NCBI GenBank assembly: GCA_047628735.1
Contig: JBLHVT010000005.1
Coordinates: 1,426 to 65,425, forward strand
DNA: 64,000 nucleotides
Direction: 5' to 3'
Source of the DNA: Glaciecola sp.
Lineage (GTDB): Bacteria; Pseudomonadota; Gammaproteobacteria; Pseudomonadales; Pseudohongiellaceae
Shown here: piece by piece, positions 1 through 64,000 of the stretch
How the letters are laid out: each line of letters starts with the position of its first letter
Position numbering within the stretch: position 1 is the stretch's first letter
Notes under the pieces: model-generated
Databases searched by the model: none
Told to the model about the DNA's origin: nothing
Seen by the model: the letters and a program-made list of their open reading frames with translations, nothing else
Position numbers and translations under genes: made by a program

Positions 1-1
1 C

Positions 2-2554
2 CAGACATGTTCTGCTGATTCTTTACTGCCCACAACTCCTTTAGCTATTCGCAATGGCTGCATTTGGAAACAGCAGTACCAAACGCTTCCAAGCGGTGGT
101 ATTACCGACTCCCCGTTAAGGCGCAATGGCGTTTATTTGATTACCGGCGGCTTGGGTGGTGTTGGAATGATACTGGCAGACTATTTGGCCGAACACTATC
201 AAGCTAAATTGCTATTGTTAGGTCGTTCGGAAATTGATCTATCTGCGGTAGGAGAGTTGACTTCCCCTGTTGTCCCAGAGCCGGCGTTTAAAGCTATTTT
301 GAATCAGGTAAATTGCACTGAGCAGCTGACTGAAATAGTAAAAATGTTATCTATCGCGCCATTGCGCTCGGATTCGAGGCTCGTTACCCAGTTAAATAAG
401 CTCTGTGCCGTTTATATTCTCCATTTTTGGCAGCAATGCGGGTTTATGTTTGTGCAGGGCCAGCAGTTCGATCTCGAGAGCTTGGTAAAGCAACTGAACC
501 TAGATGATGCCTTTGAACCTTGTATTGGCTGGTTTGCCCAAGTGCTTGTTGAAGATGGTTATCTGTCACGGCAAGAAGGAGGGCAATTCAGGGCTTTGCT
601 TTCATCCGATTCCATGCCAGCTCTAGAGCCTTTACATAGAGCCGTTTTGGCAGAGCAGCATGAGTTCCGAGGCACAATAGAATTACTGAAGCATTGTGTC
701 GAAGGCTATTATGTTGGTCTAAAAGGCGAAGTCCCGGCGATCAGTACTCTTTACTCTGAAGGCAGTGATGAATTACTCGCTAATGCTGGAGAAAATACTT
801 TTGCCCATAGCCTTAGAGAGCCGCAAATGCATTTTCTTGCAAAGCAGATTGTGGAATTGGCGAAATGTAGACAAGGAAAACCATTAAGAATACTCGAAGT
901 TGGTGTTGGTGATGGGATATTGGCAGGTATTGTTGCACCCGCTTTAAAAGATTTTTCAGTCGAGTATACGGCTACTGATCTGAGCCCATTGTTTCCGGAA
1001 AAGAATCGACAAAAGGCTAAAGCATTAGGACTCGATTTTTGTCAGTTCAAAACGTTGGACATCAGCAAAGACCCCTTGCTCCAGGGTTTTTGTGCTGATG
1101 AGTATGATTTAATTTTGGCGTTAGATGTCATCCACGCTACCGAGAATATTCAGACTACGCTTACTAATCTGCAGTTACTGCTTGCAGATGGGGGATCAAT
1201 TGCCCTGATAGAGGCGGTATTGGAGAGACGCTGGATTACCATGATTTGGGGGCTGGCAAAAGGCTGGTGGAATTATTCGGACGAGCGTGTTGAAAGCCAT
1301 TCACCCTTACTTTCAATAAGTGATTGGAACGATAAGTTGTTATCTTCGGGGTTCGAATCCGTGGACTGCGTTTCGACTGGTGTAACTCAAATGCATGAGG
1401 GACCACCAGAATCGGACAATCAACAAGAGGGTGATTACGCGTTAATCATTGGCCACAAAGCTGCTGCTATCGATACAAGACAGCGGATCCTTAAGCGAAT
1501 AGAGCGAATGGAAGATAAAGGGTCCGAAGTCATTGCTTTGTCTGCAGATGTTGGCAGCGACGCTGATATCGAGGGTGTGGCTACATTGATCGAGTCAAAA
1601 TTTGGTAAGTTGGATGGCATTATTCATGCAGCGGGTATTACGCAGCGTGAGTTTATATTTAACTTGTTGGGTGAGTCTATCGAGTCTGTTACTGAAGATG
1701 TGTTCTATCCTAAGATCTCGGGGACGTTGGCTCTAGAGTCTCTCGCTAAGCGGTTTAATCCTGCCTTTTGTCTTCTTATATCATCCAATGCTGCCACTCT
1801 CGGTGGCATTGGTATTGGCGCCTATTCAGCTGCCAGTTGTTGGTTAGATGGATATGCGCAGGCGAAAAAAACTTGTGTTAGCGATTACCCATTCGAGACC
1901 GATGATGGGCTAGAAAAAAATAGCGTACGCTGGATTAGCTCAAATTGGGACGGCTGGCCAACGGAAGAAACTACAGGGTTGGAATCGGAATTTAAGACCA
2001 GTATTGATCGCTACAAAATGACAGTAAGCGAATCTGAGAGAGCCTTTGAAACAGTTCTCGCGTCTGGCGTTTCACAGGTTGTCGTGTCGGCGGGCGGGCT
2101 GGATGATCGCCTGCGTCAGCTTGAAGGGCTGTTTACTGTTGATAACCCTAAATCAGCGAATCTGAACCGCGAATCGCAAGCCAGCGATCTGACCCCGAGC
2201 CCAGATCAATCCGCAGCGCAAAAGGCCGCTATTTCATGGCACAGCGATACGGAGTGTTATATTGCGAGTGTCTGGTGTGAGTTACTAGGGGTTAAGCATG
2301 TCACGCCGAATGATGACTTTTTTGACCTTCATGGCGATTCTCTAGTGGGTACGCAATTGATTGCAAGAATTAGTAAAGATAAAAATATAAAGATCCCGTT
2401 CAGAATGTTATTCGAGAAAACGCAGCTTAGACAATTTGCTCTCGGTGTCGAAGACCTTTGTGGCCAACCTCGCGGCGGGGAGACTGAGCCGACAAGCTCA
2501 GCGCATACTGACAATATTATTGATGACTGTGGTGAAGAAGAAGGAACGATTTAA
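2..2554 (+). CDS. Type I polyketide synthase, C-terminal part (5'-truncated by the window edge): KR domain interrupted by a SAM methyltransferase, then ACP
   Basis: The frame is open from nt 2, with no stop before the first in-track Met at 137. GVYLITGGLGGVG...LLLLGRS is the KR NADPH-binding motif. LRILEVGVGDG (893-916) and YDLILALDVIHAT are class I SAM-MT motifs. KLDGIIHAAGI, YPKISG, LLISSNAA, GAYSAAS and SSNWDGW form the rest of the KR catalytic subdomain. FFDLHGDSLVGTQL is the carrier domain, with the Ser codon at 2339-2341. The stop overlaps the next start (TAATG, 2552-2556). Confidence 0.9.
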   Translation, partial: QTCSADSLLPTTPLAIRNGCIWKQQYQTLPSGGITDSPLRRNGVYLITGGLGGVGMILADYLAEHYQAKLLLLGRSEIDLSAVGELTSPVVPEPAFKAILNQVNCTEQLTEIVKMLSIAPLRSDSRLVTQLNKLCAVYILHFWQQCGFMFVQGQQFDLESLVKQLNLDDAFEPCIGWFAQVLVEDGYLSRQEGGQFRALLSSDSMPALEPLHRAVLAEQHEFRGTIELLKHCVEGYYVGLKGEVPAISTLYSEGSDELLANAGENTFAHSLREPQMHFLAKQIVELAKCRQGKPLRILEVGVGDGILAGIVAPALKDFSVEYTATDLSPLFPEKNRQKAKALGLDFCQFKTLDISKDPLLQGFCADEYDLILALDVIHATENIQTTLTNLQLLLADGGSIALIEAVLERRWITMIWGLAKGWWNYSDERVESHSPLLSISDWNDKLLSSGFESVDCVSTGVTQMHEGPPESDNQQEGDYALIIGHKAAAIDTRQRILKRIERMEDKGSEVIALSADVGSDADIEGVATLIESKFGKLDGIIHAAGITQREFIFNLLGESIESVTEDVFYPKISGTLALESLAKRFNPAFCLLISSNAATLGGIGIGAYSAASCWLDGYAQAKKTCVSDYPFETDDGLEKNSVRWISSNWDGWPTEETTGLESEFKTSIDRYKMTVSESERAFETVLASGVSQVVVSAGGLDDRLRQLEGLFTVDNPKSANLNRESQASDLTPSPDQSAAQKAAISWHSDTECYIASVWCELLGVKHVTPNDDFFDLHGDSLVGTQLIARISKDKNIKIPFRMLFEKTQLRQFALGVEDLCGQPRGGETEPTSSAHTDNIIDDCGEEEGTI
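240..1500 (+). other. PKS-type SAM-dependent methyltransferase domain nested inside the KR Rossmann fold (approximate boundaries)
   Basis: It lies between LLLLGRSE (ends about nt 235) and the KR segment KGSEVIALSADV...KLDGIIHAAGI (about 1515-1640). It contains LRILEVGVGDG, YTATDLS, FKTLDISKDP, YDLILALDVIHAT and LLLADGGSIALIE, the motif set of cis-AT PKS MT domains. Confidence 0.75.
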
Positions 2555-2720
2555 TGAGCTTGGATGAACTATTTTCGACACTTGAACAGGTGGGTATTCG
2601 TCTTAGTGCCTCTGATGGGCAGTTGAATTTTCGCGCTCCTAAAGGGGCGATGACAACAGAACTGAAAGCGCAAATCAGAGATAGCAAGGCCGATATTCTG
2701 CGTTTTTTTAGCGAACAAGA
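2554..2720 (+). other. TubC-like (beta-hairpin) N-terminal docking domain at the PKS-to-NRPS junction
   Basis: MSLDELFSTLEQVGIRLSASDGQLNFRAPKGAMTTELKAQIRDSKADILRFF matches the L..L...G..L...G..L.F.AP.G.....L...I...K..IL pattern of TubC-type docking domains. The upstream PKS ends in an acidic unstructured tail (..DNIIDDCGEEEGTI) after the ACP. Confidence 0.6.
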
Positions 2721-5700
2721 ATCAATATTACCTATTGAGGCCGCTGACTATTATGCATTGTGTCACGCTCAGCAACGGATTTGGATGCTTGCTCAGATTG
2801 AGCAAGATGGCACATTATTTAACGTGCCTTTAGCCTATGTGATTGAGGGCAAGTTTGATGTTGCGCGATTTAAGAAAAGCCTTGCTTGCCTGCTTGAGCG
2901 CCATGAAATTCTTCGTACGGTCTTCCCATTAATTGAGGGTGAACCAAAACAGCGGGTGACCAGTTTCAGTACTGAGTTTTTGGATGCGATATTCAGTGAG
3001 CGAGACGTACAAGATCTTTCACCCTCTGAGATTGAAAACCTTTTAACTAAAGAGACAAGGACCATTTTCGATTTGGAAGCAGGACCGATGTTTAAGGTAC
3101 TGATTGCAAAGGAGTCCTCTGAGCGACAGTTACTGCTTGTTACACTCCATCATATTGTTACTGATGGCTGGAGCGTCAGGCTAATGATGCAGGAGTTAAT
3201 TGCTCATTATAAAATTGATCAAGACGGCGACTCAGTTTTACCAAACTTGAGTTTTCAATACCGTGATTTTGCCGCTTGGCAGAACCGGCAAATTCAATCG
3301 GGGGCGATGGCTGCCCATCAAAAATTTTGGATAGAGCAGTTTTCAGAAGGTATTCCAACATTAGAGCTCCATACGGATTTCCCCCGTCCGGCTGTGCAAT
3401 CCTTTAATGGTGCTGAAATTTCTTTTTCTTTTGATGCAGGCTTAGTCGAGGCGATACATCAATTAAGCCGTCGATGTTCTGCTAGCTTCTATATGACCCT
3501 AGTTACCCTGACACAGACATTGCTATTGCGTCATTCTCAACAGGAAAGCATTGTTGTAGGTATGCCTGTGTCTGGGAGAGAAAGGTCGGACTTGGATGAT
3601 CAACTTGGCCTGTATATTAATACGATGGCATTAAAGACTGATCTGCCGATGTCGCTCACTGCTATTGAAGCTATTGAAGTTGTTCGGAATAATTTTATTA
3701 ATGCTTATGAGTATCAAGCTTATCCTTTTGATCTACTTGTGGATGATTTGGATTTGGATCGAGACTTGAGTCGTTCTCCACTTTTTGACGTTATGGTTAT
3801 TCTGCAAGAATCCGGCGCAACGGGTGATAGCGAATCTACTTTGCGGCTTAGCCCTCTACCAATGCCATCCACGACAAGTAAATACGATCTGACCTTTCAC
3901 CTAGAAGAAAGAGCGTCGGAATTACATTTGTCTATAGAATATAATACTGATTTATTCTCAGCTTCACGCATTAAGGGCCTGGGTGAACAGTTTGGTGACT
4001 TGGCTAAACGAATGGTAGCGTCGCCAGACGTGCCGTTGAGTACGTTTTCTGTGTTGTCTGAAATGAAAGAGGGCTTACTCCTTTCTCAATTAACTGGCAA
4101 CGTTAATAATGGCTTGTATTCATCTTCTGATGCCGATTCAAATCTCGAATCAGATAGAAATTTCATTGCTAGTTTTCGAGAACAGGCTGCTAAAAATCCT
4201 CGCAAGACGGCCATTACATTCTCAAATGAAATGCTAACTTATGAGCAACTAGACCAACAGTCAGATAGCCTAGCTGCTTACTTACAGAACTATTTTCAAC
4301 ATAATTCTATTGAGCTATCGCAATGCCTTGTTGGACTTTGTGTAGAAAGATCGACAAGAATGATCGTGTCATTATTAGGTGTTTTGAAATCAGGTGCGGC
4401 CTATCTTCCGATAGATCCTGGATATCCAAGTGATCGAATCGCGTACATGCTCAAAGACAGTGGGGCACAGCTCGTTTTATCGGAGGCCGAGTTAGTTAAA
4501 GTTATCGCACAAGCCTGCGACGCTAATTTTGTTTGCATCGATTCTCAATGGGAAAGTATTTGTAGGACTGATGTTAGCAAGCTTGAAAGAGCTATGGATA
4601 ATGAGAATTTAGCCTATGTGATATATACGTCGGGTTCAACTGGTCTTCCGAAAGGCGTAGAGATTTCTCATCATGCGCTATCCAATTTCCTTAGCAGTAT
4701 GGCGCGGGAACCTGGGCTGCGCCAACAAGATCGGCTCTTAGCCGTAACCACTATTTGTTTTGATATCGCTGCATTGGAATTGTTTTTACCTTTACTGCAG
4801 GGGGCTGAAATAGTATTGGCAGCTGACAGTGATGTTGTTGATGGTCAAAAGCTGATCGATCTTGTAGGCCAACACCAAGTGACCTGCATGCAAGCGACAC
4901 CTGTAACTTGGAAGTTAATGCTTTCGGCGGGCTGGCAAGGGAGTCCGCGGTTGAAGGTACTGTGTGGGGGCGAAGCCTTATCTACTCAGTTGGCAGGTGA
5001 ACTACTTCCGCGCTGTGATCAGCTGTGGAATATGTACGGGCCGACTGAAACCACTATCTGGTCGTTAGTTGCTAGGATCACCTCAGATTCAATTGCCCAG
5101 TCTAACGGTGGTATCGTTCACATAGGCAGCCCCATAGAAAATACAACTCTTTTGGTGCTCGACCGCTGGGGGAAAATATCTGCTCCAGGTGTTCCGGGTG
5201 AGCTTTGTATCGGTGGGGCTGGCTTGGCGAGGGGTTATCTTAATCGACCTGATCTAAGTGCGGATAAGTTTTTTCTTTATAGGCTGCCTCAGAATCAACC
5301 TCTAAAAAGTCAGGTGCAAGAAAACAGCTTACAACTACACAGTTTACAACTACACAGTTTACAACTACACAGTTTGCAACAACACAGATATTACCGTACC
5401 GGTGATTTGGTCTGCGTCACTGAGCAAGGTCAACTCGATTTTTTAGGGCGATTAGATAATCAAGTTAAAGTTCGCGGGTATCGAATAGAGCTTGGAGAGA
5501 TCGAAGCGCAACTGGGGCACAGTGATCTTGTCAGTACCGCTGTTGTTTGTGCGCAACGAGACAGTGATGGCCAGAATTATTTGGTGGCGTATATCCAACC
5601 GACAAGCGATCAGCTACAGATCGATAGTACTAAATTACTCTCTATCAAAGCTGGACTAAGCGATGTACTACCTGGGTACATGGTGCCTGATCAATTTGTA

Positions 5701-8700
5701 GTGCTCGATGAGTTTCCTTTAACGGCGAATGGAAAAATAGATAGGAAAAAACTGTTACAACATGACAGCGAAGTGGGCATAGCTATTGTTACCCAGAGCG
5801 TGCCTTATGTACCTGCAGATACGCCTTTAGAAAAAGTACTAGTTGATATCTGGCAGAGCGTGCTTGAAGTCGAAACTGTTGGTCTTGATGATAATTTCTT
5901 CGAGCTTGGAGGACATAGTTTAAAAGCGACTCGTTTGGTTTTTCGTTTACAAAAGGAAACGGAGTTGGCGCTCCAGTTACTGGACATCTTTAAATACCCC
6001 ACTATTAGCAAGTTGATCGAGAACGTAACAGGACATGAGTCTATAGTTCCAATTGAAGCGCTTACGAAGGCGGCGGCGAGTGATGAAAACGGTGAGTCTC
6101 TATGGCCGTTATCTCGTGCACAAGAACGACTATGGTTGATGCACCAGCTAGATCTGTCTCTTGCCAATGCGAATGCTGGTGCAGCCTATAATGTGTCAAC
6201 GGGCATAACTTTATCAGGCCCGCTGGATATCACGTCTCTGCAGCTAGCTCTAACACAGATAATTAAGCGGCACGAAAGTTTACGGACCGTCTTTCCCGCC
6301 CAGAACGATGGCAGCACAATGCAGCGGGTTGTTGGCTATAGCGATCTAGATGACAGCCTAGCTTTCATTGCATTGCAAGGTGAGCAGGATTTGACTGGTG
6401 TAGTAACGGATTTTACTGGCCAGCCTTTTGATCTGGTGCATGGCCCACTGTTTAAAGTGCTTTTAGTGAAAGCTGATGAAGACCTTGAAGGCGGTAAAAA
6501 AAATCAGGAGCACACGTTGGTGTTGTCGCTTCATCATATTATCTGTGATGAATGGTCCTTACGTATTATTCTTCAAGAGCTATTGATGCTTTATCACAGC
6601 CATAGTGGTCAAAGTGAATTTGCGCTGAAGGATCTCGCTATTCAATATCGTGACTACGCTCATTGGCAAAACCGACGTTTCGCGGATCAGTCTTTGCAAC
6701 AGCTCAGAGGTTATTGGCTGGCTAAAATATCTGCCCCGCCAGGCTCGCTGAATCTTCCTGCTGACTATCCAAGACCCGATGAAATGGATTATCAAGGTGA
6801 CAGCGTAGAATTCAATTGGCCACTGGAATTGAATAGCGCACTTGCCGCTCTCGCGGTGCGAGCTGGTCAAAGTCAGTTTATGATTCTTACGGCCTTGGTC
6901 AAGGTATTACTGTTTCGCTACAGCGGTGAAACAGATATAACTATCGGCTCGCCGGTTCTAGGGCGTACTCATCCAGACTTGGAAAACCAAGTGGGTAATT
7001 ATGTCAATATGCTTGCGCTAAGGGATATTCTTTCACCGCACGAAAGCTTTTTGGTTTTTCTGGATCAGATCAAAGAGACGATCTCCGGCGCATTAGAGCA
7101 TCAAGAATACCCATTTGATCAATTGGTTGAAGACTTATCAGTACCGCGAGAACTAGACCGGCACCCGGTCTTTGATGTGCTGATATCGCTGGAAAGTCAG
7201 TCGGTAGATGACCGCTTGATATCGCTGCCAGTAGGAAAGCGAAGTATCGGTTTGCAGAAGACCACGCCAAGAATATCCCCTTACAGTTGTGCGCTACCCG
7301 TTGCGAAATATGATCTTTCTTTTAACTTTACCGAAACAGAAGAGGGTCTTCGTGCGTCCATAAACTTTCGCACATCACTTTTTAAGCGCCAACGCATCGA
7401 ACGATTGGCAGGTCATCTCGTGCAATTGATGCATAGTATAATTCGGCAACCTGAAACTCCTCTACGTGAACTCTCGCTATTGACCGAAGCAGAAAGTCAG
7501 GCATTGCTGTCGTACAACCAAACTGCTGCCGACTATCCTAAAAACTTTTCACTAGTGGATTTGTGGTCGGCTCAGGTATTGAAGAATCCGAACACTGTCG
7601 CGGTTATCTATCGCGACATACAAATGACCTACCAAGAAATTGATGAGGCTGCGTCTCGCCTCGCCACAATGCTGATCACTCAGGGTGAGATTGGACTTGC
7701 CGAACCGGTTGTAGTCTATTTGGAAAAAAGTCATAAGGTTATCATAAGCTTCCTCGGAGTCTTAAAGGCAGGAGGATGTTATGTCCCGCTCGACCCTAGT
7801 TATCCAGAGAAGCGTGCGGACTACATTCTTCAGAGCAGTCACTGCAGGTTAATTATTGCAGACGATATCCCAGAGTTTATGCATTCTCCTGGGCGCAAGT
7901 TTTTCCTTGCTATAGCACCTAGTGGTCAGTCAATAAATAGTGGATCGTCGGTTAAAGAAGAGTTTGTTGAAAGAGAGTGTGACCCCAACCAAACTGCATA
8001 TGTAATTTATACATCTGGCTCAACAGGGCAGCCGAAAGGGTGTAAGGTAAGTCATTGTAACGTCGTTCGCTTTATTGTTAATGATAAGAATATCTTTAAC
8101 TTCAGTGAAACAGATGTCTGGCTTGTTTCCCACAGTTTTTCGTTTGATTTTTCTGTCTTGGAAATGTATGGCGCGCTTCTCGTCGGTGGTAGGGTTGTCG
8201 TTGCTGACCGGGAGGATGTTGTCGATACGTCAGCGTTTAGAAAACTTCTCTGTAAACATCAAGTGACGATCTTAACTCAGACGCCAGCTGCTTTTACGAA
8301 TCTAGTATTAGTCGAAATGACAGTCGCTGATCACGGTCTTGATGAACATTTGCGGATGGTGATACTTGGCGGAGAACGTCTGTCGTTTGCATCATTGCAA
8401 CCGTGGATCAGTTTTTATCCAAATGATAAAGTTCAAATTATCAACGGATATGGTCCGACCGAAGCAACTGTACTTTCTACCTATCATGCTTTAACTGATG
8501 CAGAAATTATGGCTGACAATGGACTGAGTATAATCGGTGGGCCTCTGCCGGAAACTCAGGTCTATATATTTGACGAATTTCGGCAACAACAGCCTATAGG
8601 AATCTCTGGTGAAATTTGGATCGGCGGCTCGGGTGTTTGTCAGGGTTATATTAACCAGCCTACATTGACCTCATCACGGTTTGTCCCCATGGCGGTGGCA

Positions 8701-11700
8701 TCCGGACTTATTGGTGTTGAAGAGATTACACAGCTACTTTATCGTTCAGGCGATGTCGGATCTCGTTTGGAAGATGGCTCAATAGTCTTTCTCGGTCGAA
8801 ATGACAATCAAGTTCAGGTTCGGGGGTTTCGGATTGAGCTTGGTGAGATTGAGGCACAGTTAAACCAATTTAGCGAAGTAGAAAAGTCATTTGTAACCGT
8901 TAATTCACAAATAGGAGAAACAAAAGGTACTGCAGATTCTACCGATCTGGTAGCTTATATAGTGCCTGCGAATAAGCAGTTTACTGAGGGGCTATTGAGA
9001 ACTTACTTGGGCGAGCAGTTGCCAGTCTATATGGTGCCTACTTTTATTGTCATGCTTGAGGAATTGCCTCTTACTAGTAACGGAAAGATTGATACTGCTG
9101 CGTTACCTATTCCCGGCTACCCAACAACTGCGCTATCTGATGGGCTAACTAGAGCATTGACTAAAGAGCACGGTGTTCTAGCCAAACTATGGAGTCAAGT
9201 GCTGGGACATAACGTTGGATCGGCGACTGATAATTTTTTCGATATTGGTGGACAAAGCTTGAAAGCTGTTCAATTGTCTCTATTGATTGAGCGAGAGTAC
9301 CAAAAGACCTTCAATTTGCGGAATATTTTTTCAGCACCAACAATCGAACAGCAGTGTGAGTTAATTCGTACTGCACCTCCTTCCTCAGCGGTAATGCAAT
9401 CAGTATCCCATATTCCTATGCTTGATTCGGAGCCAGGCGAAAGTGAGGTTATGCCACTTTCTCCTACTCAACGTCGATTGTGGGCCTTGGAAGAATTGGG
9501 TTTGGCAAGTGGTGTTTATAATATTTATGGCGCGAATGTTTTGATTGGTGACCTCAATGCCGTGGCGTTAGAACAGGCAGTTAATAAGGTGATTCAACGG
9601 CATTCAGTATTGAGAACTGTATTCGTTTCAGAAAATGCCACTGGCGGGCAGAAAATTAGGCCGTTTGTTGACAGCAGTAATTTGGACGCTATTGATTTAG
9701 CCAGCTGTGTTGAGGCAGAAAAGCAAGTTCGCCTCTTTTGTCAAGAGGATGCAGTTGCGCCATTCGATCTTTCAGCCGGACCACTTTATCGATTTAAACT
9801 ATACAAGTTAGATCGCCAGCGACACGTATTCTCAATTAATCTTCATCACTTAATTAGTGACGGTTGGTCACAATCTGTCTTGGTTACTGACTTGATGTCT
9901 TGCTATGAGGATTTTTGCCAGGAGCGTTCTTCATCGCTTAATAAGTTGGAATTACAGTATTACGATTACGCTTGTTGGATTAATCGGCTTAGTGAAGCGG
10001 GGAAATTTGATGGGCACAAGGTTTGGTGGCGTCAACAGTTTGTTGAAGACATTCTACCGCTGACATTGCCCAGTGATAGGTCCCGGCCTAGTATTCAGGA
10101 ATTTTCTGGTGATATCGTACACTTTGAATTGCCCGAAACACTCTCTAAACTGATTCGCCGGACTGCATTAAATGAGCAACAAAGCGTTTACGCTGTTTTG
10201 TTAACGGCGGTCAAAGTGCTATTGCACAGATACAGCGGTCAGAAAGATATTATTGTTGGGAGTGCTGAGGCGGGGCGATCTGATTTAAATCTTTCTGAGC
10301 AGATTGGCTTTTATGCAAATATGTTGGTGTTGAGAGACCAGGTCGAAAGTAATGATTGCTGGCAGGGATTGCTTTGCAAAGTTGGTCATACATTGCTTGA
10401 GGCGTTAGAGCACCGAGATTATCCTTTTGATGAATTGGTAGAAGATCTAGCAATCCCACGAGATATTAGCCGATCACCGTTATTTGATGTGGCGGTTTCC
10501 ATGCTGCCCAGTGCGTCTCTATCTCGCGAACAAGCATCCTATCTATCGCAGTCTATCGACATTCAGCCGTTTGTGGTTTCTCAACCTGTTTCACGATTTG
10601 ATCTAAGCTTTTACTTTACTGATTCGGTAGAAGGGGCCATCAAGGGAGGTATTGAGTTTAGTACAGCATTGTTTGATAGAAGTCGCATTGAGCGAATGGC
10701 GGGGCATTTTACTCAAGCATTAGAGTCGGGCCTGAACAATTTAGGCCAATCTATCAGTGATTTGCGACTGTTAACGGATTTAGAGATCGAAGAAATAAAG
10801 AATGGTTTTAGTAAAGAACCCTCGAAAATTACCGAAGCTGATTTAGTCTACTCGAGACTTGACGAGTCACCATCATCCCTTGGCCCAGTCGAGATATTTT
10901 TACAGCAAGTAAAAATCAACCCTCAGGGTATCGCGGTTCAGTCCCATACAGACAGTCTTAGTTACCAGCAGCTTGATGAGCAGTCCGCAGTATTAGCGGC
11001 CTGGCTAATGAAAATGGTTTTCACCGATAACGATCAATCTAGCTCAGAGACGCCGGAAAAAACAGTGGCTTTACTGTTTACCCGCCACCCTCGAATGGTT
11101 GTTTCCGTCCTTGCTGTCTTGCGAGCAGGCCTTACCTATGTACCCCTCGATTCAACATTTCCAGAATCTCGGTTGTCATTTATATTGGATGACTCCGATA
11201 GCACGATAGTGCTAACTGAATTTTCGCAGCGCGAGCTAGTGCCTAGCAATTATAGGGGGCTTATCTGTGCTGTTGATAGTGAATGGGCATCAATCTCCGA
11301 GATTGCGTCCGAGATGCCAAGCTTATCAATTCAACAATATTATAGTCCGCAGCGACTGGCGTATATTATTTATACCTCGGGATCAACAGGCCAGCCAAAA
11401 GGAGTTTTGATTGAGGGGGGCTCTATTGTTGACCTCGTCAAAAATACAAACTTTATCGATATAACCCCCCAAGACAGGATTCTTCAAGCTGGTTCGCTGG
11501 CTTTCGATGCTTCTACCTTTGAGATATGGGGAGCTATTTTAAATGGGGCGTCATTGTATATGCCCAGTAGGAATGAATTGTTAGATCCAGCTACGTTTGC
11601 TAATAGTTTGTATGTTCAAAGTATCAGCATTACTTTTCTGACAACCAGTTTATTCAATCAACTTTCTGCCTTCGATGCGTCTCTTTTTTCGACTCTTCGA

Positions 11701-14193
11701 GTGTTAATGACTGGCGGCGAGAAAGTCTCGCTCTCCCATGTCAATAGTGTGCAGCAGGCTTGCCCCGATGTTGAGTTATTGCATGTATATGGTCCTACCG
11801 AGAACACAACTTTTTCTACATACTATTGCGTAACTCAAATGCAACTAGGTGATGTTCCGATTGGCTATCCGGTTACTGGCAGCACACTTTATATACTTGA
11901 TCAGCAACTGCAGCTTTGTCCAATTGGTGTTCCTGGAGAGATCTATTTGGGTGGCGGTGGATTGGCGAGAGGCTACTTACGCAGAGACGATTTGACAAGA
12001 GATAGCTTTATAGAGCGGCCAGCTAGCCTCGCTCCTATTCTTGAGCAAAATAGTGAAACGCCAACAAGGCTGTATCGGACAGGCGATACGGCGGTTTGGT
12101 TGGAAGACGGTGCGGTTCAGTATACAGGGCGCATCGATAATCAGGTGAAGATTCGAGGGTTTCGGGTTGAGCCAGAAGAGTTGGAACTGCATTTGAAAGC
12201 GCTTTCTAGTGTTGCAGAAGCCGCGGTTAAAGCCAGGCAGACGACTGCTGGTACATGGGAACTTGTCGCTTGGATCGTCTGGATGTCGGATAACAACGAG
12301 CAGCGAAGTGAATCAATGCAAATAGATTTACAACAGATTAATGATGAGATTGCGTTAAGCCTACCTGCCTATATGTTACCAGCAGCCTGGGGAATACTAG
12401 ATACAATGCCGATGAAATCTACCGGCAAAATCGATCGGGAAAAACTGCCTAAACCAGAATTTATTCTCTCTCGGCGCGTCAATGAACTCGTGACGGCTAA
12501 GAGCGCCAGTGAGTCGCTGCTACTTGGCATCTGGAAAACGGTGCTTGGTTTTAGCGAGATAGGAATAACAGATAACTTCTTCGAGCTCGGTGGTGACTCT
12601 ATCAAAGTTATTCAAGTAATTAGTCGACTGCGAAAAAAAGGCTTCACTTTGGAAGCAAGACGTCTATATGAAGAGCCTACTATAATAGCAGTTGCTCCGT
12701 ATCTAATCGCGGACAAGGAAAAAGTAAATAAAGGTCCCGTCACCGGTTTGGTACGTTTGTCGCCGATCCAAGCTTGGTTCTTTGAACATTTTCAGGGGCC
12801 TATTTCACATTTTAATCAGTCTGTTTTACTTGTCTGTAAGGATCGGATTGATATTGATGTATTGACCGCAGTAATCGAGCATTTGCAGACTTTGCACGAT
12901 TCATTGCGTATGCAGTATCTATCTCAGCCAGATGGCTCTTACCAACAGGTATGCCAGCCTATCGACTTTCCGGTGGCCCTTGATGTAGTGGAAATCGAAA
13001 AGGACAGCGCTGAAGTTGCGCTCGTCGAGATGAACCGGCTCCAAGCTAGTATCAACCTTCAGTCGGGGCCGCTATTCAAGGTTCTGCTTATCCGCTCAGA
13101 TATCGAGGATCGTGTGTTTGTAGTAACTCATCACTTGGTTGTAGACGGTGTCTCATGGCGCTTGCTGCTTGAAGAGCTCGAAGCGCTTTACACAAGCTTA
13201 GCTACTCATGGCGAAGAGTTGCCAGTAATTCACCGCTCTGATTCTTATAGAGACTGGACTGAGTGGCTTTACCATTTTAGTCAAAGCGATGATATCGAGG
13301 CTGCTTGCGATTACTGGAATAGCATAGATCAGCGTGATGATTTTGCAGATTACGTTCTTACTAGCAAAGCCAAGATGGCGGAGGAAAAGTCAGAAGCTAC
13401 TTCGAGAAAAGAAATTGCTGGTAGTCATGGTGGCGAACAGACAATTGCTATTCAGCTCAATACAACTAAAACCCAACAACTAGTCTTAGAATCAGGTAGG
13501 GCCTATCACACGGATGTACAAGACCTGTTGCTGGCGGCATTTTCTTTAGCCCTATACCGATGGCAAGAACTTCAGTCAGTCATGATTACTCTGGAAGGAC
13601 ATGGTAGAGAATCTCTAAGTGATTCACCTATGATTGACAGCACTATTGGTTGGTTTACGTGTTTGTATCCTCACCAATTATATTTTTTCGACGATAAGTC
13701 ATTGTCACTAGATCAATCGTTTGCCGTTTTGATAAAAAGCACCAAGGAATCAATTCGGAAAATTCCTAATAAAGGTTTGAGCTATGGGATTATTCAACAG
13801 TATCCGTTGGCAGGGAGAGAAATAGTTAAACCACCCCCGCTAATCAGTTTCAATTATTTGGGTCAATTCGATCAATTTGATGATGTACCTGATGCTGGGT
13901 TTTTTACCTTTGGAGAGAACGCATCGACCAATATTGATCCAGATTTAACGATGCCGCATGCAGTCGATTTCAATGCAATCATAAACAATAAGCAGTTGGT
14001 AATCTCATTGTCTTATCAGGTGGAGTTATTTGATGCGGTCAATATGCAGTCGCTGCTAAATCATGTTGAGGTCAGCCTAGGCGAGATTTTGAACCACTGT
14101 TTAGAAAAAGAGTCTAGTGAAAACACTGTCAGTGATTTTGAGTTTGCTGATTTGGACGAAGACGATTTTGATAGTGTTCTTAATAATCTATGA
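2554..14193 (+). CDS. Non-ribosomal peptide synthetase, three modules plus epimerase: dock-C-A-T-C-A-T-C-A-T-E
   Basis: Core motifs, in order:
- C1 HHIVTDGWS 3148-3174
- A1 YTSGSTGLPKG 4624-4656
- T1 GGHSL, Ser 5917-5919
- C2 HHIICDEWS 6532-6558
- A2 YTSGSTGQPKG 8008-8040
- T2 GGQSL, Ser 9256-9258
- C3 HHLISDGWS 9844-9870
- A3 YTSGSTGQPKG 11371-11403
- T3 GGDSI, Ser 12598-12600 (the GGDS form is typical upstream of E domains)
- E HHLVVDGVSW 13129-13158
The acidic C-terminal tail DFEFADLDEDDFDSVLNNL resembles a COM donor. Confidence 0.97.
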   Translation: MSLDELFSTLEQVGIRLSASDGQLNFRAPKGAMTTELKAQIRDSKADILRFFSEQESILPIEAADYYALCHAQQRIWMLAQIEQDGTLFNVPLAYVIEGKFDVARFKKSLACLLERHEILRTVFPLIEGEPKQRVTSFSTEFLDAIFSERDVQDLSPSEIENLLTKETRTIFDLEAGPMFKVLIAKESSERQLLLVTLHHIVTDGWSVRLMMQELIAHYKIDQDGDSVLPNLSFQYRDFAAWQNRQIQSGAMAAHQKFWIEQFSEGIPTLELHTDFPRPAVQSFNGAEISFSFDAGLVEAIHQLSRRCSASFYMTLVTLTQTLLLRHSQQESIVVGMPVSGRERSDLDDQLGLYINTMALKTDLPMSLTAIEAIEVVRNNFINAYEYQAYPFDLLVDDLDLDRDLSRSPLFDVMVILQESGATGDSESTLRLSPLPMPSTTSKYDLTFHLEERASELHLSIEYNTDLFSASRIKGLGEQFGDLAKRMVASPDVPLSTFSVLSEMKEGLLLSQLTGNVNNGLYSSSDADSNLESDRNFIASFREQAAKNPRKTAITFSNEMLTYEQLDQQSDSLAAYLQNYFQHNSIELSQCLVGLCVERSTRMIVSLLGVLKSGAAYLPIDPGYPSDRIAYMLKDSGAQLVLSEAELVKVIAQACDANFVCIDSQWESICRTDVSKLERAMDNENLAYVIYTSGSTGLPKGVEISHHALSNFLSSMAREPGLRQQDRLLAVTTICFDIAALELFLPLLQGAEIVLAADSDVVDGQKLIDLVGQHQVTCMQATPVTWKLMLSAGWQGSPRLKVLCGGEALSTQLAGELLPRCDQLWNMYGPTETTIWSLVARITSDSIAQSNGGIVHIGSPIENTTLLVLDRWGKISAPGVPGELCIGGAGLARGYLNRPDLSADKFFLYRLPQNQPLKSQVQENSLQLHSLQLHSLQLHSLQQHRYYRTGDLVCVTEQGQLDFLGRLDNQVKVRGYRIELGEIEAQLGHSDLVSTAVVCAQRDSDGQNYLVAYIQPTSDQLQIDSTKLLSIKAGLSDVLPGYMVPDQFVVLDEFPLTANGKIDRKKLLQHDSEVGIAIVTQSVPYVPADTPLEKVLVDIWQSVLEVETVGLDDNFFELGGHSLKATRLVFRLQKETELALQLLDIFKYPTISKLIENVTGHESIVPIEALTKAAASDENGESLWPLSRAQERLWLMHQLDLSLANANAGAAYNVSTGITLSGPLDITSLQLALTQIIKRHESLRTVFPAQNDGSTMQRVVGYSDLDDSLAFIALQGEQDLTGVVTDFTGQPFDLVHGPLFKVLLVKADEDLEGGKKNQEHTLVLSLHHIICDEWSLRIILQELLMLYHSHSGQSEFALKDLAIQYRDYAHWQNRRFADQSLQQLRGYWLAKISAPPGSLNLPADYPRPDEMDYQGDSVEFNWPLELNSALAALAVRAGQSQFMILTALVKVLLFRYSGETDITIGSPVLGRTHPDLENQVGNYVNMLALRDILSPHESFLVFLDQIKETISGALEHQEYPFDQLVEDLSVPRELDRHPVFDVLISLESQSVDDRLISLPVGKRSIGLQKTTPRISPYSCALPVAKYDLSFNFTETEEGLRASINFRTSLFKRQRIERLAGHLVQLMHSIIRQPETPLRELSLLTEAESQALLSYNQTAADYPKNFSLVDLWSAQVLKNPNTVAVIYRDIQMTYQEIDEAASRLATMLITQGEIGLAEPVVVYLEKSHKVIISFLGVLKAGGCYVPLDPSYPEKRADYILQSSHCRLIIADDIPEFMHSPGRKFFLAIAPSGQSINSGSSVKEEFVERECDPNQTAYVIYTSGSTGQPKGCKVSHCNVVRFIVNDKNIFNFSETDVWLVSHSFSFDFSVLEMYGALLVGGRVVVADREDVVDTSAFRKLLCKHQVTILTQTPAAFTNLVLVEMTVADHGLDEHLRMVILGGERLSFASLQPWISFYPNDKVQIINGYGPTEATVLSTYHALTDAEIMADNGLSIIGGPLPETQVYIFDEFRQQQPIGISGEIWIGGSGVCQGYINQPTLTSSRFVPMAVASGLIGVEEITQLLYRSGDVGSRLEDGSIVFLGRNDNQVQVRGFRIELGEIEAQLNQFSEVEKSFVTVNSQIGETKGTADSTDLVAYIVPANKQFTEGLLRTYLGEQLPVYMVPTFIVMLEELPLTSNGKIDTAALPIPGYPTTALSDGLTRALTKEHGVLAKLWSQVLGHNVGSATDNFFDIGGQSLKAVQLSLLIEREYQKTFNLRNIFSAPTIEQQCELIRTAPPSSAVMQSVSHIPMLDSEPGESEVMPLSPTQRRLWALEELGLASGVYNIYGANVLIGDLNAVALEQAVNKVIQRHSVLRTVFVSENATGGQKIRPFVDSSNLDAIDLASCVEAEKQVRLFCQEDAVAPFDLSAGPLYRFKLYKLDRQRHVFSINLHHLISDGWSQSVLVTDLMSCYEDFCQERSSSLNKLELQYYDYACWINRLSEAGKFDGHKVWWRQQFVEDILPLTLPSDRSRPSIQEFSGDIVHFELPETLSKLIRRTALNEQQSVYAVLLTAVKVLLHRYSGQKDIIVGSAEAGRSDLNLSEQIGFYANMLVLRDQVESNDCWQGLLCKVGHTLLEALEHRDYPFDELVEDLAIPRDISRSPLFDVAVSMLPSASLSREQASYLSQSIDIQPFVVSQPVSRFDLSFYFTDSVEGAIKGGIEFSTALFDRSRIERMAGHFTQALESGLNNLGQSISDLRLLTDLEIEEIKNGFSKEPSKITEADLVYSRLDESPSSLGPVEIFLQQVKINPQGIAVQSHTDSLSYQQLDEQSAVLAAWLMKMVFTDNDQSSSETPEKTVALLFTRHPRMVVSVLAVLRAGLTYVPLDSTFPESRLSFILDDSDSTIVLTEFSQRELVPSNYRGLICAVDSEWASISEIASEMPSLSIQQYYSPQRLAYIIYTSGSTGQPKGVLIEGGSIVDLVKNTNFIDITPQDRILQAGSLAFDASTFEIWGAILNGASLYMPSRNELLDPATFANSLYVQSISITFLTTSLFNQLSAFDASLFSTLRVLMTGGEKVSLSHVNSVQQACPDVELLHVYGPTENTTFSTYYCVTQMQLGDVPIGYPVTGSTLYILDQQLQLCPIGVPGEIYLGGGGLARGYLRRDDLTRDSFIERPASLAPILEQNSETPTRLYRTGDTAVWLEDGAVQYTGRIDNQVKIRGFRVEPEELELHLKALSSVAEAAVKARQTTAGTWELVAWIVWMSDNNEQRSESMQIDLQQINDEIALSLPAYMLPAAWGILDTMPMKSTGKIDREKLPKPEFILSRRVNELVTAKSASESLLLGIWKTVLGFSEIGITDNFFELGGDSIKVIQVISRLRKKGFTLEARRLYEEPTIIAVAPYLIADKEKVNKGPVTGLVRLSPIQAWFFEHFQGPISHFNQSVLLVCKDRIDIDVLTAVIEHLQTLHDSLRMQYLSQPDGSYQQVCQPIDFPVALDVVEIEKDSAEVALVEMNRLQASINLQSGPLFKVLLIRSDIEDRVFVVTHHLVVDGVSWRLLLEELEALYTSLATHGEELPVIHRSDSYRDWTEWLYHFSQSDDIEAACDYWNSIDQRDDFADYVLTSKAKMAEEKSEATSRKEIAGSHGGEQTIAIQLNTTKTQQLVLESGRAYHTDVQDLLLAAFSLALYRWQELQSVMITLEGHGRESLSDSPMIDSTIGWFTCLYPHQLYFFDDKSLSLDQSFAVLIKSTKESIRKIPNKGLSYGIIQQYPLAGREIVKPPPLISFNYLGQFDQFDDVPDAGFFTFGENASTNIDPDLTMPHAVDFNAIINNKQLVISLSYQVELFDAVNMQSLLNHVEVSLGEILNHCLEKESSENTVSDFEFADLDEDDFDSVLNNL
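5325..5387 (+). repeat. 15-bp in-frame tandem repeat, 4 copies plus a partial one, encoding (SLQLH)n inside A domain 1
   Basis: The unit is CAG[C/T]TT[A/G]CAAC[T/A]ACA, with copies at 5325, 5340, 5355 and 5370. The translation is SLQLHSLQLHSLQLHSLQQH. It sits between A6 (GELCIGGAGLARGY) and A7 (YRTGD). Confidence 0.95.
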
Positions 14194-17100
14194 GCGATAA
14201 ATCCGAAATATCTCAAGAAGAGAAGCCTATCAAAAAGTCTGATATAGAAGACATCTTTGGGCTGTCCCCAATGCAGGAAGGAATGCTTTACGAGATGTTA
14301 ATGCAGGCCAACTCTGGTGCCTATCATGTTCAAATGGACTGTAAGCTAACAGGACAGGTCCACGTCGCTCACTTTTTTGCAGCCTGGCGCTTGCTTTGCC
14401 AGCGCCACACTATTTTGCGCAGTGCGTTTATGCATGAAGGTATTGAAAAGCCGGTACAGGTGGTATTGAAGGCACGGGAACCGGAGTGTCAATTTGTAGA
14501 TTTACGCGAAGAATTGAATGCCAGTGACGCTGATGATGGTAAGGGCGACTGTGATATTTCAATTGAGAAGGGCAGTATAATTGAACAATATCTAACAGTG
14601 GATTTGGCAAAAGGTTTTGATTTGCAAAGAGACGCTCTGATGCGATTGTCTTTGTATCAAGTAACAGAAAATGAATTTCGTTTTGTTTGGTGTTTTCCTC
14701 ACCTCCTTATCGATGCTTGGAGTATGGGGCTTATTATAGAAGACCTGACCGTGATGTATCGGCAACTCTACCGTGAGGGTATTGCGAAGAAGTCATTAGC
14801 TCCAGCGGTTCCGTGGAAAAACTATATCAAGTGGTTAAAAGCTCAGAACCCTCAATTAGCCAAAAATTATTGGCAAAATTACTTGAGTGGCTATGAGGAA
14901 GTTGTTGAACTTCCTTGGCGCAATCCAAAGCCCGCAGACTATGTTATCGGAGAGATGACAATCTCTCTTGGCGCTGAGCTATCGGCATCATTAGCGAGTA
15001 TGGCCTCACAGCAGGGCACAACAGTTAATAATGTCTTTCAGGCAGTTTGGGGCTTAGTTCTCTCTCGGTTGACCGGGGAAAGAGATGTCGCCTTTGGCAC
15101 AGTTGTGTCGGGTAGACAGTCTCGGCTATCTGGAATTGAAGATATTGTAGGTCTGTTTATTAATGCGATTCCGGTTCGTGCAGTGCCGTCTAATGATAAA
15201 ACGATCCTTGAGTTGATAACGGAGGTTCAAAACAATACGGTTGCAAGCTTCGACTATCAATACCTGCCCCTTGCGGATATTCAACAAGTTAGTGGATTGG
15301 GCCGTGAACTCTTCGACCATCTTCTAATTTTTGAGAACTACCCTTTAGGGACTGGCGACGAAGACTCTCATGCCGCTGACGATGATCTGCAGTTTTCTGA
15401 TGTAAAGGCTCATGATATTACGCACTATGATTTCAATCTCATTATTATTCCTGGTGATGTATTAGAGATTAGAGTTACCTGGAATGCTGATGCCTTCGAC
15501 TCAGCTGCAATCCAAAATTATCTTGATAGCTATAGACGCGGCTTAGAGTGGTGTAGTGCTAACAAAGAGAAGACAGTCGACCAGTTTTGCGTATTGTCAC
15601 CAGTTGAAAAAAATCAGCTGCACACTGAGTTTAACAATGCCCCGACAGATGCCCCGACAGACAGCCGATCTAATCAAACCCTGCTTGATGTCATTGCACA
15701 GAACTGTGAACTATTCCCGGATGCAATTGCTATTCGTTATTTGCTAGATGAGACTCAGTTAAGCGCACCACTCACACAAGCACTTTCCACAGTAGAGTTA
15801 AGCTATCTCGAGTTAAGTGATATCTCAGACCGAATAGCGGTTTGGTTAATCCAACGGTATGGTGATTGTAATGGCCAGCGAGTCGCGGTTTGTTTAGAAC
15901 GCTCTGAATTGGTGGTGCCAGTATTGCTCGGTATTATGAAAACTGGGGCGGCATGGATTCCTCTTGAACAGGATTGGCCCGCTGAGCGTTTATCCTCGGT
16001 CATTCAAGAATCTTCGCCTCTGATTCTATTGACCTCATCAAATTTAAAGCAGTCAATAACTGAATTACTAACGTGTCCAGTGGTATCAGTGGATGCTTAT
16101 TTTGTTCAAAGCTTACCATTGCTTCGGCCTGGTTCTGAGGAGTTCACACAACTAGCAATGGCGAAACCATGCTTTGAGGATGCCGCCTACATCATATTCA
16201 CGTCGGGATCTACTGGCGAGCCAAAGGGGTGCGTGTTAAGCCATGGCAATTTGGCGCACTATGCCGGATGGGCCGGTCGGCATTACTATACTGCAGTCTC
16301 TGCAGTCTCTGCAGTCTCTGCAGGGAATGATGCCAGCCTTAACAGTGGAAAAATTACCGGCGGTAATATGTGTTTGTTTACCGCCATTAGTTTTGATCTA
16401 ACGATTACTTCTCTTTTTGTCCCTTTAACCTTAGGAAAAATGCTGACTGTTTTTCCTCAACGTGCAGAGTTAACCGACATACTTAGCTACGCGTTTCAGG
16501 GTATCAATGATATTGATGCAATTAAATTAACGCCAAGTCATATTTCTTTGTTAAGAGACTTAGATCTCCAATCAAGTCATATTACGACTGCAATTGTTGG
16601 CGGAGAAGCATTGTTACCAGAACAGGTTGCCGTGTTGCATGGTCTGAATTCTAGTATGCGTGTTGAAAATGAATACGGTCCGACTGAGACAACCGTAGGT
16701 TGTATAGTTCAAGAAGTGTCGCCAGGCAGTGACAAAATACATATTGGTAAACCCATTAGTAATACTTCAGTTTTTATTTTGGATTCTGCATTGCAGCCGG
16801 TTCCTGTTGGGGTGAAAGGAGAAATCTGTATTGCTGGCAGAGGTGTTGCAAGCGGTTATTTCGAGAGGGGGGCGCTAACTCGCGAGAAATTCATTCAATA
16901 TTCACCCAATATAGACAGGTCTGAAAGACTTAGAATGTATAAAACAGGTGATTTGGGCTGTTGGTTGGCCGATGGCACTATTCATCTGTTTGGCAGGCTT
17001 GATGATCAGGTCAAGATACGTGGTCATCGTATTGAACTGGGCGAAATCGAAGCCTGTATCTCGTCCCACAGCAATGTAGCAAATGCAGTAGTACAGTATC

Positions 17101-18947
17101 GACTTAATAACGAAGGGCATGATGAGTTGGTAGCTTGGTATGTGTCAGAGGCCGCTTTACCGAACAGTAGATTGGAATCGGACATTCGAGCTTTTATCGC
17201 AGACAAGTTGCCAAGTTATATGCTGCCTAGTTCGTTGCTTGAAGTAGGTGAAATTTCTCTGACCAGCAATGGTAAAGTCGATAAGGGTTGTCTTGTATGG
17301 CCGGAAAAGCTGTCCGACTCCACCGTTCATCTAAACGAACCGTTGAACGAGGTGCAGAACAATGTCGCGAAAATTTGGCAGCGGGTACTCGGCCTAAACG
17401 AGCCTCCAGGCTTGCAAGACAATTTCTTTCATATTGGCGGTCACAGCTTAAAAGCGATGCAAGTTGTGGCACGATTACATAAAGAGCTGGGGCTGCGAAT
17501 CAAGTTGAATGAGTTTTTTGATAACTCATTGCTCTGTGAATTGACCGGTCTTCTAGAGACAAAGAAAGTCTCGAGTTTCGAGCATATTCCCGTATCTCCT
17601 GTCAGAAAGCATTATCCTCTATCGGATGCCCAGAAGAGTTTATGGCTACTACAGTGGCATGGTACTGGAAAGGCGGGTGCCGCCTACAATATGCCAAAAG
17701 CATTTCTCTACCATACGCCAGTGGACATCGTCAGGCTCAAACGTGCCTTTGCCTTGCTTATTGGCAGGCACGAGAGTTTACGGACAGGTTTCGAAGAAAT
17801 TGCTGGTGTTCCGGTGCAAGTAATCCATAGCAATGTGAAATTGCCGATAGAGATAGTCGACTTGTCGTTTGCTGAGAATTCAATGGAGCGGGCGAGGGAA
17901 GTTGTATCGGAAGATGCTTATGTGCCATTCGATTTGACCAAGCCTCCTTTGATACGATTGGCATTAATTAGGCTTCAGGATAACAAGAGCGTTATATTGC
18001 TTACAGTCAATCACATCATTGGTGATGGCTGGTCGATGAATGTTATTTATCAAGAGATCATGGCACTTTATGAAGCGTGTTGCCAAGACCGTCCATCCCC
18101 ACTTGCCCCACTGAGGGTGCAGTACAAAGATTACACACAGTGGCAGCTTAATCAGGATTTGACTAGTGCAAAGAACTACTGGCAACAAGTGTTAGATGGG
18201 ATTCCCGAAAAAATTGCACTGCCTTACGATTTTCCTGATGCGGACAAGAGCAAATTTGAAGGGGATATCACTAACCTTGTCATTGAGCGATCGACGCGAA
18301 ATGCGCTTTATACTTTCTCACAGCGCTGTAACACGACTATGTCGACGTTAGTTCTGTCAGTGTTTAACCTATTTCTTTTTCAACTGACCAAGCAAGAGGA
18401 TATCGTGATAGGGATGAGCGTGGCTAACCGCAACCATCCTGACCTTGAAAACCTGATCGGTTTTTTTGTGAATATTCTACCTATTCGCATTGTTATGGAT
18501 AACGACATTGAGTTTGAAGATCTTGTCGACCAAGTGGCGAAAAAAACTCAAGGTGCTATGCAGCATCAGGAGTTTCCCTTTGATCGGATGGTCGAAATGG
18601 TAAACCCCGACAGAAATAGCGAACATCAGCCAGTTCTAAATGTCGTTTATGGTTTTCAGAACTTTTCTGATGTCAGTCTTGAGTTGGACAAAGCGCAAGG
18701 CAGTGTAGCCAAAGAAGGCCGCGTAATTTCTACACCGGAAACGTCAGATGAAGACTTTGAGTCTTTCGATTTACCCTTTAAAACAGCAAAATTTGATCTT
18801 ACTCTTTTTGTTTTGGATGATGGTGAACGGCTACACTTAGACCTCGAATACAATTCCAGTCTTTTTCTTGAAAAATCAGCATTGCGGCAGCTAAGAATGC
18901 TGGGAGCTATTATGCAACAAATTGCTAAGAGTAGTGGGTATGAATAA
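14190..18947 (+). CDS. Non-ribosomal peptide synthetase: C-A-T-C, with a condensation domain at the C-terminus
   Basis: The ATGA overlap with the upstream ORF indicates coupling. The N-terminus LSPMQEGMLYE is typical of C domains that follow an E domain. Core motifs, in order:
- C4 PHLLIDAWS 14697-14723
- A4 FTSGSTGEPKG 16197-16229
- T4 GGHSL, Ser 17445-17447
- C5 NHIIGDGWS 18009-18035. Confidence 0.97.
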   Translation: MSDKSEISQEEKPIKKSDIEDIFGLSPMQEGMLYEMLMQANSGAYHVQMDCKLTGQVHVAHFFAAWRLLCQRHTILRSAFMHEGIEKPVQVVLKAREPECQFVDLREELNASDADDGKGDCDISIEKGSIIEQYLTVDLAKGFDLQRDALMRLSLYQVTENEFRFVWCFPHLLIDAWSMGLIIEDLTVMYRQLYREGIAKKSLAPAVPWKNYIKWLKAQNPQLAKNYWQNYLSGYEEVVELPWRNPKPADYVIGEMTISLGAELSASLASMASQQGTTVNNVFQAVWGLVLSRLTGERDVAFGTVVSGRQSRLSGIEDIVGLFINAIPVRAVPSNDKTILELITEVQNNTVASFDYQYLPLADIQQVSGLGRELFDHLLIFENYPLGTGDEDSHAADDDLQFSDVKAHDITHYDFNLIIIPGDVLEIRVTWNADAFDSAAIQNYLDSYRRGLEWCSANKEKTVDQFCVLSPVEKNQLHTEFNNAPTDAPTDSRSNQTLLDVIAQNCELFPDAIAIRYLLDETQLSAPLTQALSTVELSYLELSDISDRIAVWLIQRYGDCNGQRVAVCLERSELVVPVLLGIMKTGAAWIPLEQDWPAERLSSVIQESSPLILLTSSNLKQSITELLTCPVVSVDAYFVQSLPLLRPGSEEFTQLAMAKPCFEDAAYIIFTSGSTGEPKGCVLSHGNLAHYAGWAGRHYYTAVSAVSAVSAGNDASLNSGKITGGNMCLFTAISFDLTITSLFVPLTLGKMLTVFPQRAELTDILSYAFQGINDIDAIKLTPSHISLLRDLDLQSSHITTAIVGGEALLPEQVAVLHGLNSSMRVENEYGPTETTVGCIVQEVSPGSDKIHIGKPISNTSVFILDSALQPVPVGVKGEICIAGRGVASGYFERGALTREKFIQYSPNIDRSERLRMYKTGDLGCWLADGTIHLFGRLDDQVKIRGHRIELGEIEACISSHSNVANAVVQYRLNNEGHDELVAWYVSEAALPNSRLESDIRAFIADKLPSYMLPSSLLEVGEISLTSNGKVDKGCLVWPEKLSDSTVHLNEPLNEVQNNVAKIWQRVLGLNEPPGLQDNFFHIGGHSLKAMQVVARLHKELGLRIKLNEFFDNSLLCELTGLLETKKVSSFEHIPVSPVRKHYPLSDAQKSLWLLQWHGTGKAGAAYNMPKAFLYHTPVDIVRLKRAFALLIGRHESLRTGFEEIAGVPVQVIHSNVKLPIEIVDLSFAENSMERAREVVSEDAYVPFDLTKPPLIRLALIRLQDNKSVILLTVNHIIGDGWSMNVIYQEIMALYEACCQDRPSPLAPLRVQYKDYTQWQLNQDLTSAKNYWQQVLDGIPEKIALPYDFPDADKSKFEGDITNLVIERSTRNALYTFSQRCNTTMSTLVLSVFNLFLFQLTKQEDIVIGMSVANRNHPDLENLIGFFVNILPIRIVMDNDIEFEDLVDQVAKKTQGAMQHQEFPFDRMVEMVNPDRNSEHQPVLNVVYGFQNFSDVSLELDKAQGSVAKEGRVISTPETSDEDFESFDLPFKTAKFDLTLFVLDDGERLHLDLEYNSSLFLEKSALRQLRMLGAIMQQIAKSSGYE
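15639..15662 (+). repeat. 12-bp in-frame tandem duplication encoding (APTD)2 in the C-A linker
   Basis: gccccgacagat at 15639-15650 is followed directly by gccccgacagac at 15651-15662. Confidence 0.85.
16292..16323 (+). repeat. 9-bp in-frame tandem repeat, about 3.5 copies, encoding (AVS)n inside A domain 4
   Basis: The unit tgcagtctc occurs at 16292, 16301 and 16310, followed by a partial tgcag. The translation is TAVSAVSAVSAG. It sits between A3 (FTSGSTGEPKG) and A4 (FDLTITS). Confidence 0.95.
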
Positions 18948-18980
18948 GTTTGCAGCGGGATTTCAAAAGGAGTTGAAAAA

Positions 18981-21900
18981 TTGAAGCTAGGTGATTTTAG
19001 CGTATTGGATGAATTGCAGGATCAGGATAGTTTTCAAGATGTCGTGAATCGTTTTAATGAAACCGCGACTGACTATCCCAGCGCCAGTACAGTGAACGAG
19101 ATATTCCAACATCGGGTTGATGAAAGTCCTGACGCTATTGCGGTGAAAGATCCTGATAGATTTTACACGTATGCTGAATTGGATCGGCGTTCCAATAAAC
19201 TATCTCACTACCTTCTGTCAAGAACCATAGCGCCAGAATCTTTTGTGGCAATAATGATGGACGGAAGTTGTGATGCAACTGTGGCTATATTAGGTGTACT
19301 AAAAGCTGGGGCCGCCTACTTTTCAATGAGCGCAGATTTACCCATCGAGCGTGCTAAGTATATGCTGGACGATTGCGCCGCGCCTGTCCTTATTTCTTCG
19401 AGGGGACATATTAAGAAAATGAATAGGCTGCAATGGGAGTGTGCTGCGTTAGAAGAAATCTTATGCATTGATAGTGACTGTATTCATGCAGAGTCTGAAG
19501 AAGATACAGAAATGATGAACCCAGAAATTTGGCGCTTCATCGCTGATCAAGCGTTTGATGATATCTCTGGGGGCGGATGGAAAAGTATCTATACGGGGGA
19601 GTGGATAAGCCGTGAGGTTATGGACGCCTATGGTGATAGCATTGAAACGAAACTTACCCCGTTTTTTACCAAGGATACTCGAGTATTAGAGATCGGCTGC
19701 GCTAGTGGTATCAGCATGTTCAGATTGGCACCCAAATGTGGATTCTATATGGGAACTGATCTGTCGCCTGGTATTATTGACTGGTGTGCTCAGAAAGCGG
19801 AGCAAACTAAGCAAAACAATATTCACTTGGAATGCTTAGCTGCACATGAGATTGACCAATTGGAACAGGGTGATTTCGATGTGGTTATCATTAATAGCGT
19901 CGTGGAGCTTTTTAGTGGCCACAACTATCTTCGAGACGTTGTTAATAAAATAGTCGGTAAAATGGGGCCGAAGGGGGTTCTCTTTTTAGGAACTCTTTGG
20001 GACCAAGACAGCAAAGGCAAGTTTGCTCAATCTCTCGTTGATTTTAAAAGGCAGCATGGTAGTTCTGCGCACACCAAAATAGATCTAGACGACGACTTAT
20101 TTATTTCTCGAGATTACGTGGAGGATTTAACGTTAGACATTGATGAGTTAGTCAGCGTAGAATTTTCTCGAATGGCTGGTGATTCACTCCATGAGTTGTC
20201 CGCATACAGTTTTGATGCTCTGCTTTGTGTCGATAAAGTTAACCGAGCCAACACCGCGGACCGAAAGCGCCATAAAAAACAAACCGACTGGACCGAAATC
20301 AAGCGCTTTTCGCCTGAGCGACTTGCACCAATCGGTGATGGAAACTCGCTTGCCTATTTGATATACACCTCTGGTACTACTGGTAAGCCCAAAGGCGTTT
20401 TAGTTGAGCATCATTCGGTTAGTCGCTTGGTAATTAACACGAACTATTTTTCATTAGATTCTAGTGACCGCGTACTTAAAACGAGCTCCATGTCGTTTGA
20501 TGCGTCTACCTTAGAGATTTGGGGGCCGTTGTTAAACGGTGCAAGTGTTTGCTATGGCGCAGAGAAGGACATACTCGACCTTAAGCGTCTGTATAGCTTG
20601 GTGAAGGATGAAGAAATCACCTGTATGTTTTTCACGACTAGCTTGTTAAATGTAGTTGCCCGTTTAGCACCTGAAATATTTGGGCATTTAAGAACTCTTA
20701 TAACGGGTGGTGAAAAAGCGTCGGTTGAAACCTTGACCCAGTTAAAATCCCTATTTCCTGACTTACGAGTAATTAATGGCTATGGACCCACGGAAAACAC
20801 TACGTTCACTACTTTTTTTGAGGTGACCGACAGTCAAGCGATGACGGTTCCAATTGGTAAACCAATCTCGAATTCTACCGCTTATGTCTTAGATGATTTA
20901 GAGAGGCCTCTTCCCATTGGGGTGGTGGGAGAGTTATATGCCGGTGGAGATGGGGTTGCTCGAGGCTATTTAAATGCGCCTGATAGTACCGCTGCTAGCT
21001 TTGTGTATTGCGAGTTTTTGAAAGACCAGCGTTTGTATCGCACAGGAGATAGAGCGCGATGGCTTGAAGATGGCAATCTTGAATTTTTAGGCCGAATTGA
21101 TGATCAGGTAAAAGTGAGGGGGTTTCGTATTGAGCCTGCTGACATAGAGAAAAATATTAGTGAACACCCTGATGTTCAAGAAGTGGTTGTGATAACGCGG
21201 CAAGTAGAGGAGGGTCTCGAGTTGCTTGCCTATGTTACCGGTCAGGACAATTTGTCGATTGTGGATGTTAAGCATTTCGTTTCTCATAAGTTACCTAATT
21301 ACATGGTGCCAAGCCATATCATAAAGCTGGCGCAGTTTCCGCTAAATCGAAATGGTAAAGTAGACATCAAACAATTGCCGGCGCCAGAAAATTTTCGAGC
21401 AGGCCATTCATCCGACGTAAAGTTAGTGTTAGAGGCCGAAAAGCAGATGGCTGGTATCTGGCAAGAGATTCTTAGCGACTCTGCTGAGCAGCAAAAGCCG
21501 ATCCAAGGTGAGGTATTGGCGCAAACACAGTTTGGCGCAAATGATAACTTCTTCGACTTAGGGGGGCATAGCTTACGAGCGACTAAATTGTTGGCAATGA
21601 TATATAACGGGATGGGAGTATCGTTACCATTGTCTGCAGTTTTTGAAGCAAAGACCTTGCGGGAATTAACAGGGAAAGTATTAGATTCACTTGAGTTTGG
21701 TGAGGAGTATGCTGATAGCCCCATGGTGCAACTCAATCAAGCTGATGGCCCTAACTTGTTTGCCTTCCCTCCTGGCACGGGAGACGTATTAGGTTACATA
21801 CCATTGGCTGAAAAACTTGAAAACTGTCGGCTATTTGCTTTTAACTTTATCGAAAACGAGAATCGCGATACGCTGTATGCTGACTTAATTGAGGAAAAGC

Positions 21901-22418
21901 AGCCACAAGGTGAAATTACTTTGTTTGGATATTCAGCGGGCGGTAATTTAGCTTGTCATGTGGCAAATGCGCTAGAGCTACGCGGGAGGTTGGTTAAAGA
22001 TATAATTATGGTGGATTCTTCTCGAAAGATGGCTGCCTACCAATTTGATCCAAATGAAACAAAGCGAATCACTGAAGATTTTTTGAATCACGAGACCATC
22101 AAGCCTTATGTGTCGAGTCCATTGCTAAAGGACAAAGTAGTACGCAAGATTTCAAGCTATTATAATTACATCGAAGAAACCGTAGACCTACTTCTTTTGA
22201 ATGCGAATCTGCATGTGATACTCGCGGAAGCAGGACAGGATAAATTTCATGATAATGAAGGTAAGCTGATTATGCATCTTTCCGCCTGGGCACAAGCGAC
22301 TAATGGTTGCTATCGAACTTATCAAGGGACTGGTTTGCATAATGATATGTTGTATCAGAAGCCGTTGGAGGCTAATGCAGAAATTATCAGCCGTATTGTG
22401 AGGGAGTCATCGCTATGA
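18981..22418 (+). CDS. Non-ribosomal peptide synthetase: A (interrupted by a methyltransferase domain)-T-TE, with no C domain
   Basis: The start is TTG with AAGGAG 9 nt upstream (18966-18971). Core motifs, in order:
- A2-like LKAGAAYFSMSADLP
- NRPS-type M domain: GGWKSIYTGEWISREVMDAY, then VLEIGCASG with LEIGCASG at 19686-19709
- A3 YTSGTTGKPKG 20364-20396
- A5 NGYGPTENT
- A7 YRTGD
- T GGHSL, Ser 21570-21572
- TE GYSAGG, Ser 21933-21935, with downstream Asp (MVDSS) and His (GLHNDM). Confidence 0.95.
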   Translation: MKLGDFSVLDELQDQDSFQDVVNRFNETATDYPSASTVNEIFQHRVDESPDAIAVKDPDRFYTYAELDRRSNKLSHYLLSRTIAPESFVAIMMDGSCDATVAILGVLKAGAAYFSMSADLPIERAKYMLDDCAAPVLISSRGHIKKMNRLQWECAALEEILCIDSDCIHAESEEDTEMMNPEIWRFIADQAFDDISGGGWKSIYTGEWISREVMDAYGDSIETKLTPFFTKDTRVLEIGCASGISMFRLAPKCGFYMGTDLSPGIIDWCAQKAEQTKQNNIHLECLAAHEIDQLEQGDFDVVIINSVVELFSGHNYLRDVVNKIVGKMGPKGVLFLGTLWDQDSKGKFAQSLVDFKRQHGSSAHTKIDLDDDLFISRDYVEDLTLDIDELVSVEFSRMAGDSLHELSAYSFDALLCVDKVNRANTADRKRHKKQTDWTEIKRFSPERLAPIGDGNSLAYLIYTSGTTGKPKGVLVEHHSVSRLVINTNYFSLDSSDRVLKTSSMSFDASTLEIWGPLLNGASVCYGAEKDILDLKRLYSLVKDEEITCMFFTTSLLNVVARLAPEIFGHLRTLITGGEKASVETLTQLKSLFPDLRVINGYGPTENTTFTTFFEVTDSQAMTVPIGKPISNSTAYVLDDLERPLPIGVVGELYAGGDGVARGYLNAPDSTAASFVYCEFLKDQRLYRTGDRARWLEDGNLEFLGRIDDQVKVRGFRIEPADIEKNISEHPDVQEVVVITRQVEEGLELLAYVTGQDNLSIVDVKHFVSHKLPNYMVPSHIIKLAQFPLNRNGKVDIKQLPAPENFRAGHSSDVKLVLEAEKQMAGIWQEILSDSAEQQKPIQGEVLAQTQFGANDNFFDLGGHSLRATKLLAMIYNGMGVSLPLSAVFEAKTLRELTGKVLDSLEFGEEYADSPMVQLNQADGPNLFAFPPGTGDVLGYIPLAEKLENCRLFAFNFIENENRDTLYADLIEEKQPQGEITLFGYSAGGNLACHVANALELRGRLVKDIIMVDSSRKMAAYQFDPNETKRITEDFLNHETIKPYVSSPLLKDKVVRKISSYYNYIEETVDLLLLNANLHVILAEAGQDKFHDNEGKLIMHLSAWAQATNGCYRTYQGTGLHNDMLYQKPLEANAEIISRIVRESSL
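19430..20345 (+). other. NRPS-type methyltransferase domain inserted between A-domain core motifs A2 and A3 (approximate boundaries)
   Basis: The whole MT motif set lies downstream of LKAGAAYFSMSADLPIERAKYML (A2) and upstream of LAYLIYTSGTTGKPKG (A3). Confidence 0.8.
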
Positions 22419-23668
22419 ACATATTCGATTCAACTGAATCAAATGTAAGGTCATATTGTCGATCTTTCCCTAAGGTTTTTGAGTCTGCCTCTGGAGCCGA
22501 ACTTATCGATGAAGAAGGGAATTTTTATATCGACTTTTTTGCTGGTGCAGGCTCACTAAACTATGGCCATAATAATCCGATAATGACCGAAGCCCTGATT
22601 AGCTACTTACAATCTGGGGGCGTCGTTCATGGGTTGGATATGGCGACCACTGCCAAACGTGATTTTCTAGAAACATTTAAGTCGGTAATTTTAGATCCAC
22701 GAGGATTAGATTATAAGGTTCAGTTTACCGGGCCCACAGGCACCAATGCCGTAGAGGCGGCTTTAAAGCTAGCACGAAAAATAAAGCAGCGATCTAATGT
22801 GATTTCCTTTACAAATGCCTTTCACGGCTTAACGTCAGGTGCTTTGGCTGTCACTGGAAGCCAGAATTATCGTAATGAAGCTTACGTTGATCGCCGCAAT
22901 GTAACCTTTATGCCCTATGATGGCTACATGGGCGATGGTGTGAACACATTGGATTACGTTCGTAAGTTGCTCATCGATAAAAGTAGTGGTATCGATCTTC
23001 CTGCAGCAGTGATTGTGGAATTAATTCAGGCTGAAGGCGGCGTTAACGTTGCGTGCCCGCAGTGGGTTAGAGAGCTACGACTTCTTTGCAATGAATTTGA
23101 TATGTTGCTGATTGTTGATGATATTCAAGTTGGCTGTGGTCGTAGTGGATGCTTTTTTAGCCATGAAGAGGCAGGCATAAAACCTGATATGATCGCCCTG
23201 TCAAAATCCATCAGTGGTTTTGGGCTGCCGATGTCTTTATTGTTATTGAAGCCAGAATTTGATCAATGGGAAAGCGGAGAACATACAGGAACTTTTCGCG
23301 GAAATAACCTCGCCTTCGTTACAGCCAAAATAGCATTGGATTATTGGCGGACATCTCAGTTCGCTGACGAGATCCATGAAAAATCACTTTTAGTCCAAGA
23401 GGCCTTGCAAGATCTTCAAAGTAGATTCCCAAAGACTATTAGGGCTATCAAAGGTCGGGGGATGATACGCGGTCTAGAATTTTGGCAACCGCATGTGGCG
23501 CAATCGCTGGTAAAAACCGCTTTTTTGAATGGATTAATCATTGAGCTGTGCGGGGCCGAACAAAATGTTTTAAAATTATTGCCACCATTAATTATCGAGA
23601 ATCAGCTATTGATTAAGGGCATTGGCGTTATCGATAGCGCCTTGAAAGCGATCAATTCGGAGGTTTAA
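22415..23668 (+). CDS. Diaminobutyrate-2-oxoglutarate transaminase (EctB/Dat/PvdH family, PLP-dependent)
   Basis: It is collinear along its whole length with EctB as I remember it. Shared motifs are ESNVRSYCRSFP, YIDFFAGAGSLNYGHNNP, GLDYKVQFTGPTGTNAVEAALKLAR, VIVE.IQAEGG, DDIQVGCGRSG, ALSKSISG (PLP Lys) and GTFRGNNLAF. An ATGA overlap links it to the TE-containing NRPS. Confidence 0.93.
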   Translation: MNIFDSTESNVRSYCRSFPKVFESASGAELIDEEGNFYIDFFAGAGSLNYGHNNPIMTEALISYLQSGGVVHGLDMATTAKRDFLETFKSVILDPRGLDYKVQFTGPTGTNAVEAALKLARKIKQRSNVISFTNAFHGLTSGALAVTGSQNYRNEAYVDRRNVTFMPYDGYMGDGVNTLDYVRKLLIDKSSGIDLPAAVIVELIQAEGGVNVACPQWVRELRLLCNEFDMLLIVDDIQVGCGRSGCFFSHEEAGIKPDMIALSKSISGFGLPMSLLLLKPEFDQWESGEHTGTFRGNNLAFVTAKIALDYWRTSQFADEIHEKSLLVQEALQDLQSRFPKTIRAIKGRGMIRGLEFWQPHVAQSLVKTAFLNGLIIELCGAEQNVLKLLPPLIIENQLLIKGIGVIDSALKAINSEV

Positions 23669-23742
23669 CTTATTGTGCTAGCCATTTAATAGCATTCTTG
23701 AGCGGAGGGGTTAGTCTGAGAGTTGGGTATGGCGACAACCGT

Positions 23743-23781
23743 AAAGAAGTTAATGATGCACGAGGCATCATTAACTTCTTT
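23743..23781. terminator. Perfect 17-bp inverted repeat with a 5-nt loop between convergent genes; likely a bidirectional transcription stop and the right edge of the biosynthetic operon
   Basis: The left arm aaagaagttaatgatgc (23743-23759), the loop acgag and the right arm gcatcattaacttcttt (23765-23781) are exact complements. The flanks are only weakly U-rich on either strand. Confidence 0.6.
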
Positions 23782-23850
23782 ATTAAAAAACTATCTTGTT
23801 ACACAATCATATTATCCAATGAGTGAAGATATTAACTTACATTTTTTTCT

Positions 23851-25050
23851 TTACAGCGCGGCAGAGAGTTTTAGAGTAAAAGCATTCGCGTTAAAGTCTT
23901 GCATTCCTGAGTTATTCGAAGTGCGACGGCTGTAAGAGTAGTTTAATCCAGCGCTATAGCGTGCATTAAAGTTATACGAAGTCCCTACCGTTGTTACGTA
24001 ATCTCTTATTTTTATATCAATAAGCTCCATCTCTGTGTTTACTTGTCTCACACTTCCGCTAAAAGATAGCTTCTCAGAGGCGCTGTAGTTTAAGCCTGCA
24101 GAGTATACGTCAACAAAAAGCCCGGGAGTTGCGTCTATATTCATCTCGGCAAAAGAGCGTGAATAAATTCCATAGGCCGTAAGTTTATCGTTCACCTGTG
24201 CGCCAATCGAGGCATTGCCAATAGTCGCTTCGATGTTTTCAAAATTCACACCTTCGTAGTCTCTTGAATAGTGGCCAACCTCTCCGCTAACATTTACACG
24301 AGTGCCGAGCTTCAGATTACCACCGACAAGCAGTTCTATTACATCTGAAGTTCTTTCGAGACCAAAGTCGTCCTTCTCTTGCTCATAGTCTATTTCGCTG
24401 AAAGTTAATTTAATAGAAGGCTGAAATACATCGTTCAACATGTAGTTCCATTTTAACGAAAGGTCTGTCTCAATCCTGTCCTCATCATCTCTATTAACTA
24501 ATATATCGAACTTCTCGGTATCTAAGGTATCTAAGTCATCACGCTTCAAAGAAAAAGAATATTGCTGCTTGCCTGTTTTATAGCTGCTTTCAATACTTTG
24601 CGTTAATGTTGTGATGTCCGTCCGTCCGTCTGCATCACCCTCTATGATGGCGTTTCGAGTTATTGTAGAGTCGTCATAACGAACTCCAGCTTTAACCATG
24701 AAGGATTCGGAGAAATTTTGAAGCAAGCTTAAACTGCCGTAGAAATCATCAATTTCTTCTGCTTCAAGTTCCAAATGCTGTGTCGATTTAAATCCGAAAT
24801 CTGAATCTATAGTTTGGCCCTCTTTGCTTAAATTAAGATTTCCGCTGAATAAAAGATCAGCGATAGTGTCGTCAACTTTGCTTTTTGTATTTAGGGCGTT
24901 ATCAGTATTGGTCGTTGAAAGGTCAATCCTTGGCGAAAACTTGACATTATATCCTGCGAATTCAGCGGGAGTTTGAGCTTGTGCTAGGAATGAAACCATT
25001 GAAAGAGTGGCTGCTGCGGCTAAGCCACCGCCGATTTTTTTTGTAAACAT
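23851..25050 (-). CDS. Putative outer-membrane beta-barrel protein, family not assigned
   Basis: The signal peptide is MFTKKIGGGLAAAATLSMVSFLAQA/QT. An amphipathic alternating-strand pattern with Y/F-rich strands and G/N/D/S turns runs to the C-terminus. I recognised no plug domain or TonB box. I prefer the ATG at 25050 to the TTG at 25095 used in the ORF track. Confidence 0.6.
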   Translation of the reverse strand: MFTKKIGGGLAAAATLSMVSFLAQAQTPAEFAGYNVKFSPRIDLSTTNTDNALNTKSKVDDTIADLLFSGNLNLSKEGQTIDSDFGFKSTQHLELEAEEIDDFYGSLSLLQNFSESFMVKAGVRYDDSTITRNAIIEGDADGRTDITTLTQSIESSYKTGKQQYSFSLKRDDLDTLDTEKFDILVNRDDEDRIETDLSLKWNYMLNDVFQPSIKLTFSEIDYEQEKDDFGLERTSDVIELLVGGNLKLGTRVNVSGEVGHYSRDYEGVNFENIEATIGNASIGAQVNDKLTAYGIYSRSFAEMNIDATPGLFVDVYSAGLNYSASEKLSFSGSVRQVNTEMELIDIKIRDYVTTVGTSYNFNARYSAGLNYSYSRRTSNNSGMQDFNANAFTLKLSAAL

Positions 25051-25891
25051 TGAGAATCTCTTATTTTTTAACGTTGCAGGGAGGCGAATAACCAATTTGA
25101 GGAATACTGATTCTCTCTTTAGCGTAGTAGCAATCCCATAGGTTTTACAGGCATTATTATGATGTTTAAGAAGTGTCTAATAAAAGACGCTAGTTCAATA
25201 ATAGCCGCCTCAAAGGGGATTTTCCAAACGCACTTTTTATGGATTGAAATCTTGACTCTCATATTTTGTTTTTTCTATTTTAAGAGTTCTTAACAGCCTA
25301 GCATGCTTTTACAGGAGAGGCTAGAAATTTAAAAACCCAACAGAGTCTGATCTCGGTTCATTACCGCCGCTGTGGTGTCATATGCGGTCTTTAAAGAATG
25401 TGGCTTAGGGATGGACTAATCCAATCAGCGAATTTTGCTTGAAAGTGAAATCAATTTTGATCATTCCTTTCGGAACTGCCTGAATTAACTTGCATGCGAC
25501 AGCGATGGCCCACATCTAATTGCGCCGTTAGCCCAATGGTTGCAGGTCTGCTAGAAAACTATTTGTAACATAGCACTCGATTTTTGAATTCGACAACCTC
25601 TTTATCTTTGAGCAAAAAAGCTGGCCATAGTCGACTTGCTAGAAATTGACGCAGAATGGCTTGCACTGCTTTTGGGGTTTATCAGTGGTGACCTAAAGGC
25701 TGGATCATGACGAGACGGGCATTTTGAAGACAGGCCAAGAGTCATTATTCGTTCAGCTGGTAGCTATAAAAAATGATTTTTGTTTGGTTCGGTCGTTATA
25801 GGCAGGCTGAGCGACTATACAGCCTAGCGATTTTGGGACATTGATGTGGGGCTAATTTAGAGTGGAGTAGTAGTTAAGCCAAGCTTGATTT

Positions 25892-25933
25892 TATGTTAAA
25901 AATATTTTACATTATGTAAAAATATTTATACAT
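25892..25933 (+). promoter_or_regulatory. Two adjacent 21-nt AT-rich direct repeats, each a near-palindrome; candidate operator for the downstream XRE regulator
   Basis: tatgttaaaaatattttacat (25892-25912) is followed by tatgtaaaaatatttatacat (25913-25933). Each has the form ATGT(A/T)..AAATATTT..TACAT. They end 10 nt before the ATG at 25944, with AAGGA at 25934-25938. Confidence 0.5.
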
Positions 25934-25943
25934 AAGGATAACT

Positions 25944-26411
25944 ATGGATTTTTCCTTCAAAGAGAAAAGTGTTATTGCCTCGCTCGTAGTCACTCTATTG
26001 ATATTCGGGTGGTATTATTATTACGTATTTTCCAATTTAACACTGGTTGTAAATGAGGGGCTCAGTGTTAGCGATCTTATTGGTATAATTATGCTCATTG
26101 TAATCCTTGAGATCGTCATCCAGACTTTTATGGCTATCAGGAACAAGAACGCTATGGAAGATGAAAGGGATAAGCTCATCGAGCTGGTTTCTCGTCGAAA
26201 TGGTTACTGGACATTGTGTATTGGAATTTGGTTTCTATTGATCCATCTTATAATTGAAGGTTCAGGAACTTGGTTTAATTTTTATCACAATCTAATTTTT
26301 ACATCACCATCATACTTAGCCCACTTACTACTCTTGTTCTTTGTTTTGGCGGAAGTGGCTTGTTTTGTTACCCAAATTTATTATTACCGTAAGGGTATCC
26401 AAGTTGTCTAA
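25944..26411 (+). CDS. Small polytopic membrane protein (DUF2178-like), first gene of a membrane protein / XRE regulator pair
   Basis: It has four hydrophobic helices with a charged loop (NAMEDERDKLIELVSRRNG). It sits immediately upstream of, and overlaps, a 68-aa HTH regulator, which I recognise as a conserved pairing. Confidence 0.6.
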   Translation: MDFSFKEKSVIASLVVTLLIFGWYYYYVFSNLTLVVNEGLSVSDLIGIIMLIVILEIVIQTFMAIRNKNAMEDERDKLIELVSRRNGYWTLCIGIWFLLIHLIIEGSGTWFNFYHNLIFTSPSYLAHLLLLFFVLAEVACFVTQIYYYRKGIQVV

Positions 26412-26610
26412 GCGATTGAGTAACAACATTAGAAAACTGCGGTTTGAGGCGGGTGAAATGTCTCAGCAGACATTGGCGACGAAAGTTTATGTAACTCGTC
26501 AAACTATTATCGCTATAGAAAAAGATAAATACTCTCCATCTTTAGAGGTGGCTTTTAAAATATCGAACATTTTTGGCGAGCCTTTGGAAAATGTATTTAA
26601 TTACGAATAG
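26404..26610 (+). CDS. XRE-family helix-turn-helix transcriptional regulator (short, about 68 aa)
   Basis: SKRLSNNIRKLRFEAGEMSQQTLATKVYVTRQTIIAIEKDKYSPSLEVAFKISNIFGEPLENVF is the full-length pattern of the small Cro/C1-type regulators. The long N-terminal extension in the ORF track merely overlaps the previous gene. The start is taken as TTG 26404, and TTG 26416 is also possible. Confidence 0.8.
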   Translation: MSKRLSNNIRKLRFEAGEMSQQTLATKVYVTRQTIIAIEKDKYSPSLEVAFKISNIFGEPLENVFNYE

Positions 26611-26728
26611 GAAATTAGCCTAGTGCGGCAGCCTACAATTCGTATGTATTTATCGTCTATAGGGTACTATTCAATACCGGCTTGAGAGAAGGGCTTAAGT
26701 GGGAATTAATTAAGTGAGAGTTAGTTAA

Positions 26729-27232
26729 GTGGGAATTCGTGAAATTCAAACTAAGCGCTTGATTTTTAAAAAACCTAGTCCTTTTGATGCTAAAGCGCTC
26801 TGTCTTGAACTTGATAATTGGAAGGTTGCGAAATGGCTTGGGCGTCTTCCTAACCCCGATAGCTTATCAGAAGCTGAGTCTTGGGTTAGCGTTATCAGCC
26901 ACATGGAATTTAACTTCAATATCTTTCTACCTGATGTGCTGATCGGTGGTGCTGGATTAGTTGCTACTGATGAAGGCCATCACGAGCTTGGATTTTGGTT
27001 GGGAGAAAGCTATTGGAGAAAAGGCTATGCAACGCAAGCAGGTCAGGCGTTACTACTGCATGCCTCTACTAAGCACATAGGCGGTAAAGTTGTAGCAAGC
27101 TGCTTACAAGGCAACGCAGGGTTTTTAAAAATACTGCAGGGATTTGGTTTTGAGGTTCACGCTAAAGATGAGATTTTTTGTTATCATCAGGGAAAGACAT
27201 TGCCCTGTTTGCAATTGTCGTTAACGCTATGA
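26729..27232 (+). CDS. GNAT-family N-acetyltransferase (RimJ/RimL-like)
   Basis: Supporting motifs are HELGFWLGESYWRKGYATQAGQALLLHA (acetyl-CoA binding motif A region) and W.VAKWLGR in the N-terminus. The start is GTG. Confidence 0.75.
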   Translation: MGIREIQTKRLIFKKPSPFDAKALCLELDNWKVAKWLGRLPNPDSLSEAESWVSVISHMEFNFNIFLPDVLIGGAGLVATDEGHHELGFWLGESYWRKGYATQAGQALLLHASTKHIGGKVVASCLQGNAGFLKILQGFGFEVHAKDEIFCYHQGKTLPCLQLSLTL

Positions 27233-27267
27233 CTCGGTTTATTTTCTGCATTTGCACTGTTCAACGC

Positions 27268-28155
27268 ATGAAGTTGTTAGCGTCTCGTCGATTCGTTATT
27301 CTGGCTTCGCTGTTTCTATTAAGTCACTGCAATTCGAACTCTTACGTATTAGTGAACTCATCTAATCAAAATAGTCGAGTCGATTATTTGGTTATTCATG
27401 GTACCTCAGAAAATTTTTCAGAATCTTTGCGCCTACTCACCACGAAGACATCAAATCCGGTCAGTGTTCATTACATGGTTCCAGAAATTAATGATCGTTC
27501 TTACCCCTTAGATAAACTGCGTGTTTACTCTTTAGTTCCAGAGCATCGGCGGGCGTGGCATGCAGGCAGGAGTTATTGGGCAGAAGAGTCGTCTTTGAAC
27601 AACCGCTCAATAGGAATAGAAGTTGTTAATGAATTTAAGTGCGGTGGCAGCGTTGCTAAGCCGCTATCCGAGTCCGCTGTTAGGGATGTCTCCTGTAGAT
27701 TTTTGCCTTATTCAGATGAACAGGTTTATCTTCTTATCACCTTAATCAAAGATATCCTTGCGCGTTATCCTGAGCTGGACCCTATCGACATCGTCGGCCA
27801 TTCTGACATTGCCATAATGAGAAAGTCAGATCCTGGTCCTTTGTTCCCCTGGCAGCGACTTTACAATGAAGGCATCGGTCCTTGGCCAGATGATGAGATA
27901 GTTGCAAAGTATATGCGTTTATTTAGTGGTTCCAGGCCTGCTGTAGAATCAGTCCAGCTAGCACTGTCAACCTTAGGCTATGAGATAGAGTTAACCGGCA
28001 TAGTGGATACTCAAACTCAATTCACTGTGCGAGCATTTCAATTGCACTTTCGGCCAATCGACTATTCTGGTGTTCTTGATATAGACACGCTTGCTCGGCT
28101 ATGGGCGCTTCTGGAGAAATATCGCTCCGATGAACTTGCCGAGATGGCGCTGTGA
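27268..28155 (+). CDS. amiD: N-acetylmuramoyl-L-alanine amidase (Amidase_2, AmiD-like) with a C-terminal peptidoglycan-binding domain
   Basis: Supporting motifs are YLVIHGTSE, AWHAGRSYW, NNRSIGIEVVN and GHSDIAIMRKSDPGPLFPW. The C-terminal VQLALSTLGYEI...RAFQLHF resembles PG_binding_1. The start is taken at MKLLASRRFVILASLFLLSHC, a signal or lipoprotein-like peptide with a non-canonical lipobox. Confidence 0.8.
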   Translation: MKLLASRRFVILASLFLLSHCNSNSYVLVNSSNQNSRVDYLVIHGTSENFSESLRLLTTKTSNPVSVHYMVPEINDRSYPLDKLRVYSLVPEHRRAWHAGRSYWAEESSLNNRSIGIEVVNEFKCGGSVAKPLSESAVRDVSCRFLPYSDEQVYLLITLIKDILARYPELDPIDIVGHSDIAIMRKSDPGPLFPWQRLYNEGIGPWPDDEIVAKYMRLFSGSRPAVESVQLALSTLGYEIELTGIVDTQTQFTVRAFQLHFRPIDYSGVLDIDTLARLWALLEKYRSDELAEMAL

Positions 28156-28823
28156 AATTATTCGCGGTCAAAGCAGTACCTACCGTGAATTGGAGTTCCA
28201 GCCATCCGCTGAATTTTAAACCCGCATCTAACACGTTGTTTTTGCTTTGTTTAGGCTTAACTCTATTTGGCTTAGGTGAGGCATTGATGATAGCGGCGGG
28301 TTTCGGAGTCAGTCCGTGGATCGTTCTATCGCAGGGTATTGCCGAAATCTCAGATATTAGCATCGGTTTGACGACTTTCTTCGTTAGCGCTGTGGTTCTG
28401 CTGCTATGGATTCCGCTTAAGCAAACCCCTGGGCTCGGCACGCTGCTTAATGCCCTGATTATCGCGGTTGTTATTGATTACAGCTTGCCTTGGCTGCCAT
28501 ATCCTCAGGCCTTTATTTTCAAAGGGCTGGAGTGCCTGGCAGGAATCATCATGGTTGGGTTTGGTAGTGCGATTTATTTAATGGCGCATTTAGGGCCCGG
28601 CCCCAGAGATGGACTCATGACGGGGCTGCAAAGGGTGACTCAATATCCTATCGCTAGAGTCAGAACAAGCATCGAAATTGTGGTTGTCGTATTAGGTTTT
28701 TTCCTAGGTGGCACAGTGGGTTTAGGCACTTTTTTGTTTGCCTTCACAATTGGACCGTCTGTTTCGGCTGGACTGTTCGTAGTATCAAAGCTCTCCAACA
28801 GTGGTACCGATGATGAGAGGTGA
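28152..28823 (+). CDS. YczE/YitT-like integral membrane protein
   Basis: It has six predicted TM helices. GLGEALMIAAGFGVSPW and GPGPRDGLM are motifs characteristic of this family. The GTG start overlaps the amidase stop. Confidence 0.65.
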   Translation: MKLFAVKAVPTVNWSSSHPLNFKPASNTLFLLCLGLTLFGLGEALMIAAGFGVSPWIVLSQGIAEISDISIGLTTFFVSAVVLLLWIPLKQTPGLGTLLNALIIAVVIDYSLPWLPYPQAFIFKGLECLAGIIMVGFGSAIYLMAHLGPGPRDGLMTGLQRVTQYPIARVRTSIEIVVVVLGFFLGGTVGLGTFLFAFTIGPSVSAGLFVVSKLSNSGTDDER

Positions 28824-28828
28824 TCAAT

Positions 28829-29317
28829 ATGTCATCTACAGGTGAATCTGTCGCGGACTTGGAAACTCATGAACGCTGGATGGCTTTGGCTTTGGCTGAG
28901 GCTGAGCGGGCAAGACAATTAGATGAGGTGCCAGTGGGTGCTGTTGTTGTTTATAGAGACAAGCTCGTAGGCGTCGGCTGCAACCGTCCTATCACGTCTA
29001 ATGATCCAACTTCCCATGCTGAAATACAGGCCATAAGACAAGCCTGTGATTCTGAGCAAAACTATCGCCTGCTTGGAACTACGATGTATGTCACTATAGA
29101 GCCCTGTGCGATGTGTGTCGGCGCTATGGTGCACGCCAGAATAGACACCGTGGTGTTTGGCGCTCGAGAGCCAAAAGCCGGCGCGCTGATAAGTCAGATG
29201 ACGTTAGGGCAAGCTCCCCATTTTAACCACGAGCTTCAGGTAATTGAGGGCGTGCTCGCTGAGGACTGCAGGTTGATTATGCAGACATTTTTTAAATCAA
29301 AGCGTTCGAAAGCTTGA
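28829..29317 (+). CDS. tadA: tRNA adenosine(34) deaminase
   Basis: Supporting motifs are EVPVGAVVV, HAEIQAIR and PCAMCVGAM (the CDA zinc motifs). GAGAGG lies 8 nt before ATG 28829, so I prefer that start to GTG 28820. Confidence 0.92.
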   Translation: MSSTGESVADLETHERWMALALAEAERARQLDEVPVGAVVVYRDKLVGVGCNRPITSNDPTSHAEIQAIRQACDSEQNYRLLGTTMYVTIEPCAMCVGAMVHARIDTVVFGAREPKAGALISQMTLGQAPHFNHELQVIEGVLAEDCRLIMQTFFKSKRSKA

Positions 29318-29383
29318 TCTATTGCCGCAGCGCTTGTATAAAATCCCACACATCAAATTTTTAGGCGCCGATAGCCAGAAACT

Positions 29384-29920
29384 ATGAGATTTTTAACCCT
29401 TCTTCTAACCCTTCTCCCAAAGCTTCTCGTGCTTGCGTTACTCAGCGGCTGTGCAGATTCATACACTTACAAAGCCTACTTGGGTGCCCCTCGCGAAACA
29501 CTGCAAGTTGCTAAAATAAGCGGTTCTCAATACGTTCGTCGAGACACAATTAATCGCTATGTAGATGCCGTGAAATTTTATGGTATCGATGGTAAATCGA
29601 TAGAAAACAGTTTGGGTTATAACTTAGTCGAAGTAGCCCCAGGTTTTCACGATATTGCGGTGTATTTTTATTGGGATATGGGCAGTCAAAAAGGCTTAGC
29701 CTCAGCCCTCGTTAGCTATGCGTCTTCTCGCGAATCACTTAACCGAACTCTGCGCTTCAACGCCCGTGTCGGGATGACCTACTCAGTAAAAGCAAAACCG
29801 TTTTTTACAGGTGATGACGAAGATATAACTAGTCTCTCGCATGTTGATTTTTGGATTGAAGATCAAAATGGTATTGTGATCGTGTCCAAAGAAGCAGGGA
29901 GATATCAGCCGCAATCTTAA
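29384..29920 (+). CDS. Lipoprotein of unknown function
   Basis: The signal peptide carries a canonical lipobox (LLSGC/ADS). I recognised no family. Confidence 0.6.
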   Translation: MRFLTLLLTLLPKLLVLALLSGCADSYTYKAYLGAPRETLQVAKISGSQYVRRDTINRYVDAVKFYGIDGKSIENSLGYNLVEVAPGFHDIAVYFYWDMGSQKGLASALVSYASSRESLNRTLRFNARVGMTYSVKAKPFFTGDDEDITSLSHVDFWIEDQNGIVIVSKEAGRYQPQS

Positions 29921-30096
29921 GCGCTGCTCTGATCACTTCAAAGTACTGAGCCCTCTTGTAGCGGCGCATGAAAGGTTAGCTAAATAAGCCACTATTTTTT
30001 TCTGAATTTACGCTGTAAATCAATTATCATCCTGCCTGCGCATAGTCAGGCAGTTCAGCTGCTTCTTCTGTAAATTAATCAAAGGACTTATCCTCC

Positions 30097-33000
30097 ATGC
30101 AAGTGATGTTTGGGGCTTCGGCTCTTTCTCCCTTCAATAACTCCAAACTACTTAACGTTCTGCAAAGTAAAATCTCCTGCATCGATGCTATTGATGCTCG
30201 TTATGTTCACTTGACCGATACGACACAGGCGCTAACCGAAGAGCAAACCAAAATTGTCGGCTCTTTGTTAAGCTATGGCACTGCCTATAGCAACTCGGCA
30301 ACTGGCGCTGATCCGGTCGGAGTCATAGTGCTCGAGCGTATAGTAACGCCGCGCCCAGGCACTATTTCCCCTTGGTCCAGTAAGGCTACTGACATCATCC
30401 ACAATTGTGGCTTGACTTCGGTTAAGCGTGTTGAGCGTGCTATCCAATTTAAAATATCGGTCACGGCACCACTAAGCAGCACACAATTGCTGCAACTTGA
30501 TAGTTTGCTGCATGACAGGATGACGCAAACGGTGATGGGGGACACTGCTGGCGCGGCTATTTTGTTCAGGACAGCGCAGCCCAAGCCAGTGTTATCGGTA
30601 GATATTATAGGCAGCGGAAGAGAGGCCTTGGCAGAGGCCAATTCAGCTCTGGGTCTGGCCTTGGCAGATGACGAAATAGATTACTTAGTAGACAGTTTTA
30701 CTGCGCTTAAACGCAATCCAAATGACGTCGAATTGATGATGTTCGCGCAGGCAAATTCTGAGCACTGTCGCCACAAAATTTTTAATGCCAGCTGGGAAAT
30801 TGACGGTGAGGAAAAGGCCCATTCTTTGTTTTCAATGATTCGAAATACGCATGCTTGCTCGCCGCAAAATGTTCTTTCTGCGTATTCTGATAATGCAGCA
30901 GTCATGAGCGGCAGCCAAGGCGAACGTTTTTTTCCGAATCCAGAATCAAAGCAGTATGAATTTGTTGATGAACCTATTCATATTCTGATGAAAGTGGAGA
31001 CTCACAATCACCCAACGGCTATAGCTCCTTTTCCTGGCGCATCAACCGGGTCTGGCGGGGAGATTAGAGATGAGGGGGCGACTGGGAAAGGCGGCAAGCC
31101 TAAGGCGGGTTTGACTGGGTTTAGTGTCTCCAATTTGAAAATCCCCGGCTTTGAGCAGCCTTGGGAAGTGGACTTTGGTAAGCCAGCGCACATTGCCTCG
31201 GCGCTCGATATTATGATCGAGGCGCCGCTGGGAGGCGCTGCATTCAACAACGAATTTGGTAGGCCCAACCTATGTGGGTATTTCCGAACATTTGAAGAAG
31301 TTAAAACTAACGAAGCCGGCATTGATGAAGTGCGGGGCTACCATAAGCCCATCATGATCGCTGGCGGTATTGGTAACATTAGAGAAATGCACGTGGAAAA
31401 GGGTCAGATTGACCTAGGTGCTAAACTCATTGTTTTAGGTGGTCCCGCTATGCTGATTGGCTTAGGCGGTGGGGCGGCATCTTCGATGGCAGCCGGCACA
31501 GGTAACGAAGATTTAGACTTTGCATCCGTGCAAAGAGAAAACGCGGAGATGGAGCGTCGCTGTCAGGAAGTCATCGATCAGTGCTGGCAATTAGGAACTA
31601 ACAACCCTATTGGTTTCATTCACGATGTGGGTGCGGGTGGTTTATCCAATGCGCTACCTGAGCTTGTCAAAGACGGAGGCACGGGTGGCAACTTTAACCT
31701 TCGGGATATTCCTAACGCCGAACTTGAAATGTCGCCTCTTGAGATTTGGTGTAACGAATCCCAAGAACGCTATGTGCTAGCAGTAAATCCATCTAATTTA
31801 GCAAGGTTCGAAAGCATTTGTACTCGAGAGCGTTGTCCGTTTGCGGTGGTGGGCGAGTCTGTTGACGAAAAACATATTCGACTAAGCGACAGCCATTTTA
31901 GGAATCAGCCAATCGATCTGCCTATGGATGTGTTATTCGGTAAAGCGCCTAAGATGCACCGAAAAGCGGTCACGCCAGAGCCTGTATCTAGCGAATTTGA
32001 CATCACCAGTATTGAGCTGGGTGAGGCTATTGATCGAGTTTTGGCGTTACCATCAGTTGCCAGTAAATCATTTTTAATAACGATCGGAGACCGAACGATC
32101 ACCGGGCTGGTTCACCGCGATCAAATGGTTGGTCCTTGGCAGGTGCCCGTGGCTGATGCGGCTATAACAGCGTCATCGTTCACCAGTTATTGCGGTGAAG
32201 CGATGGCAATGGGAGAGCGCTCGCCGCTGGCGCTGTTTAATGCTCCAGCGTCTGGTCGCATGGCGATAGGTGAGGCGATTACTAATATTGCTTGCGCGGA
32301 AATAGACAGACTGAATGACATCAAGCTTTCGGCTAATTGGATGGTAGCTGCAGGTCATGGCTGTGAAGATCAAAAGCTCTTTGCCACCGTTGAATCGGTA
32401 GGTATGGAATTATGTCCTGCTCTTGGAATCTGTATCCCGGTAGGTAAAGACTCCATGTCTATGCGCACGGTTTGGAGAGACTCAGATAGCGGTGAAGAGA
32501 AAAGTAATACAGCGCCGCTATCGCTAGTCGTTACCGCGTTTGCGCCAGTAAAAGATATCCGATCGTCATTGACCCCAGAGCTTGCCACTGACAGAGGGCC
32601 AAGCCATCTTTATGTGATTGATTTAGGTCGTGGCCAGCAGCGTCTCGCAGGGTCTGCACTGGCTCAAGTTTACCGAAACCTGAATGGCCAGGCGCCTGAT
32701 CTAGATAATGCTGAAGATTTGATTAATTTCTTTGATTTAGTTCAACAGGCCCGACAGGCAAACTTGTTGCTGTCTTATCATGATCGCTCCGATGGCGGCT
32801 TGTTAACCACACTAGTTGAAATGGCGTTCGCAGGGCGCTGTGGTTTGGAAATCAATTTGGACGAAGCGCAAGAGCCACTTTCACTGTTGTTTAACGAAGA
32901 GCTGGGCGCTGTAGTGCAAGTTCTCGATGATCGATCAGCTGAGTTCGAAGCGCTGACTCAGCGCTTAGCTTTGCTGGATTGTGTTACTCAAATTGCCTCA

Positions 33001-34017
33001 GTGAATGACAAAGACCAGATAATTGTGCGCCACGGTAGTAAGACCCTTATCAGTAAAAGTCGAGCCGAACTGCAGCGGCAGTGGGCGGCTACTAGCTATC
33101 AGATGCAGCGAATTCGTGATAATTCTGAGTGTGCTCAACAAGAGTACGACAGCCTTCTTGATGACATCGATCCAGGCTTAAATATTAAACTTAGCTTTGA
33201 TGTTAATGACGATATTAGTGCCCCTTACATTAATAGCGGAGTGTTGCCTAAGGCGGCGATACTTCGAGAGCAGGGCGTTAACGGGCATGTTGAAATGGCT
33301 GCCGCATTTGACCGTGCAGGGTTTGCAGCGGTAGATGTCCACATGACTGATCTCATTGAGGGTAGAGTAGATCTCGAAGAATTTAATACGGTTGTTGCCT
33401 GTGGAGGCTTCTCGTATGGCGATGTCTTAGGGGCTGGCGGTGGCTGGGCTAAGACTATCTTGTTTAATGATGAGGTTAGGCGCCAGTTTAAAAAGTATTT
33501 TGAAAACCCGAACACTCTGACCCTAGGGGTTTGCAACGGTTGCCAAATGGTGTCGTTGCTTCATGAGTTGATTCCGGGCGCTAATGATTGGCCGACTTTT
33601 CAACGCAACCGCTCGGAGCAATTTGAGGCGCGATTAAGTTTGACCACGGTGCAGGACACAAAGTCTGCATTCTTGGCTGACATGGCGGGTTCACAAATTG
33701 CTATTGCCGTGGCCCATGGTGAGGGCAGGGCAGAGTTTGCCAACAGCGACGCAGAATCACGGTTTCTACAATCGGCTAATTTGGCACTTCAATACGTCAA
33801 TAATCACGGTAAGATCACCGCTGATTATCCCGCTAACCCAAACGGTTCATTCGCCGCGATTGCTGGACTTTGCAGCGACGATGGCCGCGTTACTATTATG
33901 ATGCCGCATCCGGAGCGTGTCTTTAGAGCAAGCCAAAACTCGTGGAAACCGGATGTTTGGGCAGAAGATGCACCGACCATACGAATGTTTCGAAATGCGC
34001 GAAAGTGGCTGGGGTAG
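30097..34017 (+). CDS. purL: Phosphoribosylformylglycinamidine synthase (single-chain large PurL)
   Basis: The 1306-aa protein has the FGAM synthase layout. Supporting motifs are [37 protein letters not shown], and the C-terminal glutaminase GVCNGCQM with MPHPER. Confidence 0.98.
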
Positions 34018-34022
34018 CCATC

Positions 34023-34349
34023 GTGACGCAAAGCATAGTGAAAATTGAATTTTATGTCCCAGGGTCCCATCTGGAGTCTGTAAAGACCGCTATGTTTTGT
34101 GCCGGTGCTGGAAAAGTTGGAGACTATGATTGCTGTGCTTGGCAGACTCTTGGGCAGGGTCAGTTTAGACCGCTTGCAGGCAGTAACCCCTATGTGGGAA
34201 ACGCCAATAAAATTGAGATACTGGCTGAATACAAGGTTGAAATGGTGTGTGACAGCTTGATTGCTGGCAAAGCAATAACTGCCATGAAAGAAGCCCATCC
34301 CTTTGAAGAAGTGGCTTACTCGGTAGCGCCTATTCTGGCAGAGGTTTAG
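34023..34349 (+). CDS. Small conserved protein of the YqfO / NIF3-insert-like family (function unknown)
   Basis: KIEFYVPGSHLESVKTAMFCAGAGKVGDYDCCAWQTLGQGQFRPL.GSNPYVG matches the roughly 100-aa family that starts M.K..FYVP. The part of the ORF upstream of purL's stop is spurious. The start is GTG 34023 or GTG 34038. Confidence 0.6.
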   Translation: MTQSIVKIEFYVPGSHLESVKTAMFCAGAGKVGDYDCCAWQTLGQGQFRPLAGSNPYVGNANKIEILAEYKVEMVCDSLIAGKAITAMKEAHPFEEVAYSVAPILAEV

Positions 34350-34482
34350 ATCGGTTACGCGGCAGCGTTTTTTACTGCTGTGTTTTGTCCTAAATTCTTT
34401 CTGTATTTTCCTACTTTAAGCTCCTAACATTCCTTCCTACTTTACCTTCCCATAGCCCTTTTTTGTGCTATACCACGCTAGT

Positions 34483-35415
34483 TTATTTGAAACTGAGCGC
34501 TCGAGCGCGGCGGGAGATAGTCGCTTCAGAAACTCCAAGGGCTTGGGCTGCCATTTTTTGATTGCCGCTGTAGTAGCCAACTGTATGTTCCACAACGCTA
34601 CCTTCAAACTCGCGCATCATCTGTTTTAAATTTAAGGTATTCTCAGACTGTGGGTCGTCACTTATTGAAATGCAATCAGTTAGTTTTTCAATGACTTGTC
34701 TATGCAGTTTTCGTTCTCGGCTGTAGGGAACCATTGCAAGCAACTTGAAAAGCCGTGTCTTTTCTTCAGCGTAGACAATCATTCCGAGCATCATTGTTAT
34801 TGCCACGGGCATGAATTGTGCTGCTGTGACAGCTATGCCAGCGGCCATGCTACCTAAAATTACCAAAGTGACTATGCTCGGTGGAAGCGTGCTTAACAAC
34901 ATCACAAAGCATCGCTGGCGGGCATGGTTAGAGCGTAAATGTCTGTACCCTCTAGTCAAAAGAGTAGTGCCTAATACTATGCCGAATACAAGATAGACTT
35001 GAATGATCCAGTAAGCGGAACCCGCTACTCGAGTAATTGCGATATCGGTATATACCCCGCCAGCAATCAAGTGGCGATTAAATATGATGTTGAGGATCAA
35101 TAATGCTAATGAAGTATTCAGTGTTCGTCTCACCATAGGTAAACGCCAACTAAAACCAGAAAATTGAATAGCGAGATTTAGATAGGAATGAATCAGGAAA
35201 GCGGCCGCGCAATAGTATGCTAGTAATATCACCAGCATGGTGTTGCCCTGATAGTTATGTTCATAGCCAAACATTTCGATAAGATTTAAAAAGCAGGCGG
35301 CAATCAGGAATAGGGCAAGATTGATATTGTCTCGCATTAACAATTCGCCATAGCGAATAAAAATGGCGAGCTTTACTACAATAGCGAATAAGGCTGGAAG
35401 AAGAAGGATTTCCAT
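34483..35415 (-). CDS. Polytopic membrane protein (about 7 TM) fused to a C-terminal Fis-type HTH DNA-binding domain
   Basis: The N-terminal 220 aa are seven hydrophobic helices. The C-terminus GNQKMAAQALGVSEATISRRARAL is the HTH_8/Fis pattern. There is no kinase, receiver or AAA+ domain. Confidence 0.6.
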   Translation of the reverse strand: MEILLLPALFAIVVKLAIFIRYGELLMRDNINLALFLIAACFLNLIEMFGYEHNYQGNTMLVILLAYYCAAAFLIHSYLNLAIQFSGFSWRLPMVRRTLNTSLALLILNIIFNRHLIAGGVYTDIAITRVAGSAYWIIQVYLVFGIVLGTTLLTRGYRHLRSNHARQRCFVMLLSTLPPSIVTLVILGSMAAGIAVTAAQFMPVAITMMLGMIVYAEEKTRLFKLLAMVPYSRERKLHRQVIEKLTDCISISDDPQSENTLNLKQMMREFEGSVVEHTVGYYSGNQKMAAQALGVSEATISRRARALSFK

Positions 35416-35713
35416 AATTTGTTACCACTTTTAATCTTTTATTAATCGAAGGCTTAAGACTGCTAAAACGGAGCCATAGGACCATTGCCGAAAACATTGA
35501 GCTTGGCTACCCATAGGCACCTATCTGAGTTGCAGCAGCTAAACCCAAACAAATATCTCCCATGATTTAAGGTAGCAGCAATGACGGGTTTTGTTAAGGC
35601 TGGAAAGGGCATTGAAGACAATTTTTGGGACAGACTTCTAAAAAATGAAACTTTCTGAGGCTGGTATTCCGTCCACTACCCCGGCGCTAGCATTTAGGGG
35701 AGTGGAGAGTCGG

Positions 35714-36373
35714 TTACTTTTTTTTAGAGCTGCCATTTACGAAGCTATCATTTAAAGAGCTATGGCTTATAAGGTTGGTGGTTACGCCGGTGTCTTTATG
35801 ATGATGAACATCAAACATCCTAACCGGAAAATGACGGGTCTTTATATCCTCAAAATACAGCTCGAGGGTCGTTTTTACCACAGGGAAGGCGATTTCTTTC
35901 CATGGAATATCGGCTTGTTTAAACAGTTCGACTTCAAGAGATTCTGCGCCGGGGGCAAAGTCTAGATTAGCCAGTTCACCTCGGAAGAACATATACACTT
36001 GATTGATAGTTGGTAAGTTGTACAAAGCGTATAGAGAGTCACTTTCTATGATGATCTCAGCTCCGGCTTCCTCTCTTGTTTCTCGAATCGCGCCGTTTAG
36101 GCTAGATTCGCCGTTTTCCATATAGCCAGCGGGTAGCGTCCATCTGCCGAGTCGCGGTTCAATGGCTCTGCGGCATAAAAGTACTTTATCCTCAAAGACG
36201 GGGAGGGTACCGACCACATTGTTTGGGTTTTGATAAAAAATGCTGTCACAGTTGCTACAGCAATGGCGGGGCTTATCATCACCCTCTGGTACTCTAAGTA
36301 TGATGGGTGATGCACATGTCTGGCAGAACTTCATAAACTCGGGCCGAATGGGAACTTGAATCAATTGTTCCAT
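35714..36373 (-). CDS. NUDIX hydrolase with an N-terminal zinc ribbon
   Basis: The zinc ribbon is CQTC..(18)..CSNC. The Nudix box is GYMENGESSLNGAIRETREEAGAE. Confidence 0.85.
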   Translation of the reverse strand: MEQLIQVPIRPEFMKFCQTCASPIILRVPEGDDKPRHCCSNCDSIFYQNPNNVVGTLPVFEDKVLLCRRAIEPRLGRWTLPAGYMENGESSLNGAIRETREEAGAEIIIESDSLYALYNLPTINQVYMFFRGELANLDFAPGAESLEVELFKQADIPWKEIAFPVVKTTLELYFEDIKTRHFPVRMFDVHHHKDTGVTTNLISHSSLNDSFVNGSSKKK

Positions 36374-36489
36374 AGTTTACTGCTTTCTAGCGGCTCAGGG
36401 AATCAAGTATTTGCAGTTTAAAAGGACTACTTGATGAACGTTTGGACCATACTATAGCTCATTACACCAGCACTGGCCCGAAAGGCCCC

Positions 36490-37281
36490 CTAAATACGAT
36501 TGATTTCGCAGTGCAGACGAAACTGTTTTGAAGTCATGTAGGCTTCAATATCTCGTAGCCTAATTTCTAGGGTTTTATAGAGTGTGGCACACTCCTGAGA
36601 GGAGTAATTTGACGACTCGTTGTTTTTAGCTCCACTAACTTCATCATCTTCCCGGGTTTCGCTGTCGCCCCCCTTTGACCGGTACTCTTCGTTGACATAG
36701 CTATTGCTGTAACCATAGCGCCGCGCTCTCTTTTCGGCTCGATACTCACTGCGCTGGCGACGTTTATCGCTCCAGCGCTGTTTTTTGGCCATTTTTCTCG
36801 CGTAGGTATCACTGTCCATCGTGGAGGGATCTGGATCAAACACAAAAGCGCAAATTAAATAAGCCCAAAAAGTAAAAGGGCCAAAAACAAAAAGGGAACC
36901 AAGTGTTACCGCTCTCACAGCGAAGCAGCTGACCTCTAGATAGTCTGCTATGCCGCTACAAACACCTGCAATGCGTTTATCGCGCGTATTTTTATAAATG
37001 GGTTTGCGGTAGTTAACGTTTTGAAAATGACTTTTAATTTTCGAATTACTGACATAGTCCTTAACTTTGGCTGTGTCCAGGTCATTAGAAAGGCAGAAGT
37101 ACAAAATAAAGTAGCCCAAGATAAGTGTTGGCCACGTGAGAACACAGATAACAAAAACGATACGAACAATTGTCGCAGGGATATCAAGCCAGTTTGCAAC
37201 ACCGGCGCACACCCCTAGCCATTTTGCATCTTTGGTATTTCTGCGTAAGCCGCTAAACCCGCTATTCGCTGCGCTGCTCAT
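36490..37281 (-). CDS. pspC: Envelope stress response membrane protein PspC, with two tandem PspC domains
   Basis: The first PspC domain is RRNTKDAKWLGVCAGVANWLDIPATIVRIVFVI and the second is RDKRIAGVCSGIADYLEVSCFAVRAV. The C-terminal RLRDIEAYMTSKQFRL resembles the E. coli PspC tail. I prefer the start at ATG 37281, which overlaps the 3' end of pspB. Confidence 0.85.
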   Translation of the reverse strand: MSSAANSGFSGLRRNTKDAKWLGVCAGVANWLDIPATIVRIVFVICVLTWPTLILGYFILYFCLSNDLDTAKVKDYVSNSKIKSHFQNVNYRKPIYKNTRDKRIAGVCSGIADYLEVSCFAVRAVTLGSLFVFGPFTFWAYLICAFVFDPDPSTMDSDTYARKMAKKQRWSDKRRQRSEYRAEKRARRYGYSNSYVNEEYRSKGGDSETREDDEVSGAKNNESSNYSSQECATLYKTLEIRLRDIEAYMTSKQFRLHCEINRI

Positions 37282-37507
37282 TTTGCTCTCTCCACTCTGG
37301 TACTTCAGCATCTAGGATTGATTCCAATACGTCAATGCGCTGATTCAATGACTCGGCCATTGATGATAGCTCTGAGACGTTGAGGCTTTTATCTGATGGC
37401 AAAGGCGCAGGGTCATGGCGTTTGTCTTTTCGAAAGATAAAAATCCAAATCGTGATCGCACCAAGCGTCATTGCTACCGTAGCTGTTAGGAATTCGAAAA
37501 AAACCAT
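37262..37507 (-). CDS. pspB: Phage shock protein B
   Basis: It has a single N-terminal TM helix. NQRIDVLESILDAEVPEWRE matches the E. coli PspB sequence RIQALESILDAEHPNWR. Confidence 0.88.
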   Translation of the reverse strand: MVFFEFLTATVAMTLGAITIWIFIFRKDKRHDPAPLPSDKSLNVSELSSMAESLNQRIDVLESILDAEVPEWREQNEQRSE

Positions 37508-37516
37508 GACATATCC

Positions 37517-38176
37517 CTACTGATCTTTAAGTTTATTCTTAAGTTCTTCTAGTTCACGATCGATAGACTCTTCTTTCTCAAGCTCGTCAAACTCATTCTG
37601 CAAGCCGCGCTTCTCGAGGTGGGCGCTATCCATCTGTCCTTCCATTTGATCGATTTTCTTTTCGTAATACTCAAATTTGTCCAGCGCATTGTCAATAGTG
37701 TAATTGTTGAGCTGCCGATTTACATCCAGTCTTGATTCAGTGGCTTTGGTGCGAATGACGATAGTTTTTTGCCTGGCACGGGCATCGTTCAGTTTCGCTT
37801 GCAACTGTTCGATCTCAGAACTGAGTTTATCTAAAGTTTCGTCTAGTTTGTGCAGGTCTTTCTCAGTTATCTCAACGCTGGCAGTAATGTTGGACTTTTC
37901 CATCAATGCCGCTTTGGCGAGATCTTCGCGACCTTTAGAAAGAGCAAGTTCGGCTTTGCTTTCCCAGTCCCGTGCTTGTTTCTTGAGTTGATCGGCGCGC
38001 CTGGAAAGGGTTTTCTTCTCAGCGATAACCTTAGCGGTACCGCTGCGAACCTCAACTAAGGTTTCTTCCATTTCCTGAATCACCATACGGATCATCTTCT
38101 CCGGGTTCTCTGCTTTGTCGAGCAGCGACGTGATGTTGGAGTTGATAATGTCAGATAGTCTTGAAAATATGCTCAT
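37517..38176 (-). CDS. pspA: Phage shock protein A
   Basis: MSIFSRLSDIINSNITSLLDKAENPEKMIRMVIQEMEETLVEVR is the canonical PspA/IM30 N-terminus, and the rest is coiled coil. The start is ATG 38176, with GAGG 7-10 nt upstream. The ORF track adds 10 codons upstream of it. Confidence 0.95.
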   Translation of the reverse strand: MSIFSRLSDIINSNITSLLDKAENPEKMIRMVIQEMEETLVEVRSGTAKVIAEKKTLSRRADQLKKQARDWESKAELALSKGREDLAKAALMEKSNITASVEITEKDLHKLDETLDKLSSEIEQLQAKLNDARARQKTIVIRTKATESRLDVNRQLNNYTIDNALDKFEYYEKKIDQMEGQMDSAHLEKRGLQNEFDELEKEESIDRELEELKNKLKDQ

Positions 38177-38242
38177 TGGTGATACCTCAAATGTACCGTT
38201 AATCAAATTTAGACCAATTTAACGTTGGACTATCTTATACAT

Positions 38243-38258
38243 AGCAGTTGCCGTGCCA
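38243..38258 (-). promoter_or_regulatory. Sigma-54 (-24/-12) promoter of pspABC
   Basis: The minus strand reads TGGCACGGCAACTGCT against the consensus TGGCACG-N4-TTGCW. The GG and GC are 12 nt apart, as required. It lies about 65 nt upstream of the pspA ATG and divergent from pspF. Confidence 0.85.
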
Positions 38259-38443
38259 AGTTTTTAAAATTCCTTAACTCACTGAAAATATTAAAGATTA
38301 AACTTCCGCATTGAACTTTTAATTTGCTCTGATAGCTAAAAAACCCAACAAGTGGTAATTTTGACTACTCGTGAATGTGGCCTTGTAGATAATTGTCTAA
38401 ACTGCTTGTTGTCGCATTTTTATAGTTTACGCAGATGATTTAA

Positions 38444-39499
38444 ATGACAATTATGGTTAATCAAAACTCAGCACCTAGAATGATAGGTGAATCCTCTTGT
38501 TTTCTTGAGATGCAGGAGCATATTTCTCTTGTGGCGCCTTTGAATAAGCCGGTGCTTATTGTCGGTGAGCGGGGAACTGGCAAGGAATTGATCGCGGCTA
38601 GGCTGCATTTTCTATCCCAACGCTGGGAAGGCAGCTTTCTAAAGATTAACTGCGCTGCGATGAGTGAAACACTACTGGAGGCGCAGCTTTTCGGCCATGA
38701 AGCCGGCGCCTACACAGGCGCTACCAAGCAGCGCAAAGGATATTTTGAAAGAGCTCATGGGGGCACCTTATTTCTTGATGAGTTGGCGAACACGGACCTG
38801 TCAGTACAGGAAAAAATCCTTCGCGTTATTGAGTATGGCGAGTTCGAGCGTTTAGGTGGCAATGAAACTATTCAGGTAGATGTCAGAATTGTTGCGGCGA
38901 CTAATGAGGATTTGCCGGATCTTGCCAGGCAACATCGTTTTAGGGAAGACCTTTTGGACCGATTGGCATTCGATGTTGTGACGTTGCCGCCGCTTAGAGA
39001 GCGAGGTGAGGATATATTAATACTGGCAGAGCATTTTGCGGTGGGCATGGTAAAAGAAATCGGGGGTGATTTTTTCTCAGGATTTTCGGATAAAGTAGCT
39101 AAATCTTTGTGTAGTTATTCTTGGCCAGGCAATATACGCGAGCTCAAAAATGTCATAGAGCGCGCGGTATATCAGAATACCGGAGGCAGTATTACGAGGC
39201 TGGTTTTTAATCCTTTTGATTCTCCTTATCGACTTAGCAATAGGATGCCAAGCAGTAGGGTCGAGTCCTCTGTCAGTGCTAACGAGGAACACAGCAACAA
39301 GGCGAGTGTTCAGTTGGCTCGAGATATTGACCAAGGGACTACGATAGACTTCAAAACTGAAGTTCAGGATTTTGAAATAGGCTTGCTTAAGCAGGCAATG
39401 GAGCAAAGTCAGTTTAATCAGAAGAAAGCCGCTGAAACTTTGGGACTAAGCTATCATCAGCTTCGGGGCTATTTGCGAAAATATGAATTACTTAGCTGA
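38444..39499 (+). CDS. pspF: Sigma-54-dependent transcriptional activator PspF (AAA+ domain plus HTH, no receiver domain)
   Basis: Supporting motifs are Walker A GERGTGKE, GAYTGA (GAFTGA-type loop), the Walker B region TLFLDEL and ATNEDL. The C-terminal KKAAETLGLSYHQLRGYLRKY is the HTH. It is divergent from pspA. Confidence 0.9.
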   Translation: MTIMVNQNSAPRMIGESSCFLEMQEHISLVAPLNKPVLIVGERGTGKELIAARLHFLSQRWEGSFLKINCAAMSETLLEAQLFGHEAGAYTGATKQRKGYFERAHGGTLFLDELANTDLSVQEKILRVIEYGEFERLGGNETIQVDVRIVAATNEDLPDLARQHRFREDLLDRLAFDVVTLPPLRERGEDILILAEHFAVGMVKEIGGDFFSGFSDKVAKSLCSYSWPGNIRELKNVIERAVYQNTGGSITRLVFNPFDSPYRLSNRMPSSRVESSVSANEEHSNKASVQLARDIDQGTTIDFKTEVQDFEIGLLKQAMEQSQFNQKKAAETLGLSYHQLRGYLRKYELLS

Positions 39500-39545
39500 G
39501 CTAATTACTATCTGTGTAGAGCAGAAAAAACGCTTAGAAAACAAC

Positions 39546-39579
39546 ATAAAAAAGGGGAGACTTAGCCTCCCTTTTTTTA
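39546..39579. terminator. Bidirectional rho-independent terminator between pspF and the convergent hydrolase gene
   Basis: aaaaaaGGGAGacttagcCTCCCttttttt has a GC core stem, a 7-nt loop, an A-run on the left and a T-run on the right. Confidence 0.6.
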
Positions 39580-39607
39580 TGTTCACAATTTTAACTACTG
39601 CATAACC

Positions 39608-40855
39608 CTAGTCCATCATTGCGTCATAGATGACACGCTGGGCCGCATTGTTATCAAAAGGCGCTTGTGGTCCGCCCCATTTTTGTTCCATATAGATAAG
39701 GTAAAAATCATTTTCACGATCAACCGCAAATAAAGTGCCGCCTATACCACGCCAGCCAAAATTGTGCGGACCTTCGGCGCTGTCAGTTGTAGGCTGAAGG
39801 TGAAAACCGAGTCCCCAATCACCCTGTTGGCCAAAGAAATAGAATTCGCGAGAGACGTCCTCACCCATAGTCTTTGTTGTCATCAACTCCAGAGTTGATT
39901 CGTCAATAACCCTTTCACCTCGATACTCGCCGCCATTTAATAGCATCTCGGCGAAGCGCACATAGTCCTCGGTAGTGGAATTCAATCCACCACCGCCCGA
40001 AAGCATGGTCCTTGGAATGGTATTATCTTGCATTGCATCACCGTAAATTGGTTCTGCGATTCGGCTGCTTTTGCTTTTAGGAACCCAGAATGTAGTTTCA
40101 TCCATTCCTAGTGGTTGGAAAATACGCTCAGCTAAGACTAAGTCTAAAGTATTGCCGCCGGCCACTTCTAACACCGCGCCTAGCACGTCTGTTGAATGGC
40201 CATAGTGCCATGCTGTGCCGGGCTCAAAATAAACCGGAAGCTTGCCAATGCGTGCTGCGAACTGTTGTGCAGTTAATTCACCAGCAAGATTGCTTTGATA
40301 CATTTTTCCTAAGTCGCTGTCAGGAGAGAAGATCGCTTGGATCAGGCCTGATTCATGAGTCAATAGATTCTCAATAGTCATGACATTTTTAGCCGCACTT
40401 ATGTCGCCAGTTTCGCGATCAATGATTTGCAGATCGCCAAACTCTGGAATGAATTTGCTAACTGGGTCGTCAAGATTGATCATCCCATCTTCAACCATTG
40501 TCATGATTGCCACACTTATAATTGGCTTGGTCATTGAATAGATTCGGAAAATTGTCTGCTCGTCTACCGGCGTAGCCTTGTCTTTTTCTTGAGTGCCAAC
40601 TGATTCTAAGAAACCAACGCCATCTGAGCTTCCAACCATGAGTAAGGCGCCGGGAATAAAACCGCCGTCAACAGCTGCTTGCATTTGCTGGCGAATTTCA
40701 GAGATTTCGCTGCTATCGATACCGAATTTTTCAGAGTCAATTCGAACGATTGAGCTAGGGTTGGCTTCATCGTGATGGTCTGCGAAGGCTGTGGCCGTCA
40801 AATAGAGCGCGCTAACTAGACCGCTTACGATTTTTAGTGTTGAACTTTTAGTCAT
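39608..40855 (-). CDS. Secreted serine hydrolase of the beta-lactamase fold (class C / esterase-like)
   Basis: It has a signal peptide, the SxxK motif in YSMTKPI, and YGHSTD (the Y-x-N/S region). Confidence 0.85.
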   Translation of the reverse strand: MTKSSTLKIVSGLVSALYLTATAFADHHDEANPSSIVRIDSEKFGIDSSEISEIRQQMQAAVDGGFIPGALLMVGSSDGVGFLESVGTQEKDKATPVDEQTIFRIYSMTKPIISVAIMTMVEDGMINLDDPVSKFIPEFGDLQIIDRETGDISAAKNVMTIENLLTHESGLIQAIFSPDSDLGKMYQSNLAGELTAQQFAARIGKLPVYFEPGTAWHYGHSTDVLGAVLEVAGGNTLDLVLAERIFQPLGMDETTFWVPKSKSSRIAEPIYGDAMQDNTIPRTMLSGGGGLNSTTEDYVRFAEMLLNGGEYRGERVIDESTLELMTTKTMGEDVSREFYFFGQQGDWGLGFHLQPTTDSAEGPHNFGWRGIGGTLFAVDRENDFYLIYMEQKWGGPQAPFDNNAAQRVIYDAMMD

Positions 40856-41059
40856 CTGGCTATCCTCTCATCGATACTTGCAATCGATAGCTTTCGGTTT
40901 TTATTAACGAGGGTTTTCGTTTTAGACGAGGGAGTCTAACTTAATAAAAAACGCCTCACAACTTGATTGCGTCAGGGCAATTTTTGGTGGTTGTGGCGCG
41001 GACTTATAGCCTAATCTAGGTCGTGCAGCAGAGATTTAGAAATTGCATCTGACAGCGTA

Positions 41060-41437
41060 TCAATGCGGTGTTGATAGTTCAAATATCACTGTGATGTAAC
41101 AAACAGGGCTAGCTTTAGCGGCAGCTATCGTGTCAGCTGAAAACTCGAATCGAAAAAAATGCTCCGCGGAGTTCCTCTTCCCACTAAACTGTGGCGGGTC
41201 TTCGTTGGCTAAGGCGAAAACAGGGTCCATATTCTCTATTTAAATTGAGATAATGTCCTCAATGCCGATAAGTTGGCCCTGTCGTTCTCTGAGCTGTGCC
41301 CCGGCAGGGAATTTAAGCATGCAGGTGGCCTTCAAGTTTTCCTTATCGGGTATAAGCGGGTTATAAGCTTCTAATGCTCCAAAATTGCTTGGCGGATCGC
41401 TGGCCTCTGTGCTTTGTAGGTTTCTGGGGTTAGCAAA
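41060..41437 (-). pseudogene. DUF3501-family gene remnant, last gene of a decayed rubrerythrin operon
   Basis: The minus-strand translation is ..ALEAYNPLIPDKENLKATCMLKFP..LIGIEDIISI*IENMDPVFALANED..KRNSAEHFFRFEFSADTIAAAKA. It reproduces the DUF3501 signatures AYNPLIPDG.N.KATFM and HF.RFE.....I.A.K. It is interrupted by an in-frame TAA and lacks a normal N-terminus. Confidence 0.65.
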
Positions 41438-41567
41438 TCAGCTGTCGTTACTTGCTTTATTATTGGACCTTAATCTGTGGCGCTGCTGTTGCTTTCATAG
41501 CACCGGCGCCAATTTGTGATTATGAAATATTGTAGGTAAGAAAAAGTAGGTAGATGGAATGCACTAA

Positions 41568-42130
41568 CTAGCCTAGTTGGTATCGATATTGTTCTCGGTA
41601 TGTTTTCCTGCCTGCCACCAAACGATCGCTGCCATAGTAATCGGGATTATGTTGTTCTATTTGAGGGACAATAGATTTGACAATGTTATTGGCGAATTCT
41701 AAGGTTTCTTTTTTTACGCCATGAGCGCCGCCATGCCCTTCACAGTGATCAATTTTTTGGCTGAAGTGCCGGGAATAAGCTCTATGATTTGTTTTGTCTT
41801 GGGGCAAATATTCAGAGCTCTTTGGTGGCAAGCAACGTGATAACCGACACTGGCTAGCGATGCTTGAAAATCTAAGTTTAAGCGGGTTTCTTAGTGTACT
41901 TTTGCAAGCATTCGAAAGGGCCAGAAAAAGCTTTGGCAACCCCTAGTACCTCTTCGTCGTCAGGAATCATTAAAGCCATTTCTTGTTCGAGCATGAGAAT
42001 TCAAGACGGGCTTGCAGCTATGATTACATTGCCTCATCGTGATGATGGTACAGTGATAAAACTGCGGTGAAATTAGTGTCGTAATAATCACTGTCTACCG
42101 CTTGATTAGGCGCTATGCCGTAAGCGTTGC
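41568..42130 (-). pseudogene. Probable remnant of the Fe-S (CCG-domain, HdrD/GlcF-like) oxidoreductase gene that normally sits between rubrerythrin and DUF3501
   Basis: The 123-aa ORF ends with IDHCEGHGGAHGVKKETLEFANNIVKSIVPQIEQHNPDYYGSD. This resembles a CCG cysteine-rich domain (..CCG.GG..G.K.E....S......I......D....D), but CCG has degraded to CEG. Only about 0.56 kb remains where I would expect a much larger Fe-S protein gene. The neighbouring frames are broken. Confidence 0.4.
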
Positions 42131-42133
42131 TTG

Positions 42134-42550
42134 TTAGTCATCTAAAGCATCGAGTGCTTTCTAAAAGCGACTGGCGAGAGAGCGTTCTGCTTTTGCGAAT
42201 GTTTCCACTCAATCAGAAATCTTGTCAAAACCCTCATCACGAGCATCTTTTGCCATGCCAAGGTACCTATCAGTGCATTCGTGAGCTTTACCGGCAACAG
42301 CGGACGTCAATTGTCTGATGTTAAGCCTATTGCTATGCCCGTCGCGGGATCGCCTAGTTCTTCGAGATACACAAGGTGGCTATGCGCATGTCCAGTTTCC
42401 CCTTACGCAGTAGAGCGGAAAAAGCCGATACGTCGTTGTAAGCTTCAATTTTCGCGTACTGGGCGAAGTATGGATAGCGACGATTCGCCTGAGACTCGCC
42501 GGCAAAAGTTGCCTTCAAATTGTTTGCGTCTTGAATCCTTTTTGCGACAT
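42134..42550 (-). pseudogene. Rubrerythrin pseudogene with multiple frameshifts and nonsense codons
   Basis: The minus-strand pieces come in three different frames:
- MSQKGFKTQTI*
- NLKATFAGESQANRRYPYFAQYAKIEAYNDVSAF
- TA*GETGHAHSHLVYLEELGDPATGIAIGLTSDN*
- LTSAVAGKAHECTDRYLGMAKDARDEGFDKISD*VETFAKAERSLASRF*KALDALDD*
Together they span a complete rubrerythrin of about 139 codons (AFAGESQA.NRY, EGETGHAH.HL, YPGMAK.ARDEGF..IADWFE.LAKAE). The gene carries at least 3 frameshifts and 3 premature stops. Confidence 0.85.
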
Positions 42551-42711
42551 TTAAACTGCCCTATTATGATTATCAAATGATCATTGATCTGCATGAGCTT
42601 GAGATAAGCTGGAATGCCCGATGCTTGATACCGACTGTACCCTCCTTTGTGATCAAATCTAATTGATTTTTTTAATGCCTTAATCGGCTTTATCCATTAC
42701 CATATTTAGCT

Positions 42712-43605
42712 ATGATCCCAAGTATAAAGCAGCTCAAATACATTTGTGCCGTCGCTGAGCATCGGCATTTTAGCAAAGCAGCAGAAGCCTGTTTTGTGAC
42801 TCAATCTACCTTAAGTGCGTCCATTCAGGATCTTGAATCGCAGTTAGATGCGGTGATTTTTGAGCGTAATAAAAAAAGTGTATTGATTACGCCTCTTGGT
42901 GAACGACTGCTTCAGCAGGCTAGGGTGGTGTTGGGTGACGTCGAGGACTTCATCTCAATAGCACACTCCCATGATGAAGCGCTGGCAGGTGAGATTCGGC
43001 TCGGTGTAATTCCAACCATTGGACCTTTTTTGCTGCCCTCTTTGTTATCTGAGCTGCGCAAGCAATACACCAAATTAAAGCTCTATCTACGCGAGGACAT
43101 GAGTGCAGACCTGGTTCAACGTTTGCAGCAAGGCAAGCTTGATGTAATTCTTCTCGCCTTTCCTTACCCGCTGCCTGAAATAGAAACCGTGAGTTTATTT
43201 AAGGACGAATTTCTACTGTGTCTGCCGCCCGGTCACCCATTAGAGAAAGCCAAGCAAGTTAAGCAGCAACAACTGCGCGGTGAAAGTCTGTTGCTTTTAG
43301 AAGAAGGACATTGTTTACGGGATCATGCCTTGGAGGCATGCAAACTAGAAAAAGCTGAAACCGATATTGTGTATCAGGGCAACAGCTTGCATACCTTGGT
43401 GCAAATGGTAGCCAATGGGTTAGGGGTGACATTATTGCCGGCAGTTTCTATTACAGGCGGTGTATTAGGGAATACCCAGCTTCAACTTAAGTCTTTTGGG
43501 AGCGAAAATGTGTCCCGTGAGATAGGCATGGCATGGCGAAAATCTGACCCTCGCAGAGAGGAGTATATGCTGTTAGCAGATTTCATCCGCAGCCGCTGGG
43601 CGTAG
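42712..43605 (+). CDS. oxyR: LysR-family hydrogen peroxide-inducible activator OxyR
   Basis: The N-terminal HTH is LKYICAVAEHRHFSKAAEACFVTQSTLSASIQDLE. LLLLEEGHCLRDHALEAC preserves both redox cysteines of E. coli OxyR (the C199 and C208 context GHCLRD...C). TLVQMVANGLGVTLLP also matches. Confidence 0.85.
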   Translation: MIPSIKQLKYICAVAEHRHFSKAAEACFVTQSTLSASIQDLESQLDAVIFERNKKSVLITPLGERLLQQARVVLGDVEDFISIAHSHDEALAGEIRLGVIPTIGPFLLPSLLSELRKQYTKLKLYLREDMSADLVQRLQQGKLDVILLAFPYPLPEIETVSLFKDEFLLCLPPGHPLEKAKQVKQQQLRGESLLLLEEGHCLRDHALEACKLEKAETDIVYQGNSLHTLVQMVANGLGVTLLPAVSITGGVLGNTQLQLKSFGSENVSREIGMAWRKSDPRREEYMLLADFIRSRWA

Positions 43606-43973
43606 CCTGAGTAATTTAGGCAACCGTTTGGCTTTACAGCAGGCACCGCTCAAGCCTCTCGGTAACCGGTTGTTAGCGCACGTGTGAGACAGCCAATATT
43701 CACTATCTCCAAATGCTTGCAACATAAAATCATTATAAAACGGCTCTCATCAATTGCATCTGGCAGCTTGATCAGCACGAGTCAGCGAGCTTAAGGATAT
43801 TGCGTGAATTTAACGATAATGCACGGACCTCAGGTAAAAGTAGGAATATCTTGAGCCCATACAGAGCAGCGCTTGATTCCATTTAGCTAGTTTTTAAGAA
43901 CAAATTCTGGGTAGGATTGTTAATTTTCAGCATATCTAGTTTAGGCGAAGATAAGGATTAGGCGACAGGATTT

Positions 43974-44753
43974 ATGCGGTTTTTTGCTTTATCAGACATA
44001 CATGTTGATTACTCGGAAAATTTAAATTGGGTTGAGGCAATTGACAGCGATGCGTATCGAGACGATGTGCTTATCCTAGCAGGCGACGCCACTGATGATC
44101 TAGCATTGCTTAGCCGCATACTCGAAGGGCTTCGGCTTAAATTTGGCAGTGTATTGTTCGTTCCAGGAAATCACGAGCTTTGGCTTCGGAAAGAGGATGT
44201 GGATTGTTCGTTAGAGAAGTTTAAGGTCATCAGAAATCTTTGTGAAAGCTTAGGCGTGGAGACCGAGGTAACTCATTTCGGCGAGGTAAGTGTTGTCCCT
44301 TTGTATAGCTGGTATGATTTTTCATTTGGCCAGCCAGGTCGTCATCTGCTTAGAGCCTGGCGGGATTTTCGCGAATGTCGCTGGCCGGAGTATTTGGACG
44401 GGGCGGAAGCTATCAGTAACCATTTTTTGGCGATGAATACGGGCAGGCTATTGGTGAGTAATCGCAAGGTTATCAGTTTCTCTCATTTTATGCCCCGAAT
44501 CGATCTGATGCCGGAGCGAATTCCAGAGAAAAGGCGAATGGTTTATCCTGTGCTAGGCAGTGAGTCTTTAGGTCAGCAGGTATCCCAATTAAATCCAGAT
44601 ATACATATCTATGGGCACAGTCATGTCAATCGCGATATCAAAATTGATGACATTTGTTATGTGAATAACGCGTTTGCCTACCCGAGTGAGGAAGGCATTT
44701 CTCGTAAAAAATTACATTGTGTTCTTGATACAAACAACGATCTTTCAACATGA
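43974..44753 (+). CDS. Calcineurin-like metallophosphoesterase
   Basis: Supporting motifs are FALSDIHVDY, LILAGDATDD, VPGNHELW and IYGHSHV. Confidence 0.8.
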   Translation: MRFFALSDIHVDYSENLNWVEAIDSDAYRDDVLILAGDATDDLALLSRILEGLRLKFGSVLFVPGNHELWLRKEDVDCSLEKFKVIRNLCESLGVETEVTHFGEVSVVPLYSWYDFSFGQPGRHLLRAWRDFRECRWPEYLDGAEAISNHFLAMNTGRLLVSNRKVISFSHFMPRIDLMPERIPEKRRMVYPVLGSESLGQQVSQLNPDIHIYGHSHVNRDIKIDDICYVNNAFAYPSEEGISRKKLHCVLDTNNDLST

Positions 44754-45541
44754 AGCTTGATCCACAACATATTGATCTTTGGTTCGTCAACATTGAGGAT
44801 TTCTCTTACGAGGAATTGCTTTCGCTTACCTCGGGATGGTTGTCCAAGCAGGACCTTCAGCGAGTTGAGCGTTACCAGTTTCTAGAACATAAGCAACAGC
44901 TTTTGATGGGACGTTACTTAATACGCACAGTCCTCTCCCGTTATGGCCAACTTTCAGCTGGTGATTGGCGTTTTGAAAATAACGAATACGGCAAGCCTTT
45001 TATAGCGTCGGCGCTGCTTGATGAAATGGTTGAACCACTTTTTTTTAACCTTTCTCATTCCCAAAATAAATTAGTTTTAGCTGTCGCTCGGCACGAATTT
45101 TTGGGGGTAGACATCGAGTATGGCTTAAAACCTAGGCGAGTGGAGAAAATAGCCAATCGGTATTTTTCAAATTCCGAAATCGAAGGTTTTAGTGGGCTAG
45201 AAAAGTCCCAAATGCAGAAAAGGTTTTATGACCTGTGGTCTTTAAAAGAAGCTTATATCAAAGCCTGCGGAATGGGGCTTGCAATTCCTTTGAATCATTT
45301 TTCATTTAGCTTTAAAAATGAGAGAAAAGTTGAAATAAAATTCCATAAAGAAAGGCCAGATGACTCAGCGCTCTGGCAGTTCTGGAATATTGAATCAGAA
45401 CCCGGGTATCATCTGTCTCTGGCTGTGAAAAGCCTTAAGCTGGATGGGTTTTCCGCGACTAAGATTTCCAGTTTTTATCAGCTCAAATCCGCAGGAGAGT
45501 TGGTTAGCAAGCAATTCACTTTGCGTGCGACTAGTCATTAA
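44750..45541 (+). CDS. 4'-phosphopantetheinyl transferase, Sfp/EntD type
   Basis: Supporting motifs are FNLSHSQNKLVLAV, GVDIE and WSLKEAYIKACGMG (W/F-x-x-KE-A/S-x-x-K). An ATGA overlap links it to the phosphoesterase gene. Confidence 0.9.
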   Translation: MKLDPQHIDLWFVNIEDFSYEELLSLTSGWLSKQDLQRVERYQFLEHKQQLLMGRYLIRTVLSRYGQLSAGDWRFENNEYGKPFIASALLDEMVEPLFFNLSHSQNKLVLAVARHEFLGVDIEYGLKPRRVEKIANRYFSNSEIEGFSGLEKSQMQKRFYDLWSLKEAYIKACGMGLAIPLNHFSFSFKNERKVEIKFHKERPDDSALWQFWNIESEPGYHLSLAVKSLKLDGFSATKISSFYQLKSAGELVSKQFTLRATSH

Positions 45542-46826
45542 CGTTAGAACAATCTTCATCTACGCTGCGTTCCCACATCCTTACAGTCCGGATCACGTTG
45601 TCTTTAATCTGCACAATTTCTGCGTAATATCCCTCTAATTCAATGCCCACAGAAGAGTCTGGAATTGATTCCAGAATTTCTGTTAACAAGCCGTTTAAGG
45701 TTTTGGCGCCTGTGCTGTCTAACTCCCATGACAGAATGCGGTTAATATCTCGAATGCTACTAGAGCCGTCAATCAAATAGCTGCCGTCATCTTGGGCGTG
45801 AATATCTTTGTTGCTGTCTGCCATGTCAGTGGTGAATTCGCCGACAATTTCTTCCAAAATATCTTCAAGTGTGACGATACCTTTTACTGCGCCGTATTCG
45901 TCTACGACTACCGCCATACGAAGCTTTCGGCTTTGAAAATTCACCAGCTGTGTATGCAAAGGCGTACTTTCCGGAATAAAATAGGGTTCTGATGTCTCTT
46001 GGATTATGGCTGCTTTGTTTATTTTTTCGACGCGCAGCAGGCGGCCTACGCTGCGTAAGTGGAGAACTCCAACTATATTGTCTATGTTGTCTCGGTAGAC
46101 GGGAATTCGAGTGTGCTGGCTAGTGCCAATTTGGTCGAGTATTCCATCAATATCATCTTCTATGTCAATGCCAGCAATTTCATTTCTTGGGACTAGTATA
46201 TCATTGACAGTCACTTTCTCGAGATCAAGAATATTAAGTAACATCCCTTGATGTTGCACGGGTATGCGATCACTGGACTCATGAACAACGCTGCGCAACT
46301 CTTCCTGAGAAAGGGCCTGATGACTTTGGTCAGCGTCATGTTTAAAACCGAGAAGACGAACTAGGGCATTGGAGAAAAAATTCACTGACCAAACAACAGG
46401 GTACAAAACTTTTAATAATAAACCCAAAAGCACGCTGGATGGATAGGCGATTTTTTCAGGGTACAGGGCAGCTATGGTTTTTGGAGTAACTTCAGCAAAA
46501 ATGAGAACAATCAAGGTTAGTACAATAGCTGTTGCGATAGGCGCGGGCTCCCCGACCACGGCTATTGCTATTGACGTCGCTATTGATGCGGCTAAAAAAT
46601 TAACAAAGTTGTTGCCAATCAGGATTATGCCAATAAGCTTGTCAGGGGTTTCTAGGAGTTTGCTAGCCCTAACAGCGCCTGGGTGGTTATTGCGTTTTAG
46701 ATGATTAAGGCGATAGCGGTTGAGACTCATCATGCTCGTTTCCGAGCTTGAAAAATAGGCAGAGGCCACTATTAAAGACACAAAGGCAATGAGTAAAAAC
46801 GATAACGAAGAGTCGTCTGGGTTCAT
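45531..46826 (-). CDS. CNNM/HlyC-CorC family transporter-associated protein (DUF21, CBS pair, CorC_HlyC domain)
   Basis: It has four N-terminal TM helices with SSSETSMMSLNRYRL, a CBS pair, and the C-terminal DDGSYLIDGSSSIRDINR...GYYAEIVQIKDNVIRTVRM. Confidence 0.9.
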   Translation of the reverse strand: MNPDDSSLSFLLIAFVSLIVASAYFSSSETSMMSLNRYRLNHLKRNNHPGAVRASKLLETPDKLIGIILIGNNFVNFLAASIATSIAIAVVGEPAPIATAIVLTLIVLIFAEVTPKTIAALYPEKIAYPSSVLLGLLLKVLYPVVWSVNFFSNALVRLLGFKHDADQSHQALSQEELRSVVHESSDRIPVQHQGMLLNILDLEKVTVNDILVPRNEIAGIDIEDDIDGILDQIGTSQHTRIPVYRDNIDNIVGVLHLRSVGRLLRVEKINKAAIIQETSEPYFIPESTPLHTQLVNFQSRKLRMAVVVDEYGAVKGIVTLEDILEEIVGEFTTDMADSNKDIHAQDDGSYLIDGSSSIRDINRILSWELDSTGAKTLNGLLTEILESIPDSSVGIELEGYYAEIVQIKDNVIRTVRMWERSVDEDCSNVND

Positions 46827-46907
46827 AGTTGGATTTTAGTTTGGTTTCAGTTGGATTAAAGTTTAGTTAAGTTAAGTCAAGGACCGGCAATGGTTTGCTC
46901 AGCTAGG

Positions 46908-47705
46908 CTAGCCGAGCATGAATTCTAGGGCGAATTTTGATCCATAAAATCCAAGGATAAGCAGCGTAAAGCCGATGAGGGTTCCGCGAATGGCGGTCAT
47001 TCCTCGCCAGCCTAGTTGGTGTCGTCCCCACAGTAATACGGCAAACACTATCCATGCTAGAACAGAAAAGAAAGTTTTATGAATGACACCGTCACGTCCC
47101 AAGACATCGTCGATAAAAATAGCTCCGGCTACGATGCCTAGGCTAAGTAATAGTTGACCCACAACAAGCAGCTCGAACAAAAAGGCTTCCATGTCTTGCA
47201 GGGGCGGCAGCTTAGCAATAATCCCTCCTAATTTGCCATGCTTTAGCTGGTAATTTTGGTACGCGAGAAAGCCAGCTTGCAGAGCGGCGATGGAGATAAA
47301 GCTATAGGCTAAGATCGATAGAATGACATGACTTGCAAGGCCGAAACTCATGTTGATGGGAGGGAAGTTGCTGCTCACTGTAAGTGAGGCGATGATCGAC
47401 AATATCGCCAATGGAAATAAGCCTAGAAATAAATTATCCAGCGGTTTAGCGAAGCTGCTGATCAGCACCAACAAAGATATTGAAACGGTAATAAGCGTGC
47501 TGATTTCTGAAATTCCGAAGTGATAGCCGCTAGGTGTGTAGATGACGCCATAGGCGCTAATCGCATGAGCGATGACGGCAATTAGCCCAAATGTGAATAC
47601 TCGGCGCCGAGATTCTTTGTTTTTGGATAGGCTACGCACTTGAAATGCGGTGCCGGCTAAATAAAAAAGTACCGCGCAAAGGCCTGAGATTACTGTAAAT
47701 TGCAT
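46908..47705 (-). CDS. ypjD: Inner membrane protein of the cytochrome c assembly (CcsA/YpjD) family
   Basis: It is an eight-TM protein. It sits between ffh and the CorC-family gene, as YpjD does in enterobacteria and pseudomonads. Confidence 0.7.
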   Translation of the reverse strand: MQFTVISGLCAVLFYLAGTAFQVRSLSKNKESRRRVFTFGLIAVIAHAISAYGVIYTPSGYHFGISEISTLITVSISLLVLISSFAKPLDNLFLGLFPLAILSIIASLTVSSNFPPINMSFGLASHVILSILAYSFISIAALQAGFLAYQNYQLKHGKLGGIIAKLPPLQDMEAFLFELLVVGQLLLSLGIVAGAIFIDDVLGRDGVIHKTFFSVLAWIVFAVLLWGRHQLGWRGMTAIRGTLIGFTLLILGFYGSKFALEFMLG

Positions 47706-47907
47706 GTTATGGTGTCAATATAGTGTTGAATAGTGTCTAAAATCTAGGAAATGTTTCTGTATTCTAAGGGTGAAAGTGCCCGTATCAGGTTAAGAAAGTT
47801 TCGCATAACTACTCTAGTGGTTGAAGTTCTTTTTTATACTGCCTCAGATTCGCTATAATCTCACGCTTCTTTAGTGCGCGCATAATTCTTAAAGGTGGTA
47901 GTCAGTA

Positions 47908-49305
47908 GTGTTTGATAATTTAACCGATAGACTTTCCGGAGCGTTTCGCAAACTCACGGGTAAGGCAATCCTCTCTGAAGAAAATATCGAAGAGGCGCTA
48001 AAAGAAGTTCGGCGTGCACTTTTAGAGGCGGACGTGGCGCTTTCAGTGGTTAAGGACTTCATTGACAAGGTGAGCCTTCGTGCGGTTGGTCAGGAGGTCT
48101 CTAAAAGTCTTTCGCCAGGTCAGGCATTTGTAAAGATAGTTCAGGCTGAGCTTGAAAGCATCATGGGCAAGGTCAATACAGATCTTGATCTCAAGGCTGT
48201 GCCACCGGCGGTTATTCTGATGGCGGGTTTGCAGGGTGCGGGTAAAACAACAACTGTTGCCAAACTTGCCTGCTATTTAAAAGGTCAAAAGAAGAAATCG
48301 GTAATGGTCGTGAGTGCCGATGTCTATAGACCGGCCGCTATCAAGCAGCTGCAAACTCTTGCTAGCGAAGTGGACGTCGCGTTTTTCGATAGCAATGAAT
48401 CTCAAACTCCCAGTGACATCGCTCGTGCCGCGCTTAGTGAGGCTAAGAAAAAATTTGTTGATGTGCTAATTGTTGATACCGCCGGCCGCCTTGCTGTTGA
48501 TGCGGACATGATGAATGAAATCAGTAGCTTGCACTCACAGCTGAATCCGGTGGAAACGCTTTTTGTGGTTGACGCAATGACGGGGCAAGATGCGGCAACC
48601 ACGGCGAAAGCGTTCAGCGAAGCTTTGCCATTGACAGGGGTTGTGTTGACCAAAGCTGATGGTGATGCTCGCGGTGGTGCTGCGTTGTCGGTTAGGCATG
48701 TCACTGGTAAACCAATTAAATTTATTGGTACGGGTGAGAAAATCGATGCCCTAGAGCCGTTTTATCCAGACCGCATCGCGTCGCGAATATTGGGTATGGG
48801 AGATGTGCTGTCTCTGATTGAAGATGCCGAGCGCAAGGTTGATAAAGACAAAGCCGAGCGTTTAGCCAGAAAGATTAAAAAGGGCAAAGGCTTTGACCTT
48901 GAGGATTTCAAGGAACAGCTAAAGCAAATGCAGAATATGGGAGGTGTCGCTAGCATCATGGATAAGATGCCGGGTATGGGAGCTTTGCCGCCGGGTGCCG
49001 CCAGTAAAGTGGATGATTCTCAGTTTAAACGTATGGAAGCCATTATCAATTCTATGACCATGCGGGAGCGAATAAACCCAGATATGTTAAACGGTTCTCG
49101 TAAGCGCCGAATAACTAATGGCTCTGGTACTCAGATTCAAGACCTCAATCGACTGCTAAAACAGCATAAGCAAATGCAAAAAATGATGAAGAAAATGAAG
49201 GGCGGTGGCATGGCCAATATGATGCGAGGCCTAGGTGGAATGCAGGGTTCTGGTGGTTCGGGGGGCATGCCAGGCTCAGGGGGAGGTAAATTTCCACGCT
49301 TTTAG
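47908..49305 (+). CDS. ffh: Signal recognition particle protein Ffh
   Basis: MFDNLTDRLS, GLQGAGKTTT and DTAGRL support the call, together with a Met-rich M domain and a Gly/Met tail. The start is GTG. Confidence 0.98.
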   Translation: MFDNLTDRLSGAFRKLTGKAILSEENIEEALKEVRRALLEADVALSVVKDFIDKVSLRAVGQEVSKSLSPGQAFVKIVQAELESIMGKVNTDLDLKAVPPAVILMAGLQGAGKTTTVAKLACYLKGQKKKSVMVVSADVYRPAAIKQLQTLASEVDVAFFDSNESQTPSDIARAALSEAKKKFVDVLIVDTAGRLAVDADMMNEISSLHSQLNPVETLFVVDAMTGQDAATTAKAFSEALPLTGVVLTKADGDARGGAALSVRHVTGKPIKFIGTGEKIDALEPFYPDRIASRILGMGDVLSLIEDAERKVDKDKAERLARKIKKGKGFDLEDFKEQLKQMQNMGGVASIMDKMPGMGALPPGAASKVDDSQFKRMEAIINSMTMRERINPDMLNGSRKRRITNGSGTQIQDLNRLLKQHKQMQKMMKKMKGGGMANMMRGLGGMQGSGGSGGMPGSGGGKFPRF

Positions 49306-49380
49306 ATCAGCTACAACAATTAAGACCAGGACGCAGCGCCTCGAAAATAGGGTATTTGCATGCTTCCAATGACGCGGCAA

Positions 49381-49409
49381 TTGACATAGAATACCCGCCT
49401 TTTTATCTG
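49381..49409 (+). promoter_or_regulatory. Candidate sigma-70 promoter for the rpsP-rimM-trmD-rplS operon
   Basis: TTGACA (49381-49386) is followed by a 17-nt spacer and TATCTG (49404-49409), about 75 nt upstream of rpsP. This rests on sequence match only. Confidence 0.35.
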
Positions 49410-49482
49410 GGCCTGCAGCTCGCGCCCGGGACAATATTGTAACTCGAAGATATTATTACAGTTTTTATAATAGGAATTATTT

Positions 49483-49743
49483 ATGGTCACAATTCGACTA
49501 GCTCGTGGTGGTGCGAAGAAAAAGCCTTTTTACCACATCACTGTAAGTGACAGCCGTAACTCTAGAGACGGCCGTTTCATTGAGCGTATTGGTTTCTTTA
49601 ATCCCTTAGCAAAGGGACAAGAAGAAAAACTACGCTTGGACACCGACAGAATGACGTACTGGCAGTCTCAAGGCGCTCAATTGAGTTCTCGAGTCTCTAC
49701 GCTAGCTAAAAGCGCTGCGGTAGCCGCAACTGCTGAAGCTTAA
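49483..49743 (+). CDS. rpsP: 30S ribosomal protein S16
   Basis: The call rests on [37 protein letters not shown]. Confidence 0.98.
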
Positions 49744-49815
49744 GATTTAAATCTTAGGGTTTAATTAAGCCATGAGTCAGGGTAGTTCAGATAAAGCAGT
49801 GATGAGTTTCCGCTT

Positions 49816-50355
49816 GTGAGTATTACTGCGGCACCGAAAGAAGCTGTTTTAGGCAAAATTGGCAAGACCCATGGGATCAAGGGCTGGGTGAGGGTTATTT
49901 CTTTCACTAGTCCAGCTGAGAATATTCTGGAATATCAGATATTTGACGCAAGCCGAGGCGGAAAGACGGTCAAGGTAGAAATTCAAGAGTACAAGCAACA
50001 AGCTGGTGGATTCGTCGCTCTAGTTAAGGGCTACGATACACCGGAAACGGCGCGCGAACTTGCAGGACTCGAGTTGAGTGTTGTGGTGTCGCAGTTGCCG
50101 GAGTTGGATCAAGATGATGTCTACTGGCATCAGCTTGAAGGACTCGAGGTGCAGAATCAGCATAAGCAAAGCTTCGGCACTGTGCTTAAATTGTTGGAAA
50201 CCGGGGCTAATGATGTCCTAGTGATTGGGCCAAACAAAGCAAGTATTGATGATAGGGAGCGGCTTATTCCTTTTATTAGAGGGACTATCATTAACAATAT
50301 CGATCTCGCGGGCGGATTGCTTAGCGTGAATTGGGAAGCAGATTTCTTAGAGTAA
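49816..50355 (+). CDS. rimM: Ribosome maturation factor RimM
   Basis: LGKIGKTHGIKGWVRVISFT supports the call, together with a PRC-barrel C-terminus. The start is GTG. Confidence 0.93.
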   Translation: MSITAAPKEAVLGKIGKTHGIKGWVRVISFTSPAENILEYQIFDASRGGKTVKVEIQEYKQQAGGFVALVKGYDTPETARELAGLELSVVVSQLPELDQDDVYWHQLEGLEVQNQHKQSFGTVLKLLETGANDVLVIGPNKASIDDRERLIPFIRGTIINNIDLAGGLLSVNWEADFLE

Positions 50356-50380
50356 ATTTTAAGGACGTAGGGTGATAACA

Positions 50381-51118
50381 ATGCAAATTGGTGTGATCAC
50401 TTTATTCCCAGAGATGTTCGCAGCCGTTACCGAATATGGAATTAGCGGGCGCGCATTTCGGCAAGAGATTCTTAGGCTAACTACTTGGAATCCAAGAGAT
50501 TTTACAGAAGATAAGCACCGTACGGTCGACGACAAGCCTTTCGGGGGTGGGCCGGGAATGCTTATGAAAACTGAACCTTTAGTGCAAGCGATTCGATGCG
50601 CTAAGCTTTCTTTGCCGACCGCAAAAGTCGCTTATCTTTCTCCTCAGGGGGAAAGAATCGACAATAGCTCAGTGAAACAGATCGCACGCAGAGAACAGAT
50701 CATTTTAGTCTGTGGGCGTTACCAAGGCTTAGATCAGAGAGTGATTGACGCCGAAGTAGATGAAGAATGGTCGCTGGGAGATTTTGTCCTTAGCGGCGGT
50801 GAGATGGCAGCGATGGCATTGGTTGATGCCATTAGCCGGTTTCAGCCAGATGCTTTGGGTGACGAAGCTTCAGCGCATCAGGACAGTTTTAGTGATGGCT
50901 TGCTACATTGCCCTCAGTATACAAGGCCACCGAGCTTTGAGGGCGCGCAGGTGCCAGAAGCGCTGCTTAGCGGGGATCATGGGCGCATTAAGAGATGGCG
51001 CCTTCAGCAAAGCTTAGGTGCGACCTGGTTAAAGCGACCTGATCTTCTCGAAAGATTAGAGTTAAGTGACGAGCAGGCCGATTTATTGGCCCAGTTCAAA
51101 CGAGAATTTGGTAAGTGA
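50381..51118 (+). CDS. trmD: tRNA (guanine37-N1)-methyltransferase
   Basis: Supporting motifs are [32 protein letters not shown] and [12 protein letters not shown] prefer ATG 50381 to the upstream GTG. Confidence 0.96.
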
Positions 51119-51242
51119 AATAAAGCGGATTAGATAAGAATACATAGCGCGAAAAAAGTGTTTTAAGTTAAGTGCCTTAAGGGTAATGCCTTAGAGTTAA
51201 GAGCTTAGGACATTTCGCAAACATTGAGCTGGGAGTTTTAAG

Positions 51243-51614
51243 ATGAGCAAGACCACAATTATTCAGAAGATCGAAGACGAGCAGATGACTAAAGAGTTGC
51301 CTGACTTCGGTCCAGGTGACACGGTTGTTGTGCAGGTGAAAATTAAAGAAGGCGATCGTGAGCGTCTGCAGGCATACGAAGGCGTTGTTATTGGCCGTCG
51401 TCATCGGGGTTTGAATTCTTCTTTCACTGTGAGAAAAATTTCCCACGGTGTTGGCGTTGAAAGAACTTTCCAGCTTTATAGCCCTCAGGTTGATAGTGTG
51501 ACTTTGAAGCGACGTGGTGATGTTCGTCAAGCCAAGTTATATTATTTACGCGAATTGACCGGCCGTGCAGCGCGTATTACCGAGAAGTTGCAAAAGCGCC
51601 CTACCAGCGTTTAA
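51243..51614 (+). CDS. rplS: 50S ribosomal protein L19
   Basis: The call rests on [45 protein letters not shown] and SP.VDS. Confidence 0.98.
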
Positions 51615-52094
51615 TTTGTAATCGGGTTTGAAAGTAGTTCGGTGGCAGTTAATGTCATCGAGCTTCTAGATTCGTGTACGCTTGGTGTTCCTCGCTACGT
51701 AGCGTTGATGAATTAAATCAGAATTAGCCTCGGGCATGATTAATTTTTCTGAGACAGACGCTTTTCCAAGATAACTGATTTTTTAAGTTCGACGCCAAAA
51801 CGTCTTGGCTGTCGTTAGGTTCGAAGCTGAGTGCCACACATAGCAGCGTCTATATTGCATTTTACGGCTATTATATTTTATGCCTTTTCAAGACCCTCTT
51901 TAGACCTTCTCTAACGTCCTCTTTCTGTATTTTTTGTGCCTATTCTTTGAACACTGCGCTGACTGCCTCTGAACCACGTAAAAAGAAAAAAATATCGGTT
52001 AGCGTGAAACGCTTTTATGGATAAGCGGTCTTCTAAATAATGCCTAAACACACTAAACTTGCACGGTGTTAAAACTGAGCCGGAGCTAATCGAT

Positions 52095-52835
52095 ATGAAA
52101 CAATTTTTTAAAGCCGTACTTTTTCTGACTGGAATTACGCTAGTCCTGCTCAGCAGCACGGCAGGAGCGCAGTCCTTACGTGAAAAACTAAGTGCTGCCA
52201 TCGAAACGGCATCGCAAAACCAGCTCAAGATTGTGGCTATAACTAAAACTCCTCTCAGCAATATCTATCGGGTCGAATTGAGTACCGGTGAGATGCTGTA
52301 TGCAGATGCTGCAGGCGACTACCTGTTCGCAGGCGATATGTATAAAACATCCGCGGCTGGGTTAATGAACCTTTCAGCAGGAACTCGCACAGACCGCACT
52401 GTAGAATTGATAGCTGCTATACCTGAAGAAGAGATGATCATCTTCGCGCCAAAGACTGAGACACTTGCAACAATTACTGTGTTTACTGATGTTGATTGCA
52501 CTTATTGCCGGAAACTTCATGGTGACATAGAAGAGCTTCTGGCCCGTGGCGTAAAAGTTCGTTACATGGCTTATCCTCGAGGCGGAGTCAACGCAGACTC
52601 TTATGACAAAATGATTTCTGTCTGGTGTTCTGATGATCGCCATAAATCATTTTCACAAGCCAAGAATGGGCAGAATTTGCCGGCTCGGGACTGTGACACA
52701 CCTGTACTCAAGCATTATGCTATGGGGAATCAGTTAGGTATCACAGGAACTCCAGCGTTGATTTTGCCCGATGGAACCTTAGTGCCTGGTTATATGGATG
52801 TTGACCGCCTGACGGCAATGCTTAATCTGAAGTAG
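52095..52835 (+). CDS. dsbC: Periplasmic thiol:disulfide interchange protein DsbC
   Basis: The signal peptide is MKQFFKAVLFLTGITLVLLSSTAGA. FTDVDCTYCRKLH carries the CxxC motif. A second Cys pair (WCSDD...C) and GTPA also match. The TTG-extended N-terminus in the ORF track is unlikely. Confidence 0.9.
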   Translation: MKQFFKAVLFLTGITLVLLSSTAGAQSLREKLSAAIETASQNQLKIVAITKTPLSNIYRVELSTGEMLYADAAGDYLFAGDMYKTSAAGLMNLSAGTRTDRTVELIAAIPEEEMIIFAPKTETLATITVFTDVDCTYCRKLHGDIEELLARGVKVRYMAYPRGGVNADSYDKMISVWCSDDRHKSFSQAKNGQNLPARDCDTPVLKHYAMGNQLGITGTPALILPDGTLVPGYMDVDRLTAMLNLK

Positions 52836-52977
52836 TCTTAGCAGACAATTCACTCGCAGTTTGCCGTCAGTGCGAGCTGCTTTTAATTTTTTCTTATTAC
52901 CATGCGAGGTTGCAATAGTGAGCCTTGATGGAATCCAGTATAATCTTTACTTCGTTTTTTGTGCTTGAGGGCGCTGC

Positions 52978-54294
52978 GTGAATTCTAATTCTAGTGAACC
53001 GTTAAAAGTAGGTATCTGTGGGCTTGGCACTGTCGGCTTTGGTACTTTACAGCTGCTCAAAACTAACGCTGAAGAGATTACTCGGCGAACCGGCTGTGAA
53101 ATCCATGTTGTTCATGTGGCAACGCGAACTTTAGATCAGAAAAAAGTCGCCTGGGTGCCCGCAAGTGGAACTGACCCCTTTGCATTGGTCAATGATCCAG
53201 ATGTCGATGTGGTAATCGAAACCATGGGTGGCTTTGAGCCTGCATTTAGTGTGATCAAGAAAGCCCTCGAGAAGGGTAAGCACGTTATTACCGCCAATAA
53301 GGCTCTTATTGCCGAACATGGTAATGAGCTTTTCGCTACGGCCCGCGCCAACAACGTCAACCTGGCCTTTGAAAGTGCCGTAGCCGGTGGCATACCCATT
53401 ATTAAAGCGCTCAGGGAAGGATTGGCAGCGAATAAAATAAGCAGTATTGCCGGTATCATTAATGGCACGGGCAATTTTATCTTGACTGAAATGGGTGCTA
53501 AACAACGTCAATTTGACGATGTTTTAGCGGAGGCTCAGGCGCTCGGATATGCAGAAGCAGATCCGAAATTTGATGTAGAAGGAATAGATGCAGCTCATAA
53601 GCTCACTATCATGGCGTCAATTGCTTTTGGTTTGCCACTTGATTTCAGTAAAACGTACACCGAAGGCATCAGTAAAATCACACCTGAAGACATACTTTAT
53701 GCCGAAGAGTTAGGCTATAAAATTAAACACTTGGGAATTGCCGTCTTAAGCGGAACTCGGGCTGAAGTCAGAGTGCACCCAGCGCTAATCTCTAAAAGCC
53801 AATTGCTAGCGCACGTGAATGGGGTTAGTAATGCCGTTCTTGTCGAAGGCAATGCAGTTGGCAGCACTATGTACACGGGTCCCGGAGCTGGCGCTGAAGC
53901 TACTGCCTCTGCGGTGGTCGCAGACATTATTGACATTGCCCGAGTCATTGCCAGTGGCGCCGATAGACCTCCTGTCGCGATGTTGGGCTATCTTGAGCCC
54001 CGTTCGGATTTAACAGTGCTGCCTATTGAAGAGATTCGTTCTGAATATTATTTGCGCATATTAGTTGAAGACAAGCTGGGGGTAATGGCTAAGATTACAA
54101 GTTGCTTGCAGAATGCCGGGGTGAGTATAGAGGCGGTTATTCAAAAAGAACGGGCGAGTCAGACAGTCTCTATTGTCATCCTTACCGATAACGCTTTGGA
54201 AGCTGATCTCAATAAAGCGCTGACGAAGATCGAAACCTTAGATGAAGTTACGGGTAAAATTAATCGAATAAGAGTGGCGTCGCTCGCGAACTGA
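52978..54294 (+). CDS. hom: Homoserine dehydrogenase
   Basis: VGICGLGTVGFG (NAD motif), ANKALIA and GILNGT-type IINGTGNFILT support the call, together with a C-terminal ACT domain. The start is GTG. Confidence 0.95.
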   Translation: MNSNSSEPLKVGICGLGTVGFGTLQLLKTNAEEITRRTGCEIHVVHVATRTLDQKKVAWVPASGTDPFALVNDPDVDVVIETMGGFEPAFSVIKKALEKGKHVITANKALIAEHGNELFATARANNVNLAFESAVAGGIPIIKALREGLAANKISSIAGIINGTGNFILTEMGAKQRQFDDVLAEAQALGYAEADPKFDVEGIDAAHKLTIMASIAFGLPLDFSKTYTEGISKITPEDILYAEELGYKIKHLGIAVLSGTRAEVRVHPALISKSQLLAHVNGVSNAVLVEGNAVGSTMYTGPGAGAEATASAVVADIIDIARVIASGADRPPVAMLGYLEPRSDLTVLPIEEIRSEYYLRILVEDKLGVMAKITSCLQNAGVSIEAVIQKERASQTVSIVILTDNALEADLNKALTKIETLDEVTGKINRIRVASLAN

Positions 54295-54310
54295 GAGCCT
54301 AGGAATAGCA

Positions 54311-55711
54311 GTGAAATATATTAGTACTCGGGGCATAAGTCCCTCTCAGAATTTTGAGCAAGTATTGCTCACCGGATTAGCACCAGATGGTGGGCTTTAT
54401 GTACCGGAGAATCTGCCATCTTTTAGTGCTGAGGAAATCGCTGCCTGGCGCAGACTTTCCTACCCTGACTTGGCGTTAAAAATCATTGCTCCCTTTATTG
54501 ATGGGGAAATTCCAGAGGCTGATCTACGAGAAATTGTAGAGTCCAGCTATGCCAGTTTTAAGCATCCAGATACTGCGCCTCTCACTCAATTGGACGAGAA
54601 CGAATGGGTGTTGGAATTGTTTCATGGGCCGACCCTAGCCTTTAAGGATTTCGCATTACAGGTTTTAGGGCGGTTACTGGACTATGTATTAACAAAGAAA
54701 GATCAGCGAGTTGTGATTCTGGGAGCCACCTCAGGTGACACCGGCTCCGCCGCACTCGAGGGTTGCAGGCACTCTGATCGAGTTGAAATGTTTATTCTTC
54801 ATCCGCACCAGCGCGTGTCAGATGTTCAGCGTAAGCAAATGACCACTATTATCAGCGACAATGTGTTCAATCTAGCAGTAGAAGGAAATTTTGATGACTG
54901 TCAGCGTATAGTTAAATCTGCGTTTGCAGATCAGTCCTTTTTACCAAAAAATAGGCAGTTAGTTGCAGTGAATTCTATTAACTGGGCCCGTATTTTAATG
55001 CAGATAGTTTACTACTTCTCTGCCTCTTTACGTTTAGGCGGACCAGAAAAAGAAGTCTCCTTTTCAGTGCCGACAGGAAATTTTGGCGACATCTACGCAG
55101 GTTATTTAGCGAAAAAAATGGGTTTGCCAATTAGGCAGTTGATCGTAGCAACTAATAAAAATGACATCCTGCATCGATTTGTCGCCCACAACGAATACTT
55201 TAAAACAGAATTAAGTAAGACGCTCTCACCAAGCATGGATATCTTGGTTTCAAGTAATTTTGAGCGATATCTATTTGATATGTTCGGCCGTGATAGTAGC
55301 AAGCTTACAAATTTTATGAAAAAGTTTGGCTCGGAAACCCTGAGCGTGTCGGATGAACAATGGCAGAAAGTACGGTCTGATTTTGACAGTGCCAGTGTCG
55401 ATGATGAGACTACCTGTGCGGTTATTGCAGAAGTGTTTAAGAAAAACGGCGAACTTCTAGACCCACATACTGCTATCGGCTTAAAAGCGGCAAGAGTTTG
55501 TAATACCAGCAGTGCCACACCTATGGTTACTTTGGCTACAGCCCACCCAGCCAAATTTGACGAAGCGATTCTTAATTCCGGATTGGATACCCCAGCATTG
55601 CCCGAGCATTTAAAGGACCTATTTGAACGAAAGGAAAAATACTCCGTTGTGGCCAATGATTTAGGAGCTGTTGCTGAATTTATCTCAAAGCACTGCGCTG
55701 ACTCAAATTGA
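54311..55711 (+). CDS. thrC: Threonine synthase
   Basis: Supporting motifs are MKYISTRG, HGPTLAFKDFALQ (PLP Lys) and ATSGDTGSAA. The start is GTG. Confidence 0.95.
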   Translation: MKYISTRGISPSQNFEQVLLTGLAPDGGLYVPENLPSFSAEEIAAWRRLSYPDLALKIIAPFIDGEIPEADLREIVESSYASFKHPDTAPLTQLDENEWVLELFHGPTLAFKDFALQVLGRLLDYVLTKKDQRVVILGATSGDTGSAALEGCRHSDRVEMFILHPHQRVSDVQRKQMTTIISDNVFNLAVEGNFDDCQRIVKSAFADQSFLPKNRQLVAVNSINWARILMQIVYYFSASLRLGGPEKEVSFSVPTGNFGDIYAGYLAKKMGLPIRQLIVATNKNDILHRFVAHNEYFKTELSKTLSPSMDILVSSNFERYLFDMFGRDSSKLTNFMKKFGSETLSVSDEQWQKVRSDFDSASVDDETTCAVIAEVFKKNGELLDPHTAIGLKAARVCNTSSATPMVTLATAHPAKFDEAILNSGLDTPALPEHLKDLFERKEKYSVVANDLGAVAEFISKHCADSN

Positions 55712-55723
55712 GTTCGGCTTAGC

Positions 55724-57469
55724 ATGTCTGTCACAGTCCAGCGCCGTGTAGTGACAGAGACGGTATCGCTGCCGGAGTCGATTTCTCCTCTGCTGCGGCG
55801 AATTTATAGCGGTAGGTCTGTTAAATCTGCCGCTGACCTTGAGCTTGGTCTTAGTAACTTGCTGCCTCCGTCAGGTCTGAAAGGGATTGAAGCAGCCACG
55901 GATTTGCTAGTGGAGGCTCTTGAGAAAAACCAGCGATTTCTCATCGTCTCTGATTTTGATGCTGATGGTGCGACGAGCTGTGTGGTGGCGATAAAAGCAC
56001 TGCAAGCGTTTGGCGCTCGCCATGTTGAGTACATTGTTCCTAACAGATTTGACTATGGATACGGTCTTACCCCTGAGATCGTTGAGCTGGCGAAAACACG
56101 CAAACCAGACTTGCTGATCACAGTCGATAATGGAATATCGTCTATCGATGGAGTTGCCGCAGCACAAGCCGCCGGCATAAAAGTTCTCGTGACTGATCAT
56201 CATTTGCCAGCAAGGCAGACTCCAACTGCAGAAGCCATTGTTAATCCTAATCAGCACGGCTGCGAGTTTGAAAGTAAATGCATTGCGGGGGTTGGCGTGA
56301 TTTTCTACACCATGCTTGCGCTGCGCGCTCGACTGCGTGAGCTGGACTGGTTTGTGAAAAATAACCTGCCTGAGCCGAATATGGCTGACTTGCTTGATTT
56401 GGTGGCACTTGGCACTGTTGCTGATGTCGTGCCCTTGGATAGAAATAATCGAATTTTGGTGAGCGAGGGATTAAAACGAATTCGAGCAGGCCGAGCTAGA
56501 CCTGGAATTGCTGCGCTGCTTCGAATTGCCAATCGAAATCCGGCTCGCTTAAAGGCCAGCGATCTTGGTTTTGGTTTAGGCCCGAGGCTTAATGCCGCAG
56601 GCCGCTTGGACGATATGGCGACAGGCATTGAGTGTCTGTTAGCTGAGCAGCTAGGGGAAGCTCATGAGTTGGCGATGCTTCTGGATGGAATGAACCAGGA
56701 CCGCAAACAAATTGAATCCGATATGCGCGAGCAGGCATTTGCGCACCTAAGCGAAATTGAGCTTAGCGTCGACGCTATCCCGGCTGCGCTCTCTCTATTT
56801 GACCCTCGCTGGCATCAAGGCGTAGTTGGCATATTGGCATCAAGAGTTAAAGATAAGTATCACCGCCCGGTTATCGCTTTTGCCGATGTATCCAACGGCG
56901 CTGAAAGCGGCGAGCTTAAGGGGTCGGCGAGATCAATCCCTGGATTTCATATTCGAGATGCTTTGGATGCGGTGGCAACGAACAACCCGGGACTAATTAG
57001 CAAGTTCGGCGGGCATGCGATGGCTGCAGGATTGAGCTTAGAAAAATCTAAGTTTGAGCTATTCCAAAAGGCGTTTGCTGATGAGGCTGCAAGGCTACTT
57101 AAGCCGGAGCAATTGCATGCTATTTTGTTGAGCGACGGTGAGCTTGCAAAAGAGTATCTATCAATGGCGACAGCTCAGCAGCTCGGCGATGCAGGCCCAT
57201 GGGGGCAGGAATTTCCTGAGCCCTTATTCGATGGACGCTTTAATCTAATAGGGCAGCGCAAAGTGGGCGAAAATCATTTAAAGATGGTGCTTAGCCCGTT
57301 AGAGGAAAATCAGTACGCTATCGATGCTATCGCTTTCAATGTTGAGGCGGTAGATTGGCCTGCGCAATCTGCAACAGAAATAGAGATTGCTTATCGAATG
57401 GATATTAATGAGTTTAGAGGCAACATGACTTTGCAGCTAATGGTAGAGAAAATCCTAAGTTACTCATAA
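55724..57469 (+). CDS. recJ: Single-stranded-DNA-specific exonuclease RecJ
   Basis: The DHH motifs are SDFDADGATS, ITVDNG and VTDHH. The DHHA1 motif is GGH.MAAG. Confidence 0.97.
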   Translation: MSVTVQRRVVTETVSLPESISPLLRRIYSGRSVKSAADLELGLSNLLPPSGLKGIEAATDLLVEALEKNQRFLIVSDFDADGATSCVVAIKALQAFGARHVEYIVPNRFDYGYGLTPEIVELAKTRKPDLLITVDNGISSIDGVAAAQAAGIKVLVTDHHLPARQTPTAEAIVNPNQHGCEFESKCIAGVGVIFYTMLALRARLRELDWFVKNNLPEPNMADLLDLVALGTVADVVPLDRNNRILVSEGLKRIRAGRARPGIAALLRIANRNPARLKASDLGFGLGPRLNAAGRLDDMATGIECLLAEQLGEAHELAMLLDGMNQDRKQIESDMREQAFAHLSEIELSVDAIPAALSLFDPRWHQGVVGILASRVKDKYHRPVIAFADVSNGAESGELKGSARSIPGFHIRDALDAVATNNPGLISKFGGHAMAAGLSLEKSKFELFQKAFADEAARLLKPEQLHAILLSDGELAKEYLSMATAQQLGDAGPWGQEFPEPLFDGRFNLIGQRKVGENHLKMVLSPLEENQYAIDAIAFNVEAVDWPAQSATEIEIAYRMDINEFRGNMTLQLMVEKILSYS

Positions 57470-58241
57470 AGTCTGAACCCTTCCACTGGCTAAAAGCTGA
57501 AGGAGAAGGTTGGATAAGGGTGTTTGGGGGCAGGGCTGAAGGACCAACAAAAGGGTCGCAGGAAAGGATTCAAGGAAAGGGTTGGGGCATGTCTATAACA
57601 AGAGCTCTGAACTAATACGCCTACAAGAGCCCTCAACAAGAAGTTATAGCAGGGACTAGACGAGAATCGATTATCTGACCACGTTGTGCCTCAGGTTTGT
57701 CTGAATGATGGTGAGCTTGGTCGAGGTCCCCCCAAAAAGAGATGGCTCGCTTTTTCTACAAGGGTGAGCCGGACTCATTCAATTTATTGAAGGCGGTCTT
57801 AAGCTTGGTTTATTTGAATCACTTTTAGTGATTGAACGGCAGTGATGGCCCCTTCTATCTGTTGGCCGCTTGGCTGAAATCGTTCTGCGATGAGATGGCA
57901 CGTTGGTGTAAATATATGCTGTAAATAAAATGTCGCCAAACCAACGTTCAAAATTTAACGCCTCCAATAGAGATCAGTAGAGGCTAGTTTTTTAGAGGGC
58001 GTGCAATTTAGCAGCTTTTTGTTACGTTGATTAAACCAATATGGCAGGTAAATCATTGATTGTAATGCCAATTAGGAATAAGCGATGGGCTTGTGCACGA
58101 AATAAGCAATAATCAGGTCTAATGGCTTAAGAATAGCAGTTTAAAGGGGATGACCAGTGGCATGGGCTATGTATAAAACCGCGCTGCTTTGTATTGAGTG
58201 AGCGCTGCTTCGTGCATCTGGGCGTATCATTTGTTACCTTT

Positions 58242-58257
58242 TGGCACAGCAAATGCT
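58242..58257 (+). promoter_or_regulatory. Sigma-54-like -24/-12 element upstream of the ScsB/DsbD-family gene
   Basis: TGGCACAGCAAATGCT has the correct GG-N10-GC spacing. It is 14/16 identical to the pspA promoter in this window. It ends 33 nt before the ATG at 58290. This rests on sequence match only. Confidence 0.4.
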
Positions 58258-58289
58258 GGTTGTGAACGCTAAAGTATGCCTGCAATCTA

Positions 58290-61229
58290 ATGGAAATAAT
58301 TATGTCACGTTTAACATTTAAGTCTCTGATAAGTTTGGTCTTATTGGTATTTTCAGCAAGTATTTTTGGTCAGGTTCACAAAACCGACCAAATTGAAGTC
58401 GAGCTGGTTTCAGAGACTACGAATGTAGTGCCTGGCGAAACTTTGTGGCTGGCAATCCGATTAGACCCAATTGATCACTGGCATACCTACTGGAAATTTG
58501 GTGGCGATAGCGGACAAGCTACCGAGGCCAGTAAATGGGAGCTTCCAAGCGGAGCCATTGTAGGCGACATAGTTTGGCCAACTCCCGAATGGACGCCGTT
58601 CTTAGGTAGTGAGCTGGTAACGTTCACCTATGAGCGTGAAGTTTTACTCCCCATTCCTATAGAGATACCCGCCGACTTTACTGGTTCAACTTTCAATTTT
58701 AGTACTCAGATTGACTGGCAGGTATGCGAAGAAATATGCATTCCCGGTGATGCGACTTTTTTCCTCTCGCTGCCTGTGGGATCCATTGCTGAAATAGACA
58801 GTGCTTTGGTTGCTGATTTTGCAGATACGCGAGCGATGACCCCAGTGCCGCTTGGTGCTCACAACTTGAAGGCGAACTTTAACGCCTTAGGCGGCAACAT
58901 AAATGTCATGGTCGAAACGGCTGATGGGCTTTTCGACAATGCTGACCAAGCATGGTTTTTCCCTACCCAGCGCCGTGTTATGAAATATGCGCCAATGCGC
59001 GATGTCATGCTCGATGGCAATAGGATTCAAATCTCCACAGAGCAGCATAGAAGATTCCCTCAGGAGCTTGCCCAGCTTGAAGGTCTGCTTTCAATTATTG
59101 ACGATGACGGTAACTGGACCGCCTACGATATCTTGCCGCAGCGCTCTAGCGTTGCTTGGGATCACAGCATCGAAGTGGAGATGATTGCTGAGACGACAAA
59201 CATTGTCCCTGGGGAAACCACGACAGTGGGTATCCGTCTTGATCCGGCCGATCATTGGCATACTTATTGGCGCATGGGAGGCGACAGCGGCGAGCCGACT
59301 AGTGTAAGCGAATGGGTTGCTCCTGAGGGCACGGTGATCGGCGACATTCAATGGCCTGCACCGCACTGGTTACCGTTTTATGATACCGACCTTGTTAATT
59401 TCGGTTACGAAGCCCCAGTGCTTCTGCCGATTGAGATCACACTTCCGGCTGACTTTGATGGCGACACGGTAGAGTTAAGCACGTTGGCATTTTGGAACGT
59501 GTGCGACCAAATTTGTATTCCAGGAGAGCAGCGCTTAAGTGTGACCTTACCGGTTGGTGAAGTCGCTGAGCTTGATGCTGGAAACCAGCAAGCTTTTGCT
59601 GATGCGCGTGCAGAATTGCCTGAAACAGACCATTCTATAAATTCAATTATTGCAATTGCCGGTGATCGAGTGAGCTTAGGTTTCGAGACATCCGACTTAA
59701 TCTTCGCAAATTATACCGATGCTCATTTCTTTCCCGAGCAGCGTCGGGTTATCAAGCCTGGACCGCGCAGGGATGTAAGTATTCAGCCTAATTTGCTGCA
59801 GATCACGCATCAGCAACCTCGACGAATGCTTGAAAATCCAGAGCTTTTTGGTGTGCTTGTGCTTGAGGACGAAGCAGGCAATAGAGCATCGTTTGAATTT
59901 AAAGACCCTGCGGCAAATGCCAATTCCACCACGATTATGCCGTTTGCGGCAGCGATCAATGGCGCTGGGAGCGGAGACGGATCTGGCACGACAGGCTTGT
60001 TAGGCTATATGCTTTTCGCCATGTTGGGAGGCTTGATCCTCAATTTGATGCCCTGTGTATTCCCGGTTCTTTCATTAAAAGCGATGAGTTTTGCTAACAG
60101 CGCTGGCGAGAGCCGCAGCCACATCCGCAAGGATGGCTTGGTTTACACCGCAGGTGTTGTGCTCGCGTTTGTTGCTTTGGCGTCTGTGCTTATCGCCCTT
60201 CGAGCCGGTGGCGAAAGAATTGGCTGGGGCTTTCAACTTCAGCAGCCGTGGTTTTTAGCTTTCATCGTTTACCTATTCTTCATGATGGCCCTGAGCATGT
60301 CTGGGGTGTTTGAAATTGGCACTAATATGATGGGCGCCGGTGGCGACCTGGCGCAAAGTAAGGGCTATAAGGGCTCTTTCTTTACCGGTGTTTTTGCGAC
60401 AATTGTGGCGACACCGTGCACGGCGCCATTTATGGGGCCTGCTTTAGGATTTGCGCTATCTCAGCCTTGGCTGTCGGCGATGCTGGTATTCGTTTCTCTT
60501 GGTGTGGGGATGGCATTGCCTATATTAGTGCTTTCATTTGTTCCTGCGTTCGCCAATATGATGCCGCGCCCGGGTGCTTGGATGGTGACATTTAAAGAAC
60601 TTATGGCATTTCCTCTGTACGCCGCCGCAATTTACTTTTTGTTTGCCCTCGGCATGCAAGTAGGAGTTATAGGCATGTCTGTTGTGTTGATCGCGTGCGT
60701 GATCATGGCATTTGGGGCTTGGTTATATCAAAAGCGCTTTACAGTCGGGCCACTGTGGCGAATCGCCAACTCAGGTATTGCGATGGCATGTTTTGTTTTT
60801 GCCATTTACATAATGCAGTCCTCTTACATGCAGCCGGTAGCAGCGGGTCCGCTTAGTATCGATGCAGACGGGCAGGTTGCAGGTGAAAACTATGAGGTGT
60901 TTAGTGCTGCGCGCTTGGCTGAGTTGCAGGCGCAGGGAAAGCCGGTGTTCATCAATATGACTGCGGCTTGGTGCATTACCTGCCTTGCCAATGAGCAGAC
61001 AACCTTGAGCACAGACACAGTTAAAGAGTCGCTGAGTGCAAATAATATCACTTATTTGAAAGGTGATTGGACCAATGAAGACCCTGAAATTACAGAAATG
61101 CTGGAGCACTTTAAGCGTCCTTCCGTGCCTCTTTATGTTCTGTATTCAGGCGATCCAAATGCAGAGCCTGTGATTCTGCCACAGATTCTCACTCCAGGAA
61201 TCGTCTCGAGCGCATTCGGTAGTATCTAA
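58290..61229 (+). CDS. ScsB/DsbD-family transmembrane protein-disulfide reductase with a tandemly duplicated N-terminal periplasmic domain
   Basis: It has a signal peptide. Two repeats of about 259 aa each carry DHWHTYW..GGDSG..T....W..P.G...GDI.WP.P.W.PF and W.VC..ICIPG. The central TM domain carries LNLMPCVFPVLSLK and ATPCTAPFMG. The C-terminal thioredoxin fold has AAWCITC. Confidence 0.9.
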   Translation: MEIIMSRLTFKSLISLVLLVFSASIFGQVHKTDQIEVELVSETTNVVPGETLWLAIRLDPIDHWHTYWKFGGDSGQATEASKWELPSGAIVGDIVWPTPEWTPFLGSELVTFTYEREVLLPIPIEIPADFTGSTFNFSTQIDWQVCEEICIPGDATFFLSLPVGSIAEIDSALVADFADTRAMTPVPLGAHNLKANFNALGGNINVMVETADGLFDNADQAWFFPTQRRVMKYAPMRDVMLDGNRIQISTEQHRRFPQELAQLEGLLSIIDDDGNWTAYDILPQRSSVAWDHSIEVEMIAETTNIVPGETTTVGIRLDPADHWHTYWRMGGDSGEPTSVSEWVAPEGTVIGDIQWPAPHWLPFYDTDLVNFGYEAPVLLPIEITLPADFDGDTVELSTLAFWNVCDQICIPGEQRLSVTLPVGEVAELDAGNQQAFADARAELPETDHSINSIIAIAGDRVSLGFETSDLIFANYTDAHFFPEQRRVIKPGPRRDVSIQPNLLQITHQQPRRMLENPELFGVLVLEDEAGNRASFEFKDPAANANSTTIMPFAAAINGAGSGDGSGTTGLLGYMLFAMLGGLILNLMPCVFPVLSLKAMSFANSAGESRSHIRKDGLVYTAGVVLAFVALASVLIALRAGGERIGWGFQLQQPWFLAFIVYLFFMMALSMSGVFEIGTNMMGAGGDLAQSKGYKGSFFTGVFATIVATPCTAPFMGPALGFALSQPWLSAMLVFVSLGVGMALPILVLSFVPAFANMMPRPGAWMVTFKELMAFPLYAAAIYFLFALGMQVGVIGMSVVLIACVIMAFGAWLYQKRFTVGPLWRIANSGIAMACFVFAIYIMQSSYMQPVAAGPLSIDADGQVAGENYEVFSAARLAELQAQGKPVFINMTAAWCITCLANEQTTLSTDTVKESLSANNITYLKGDWTNEDPEITEMLEHFKRPSVPLYVLYSGDPNAEPVILPQILTPGIVSSAFGSI

Positions 61230-61309
61230 TGACAGCCGCCTTAGCTAATTTTTTTCGTGATAATGAGTTAGTTAAGGTACTTGTTCTTTTGGGCTGAGTC
61301 GAACTGCTA

Positions 61310-62356
61310 GTGAAAAATTTGTTATTTCCTGTTTTATGTTCTTTTTTTCTGCTGATAACCCTCAGCGGATTTAACCGGGTTGTTCACGCCGCTGAAGAAA
61401 GCCTTTTAACTAATTTTGAACTCGCCAGAAAAACCGCATCAACTCTACCCAGGCTCAACAGTTTCTTAATAAGTCACCGTGGTGAACTGGTTGTCGAAGA
61501 TTATTTCAATGGCTGGCAGGCACGCCGTCCTGCCAATATGAAGTCAGCTTCAAAAAGTGTCATCTCTGCATTAATCGGTATCGCTATCGCCGAGGGATAT
61601 ATTGAGTCAGTTGACGTTCCGATAGCTGAGTTTTTCCCGGACTATCTCTCGCCTGCGTTCACGCCAGAAAAACTGGATATCACCATTGAGGACCTGCTAA
61701 CTATGCAGTCAGGGTTGGAAACAACCAGTAATCGCAACTATGGAAAATGGGTGTTAAGCGAGAATTGGATTGAGTTCGCCCTGAATCAACCACTTGTAGC
61801 ACAGCCAGGTGAAGCGATGCTCTACAGCACCGGCAGCAGTCATCTATTGTCTGCGATACTAACCAAGGCGACAGGAATAGATTCCAAAAGCTTCGCACAG
61901 CAGTATCTGGCATCTCCCTTGGGATTTTCAATGTCATACTGGTCTCAAGACCCGCAGGGGATTTACTTTGGTGGTAATAATTTGGAAATGACTGCCCAGC
62001 AGATGCTGGCGTTTGGCGAGTTATATTTAAATAACGGGCAAGCCGCAGGCAATCAAATTATTCCACGGCAATGGATAGAGTCTTCTTATCAGCCTCATGC
62101 GGAATCGCCAAGAGGTCAGGGTCGTTATTATGGCTATGGTTGGTGGCTGCGTGATTTGGCCGGCTTACAAGTGCCAGTGGCTTGGGGTTATGGAGGACAG
62201 TTGATCTTCGTTATTAAGGAGCTCGATCTTGTGGTGGTAGCAACTTCTGACAGTAGGCCGAGCGCAGGCCGGCGAGAGCATTTAAGGCAGCTGTATAACA
62301 TGGTTGAGCAGCTAATTGCCGAGTTACTGGAAAGTGGCCGAAGCGCATCAAACTAG
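61310..62356 (+). CDS. Secreted serine hydrolase of the beta-lactamase fold
   Basis: It has a signal peptide, the SxxK motif in MKSASKSV, the YSTGSSHLL (Y-x-N-like) region and GYGGQ near the C-terminus. The start is GTG. Confidence 0.8.
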   Translation: MKNLLFPVLCSFFLLITLSGFNRVVHAAEESLLTNFELARKTASTLPRLNSFLISHRGELVVEDYFNGWQARRPANMKSASKSVISALIGIAIAEGYIESVDVPIAEFFPDYLSPAFTPEKLDITIEDLLTMQSGLETTSNRNYGKWVLSENWIEFALNQPLVAQPGEAMLYSTGSSHLLSAILTKATGIDSKSFAQQYLASPLGFSMSYWSQDPQGIYFGGNNLEMTAQQMLAFGELYLNNGQAAGNQIIPRQWIESSYQPHAESPRGQGRYYGYGWWLRDLAGLQVPVAWGYGGQLIFVIKELDLVVVATSDSRPSAGRREHLRQLYNMVEQLIAELLESGRSASN

Positions 62357-62421
62357 ATGTTTGCTTGAACAGCAAGCATATCTGCAGCAAGAAAAAAATG
62401 TGGGCACGAACATTGAAAAGG

Positions 62422-62667
62422 CTACAGGTCTGTAAGGTAAGTTCTAATAGCCGCCCGTGTTAATAGAAAGCCAGATAGCACATTGCCTTCTTGCACTAAG
62501 GCTGGAAACATTTTCACACCATCTGATTTCATCGCCTCTGTATTATTTATAATCTCCACAGCGTTTATCTCAATATCAGGAAATTCTTTTTTTAGATTCT
62601 TAAGGTGTAAGCGAGCTAATGCGCAGCGCGGACAGATTATTGAGTGATAAAATGTAATCGATTTCAT
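62422..62667 (-). CDS. Small thioredoxin-fold / glutaredoxin-like protein with a CPRC motif
   Basis: The 81-aa protein starts MKSITFYHSIICPRCALAR, a beta-strand followed by CxxC at the start of a helix. MFPALV supplies the cis-Pro region. Confidence 0.65.
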   Translation of the reverse strand: MKSITFYHSIICPRCALARLHLKNLKKEFPDIEINAVEIINNTEAMKSDGVKMFPALVQEGNVLSGFLLTRAAIRTYLTDL

Positions 62668-62858
62668 TTGTCTATTTGCTTCGCTCTATTTTGTTATTTA
62701 TTAAGGTCTCTAACGTTTAGTCTAATCTTTGGTAAGGCCAAGCGTGATGAACCAACAATTAGACAGTGCAATAGATCGGCATCAGTTGTCAAACAAACTG
62801 TGAAAGCAGGGTGTGGTGTTTTGACAGCTGATGGTTAGCTGGGCTGCGATATTGTGGA

Positions 62859-63517
62859 CTAACCTGCCAGATAGTACTCGGTCTTTAGGTGATTGACGTC
62901 AATCACATCGGGGTTGTGACGCTTCACAGCACGCGAGCCTAGGTGCTGGCCGTTGATCCTGGGCGCGCTTTTCTTGGCGGATTGGTCAAGGCACACGATA
63001 AAGTGACCGTCTGGTCGCTTATTAATTTGGACAATTTCGCTACCTGCTTTGCTAAGTTTCGCTGAGTCTTCTACCAGCATAAGTTCTTGGCCAGCACTTT
63101 TACCGTTAGTATTTGTAAAAACGCGTCATCAAGCCGTGGCGGCATGTCGATTTTAGGCTCAACTCATGGCATTGTTTCTGGTTTGCGGCGAATCAGAACT
63201 GCTTTTTCAGCGTCCTCGCCCAATGAAGTAGTGTCATTAACACAGCGAAGTTCATGTTTGCCTATGATGATTACATCGCCATTGCGAGGGGCATTTTTCG
63301 ATGGTCCTACCGTTGACATAGGCGCCATAGGTAGTGCTTAAATCTTCAAGCAAGGAATCTTCAAAATGGTTAGCCGCTTTGCATAATGGCCACTTACCGA
63401 AAGGTTCTCAATACGAATATCATTGTCTTCCCGTCACCTGATAGCCATCACTTCTTTATCGAGAGGGAAATTGCCTAGCTTGCTTGAGTTGAAATTAAAT
63501 TCTAATTTATCAGCCAC
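62859..63517 (-). pseudogene. FHA-domain protein pseudogene, downstream of the PP2C phosphatase gene
   Basis: The minus-strand pieces are:
- (GTG)ADKLEFNFNSSKLGNFPLDKEVMAIR*REDNDIRIENLSVSGHYAK
- frame shift to ANHFEDSLLEDLSTTYGAYVNGRTIEKC
- shift back to PRNGDVIIIGKHELRCVNDTTS...KPETMP*
- VEPKIDMPPRLDDAFLQIL, then a shift to GKSAGQELMLVEDSAKLSKAGSEIVQINKRPDGHFIV...NGQHLG...DVIDVNHLKTEYYL*
The FHA signature (G....D..I....VS..HA.......L.DL.S.NG..VNG........L..GD.I.IG) is intact only when the frames are spliced. Confidence 0.8.
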
Positions 63518-63579
63518 GGCTGTATTGCGCTTTATTTTAACTAAATACCTTTAAGCGCTTTATCAAATGAGTCAAAGCC

Positions 63580-64000
63580 TTAAACTTGCTGGACTTGCAT
63601 CAAAATTACAGAAATATTGTCTTTGCCACCATTTCGATTGGCCAACATGATCAGCTTCTTAGCCGTCTTGTTTATATCCTTTTGATGATCAGCCAACGTT
63701 TCTTCTATTTGCCAGTCAGCGACCATGTCCGAGAGGCCGTCAGAGCAAAGCAAAAGAATGTCATTAGGCTGCGCATCGTGTTCGACAGTATCGACTTCAA
63801 CCTCCGCCTTGGTACCTAAAGAACGTGTGACAATATGTCCGACACTTGCCGATTTAGCTTCTTCTTCGGTATAGAAACCCTTATCTATTAAATCCTGCAC
63901 CAAGCTGTGATCGCGTGTAATTCGGCGCAGGGCACGGCCACGAAACAGATAGAGTCTCGAATCTCCAACGTGGCCCGCATAGATTTTGGAATCTCTAATG
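63580..64000 (-). CDS. PP2C-family serine/threonine protein phosphatase (N-terminus lies beyond the window edge)
   Basis: The frame is open to nt 63999: ..IYAGHVGDSRLYLFRGRALRRITRDHSLVQDLIDKG...SLG...LLLCSDGLSDMV...NGGKDNISVILM. These are PP2C motifs 5-11. Confidence 0.9.
   Translation of the reverse strand, partial: IRDSKIYAGHVGDSRLYLFRGRALRRITRDHSLVQDLIDKGFYTEEEAKSASVGHIVTRSLGTKAEVEVDTVEHDAQPNDILLLCSDGLSDMVADWQIEETLADHQKDINKTAKKLIMLANRNGGKDNISVILMQVQQV

Follow-up and report, generated by a model that had tools for sequence, protein, structure and literature searches.

EctB is the L-2,4-diaminobutyrate (Dab) transaminase of ectoine synthesis and, in NRPS clusters, also supplies Dab. In cis-AT PKS modules, C-methyltransferases (C-MTs) of the CurJ type (PDB 5THY) usually precede the KR. 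Family 4 interrupted A domains have the form A2MbA3 with a type V M domain and are represented by TtbB module 5 of thalassospiramide biosynthesis (PMC8341866), and the polymyxin-type Dab-activating A domain has the code DVGEISSIDK (PMC12042044). The operon described here is likely the 3′ end of an NRPS-PKS-NRPS line with an internal statine-like unit, an N-methylated last residue and EctB-made Dab that is used upstream.

Five same-strand ORFs at the start of the window (the whole 64,000-nt stretch of DNA analysed) had been read in the initial annotation as a single operon in which the end of the assembly line is intact:

2–2554, plus strand: ORF1, 850 aa, 3′ part of a PKS gene, ...KR(C-MT)-ACP with an acidic C-terminal tail (Pfam)
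2554–14193, plus strand: ORF2, 3879 aa, TubC_N dock-C-A1(Gly)-T-C-A2-T-C-A3(Ile/Val-like)-T-E (Pfam, motifs, codes)
14190–18947, plus strand: ORF3, 1585 aa, C(DCL-type)-A4(Asn code)-T-C(LCL-type) (Pfam, C motifs, code)
18981–22418, plus strand: ORF4, 1145 aa, TTG start, A5(M)-T-TE (Pfam, motifs, TioS match)
22415–23668, plus strand: ORF5, 417 aa, diaminobutyrate--2-oxoglutarate transaminase of the EctB type (TIGR02407)

The junctions are exactly as claimed: TAATG at 2552–2556 (ORF1/ORF2), ATGA at 14190–14193 (ORF2/ORF3), a 33-nt gap with AAGGAG at 18967–18972, 8 nt upstream of the TTG at 18981 (ORF3/ORF4), and an ATGA overlap at 22415–22418 (ORF4/ORF5). No internal stop codons were found in the five ORFs, and Pfam reproduced the claimed domain string, including both interrupted domains. 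An identical EctB with the same neighbours occurs on six independent JGI metagenome contigs (L003–L008), and the layout on the 360-kb contig of an 88% relative matches that of the window; because all of these share the layout, misassembly, a possibility that the initial annotation had raised, does not account for the gene order. The cluster is chromosomal and its host is Gram-negative, an uncultured marine gammaproteobacterium in or near Candidatus Azotimanducaceae. Its 3′ boundary is clear, being marked by a gene for an outer-membrane beta-barrel, beyond which housekeeping genes begin. ORF1 is truncated by the window start, its reading frame being open from base 2 to 2554, so that the 5′ part of the cluster lies outside the window, as had been stated. 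Bases 2–23668 probably hold roughly the last third, intact, of a large NRPS-PKS-NRPS line, the whole cluster probably measuring 50–60 kb or more.

The most unusual feature of the operon is a KR interrupted by a C-MT, encoded in ORF1:

128–235, plus strand: N-terminal piece of the KR catalytic subdomain (residues 43–78, YLITGGLGGVG...LLLLGRSE), with the NADPH-binding Gly-rich loop and beta2
302–1366, plus strand: PKS-type C-MT inserted in the KR (residues 101–455, SAM motif ILEVGVGDG at residue 297)
1457–1951, plus strand: remainder of the KR catalytic subdomain (residues about 486–650, catalytic YSAAS at residue 608)
2258–2440, plus strand: ACP of the PKS module (motif HGDSL; PP-binding, E=2.4e-12)

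The N-terminal piece covers KR profile positions 1–36 and aligns with the beginning of the catalytic subdomain in EryKR1, the remainder covers positions 39–163 (adh_short, Pfam), and the two pieces are predicted to pack together. The KR Gly-rich motif lies ~250 aa upstream of the SAM motif and the KR tyrosine ~310 aa downstream of it; this split-KR spacing is common to the window, L011, L014 and P0121–P0123, whereas the usual MT-then-KR order is found in P0124, P0129, P0130 and P0150. The C-MT matched the CurJ C-MT 5THY with E=1.3e-42 (phmmer), and its AF2 model gave a TM(target) of 0.85 against the same structure (Foldseek). The 5′ part of ORF1, outside the window, would comprise KS-AT-psiKR.

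According to Pfam, ORF2 contains four Condensation-family domains, three A and three T domains, and its main features are as follows:

2563–2715, plus strand: TubC-type beta-hairpin docking domain at the ORF2 N-terminus (PF18563, E=1.6e-14, 54 bits against a cut-off of 26)
3988–5796, plus strand: A1, code DILQLGMIWK (Gly)
7414–9147, plus strand: A2, code DFLTIGGVLK
10729–12489, plus strand: A3, code DAFFMGVTFK (Ile/Val-like)
12736–14190, plus strand: epimerisation domain, the fourth Condensation-family domain (PIQAWF, HHLVVDGVSW, EGHGRE, TIGWF, FNYLG)

The epimerisation domain is followed by the first C domain of ORF3, which has the DCL-type motifs LSPMQEGMLY and PHLLIDAWS, and the earlier assignment of a D-configured third residue is thereby borne out; the last C domain of ORF3 is LCL-type (YPLSDAQKSLW, NHIIGDGWS) and forms part of module 5. 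Specificity codes were obtained by alignment to GrsA-PheA with motif anchoring, under which the GrsA control gave the expected DAWTIAAICK; positions 278 and 331 of A1, A4 and A5 were registered by motif, as a plain pairwise GrsA alignment misplaced them. All five codes were identical to those previously read by hand. That of A1 is listed for Gly-activating domains (PMC12283262), that of A4 (ORF3), DLTKIGEVGK, is the Asn code, and that of A5 (ORF4), DALFIGGTFK, is Ile/Val-like. A2 is closest to Thr-type A domains, yet lacks W239, N278, M322 and H331, and its code found no match in the code search.

ORF4 combines an interrupted A domain with the terminal release domain, and it matched TioS (PDB 5WMM) with E=1.9e-15:

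19548–20300, plus strand: type V backbone N-methyltransferase within A5 (motifs GGWKSIY, VLEIGCASG, DVVIINSVVELFSGHNYL)
21753–22394, plus strand: type I thioesterase (GYSAG motif; PF00975, E=1.3e-15)

For the last position a Val-like residue with questionable methylation had been proposed; the Val-like code and the methylation both stood, and the latter can now be specified as backbone N-methylation from the type V motifs. Located between A motifs a2 and a3 and typed against the motif table of PMC8341866, the A5 insert is, by its motifs, a predicted backbone N-methyltransferase of type V in interrupted-A family 4, and the last residue would therefore be N-Me-Val or N-Me-Ile. Among 120 ORF4 homologues, the A code is nearly always that for Val (DAFWLGGTFK, 57 proteins) or Ile (DAFFLGVTFK, 25 proteins). 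The GYSAG motif and the PF00975 match agree with the release by a type I thioesterase that had been suggested.

With 624 bits against the EctB equivalog TIGR02407 (cut-off 552), the class-III aminotransferase ORF5 is corroborated as a Dab-forming enzyme; neither ectA nor ectC was found near it. The operon end is a recurrent cassette: of eight relatives from other phyla, six also have EctB after C plus A(M)-T-TE, one of them as a fusion. P0093 carries the fused form; separate genes, A(M)-T-TE and then the equivalog, are seen in Opitutus, Parabeggiatoa, Synoicihabitans and an Omnitrophota MAG. The penultimate code in the EctB-cassette relatives is Dab-type or Asn, penultimate modules having DVGELLSIDK in Opitutus, DVGELISIDK in Parabeggiatoa and DVGELLSVDK in L020. 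The ectB gene is under purifying selection, with a dN/dS of 0.10 against the 88% relative, equal to that of the NRPS genes.

The initial annotation took the product for a lipopeptide, in which ORF2 receives a lipid-like polyketide acyl chain made upstream and only five amino acids are added to it. The window does begin inside a PKS gene, and the more distant, colinear L019 has a further PKS gene upstream of its NRPS genes, so that a line of this kind may still begin with a polyketide or lipid far upstream; however, this lipopentapeptide is highly improbable in the light of the relatives. The full-length ORF1 homologue of the syntenic L011 (72% identity over 842 aa for ORF1, 74% over 1718 aa for ORF2) has 1964 aa and is a single KS-AT-KR(C-MT)-ACP extension module, with the KS Cys/His and the AT motifs GHSIGE and HGFH present, and upstream of this module comes A(N-MT)-T-C-A(Thr)-T. 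As NRPS modules precede the PKS there, the polyketide unit is most probably internal to the peptide, and the acyl-first order proposed earlier is not supported. In L011, L014, L012 and L019, an NRPS gene whose last domains are A(Thr)-T lies directly 5′ of the KR(C-MT) PKS; P0190 has further Ser and Val-like modules upstream, with at least three extra amino-acid modules, and no lipid-loading step is visible in the window or in the upstream modules of L011 and P0190. The product is probably a mid-chain-polyketide, N-methylated peptide and not a simple lipopeptide.

In the NRPS-PKS-NRPS line that we favour, upstream NRPS modules (...Ser, Val-like, N-Me-X, Thr), modelled on relatives of 69–83% identity in genomes other than that of the window, would hand a Thr thioester to ORF1, which as a complete KS-AT(malonyl-type)-KR(C-MT)-ACP module, as in its syntenic relatives, could reduce and C-methylate the chain, in either order, through its KR and C-MT. 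Transfer to ORF2 may use the acidic C-terminal tail and the TubC-type docking domain; five NRPS modules would then add Gly, the A2 residue, an epimerised Ile/Val-like residue, Asn and an Ile/Val-like residue, the last being N-methylated on the carrier by the type V methyltransferase before release by the type I thioesterase, through either hydrolysis or cyclisation, and the translationally coupled EctB would make L-2,4-diaminobutyrate. The PKS step is predicted to yield a statine-like residue, C-methylated and derived from Thr, and the product would contain 4-amino-3,5-dihydroxy-2-methylhexanoyl, then Gly-X-D-Ile/Val-Asn-N-Me-Val; speculatively, a statine-like unit, if present, suggests a protease-inhibitor type of activity. 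A codes vary between the window and the 88% relative (A3, DAFFMGVTFK vs DALVMGGTLK; A5, DALFIGGTFK vs DALFLGVTFK), and therefore the upstream substrates here may differ. The architecture had not been recognised as a characterised pathway, and no characterised match was found among the systems compared; the pathway is real, of a familiar kind and apparently uncharacterised.

The acidic code residues of the diamino-acid signature are absent from all five window A domains, and because these anionic residues are missing, no window A domain looks able to bind Dab. The module that uses Dab probably lies 5′ of the window, and the N-Me-X position is the best candidate for it: some homologous synthetases have the diamino-acid-type code DIWEMTADD there, although P0190, the closest available relative, has DIWEMTAIC, without both Asp. 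That A2 or the Asn-coded A4 activates Dab within the window by an undescribed binding mode is very unlikely. EctB is the sole dedicated precursor-supply gene of the operon, the A2 code is unmatched and the penultimate code is Dab-type in some relatives and Asn-type in others; yet the three described diamino-acid modes need Glu/Asp at code position 3, 4+9 or 8+9, whereas A2 has none of these acids and resembles a Thr-type domain with a more hydrophobic pocket, and the Lys at position 4 of A4 would repel a cationic side chain.

The missing signature would also fit an EctB that serves general metabolism (ectoine or polyamine) without a role in the product, whether as a chance neighbour or as a relic of a recombined Dab-type cassette; the latter accords with four transaminase-bearing relatives having a DVGE-type (Dab/Orn-like) penultimate code where the window has Asn, as after a module swap. 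We consider this unlikely, since the 4-nt ATGA overlap couples ORF5 with ORF4, ectA and ectC are absent nearby, the adjacency recurs across phyla, a gene fusion included, and the dN/dS is that of the NRPS genes. The Omnitrophota cluster likewise pairs an Asn code with EctB, and the combination is therefore not a one-off.

Compared with the known systems, the ORF1 C-MT is like the CurJ-type enzyme in fold and sequence, including the N-terminal helical lid, but, instead of preceding the KR, it splits the catalytic subdomain of the KR at a point C-terminal to the Gly-rich loop and beta2. As in TubC-type docking, which is predicted here from sequence, TubC_N opens ORF2 and an acidic tail closes ORF1, the partner being a PKS carrier protein. 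ORF5 is above the trusted cut-off of the equivalog model like ectoine-type EctB and, unlike it, has no ectA/ectC and has its translation coupled to that of an NRPS termination gene (fused in P0093). The polymyxin Dab code has near-matches at the penultimate modules of Opitutus, Parabeggiatoa and L020, whereas the window has the Asn code DLTKIGEVGK there and its A domains lack the acidic residues. A5 shares with TtbB module 5 and family 4 (PMC8341866) the insertion between a2 and a3, an M domain of about 250–270 aa and the motifs mb-i (GGWKSIY), mb-ii (VLEIGCASG) and mb-iv (DVVIINSVVELFSGHNYL), while mb-vi has no clear counterpart in the A5 insert. The substrate differs, Tyr for TtbB module 5 and a Val/Ile-like code for A5, as does the module layout, in which the C domain of A5 is on the preceding protein (ORF3). 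The window's other modules are presumably unlike those of the thalassospiramides; their line is also a marine proteobacterial NRPS-PKS with an A(M)-T-TE end and a statine-like unit, as predicted for the window.

The initial annotation described five same-strand ORFs joined by a TAATG at 2552-2556, ATGA overlaps at 14190-14193 and 22415-22418, and an AAGGAG preceding a TTG start. All five ORFs and every junction were found as claimed, with the AAGGAG located at 18967-18972, 8 nt 5' of the start codon at 18981, and Pfam reproduced the proposed domain string for each protein.

2-2554, + strand: ORF1, open from base 2 and truncated by the window start
2554-14193, + strand: ORF2
14190-18947, + strand: ORF3
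18981-22418, + strand: ORF4, with a TTG start
22415-23668, + strand: ORF5

The gene order of the window is kept in L009, an 88% relative on a 360-kb contig, and an identical copy of the ORF5 product EctB, a transaminase forming L-2,4-diaminobutyrate (Dab), occurs with the same neighbours on six independent metagenome contigs. Because the six contigs and L009 show the same order, the operon layout is genuine and not an assembly artefact. ORF3, ORF4 and ORF5 are all under purifying selection (dN/dS between the window and L009 of 0.13, 0.09 and 0.10, respectively). Across metagenome populations with identical EctB (the window, L003, L004 and L006), ORF3 is 1579, 1582 or 1585 aa long, differences that correspond to small in-frame indels. 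An exact-sequence look-up of ORF2 returned no record, the promoter/terminator scan 3' of ORF5 gave a signal no better than that of shuffled sequence, and tRNA and Rfam scans of the window gave no matches.

Directly after ORF5, an outer-membrane beta-barrel gene lies on the opposite strand, followed by housekeeping genes for an AmpD-like amidase, TadA, PurL, the psp operon, Ffh, RimM, TrmD and DsbC, as well as homoserine dehydrogenase, threonine synthase and RecJ. This places the end of the cluster at ~23.7 kb and the cluster itself on a Gram-negative chromosome. GC content is even over the whole window (~0.42-0.49). Among species-representative genomes, the only match was a 92%-identical fragment in a Candidatus Azotimanducaceae MAG (Gammaproteobacteria, Pseudomonadales). 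The following features lie 3' of the cluster, of which the Sfp-type transferase is a candidate activator of the carrier domains:

~23729-23935, + strand: 68-aa ORF called just 3' of ectB in the related loci L003-L009, overlapping the 3' end of the porin gene, no family match
36490-39499: phage-shock operon, with pspC-like and pspA genes on the - strand and a sigma-54 activator (pspF-like) on the + strand
39608-40855, - strand: serine beta-lactamase/penicillin-binding-protein-like gene (PF00144), ~16 kb from the cluster
44750-45541, + strand: Sfp-type 4'-phosphopantetheinyl transferase with ACPS and AASDHPPT_N domains, 21 kb downstream of the cluster

In the Pfam assignment, ORF2 consists of a TubC_N docking domain, three C-A-T modules and a fourth Condensation-family domain, ORF3 of C-A-T-C, and ORF4 of A(MT)-T-TE, so that module 5 is split over two proteins, with its C domain at the end of ORF3 and its A(M)-T-TE part as ORF4. 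The TubC_N domain stands at the ORF2 N-terminus, and the ORF1 C-terminus is an acidic tail (DDCGEEEGTI). The fourth Condensation-family domain of ORF2 carries the full epimerase motif set (PIQAWF, HHLVVDGVSW, EGHGRE, TIGWF and FNYLG). All five A domains (A1-A3 in ORF2, A4 in ORF3, A5 in ORF4) have the core motifs a3, a5, a7, a8 and a10 of modular type I NRPSs (TSG(S/T)TGxPKG, YGPTE, Y(R/K)TGD, GRxDxQVKxRG and NGK) together with the Asp235/Lys517 pair, every code beginning with D and finishing with K. The carrier domains have the GGxS phosphopantetheine site (LGGHSL, IGGQSL, LGGDSI, IGGHSL and LGGHSL), the TE has a GxSxG motif (GYSAG), and at the HHxxxDG site the C domains read HHIVTDG, HHIICDE, HHLISDG, PHLLIDA and NHIIGDG, with the second His present in all. 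Three of the latter are variant active-site motifs that retain this catalytic residue (HHIICDE at 6530-6550, PHLLIDA at 14700-14720 and NHIIGDG at 18010-18030). In the C domain 3' of the E domain, the N-terminal motif is LSPMQEGMLY, of DCL type, and the active site reads PHLLIDAWS; the remaining C domains carry the LCL-type motif (P)LSxAQxxLW, these motifs being established markers of the C-domain subtypes.

The ten-residue specificity codes were re-derived by alignment to GrsA-PheA and local motif anchoring; the GrsA reference returned its own code DAWTIAAICK, as expected. The codes originally read by hand proved identical for A1 to A5: DILQLGMIWK, DFLTIGGVLK, DAFFMGVTFK, DLTKIGEVGK and DALFIGGTFK. 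A2 is nearest to Thr-type domains and has a more hydrophobic pocket, and code position 4 of A4 is Lys. Two codes differ between the window and L009, namely A3 (10729-12489; DAFFMGVTFK vs DALVMGGTLK) and A5 (20313-21416; DALFIGGTFK vs DALFLGVTFK), and these close lineages probably make different congeners.

The ORF1 fragment is KR-MT-KR-carrier in Pfam. Its residues 43-78 (YLITGGLGGVGMILADYLAEHYQAKLLLLGRSE) make up the NADPH-binding loop and beta2 of the KR catalytic subdomain; they match positions 1-36 of the KR profile and align where the catalytic subdomain of EryKR1 begins. Residues 101-455 match a CurJ-like C-methyltransferase (C-MT) including its helical lid (E=1.3e-42), and an AF2 model (mean pLDDT 80.7) searched with Foldseek confirmed the C-MT identity (TM 0.85 to 5THY). 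The KR resumes at profile position 39 in residues 486-650, with the catalytic YSAAS, and profile positions 1-36 and 39-163 are thus ~405 aa apart. Along the protein, the Gly-rich loop (residue 47) precedes the SAM motif (297), and the KR Tyr comes last (608). ORF1 contains both a CurJ-like C-MT and an SDR-type KR (TGGxGxxG, catalytic Ser/Tyr), and the usual cis-AT order, in which the C-MT precedes an uninterrupted KR, was not found in it. In the sequence, the C-MT lies inside the KR catalytic subdomain, between two KR pieces that may pack together. The split KR also occurs in the related loci L011 and L014 and in the homologous proteins P0121-P0123, and the conventional MT-then-KR order in P0124, P0129, P0130 and P0150. 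In the distant colinear relative L019 (18021-25766), the gene encodes KS-AT-KR(MT)-DH-ER-ACP, an unusual order in which DH and ER follow the split KR. A limited literature search found no relevant description of a KR interrupted by a methyltransferase, which does not prove the arrangement undescribed.

Since the window starts inside ORF1, upstream content was read from relatives. The ORF1-fragment homologue search gave only matches of <=35% identity and no close full-length relative. Scanning metagenomes with the N-terminal 400 aa of the ORF1 fragment gave no relative; the scan with its KR-ACP part recovered L011-L015. The syntenic locus L011 shares 72% identity with ORF1 (842 aa) and 74% with the N-terminal 1718 aa of ORF2, and its ORF1 homologue is a complete 1964-aa KS-AT-KR(MT)-ACP module in which KS and AT share one polypeptide, with the KS Cys and both His intact and the AT motifs GHSIGE and HGFH. 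The gene preceding this PKS encodes an NRPS ending in A(N-MT)-T-C-A-T (N-MT, N-methyltransferase), whose last A domain has the Thr code DFWNIGMVHK. In P0190, which is 83% identical to this upstream NRPS, the N-methylating module is preceded by modules for Ser (DVWHFSLVDK) and a Val-like residue (DAFLLGGTFK). The far more distant loci L012, L014 and L019 have N-methylating and Thr modules, then KS-AT-KR(MT)-ACP, then dock-C-A(Gly). Because the relatives place NRPS modules, which are ordinary elongation modules, before KS-AT-KR(MT)-ACP, the PKS module appears to be internal to the assembly line. It would extend a Thr thioester by one malonate unit, which would then be C-methylated and reduced to a statine-like 4-amino-3,5-dihydroxy-2-methylhexanoyl residue; a literature search for this dihydroxy-methylhexanoic unit returned nothing relevant. 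The earlier reading of the product as a lipopeptide starting with polyketide-acyl-Gly finds no support in the visible evidence, given the NRPS modules before the PKS module in relatives. A lipid or polyketide start may nevertheless lie much further upstream, as L019 has another PKS gene there. The beginning of the line, where lipo-initiation would call for a starter C domain, FAAL or acyl-loading module, lies 5' of the window and of all the related loci retrieved. In L014, a relative at 35%, two genes at 14728-17224 separate the Gly module from the NRPS gene that follows: one is glycosyltransferase-like, with an EryCIII-like C-terminus, and the other is cupin-8/JmjC-like. This suggests glycosylated or hydroxylated congeners in that lineage.

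The methyltransferase of A5 occupies residues ~190-440, between motifs a2 and a3 (a3 TSGTTGKPKG at residue 463), and splits the A profile at position ~134-190. Among solved structures, the N-methyltransferase embedded in TioS comes closest (5WMM, E=1.9e-15). Type V M domains are characterised by the motifs mb-i xxGGWx(S/N)x(Y/F), mb-ii (V/I)LE(I/L)GxxxG and mb-iv DxVVxNSVxExFxGxxY(L/F), and the mb-iv Asn is Ala in S-methylating type IV domains (Lundy et al., PMC8341866). The A5 counterparts GGWKSIY, VLEIGCASG and DVVIINSVVELFSGHNYL match type V with the mb-iv Asn present; FYMGTDLS is close to mb-iii, and there is no clear mb-vi match. Based on the a2-a3 position and the type V motifs, ORF4 is predicted to be a family-4 interrupted A domain (A2MbA3, type V), and the last residue of the product to be N-methylated. 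An O- or S-methyltransferase is ruled out by the mb-iv Asn and the type V motifs. The A domains of 120 ORF4 homologues almost invariably have a Val code (DAFWLGGTFK, 57 proteins) or an Ile code (DAFFLGVTFK, 25 proteins), and these family codes speak against A5 being the Dab module.

The A(M)-T-TE proteins resembling ORF4 form a large family in many phyla, with roughly 5000 homologues, and the gene preceding them always ends in a C domain. The neighbourhoods of eight distant members were compared for a transaminase directly downstream and for the penultimate code, i.e., that of the A domain just before the one in the A(M)-T-TE gene (A4 in the window).

Neighbourhoods of distant ORF4-like genes (locus, source; EctB-type transaminase directly downstream; penultimate code)
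L010, Opitutus terrae; yes; DVGELLSIDK
L016, Parabeggiatoa; yes; DVGELISIDK
L017, Acanthopleuribacter; no; DLSKIGEVGK (Asn-like)
L018, ENA metagenome contig; no; DLTKIGEVGK (Asn)
L020, metagenome, protein P0093; yes, fused to TE; DVGELLSVDK
L021, Synoicihabitans; yes; DVGEDLSICK
L022, Omnitrophota MAG; yes; DLTKIGEVGK (Asn)

When scored against the EctB equivalog, the transaminases of L009, L010 and L016 exceed its cut-off; for L020-L022 the annotation is Aminotran_3 only. A Val- or Ile-like code occupies the antepenultimate position in every case, and in the window and L009 the transaminase occurs alongside DLTKIGEVGK, the Asn code. The end of the operon thus appears to be a recurrent cassette, in which Dab is predicted to enter the penultimate position often, but not always. 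Two bacteria that carry the cassette, Opitutus terrae PB90-1 and Synoicihabitans lomoniglobus, can be grown. In Acanthopleuribacter pedis (L017, 7765-9990 and 15422-17743), two radical-SAM proteins showing a faint Condensation-domain signal flank the A(M)-T-TE gene, and a CmlA-like beta-hydroxylase takes the transaminase's place; a literature search for Acanthopleuribacter products returned nothing relevant.

ORF5, a class-III aminotransferase, scores 624.1 bits on the EctB equivalog TIGR02407 (trusted cut-off 552.2). Neither ectA nor ectC was found next to it, its neighbours being the upstream NRPS gene and the opposite-strand porin gene. A housekeeping or relic role is unlikely, because ORF5 overlaps ORF4 by an ATGA, ectA and ectC are absent, adjacency to the A(M)-T-TE gene is conserved and includes a fusion, and dN/dS is low. 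As for the acceptor of Dab, three modes by which A domains bind diamino acids have been described (PMC12042044), and each depends on acidic residues. The first has Glu at code position 3, the second Glu or Asp at both 4 and 9 (the polymyxin Dab code DVGEISSIDK), and the third Asp at both 8 and 9. None of these signatures is present in the five A codes of the window, and a full-text search for DFLTIGGVLK, DIWEMTAICK and DVGELxSIDK found the polymyxin code alone. The best candidate for the consumer of Dab would be the upstream N-methylating module, whose code in homologous synthetases is DIWEMTA(I/V)C or DIWEMTADD. The latter (found in L023) carries both Asp of the SulM-type diamino-acid mode, and the closest available relative, P0190, has DIWEMTAIC.

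The pathway is real and intact, and apparently uncharacterised; homologue names in public sources are all generic, and searches for the codes and the predicted unit gave no characterised match. It is conceivable, though we hold the view with some doubt, that the cluster belongs to an undescribed NRPS-PKS peptide family spread over several phyla with two conserved sub-assemblies, and that the KR split by a C-MT is an undescribed didomain architecture. Such a family would include members in Gammaproteobacteria, Verrucomicrobiota (Opitutus and Synoicihabitans), Omnitrophota, large sulfur bacteria and Acidobacteriota. One shared sub-assembly would run from N-Me-X through Thr and KS-AT-KR(C-MT)-ACP to Gly; the other would join an aliphatic residue, Dab or Asn, and N-Me-Val/Ile with TE, followed by EctB.

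With this cluster, an uncultured family of marine bacteria without known natural products gains a peptide-polyketide pathway that is apparently uncharacterised. The predicted product would be N-methylated, with a D-residue and a statine-like unit, a typical protease-inhibitor motif. The split KR and the cross-phylum termination cassette are worth following up: a KR Rossmann fold interrupted by a C-MT, if active, would be of interest for PKS structure and engineering, and the portable C, A(N-MT)-T-TE and EctB cassette could serve as a genome-mining handle. The current understanding of NRPS and PKS biochemistry is unaltered, and each part belongs to a known kind: the NRPS is modular, the PKS module is of the cis-AT type, the interrupted A domain falls in family 4, the Dab supplier is EctB-like and the dock TubC-like. 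In its logic, the closest characterised parallel is the thalassospiramide pathway, in which an NRPS-PKS line of marine proteobacteria builds in a statine-like unit and ends with an A domain that is N-methylating and interrupted between a2 and a3. Its module set, however, is different from that of the window, and it N-methylates Tyr, whereas the A5 code is Val/Ile-like.

Follow-up and report, generated by a model that had tools for sequence, protein, structure and literature searches.

A split terminal module with a predicted N-methyltransferase inserted into its adenylation domain in a nonribosomal peptide synthetase locus of a marine Pseudohongiellaceae bacterium

Gene layout and domain anatomy of the terminal module

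The terminal module of a nonribosomal peptide synthetase (NRPS) assembly line is divided between two neighbouring genes on a contig of Glaciecola sp. (JBLHVT010000005.1, assembly GCA_047628735.1), within the 64,000-nucleotide stretch of DNA analysed here, hereafter the window. ORF calls and Pfam matches place the first gene, encoding P0002, at 14190-18947 (1585 aa, C-A-T-C) and the second, encoding P0001, at 18981-22418 (1145 aa, TTG start), the latter reading A-T-TE with an interrupted A domain. The last condensation domain of P0002, C5, is covered by positions 2-435 of the 456 in the Pfam Condensation profile, over residues 1139-1580, and lacks an A-T partner in cis; the protein stops within ~5 residues of the end of the C-domain profile, and in an AF2 model the last helix of C5 forms its very C-terminus. 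P0001 contains two AMP-binding stretches, matches to Methyltransf_12/25/11/31 at residues 230-335, a PP-binding match at residues 849-897 and a Thioesterase match at residues 925-1138. The original prediction that the terminal module is split, with one protein ending in a C domain and the next opening with an A domain, was borne out by both the Pfam matches and the ORFs, and the C-A-T-C / A(M)-T-TE layout is confirmed as real and conserved. The features of the locus are collected in Table 1.

Table 1. Features at and around the split terminal module (positions in the window)
Feature	Position	Strand	Basis
C5, last condensation domain of P0002	17604..18944	+	residues 1139-1585, motif NHIIGDGWS
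TAA stop codon of the C-ended subunit	18945..18947	+	sequence
33-nt non-coding spacer, Shine-Dalgarno aaggag at 18967-18972	18948..18980	+	sequence
TTG start and complete C-A linker (M)KLGDFSVLDELQDQDSFQDVVNRFNETATDY, kept on the A protein	18981..19073	+	homologue alignment
A-domain N-terminal piece, motifs a1 (YTYAELD) and a2 (LKAGAAYFSMSADLP)	19074..19424	+	LgrA alignment, Pfam first AMP-binding stretch
Type V (predicted backbone N-) methyltransferase domain, a2-a3 insert	19425..20327	+	residues 149-449; Pfam, motifs
A-domain remainder, motifs a3-a10 including specificity code DALFIGGTFK	20328..21380	+	alignment, motifs
Thiolation (carrier) domain, GGHSL, serine at residue 864	21483..21680	+	Pfam PP-binding, motif
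Thioesterase domain (GYSAGG) and gene end	21753..22418	+	Pfam Thioesterase, motif
Class-III (diaminobutyrate-type) aminotransferase gene	22415..23668	+	Pfam Aminotran_3

The inserted methyltransferase domain and its predicted activity

Alignment to solved NRPSs (LgrA, SrfA-C, GrsA and others) shows that residues 32-148 of P0001 match the a1-a2 region (LgrA residues 201-317) and that residues 450 onward match a3 and beyond; uninterrupted A domains hold only ~22 residues between those points, and the net insert is ~279 aa. The M domain in this position was typed by comparison with diagnostic motifs from the literature and with the structure of TioS. Regex comparison with Table 1 of PMC8341866 gave exact matches for type V motifs i (SGGGWKSIY, which includes GGGWKSIY), ii (VLEIGCASG) and iv (DVVIINSVVELFSGHNYL), and a single deviation each for motif iii (FYMGTDLS, M where V, Y or L is listed) and motif vi (HELSAYSF, H where N, F, P or S is listed). 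None of the three type IV motifs searched for in the insert (VLExGxGxG, D....AS..QF(F/L)P...Y and xELxxR(Y/F)D) was matched, and at the discriminating SAM-binding position the insert has the Asn of 'NSV' where type IV has Ala; type I motif v was not found in the insert by the same test. The closest solved structure is 5WMM, the TioS N-methyltransferase (E=6e-16), and the insert is modelled by AF2 at pLDDT 92-98. By these comparisons the insert has the site, size and motifs of the published family 4 of interrupted A domains, with two motifs each one residue off. The a2 motif itself is slightly unusual (AYFSMSADLP vs AYLPID), which we weigh against our preferred explanation.

Our reading of the literature changes how this insertion should be interpreted. 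The a2-a3 site is known to hold both S-methylating type IV M domains (TioN and MarQ, family 3) and backbone N-methylating type V M domains, the latter forming family 4, which counted 188 members in 2020 and is represented by TtbB module 5 of thalassospiramide (Lundy, Mori and Garneau-Tsodikova 2020, PMC8341866). The original prediction was right that an intact M domain, recognised by Pfam, interrupts the A domain at a2-a3 and that the pocket is aliphatic, as the code DALFIGGTFK, re-derived from P0001, is Val/Ile-like. It erred in citing KtzH as an a2-a3 example, since KtzH is interrupted at a8-a9 (PMC8341866, PMC11355689), and in taking a2-a3 as the position of side-chain O-methylation. It had also found the aliphatic pocket puzzling for lack of an O or S acceptor; that paradox disappears, since backbone N-methylation needs no such acceptor and would predict exactly this kind of pocket. 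Its own caveat, that the novelty would fall away if N-methyltransferase insertions at a2-a3 proved common, applies given the 188 members of family 4, and the novelty of the arrangement is reduced to that extent. From the code, the predicted substrate is a Val/Ile-like aliphatic L-amino acid.

In TtbB module 5 and other family 4 members, as in P0001, the M domain lies between a2 and a3 (~280 aa here vs 270 +/- 6 in the family), shares the GGW.S.Y, VLEIG.A.G, NSV..F.G.NY and EL..Y.F blocks, lacks both type I motif v and the ~120-aa extension, and is predicted to methylate the backbone nitrogen; motifs iii and vi of P0001 each hold one residue outside the family list. TtbB module 5 differs in its Tyr pocket and in lying inside a multimodular protein, whereas P0001 has a Val/Ile-type pocket and its A domain opens a separate protein. 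TioN and MarQ share the insertion point, a similar insert size and a sister M type, but S-methylate Cys, and neither their motifs nor a Cys-type pocket occur in P0001. TioS(A4a-M4-A4b), the protein of 5WMM, methylates aminoacyl-S-T as a class I Rossmann N-methyltransferase and has GW.SSY, LEIG.GSG, GTD.S and NSV.QYF in common with the P0001 insert, although its own insert sits at a8-a9 and, being type I, is ~120 aa longer. KtzH also embeds a methyltransferase in an interrupted A domain, but this one is of type II, O-methylates Ser, is located at a8-a9 and has no motif similarity to the P0001 insert; the a8-a9 region of P0001 (GRIDDQVKVRGFRIE...LPNYMVP) is uninterrupted, unlike that of KtzH-type (family 2a) domains.

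The nearest parallel appears to be TtcC of the thalassospiramide pathway of Thalassospira, described as a separately encoded 'four-domain terminal module 6' in which the MT lies 'at the N-terminus of A' and is followed by T and TE (bioRxiv 10.1101/560987). TtcC complements its deletion in trans, the terminal N-methyl group depends on its MT, and a G234D substitution yields the desmethyl product (bioRxiv 10.1101/560987). The SAM-motif glycine at position 234 of TtcC (G239 in P0001) suggests that TtcC, too, starts directly with its A domain. The likeness, drawn from the published description and one residue number, suggests that P0001 shares the stand-alone A(MT)-T-TE layout of TtcC, for which TtcB would be the C-ended partner; TtcC loads Tyr, in contrast to the Val/Ile-type pocket here. 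Taken together, the motifs, the homology to 5WMM and the genetics of TtcC point to N-methylation of the T-bound amino acid by the insert.

We therefore consider it likely that P0001 is a separately translated A(M)-T-TE termination subunit of family 4 with a type V M domain. In the proposed mechanism, whose order of steps follows the biochemistry of TioS, TioN and TtcC, the A domain would adenylate a Val/Ile-like aliphatic L-amino acid and load it onto its own T domain, and the M domain would use SAM to methylate the alpha-amino nitrogen of that residue while it is bound to T. C5 would then join the upstream polyketide-Gly-X-(D-)Ile-Asn chain to the N-methyl residue across a non-covalent C:A interface, and the TE would release the product via hydrolysis or cyclisation.

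Three other accounts of the M domain deserve consideration. An untethered subunit may act beyond its own module, so that the M domain also methylates the upstream T-bound Asn or the subunit serves several assembly lines; MT6 of TtcC does methylate the valine of the upstream module as a side activity (bioRxiv 10.1101/560987). This appears unlikely here, as the operon offers a single cognate C-ended partner and a second copy of the junction DNA was not found in the window's own genome. The M domain could instead be a catalytically silent structural relic, with the residue incorporated unmethylated, as might be argued from the two imperfect motifs and from the initial proposal that a2-a3-interrupted A domains are inactive (PMC8341866). 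We regard this as very unlikely, because the insert keeps an intact SAM motif (VLEIGCASG), the acidic position of motif iii (GTDLS) and NSV, the motifs are conserved across 106 homologues, the homologous MT of TtcC is active, and the insert is under purifying selection (pN/pS 0.105-0.115) as strong as that on the rest of P0001; the degenerate M domain that the original prediction had allowed for is not what the sequence holds. Methylation of a side chain (O- or S-) is extremely improbable: TioN and MarQ do carry their S-methylating type IV domains at the same site, and type IV is the sister group of type V, but P0001 has Asn at the position of the type IV hallmark Ala in 'AS(T/V/A)xQF', all type IV motifs are missing, no O-methyltransferase is known at a2-a3 (PMC8341866), and the Val/Ile-type pocket bears no Cys, Ser or Thr signature in P0001 or in ~100 homologues. 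Backbone N-methylation within the module thus remains our preferred reading.

[quoted passage not shown]

The two ORFs share one reading frame and are separated by a single TAA and 11 sense codons, and a scan of the junction found neither promoter nor terminator on the + strand. Two relatives of 85-89% identity (L002 and L003) conserve the stop, a diverged spacer, the ribosome-binding site and the TTG start. The stop reads TAA in the window, TAG in L002 and TAA in L003; the spacer matches at 24/33 positions to L002 and 16/33 to L003, while the adjoining coding DNA is well conserved, and L003 has a second in-frame stop within the spacer. Aligned with 106 stand-alone homologues, the TTG falls on their Met1, and their N-terminal logo reads M100, K97, L88, D83, F96. 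P0001 carries the C-A linker from its first residue on, and this linker has its homologue in the '...NPKVKLKEIELLS...FNDT' stretch that joins C to A(M) in fused relatives; the termini of the two proteins fall exactly where, in those relatives, the C domain ends and the linker starts. More distant homologues split at the same linker residue, yet in other reading frames and with gaps of 6-160 nt, and ~105 of the best 120 database clusters are stand-alone proteins of 1125-1180 aa.

These comparative data on relatives and distant loci argue very strongly against a nonsense mutation or read-through at the junction: despite the shared frame and a mere 12 codons with a single TAA between the ORFs, the idea that the break stems from a recent nonsense mutation, a faulty assembly or programmed read-through, leaving one polypeptide or a dead pathway, has next to no probability when the stop persists in three independent assemblies, the spacer evolves like non-coding DNA around a retained Shine-Dalgarno sequence and TTG, distant loci and stand-alone clusters repeat the split, and purifying selection acts on every domain. 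The proteins are not joined by a frameshift or hidden ORF, which the original prediction had named as a possible way out, and the C/A break is, by comparison of these sequences, genuine.

As originally predicted, no docking helices were recognised: neither terminus of the junction has a Pfam match to COM, TubC_N/beta-hairpin or SLiM elements, and TubC_N was found only at the N-terminus of the 3879-aa protein. We suggest that the interface may form without docking domains; the A protein would retain the entire C-A linker, which opens with a conserved MKLxDF motif, and the native C:A contact surface. In bleomycin biosynthesis, BlmIV probably finishes with a Cy domain and BlmIII opens with an A domain. 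Our literature search on natural C/A splits and A-MT-T-TE architectures returned nothing directly relevant. Intrinsic C:A affinity is suggested by an NRPS cut artificially at the C-A linker, which still made some product with only one zipper half (PMC8362031), and the synthetic 'type S' NRPSs are likewise cut between C and A to form the interface in trans (Bozhueyuek et al. 2021, PMC8362031); that cut lies at W]-[NATE and requires SYNZIPs, whereas the natural cut lies ~24 residues earlier, at the linker start, with no docking element. An AF2 single-chain model of the read-through C5-A(M) fusion is confident in every domain (mean pLDDT 92, pTM 0.77) but superposes loosely on solved C-A didomains by Foldseek (TM 0.45-0.64, rmsd ~10 Å), and we count it neither for nor against the interface.

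Distribution and significance of the split termination subunit

Stand-alone A(M)-T-TE proteins are widespread: more than 100 homologues of this form, spread over at least seven phyla, begin at the same linker residue and are encoded behind a C-ended gene. Val/Ile-type codes (DAFWLGGTFK in 51, DAFFLGVTFK in 24) and conserved M motifs characterise the 106 stand-alone homologues. In a FastTree phylogeny one of the two sides of the midpoint root consists of the split forms, and their partner C domains co-vary, with 36-46% identity to C5 vs 27-33% for fused ones. A DNA search found no copy of the junction in 40 related genomes, 24 of them from the same genus; the cluster is therefore not genus-wide, and the comparison loci were accordingly taken from metagenome contigs. 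The start of the aminotransferase gene overlaps the stop of A(M)-T-TE, and many relatives have the gene in their cassette too: in nine distant loci A(M)-T-TE is followed by a homologue of 54-62% identity, P0085 has the aminotransferase fused to A(M)-T-TE, and members of the window aminotransferase's protein cluster are named diaminobutyrate-2-oxoglutarate transaminase. To our knowledge, no aminotransferase neighbours the thalassospiramide pathway.

The class of enzyme was catalogued in 2020 as family 4, and by analogy P0001 closely matches TtcC, the terminal subunit of a characterised pathway. Beyond this, we tentatively propose that C / A(M type V)-T-TE, often with a diaminobutyrate-type aminotransferase, may represent a termination cassette of ancient origin and horizontal mobility, belonging to an uncharacterised cross-phylum (lipo)peptide family ending Ile/Val - Asn/Dab - N-Me-Val/Ile, in which the break at the first C-A linker residue, with its MKLxDF N-terminus, would be a natural docking-free split point. 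If true, nature already uses a split that NRPS engineers now imitate only with synthetic zippers. The more than 100 natural docking-free C/A breaks, which always fall at the same linker residue, are a ready-made data set for the design of split assembly lines. For annotation, an M domain at a2-a3 beside an aliphatic pocket would signal backbone N-methylation and not a missing O- or S-acceptor. Our findings tie this cluster to a widespread, unstudied family and predict an N-methyl-Val/Ile C-terminus for the polyketide-pentapeptide of an uncultured marine Pseudohongiellaceae bacterium.

Layout of the locus and the break between C5 and P0001

In the window, three tightly packed NRPS genes run in one direction downstream of a PKS tail, within a binned genome of 3.2 Mb in 177 contigs. 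The terminal module is divided between P0002, which ends in the condensation domain C5, and P0001, whose A domain carries an embedded methyltransferase (M) domain, abbreviated A(M). The A codes in the remaining line are DILQLGMIWK (Gly), DFLTIGGVLK (A2), DAFFMGVTFK (Ile-like, with an E domain) and DLTKIGEVGK (Asn, A4).

Features of the locus and their positions in the window
Feature	Position	Description
PKS tail	2-2554	MT-KR-ACP
3879-aa protein	2554-14193	N-terminal TubC_N docking domain; four C-type, three A and three T domains
P0002	14190-18947	1585 aa; C-A-T-C
A4	16197	Asn code
C5 motif	18009-18035	NHIIGDGWS
P0001	18981-22418	1145 aa; A-T-TE, methyltransferase matches within A domain
a2 motif of P0001	19305-19349	
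Aminotransferase gene	22415-23668	class III; overlaps P0001 stop
Porin gene		beta-barrel; convergent, at locus end

The P0002 and P0001 ORFs share a reading frame, with only a TAA and 11 sense codons between them, so that a nonsense mutation needed to be excluded. The same gene order occurs in two metagenomic relatives (P0004, 89% identity; P0006, of locus L003, 85%), where the stop lies at the same place (TAG and TAA) and is followed by a spacer of the same 33-nt length, although the spacers match that of the window at only 24/33 and 16/33 positions and the one in L003 holds a second in-frame stop. The purine-rich SD and the TTG start are kept in both, and a scan of the C|A junction found no terminator and no promoter-like site on the + strand. 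The shared frame and 33-nt spacer belong to these three close relatives, and other frames and gap lengths are found in distant homologues. Given the conserved stops, SD and TTG and the differing frames of distant loci, a nonsense mutation is rejected as the cause of the break.

Stand-alone proteins resembling P0001 are widespread. In a collection of 5.8 billion proteins, about 105 of the best 120 clusters are stand-alone, 1125-1180 aa long and share its A(M)-T-TE pattern in Pfam, and the sources named include Parabeggiatoa, Omnitrophota, Desulfobacterales, Colwellia, Opitutaceae, Acanthopleuribacter and Vicinamibacterales. The lead ahead of the A core spans 29-31 residues in 98 of 106 stand-alone homologues, their conserved N-terminus reads M-K-L-(S/G)-D-F-x-L-L-D, and their Met1 falls opposite the TTG of P0001 in the alignment. 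Scanning a single genome for each species gave 163 genomes with this M type, and 79 loci were fetched for comparison. The A(M) gene starts just past a C-ended gene in about 30 of the 79, in all three relative frames and with gaps of 6-160 nt; in some others, C and A(M) occupy a single ORF. Fused proteins read '...SVIKNPKVKLKEIELLSQEEKQQLLxEFNDT...', and split pairs close on the last helix of the C domain, followed by a stop and then 'MKLSDFNLLD...FNxT...'. This comparison of sequences places the break exactly where the C-A linker begins, at its first residue. The entire linker is kept on the A protein and neither side carries extra sequence, so docking domains are absent. The original prediction of a terminal module split without docking elements is thus borne out, both by the bare termini and by retention of the split in relatives.

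A third layout was seen in L021 (1537-5214 and 5299-13197, Acetivibrio mesophilus), in L018-L022, L027-L030, L050, L053 and L059, and in others. In L021, a complete C domain closes the upstream protein (KS...T-C), and the downstream protein opens with only the C-terminal half of one (Pfam profile 190-456) immediately ahead of a type V interrupted A domain. This half domain looks like a truncated C remnant.

The M domain and its type

Alignment to solved NRPS structures assigns residues 32-148 of P0001 to the a1-a2 part of the A domain and residues 450 onward to a3-a10, confirming the predicted interruption between a2 and a3; this span measures 301 residues in P0001 versus about 22 in uninterrupted A domains. 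All ten A motifs are present, as are the serines of the T domain (GGHSL) and of the TE (GYSAGG). The specificity code, re-derived with GrsA numbering, is again DALFIGGTFK, as first read. The a2 motif of P0001, LKAGAAYFSMSADLP, has Ser and Met where the usual AY(L/V)P(I/L)D has Pro and Ile/Leu; the corresponding stretch is AYFPISADLP in P0006, and it is canonical in distant homologues.

The original prediction had taken a2-a3 to be the KtzH-type O-methylation site. This is incorrect, as the M domain of KtzH lies at a8-a9 (Lundy et al. 2020, PMC8341866; 2024 review, PMC11355689). According to the same sources, no O-MT is known at a2-a3, and the site hosts two families: family 3, whose type IV domains in TioN and MarQ make S-methyl-Cys, and family 4, of type V and backbone N-methylating, with 188 members, inserts of 270 +/- 6 aa and module 5 of the thalassospiramide protein TtbB as representative. 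When the published type V and type IV motifs were coded as regular expressions, the type V set gave exact matches for i (SGGGWKSIY), ii (VLEIGCASG) and iv (DVVIINSVVELFSGHNYL) and matches one listed position off for both iii (FYMGTDLS) and vi (HELSAYSF), and all three type IV motifs failed to match. The Asn that type IV swaps for Ala is present. The best solved relative of the insert alone is the backbone N-methyltransferase of TioS (5WMM), found at E=6e-16 over the full set of shared motifs, and pN/pS of the insert between the window and the two relatives is 0.105-0.115, not above that of the A core or T-TE. Taken together, the type V motifs, the 5WMM match and the low pN/pS identify, at the level of sequence, an intact M domain of the N-methylating type under selection, and the interrupted A domain of P0001 belongs to the catalogued family 4. 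An aliphatic pocket is what this type predicts, so the earlier puzzle of a pocket with no O or S to methylate disappears.

Inheritance and context of the cassette

In a FastTree phylogeny of the N-terminal 470 residues of A(M), one side of the midpoint root holds 28 split and four 'fused' rows (SH-like support 94); two of those four (L013 and L069) are high-GC open-frame artefacts, judged by their upstream peptides. C domains ahead of split A(M) share 36-46% identity with C5, against 27-33% for fused ones, and this closeness suggests that the C domain and the A(M)-T-TE protein travel as a pair. TE domains are nearly confined to the split class, which marks the split form as a termination module.

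C5 has Asn for the first His of HHxxxDG in the window and in its two close relatives, L002 and L003; nearly all other C domains ahead of split A(M) keep His (HHI(I/V)GDGWS), with L034 (NHIVCDGWS) the sole further exception. In L005 (7765-9990, Acanthopleuribacter pedis), and likewise in L009 and L010, a gene for a B12-binding radical-SAM protein separates the stand-alone A(M)-T-TE gene from that of the C-ended NRPS. The L005 protein has a partial Condensation-like piece at its C-terminus and could act in trans as a C-methylase on the tethered residue.

The module ahead of C|A(M) in distant split loci carries the Asn code of the window or the polymyxin-type Dab code DVGEIGSIDK, and the module one further upstream is of the Ile/Val type. 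A(M)-T-TE is followed by a homologue of the aminotransferase (54-62% identity) in a range of loci, among them those of Parabeggiatoa, Opitutales, Latescibacterota and Vicinamibacterales. The aminotransferase is also present in all seven loci with a Dab or Dab-like penultimate code, and accompanies the Asn code DLTKIGEVGK in the window, L002, L003 and L023. Among aminotransferase-bearing cassettes, DVGEIGSIDK is the usual penultimate code (L085, L086, L012-L014, L017 and L026). Either Dab goes to A2 or the transaminase is left over from a Dab-to-Asn module change. One metagenome protein, P0085 (1548 aa), joins A(M)-T-TE and a class-III aminotransferase (Aminotran_3 at 1156-1544) in one polypeptide, which points to a functional link.

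Proposed mechanism and the TtcC precedent

In the mechanism we propose, the A domain of P0001 would load a Val/Ile-like residue, which would be N-methylated once attached to the T domain, in the sequence of steps that has been established for interrupted A domains (PMC11355689); C5 would then condense in trans and the TE release the product. A trans C:A interface is plausible on three points: the retained linker with its invariant K2/F6, the available native C:A surface, and split-NRPS activity, as residual activity was seen when an NRPS severed at the C-A linker carried a single zipper half (Bozhueyuek et al., PMC8362031). In an AF2 model of a single read-through C5-spacer-A(M) chain, all domains fold (mean pLDDT 92.4, pTM 0.77), with low confidence at the spacer and first linker residues. 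The best structural matches are C-A didomains (Txo1/2, SrfA-C, LgrA and EntF) at TM 0.45-0.64 only, and the model agrees with a C-A platform without demonstrating it.

The thalassospiramide protein TtcC holds the only MT, 'positioned at the N-terminus of A6'; deletion of ttcC abolishes production, ttcC supplied from a Tn7 site restores it, and the MT-dead TtcC-G234D yields desmethyl product and also loses the extra methylation of the upstream valine (bioRxiv 10.1101/560987). The SAM-motif glycine 234 corresponds to G239 of P0001, so TtcC too must start directly with its A domain. From the published description and this one residue number, we infer that P0001 has its characterised counterpart in TtcC; the C|A break itself is not discussed in that study.

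In summary, the original observation was correct and its interpretation is corrected here. TtcC is a characterised look-alike of the separate A(M)-T-TE subunit, while the spread and positional exactness of the docking-free C|A break, and its travelling with a conserved C-terminal peptide logic, appear to be previously unremarked. Such a wide and exact docking-free break is useful, yet represents no new kind of system.
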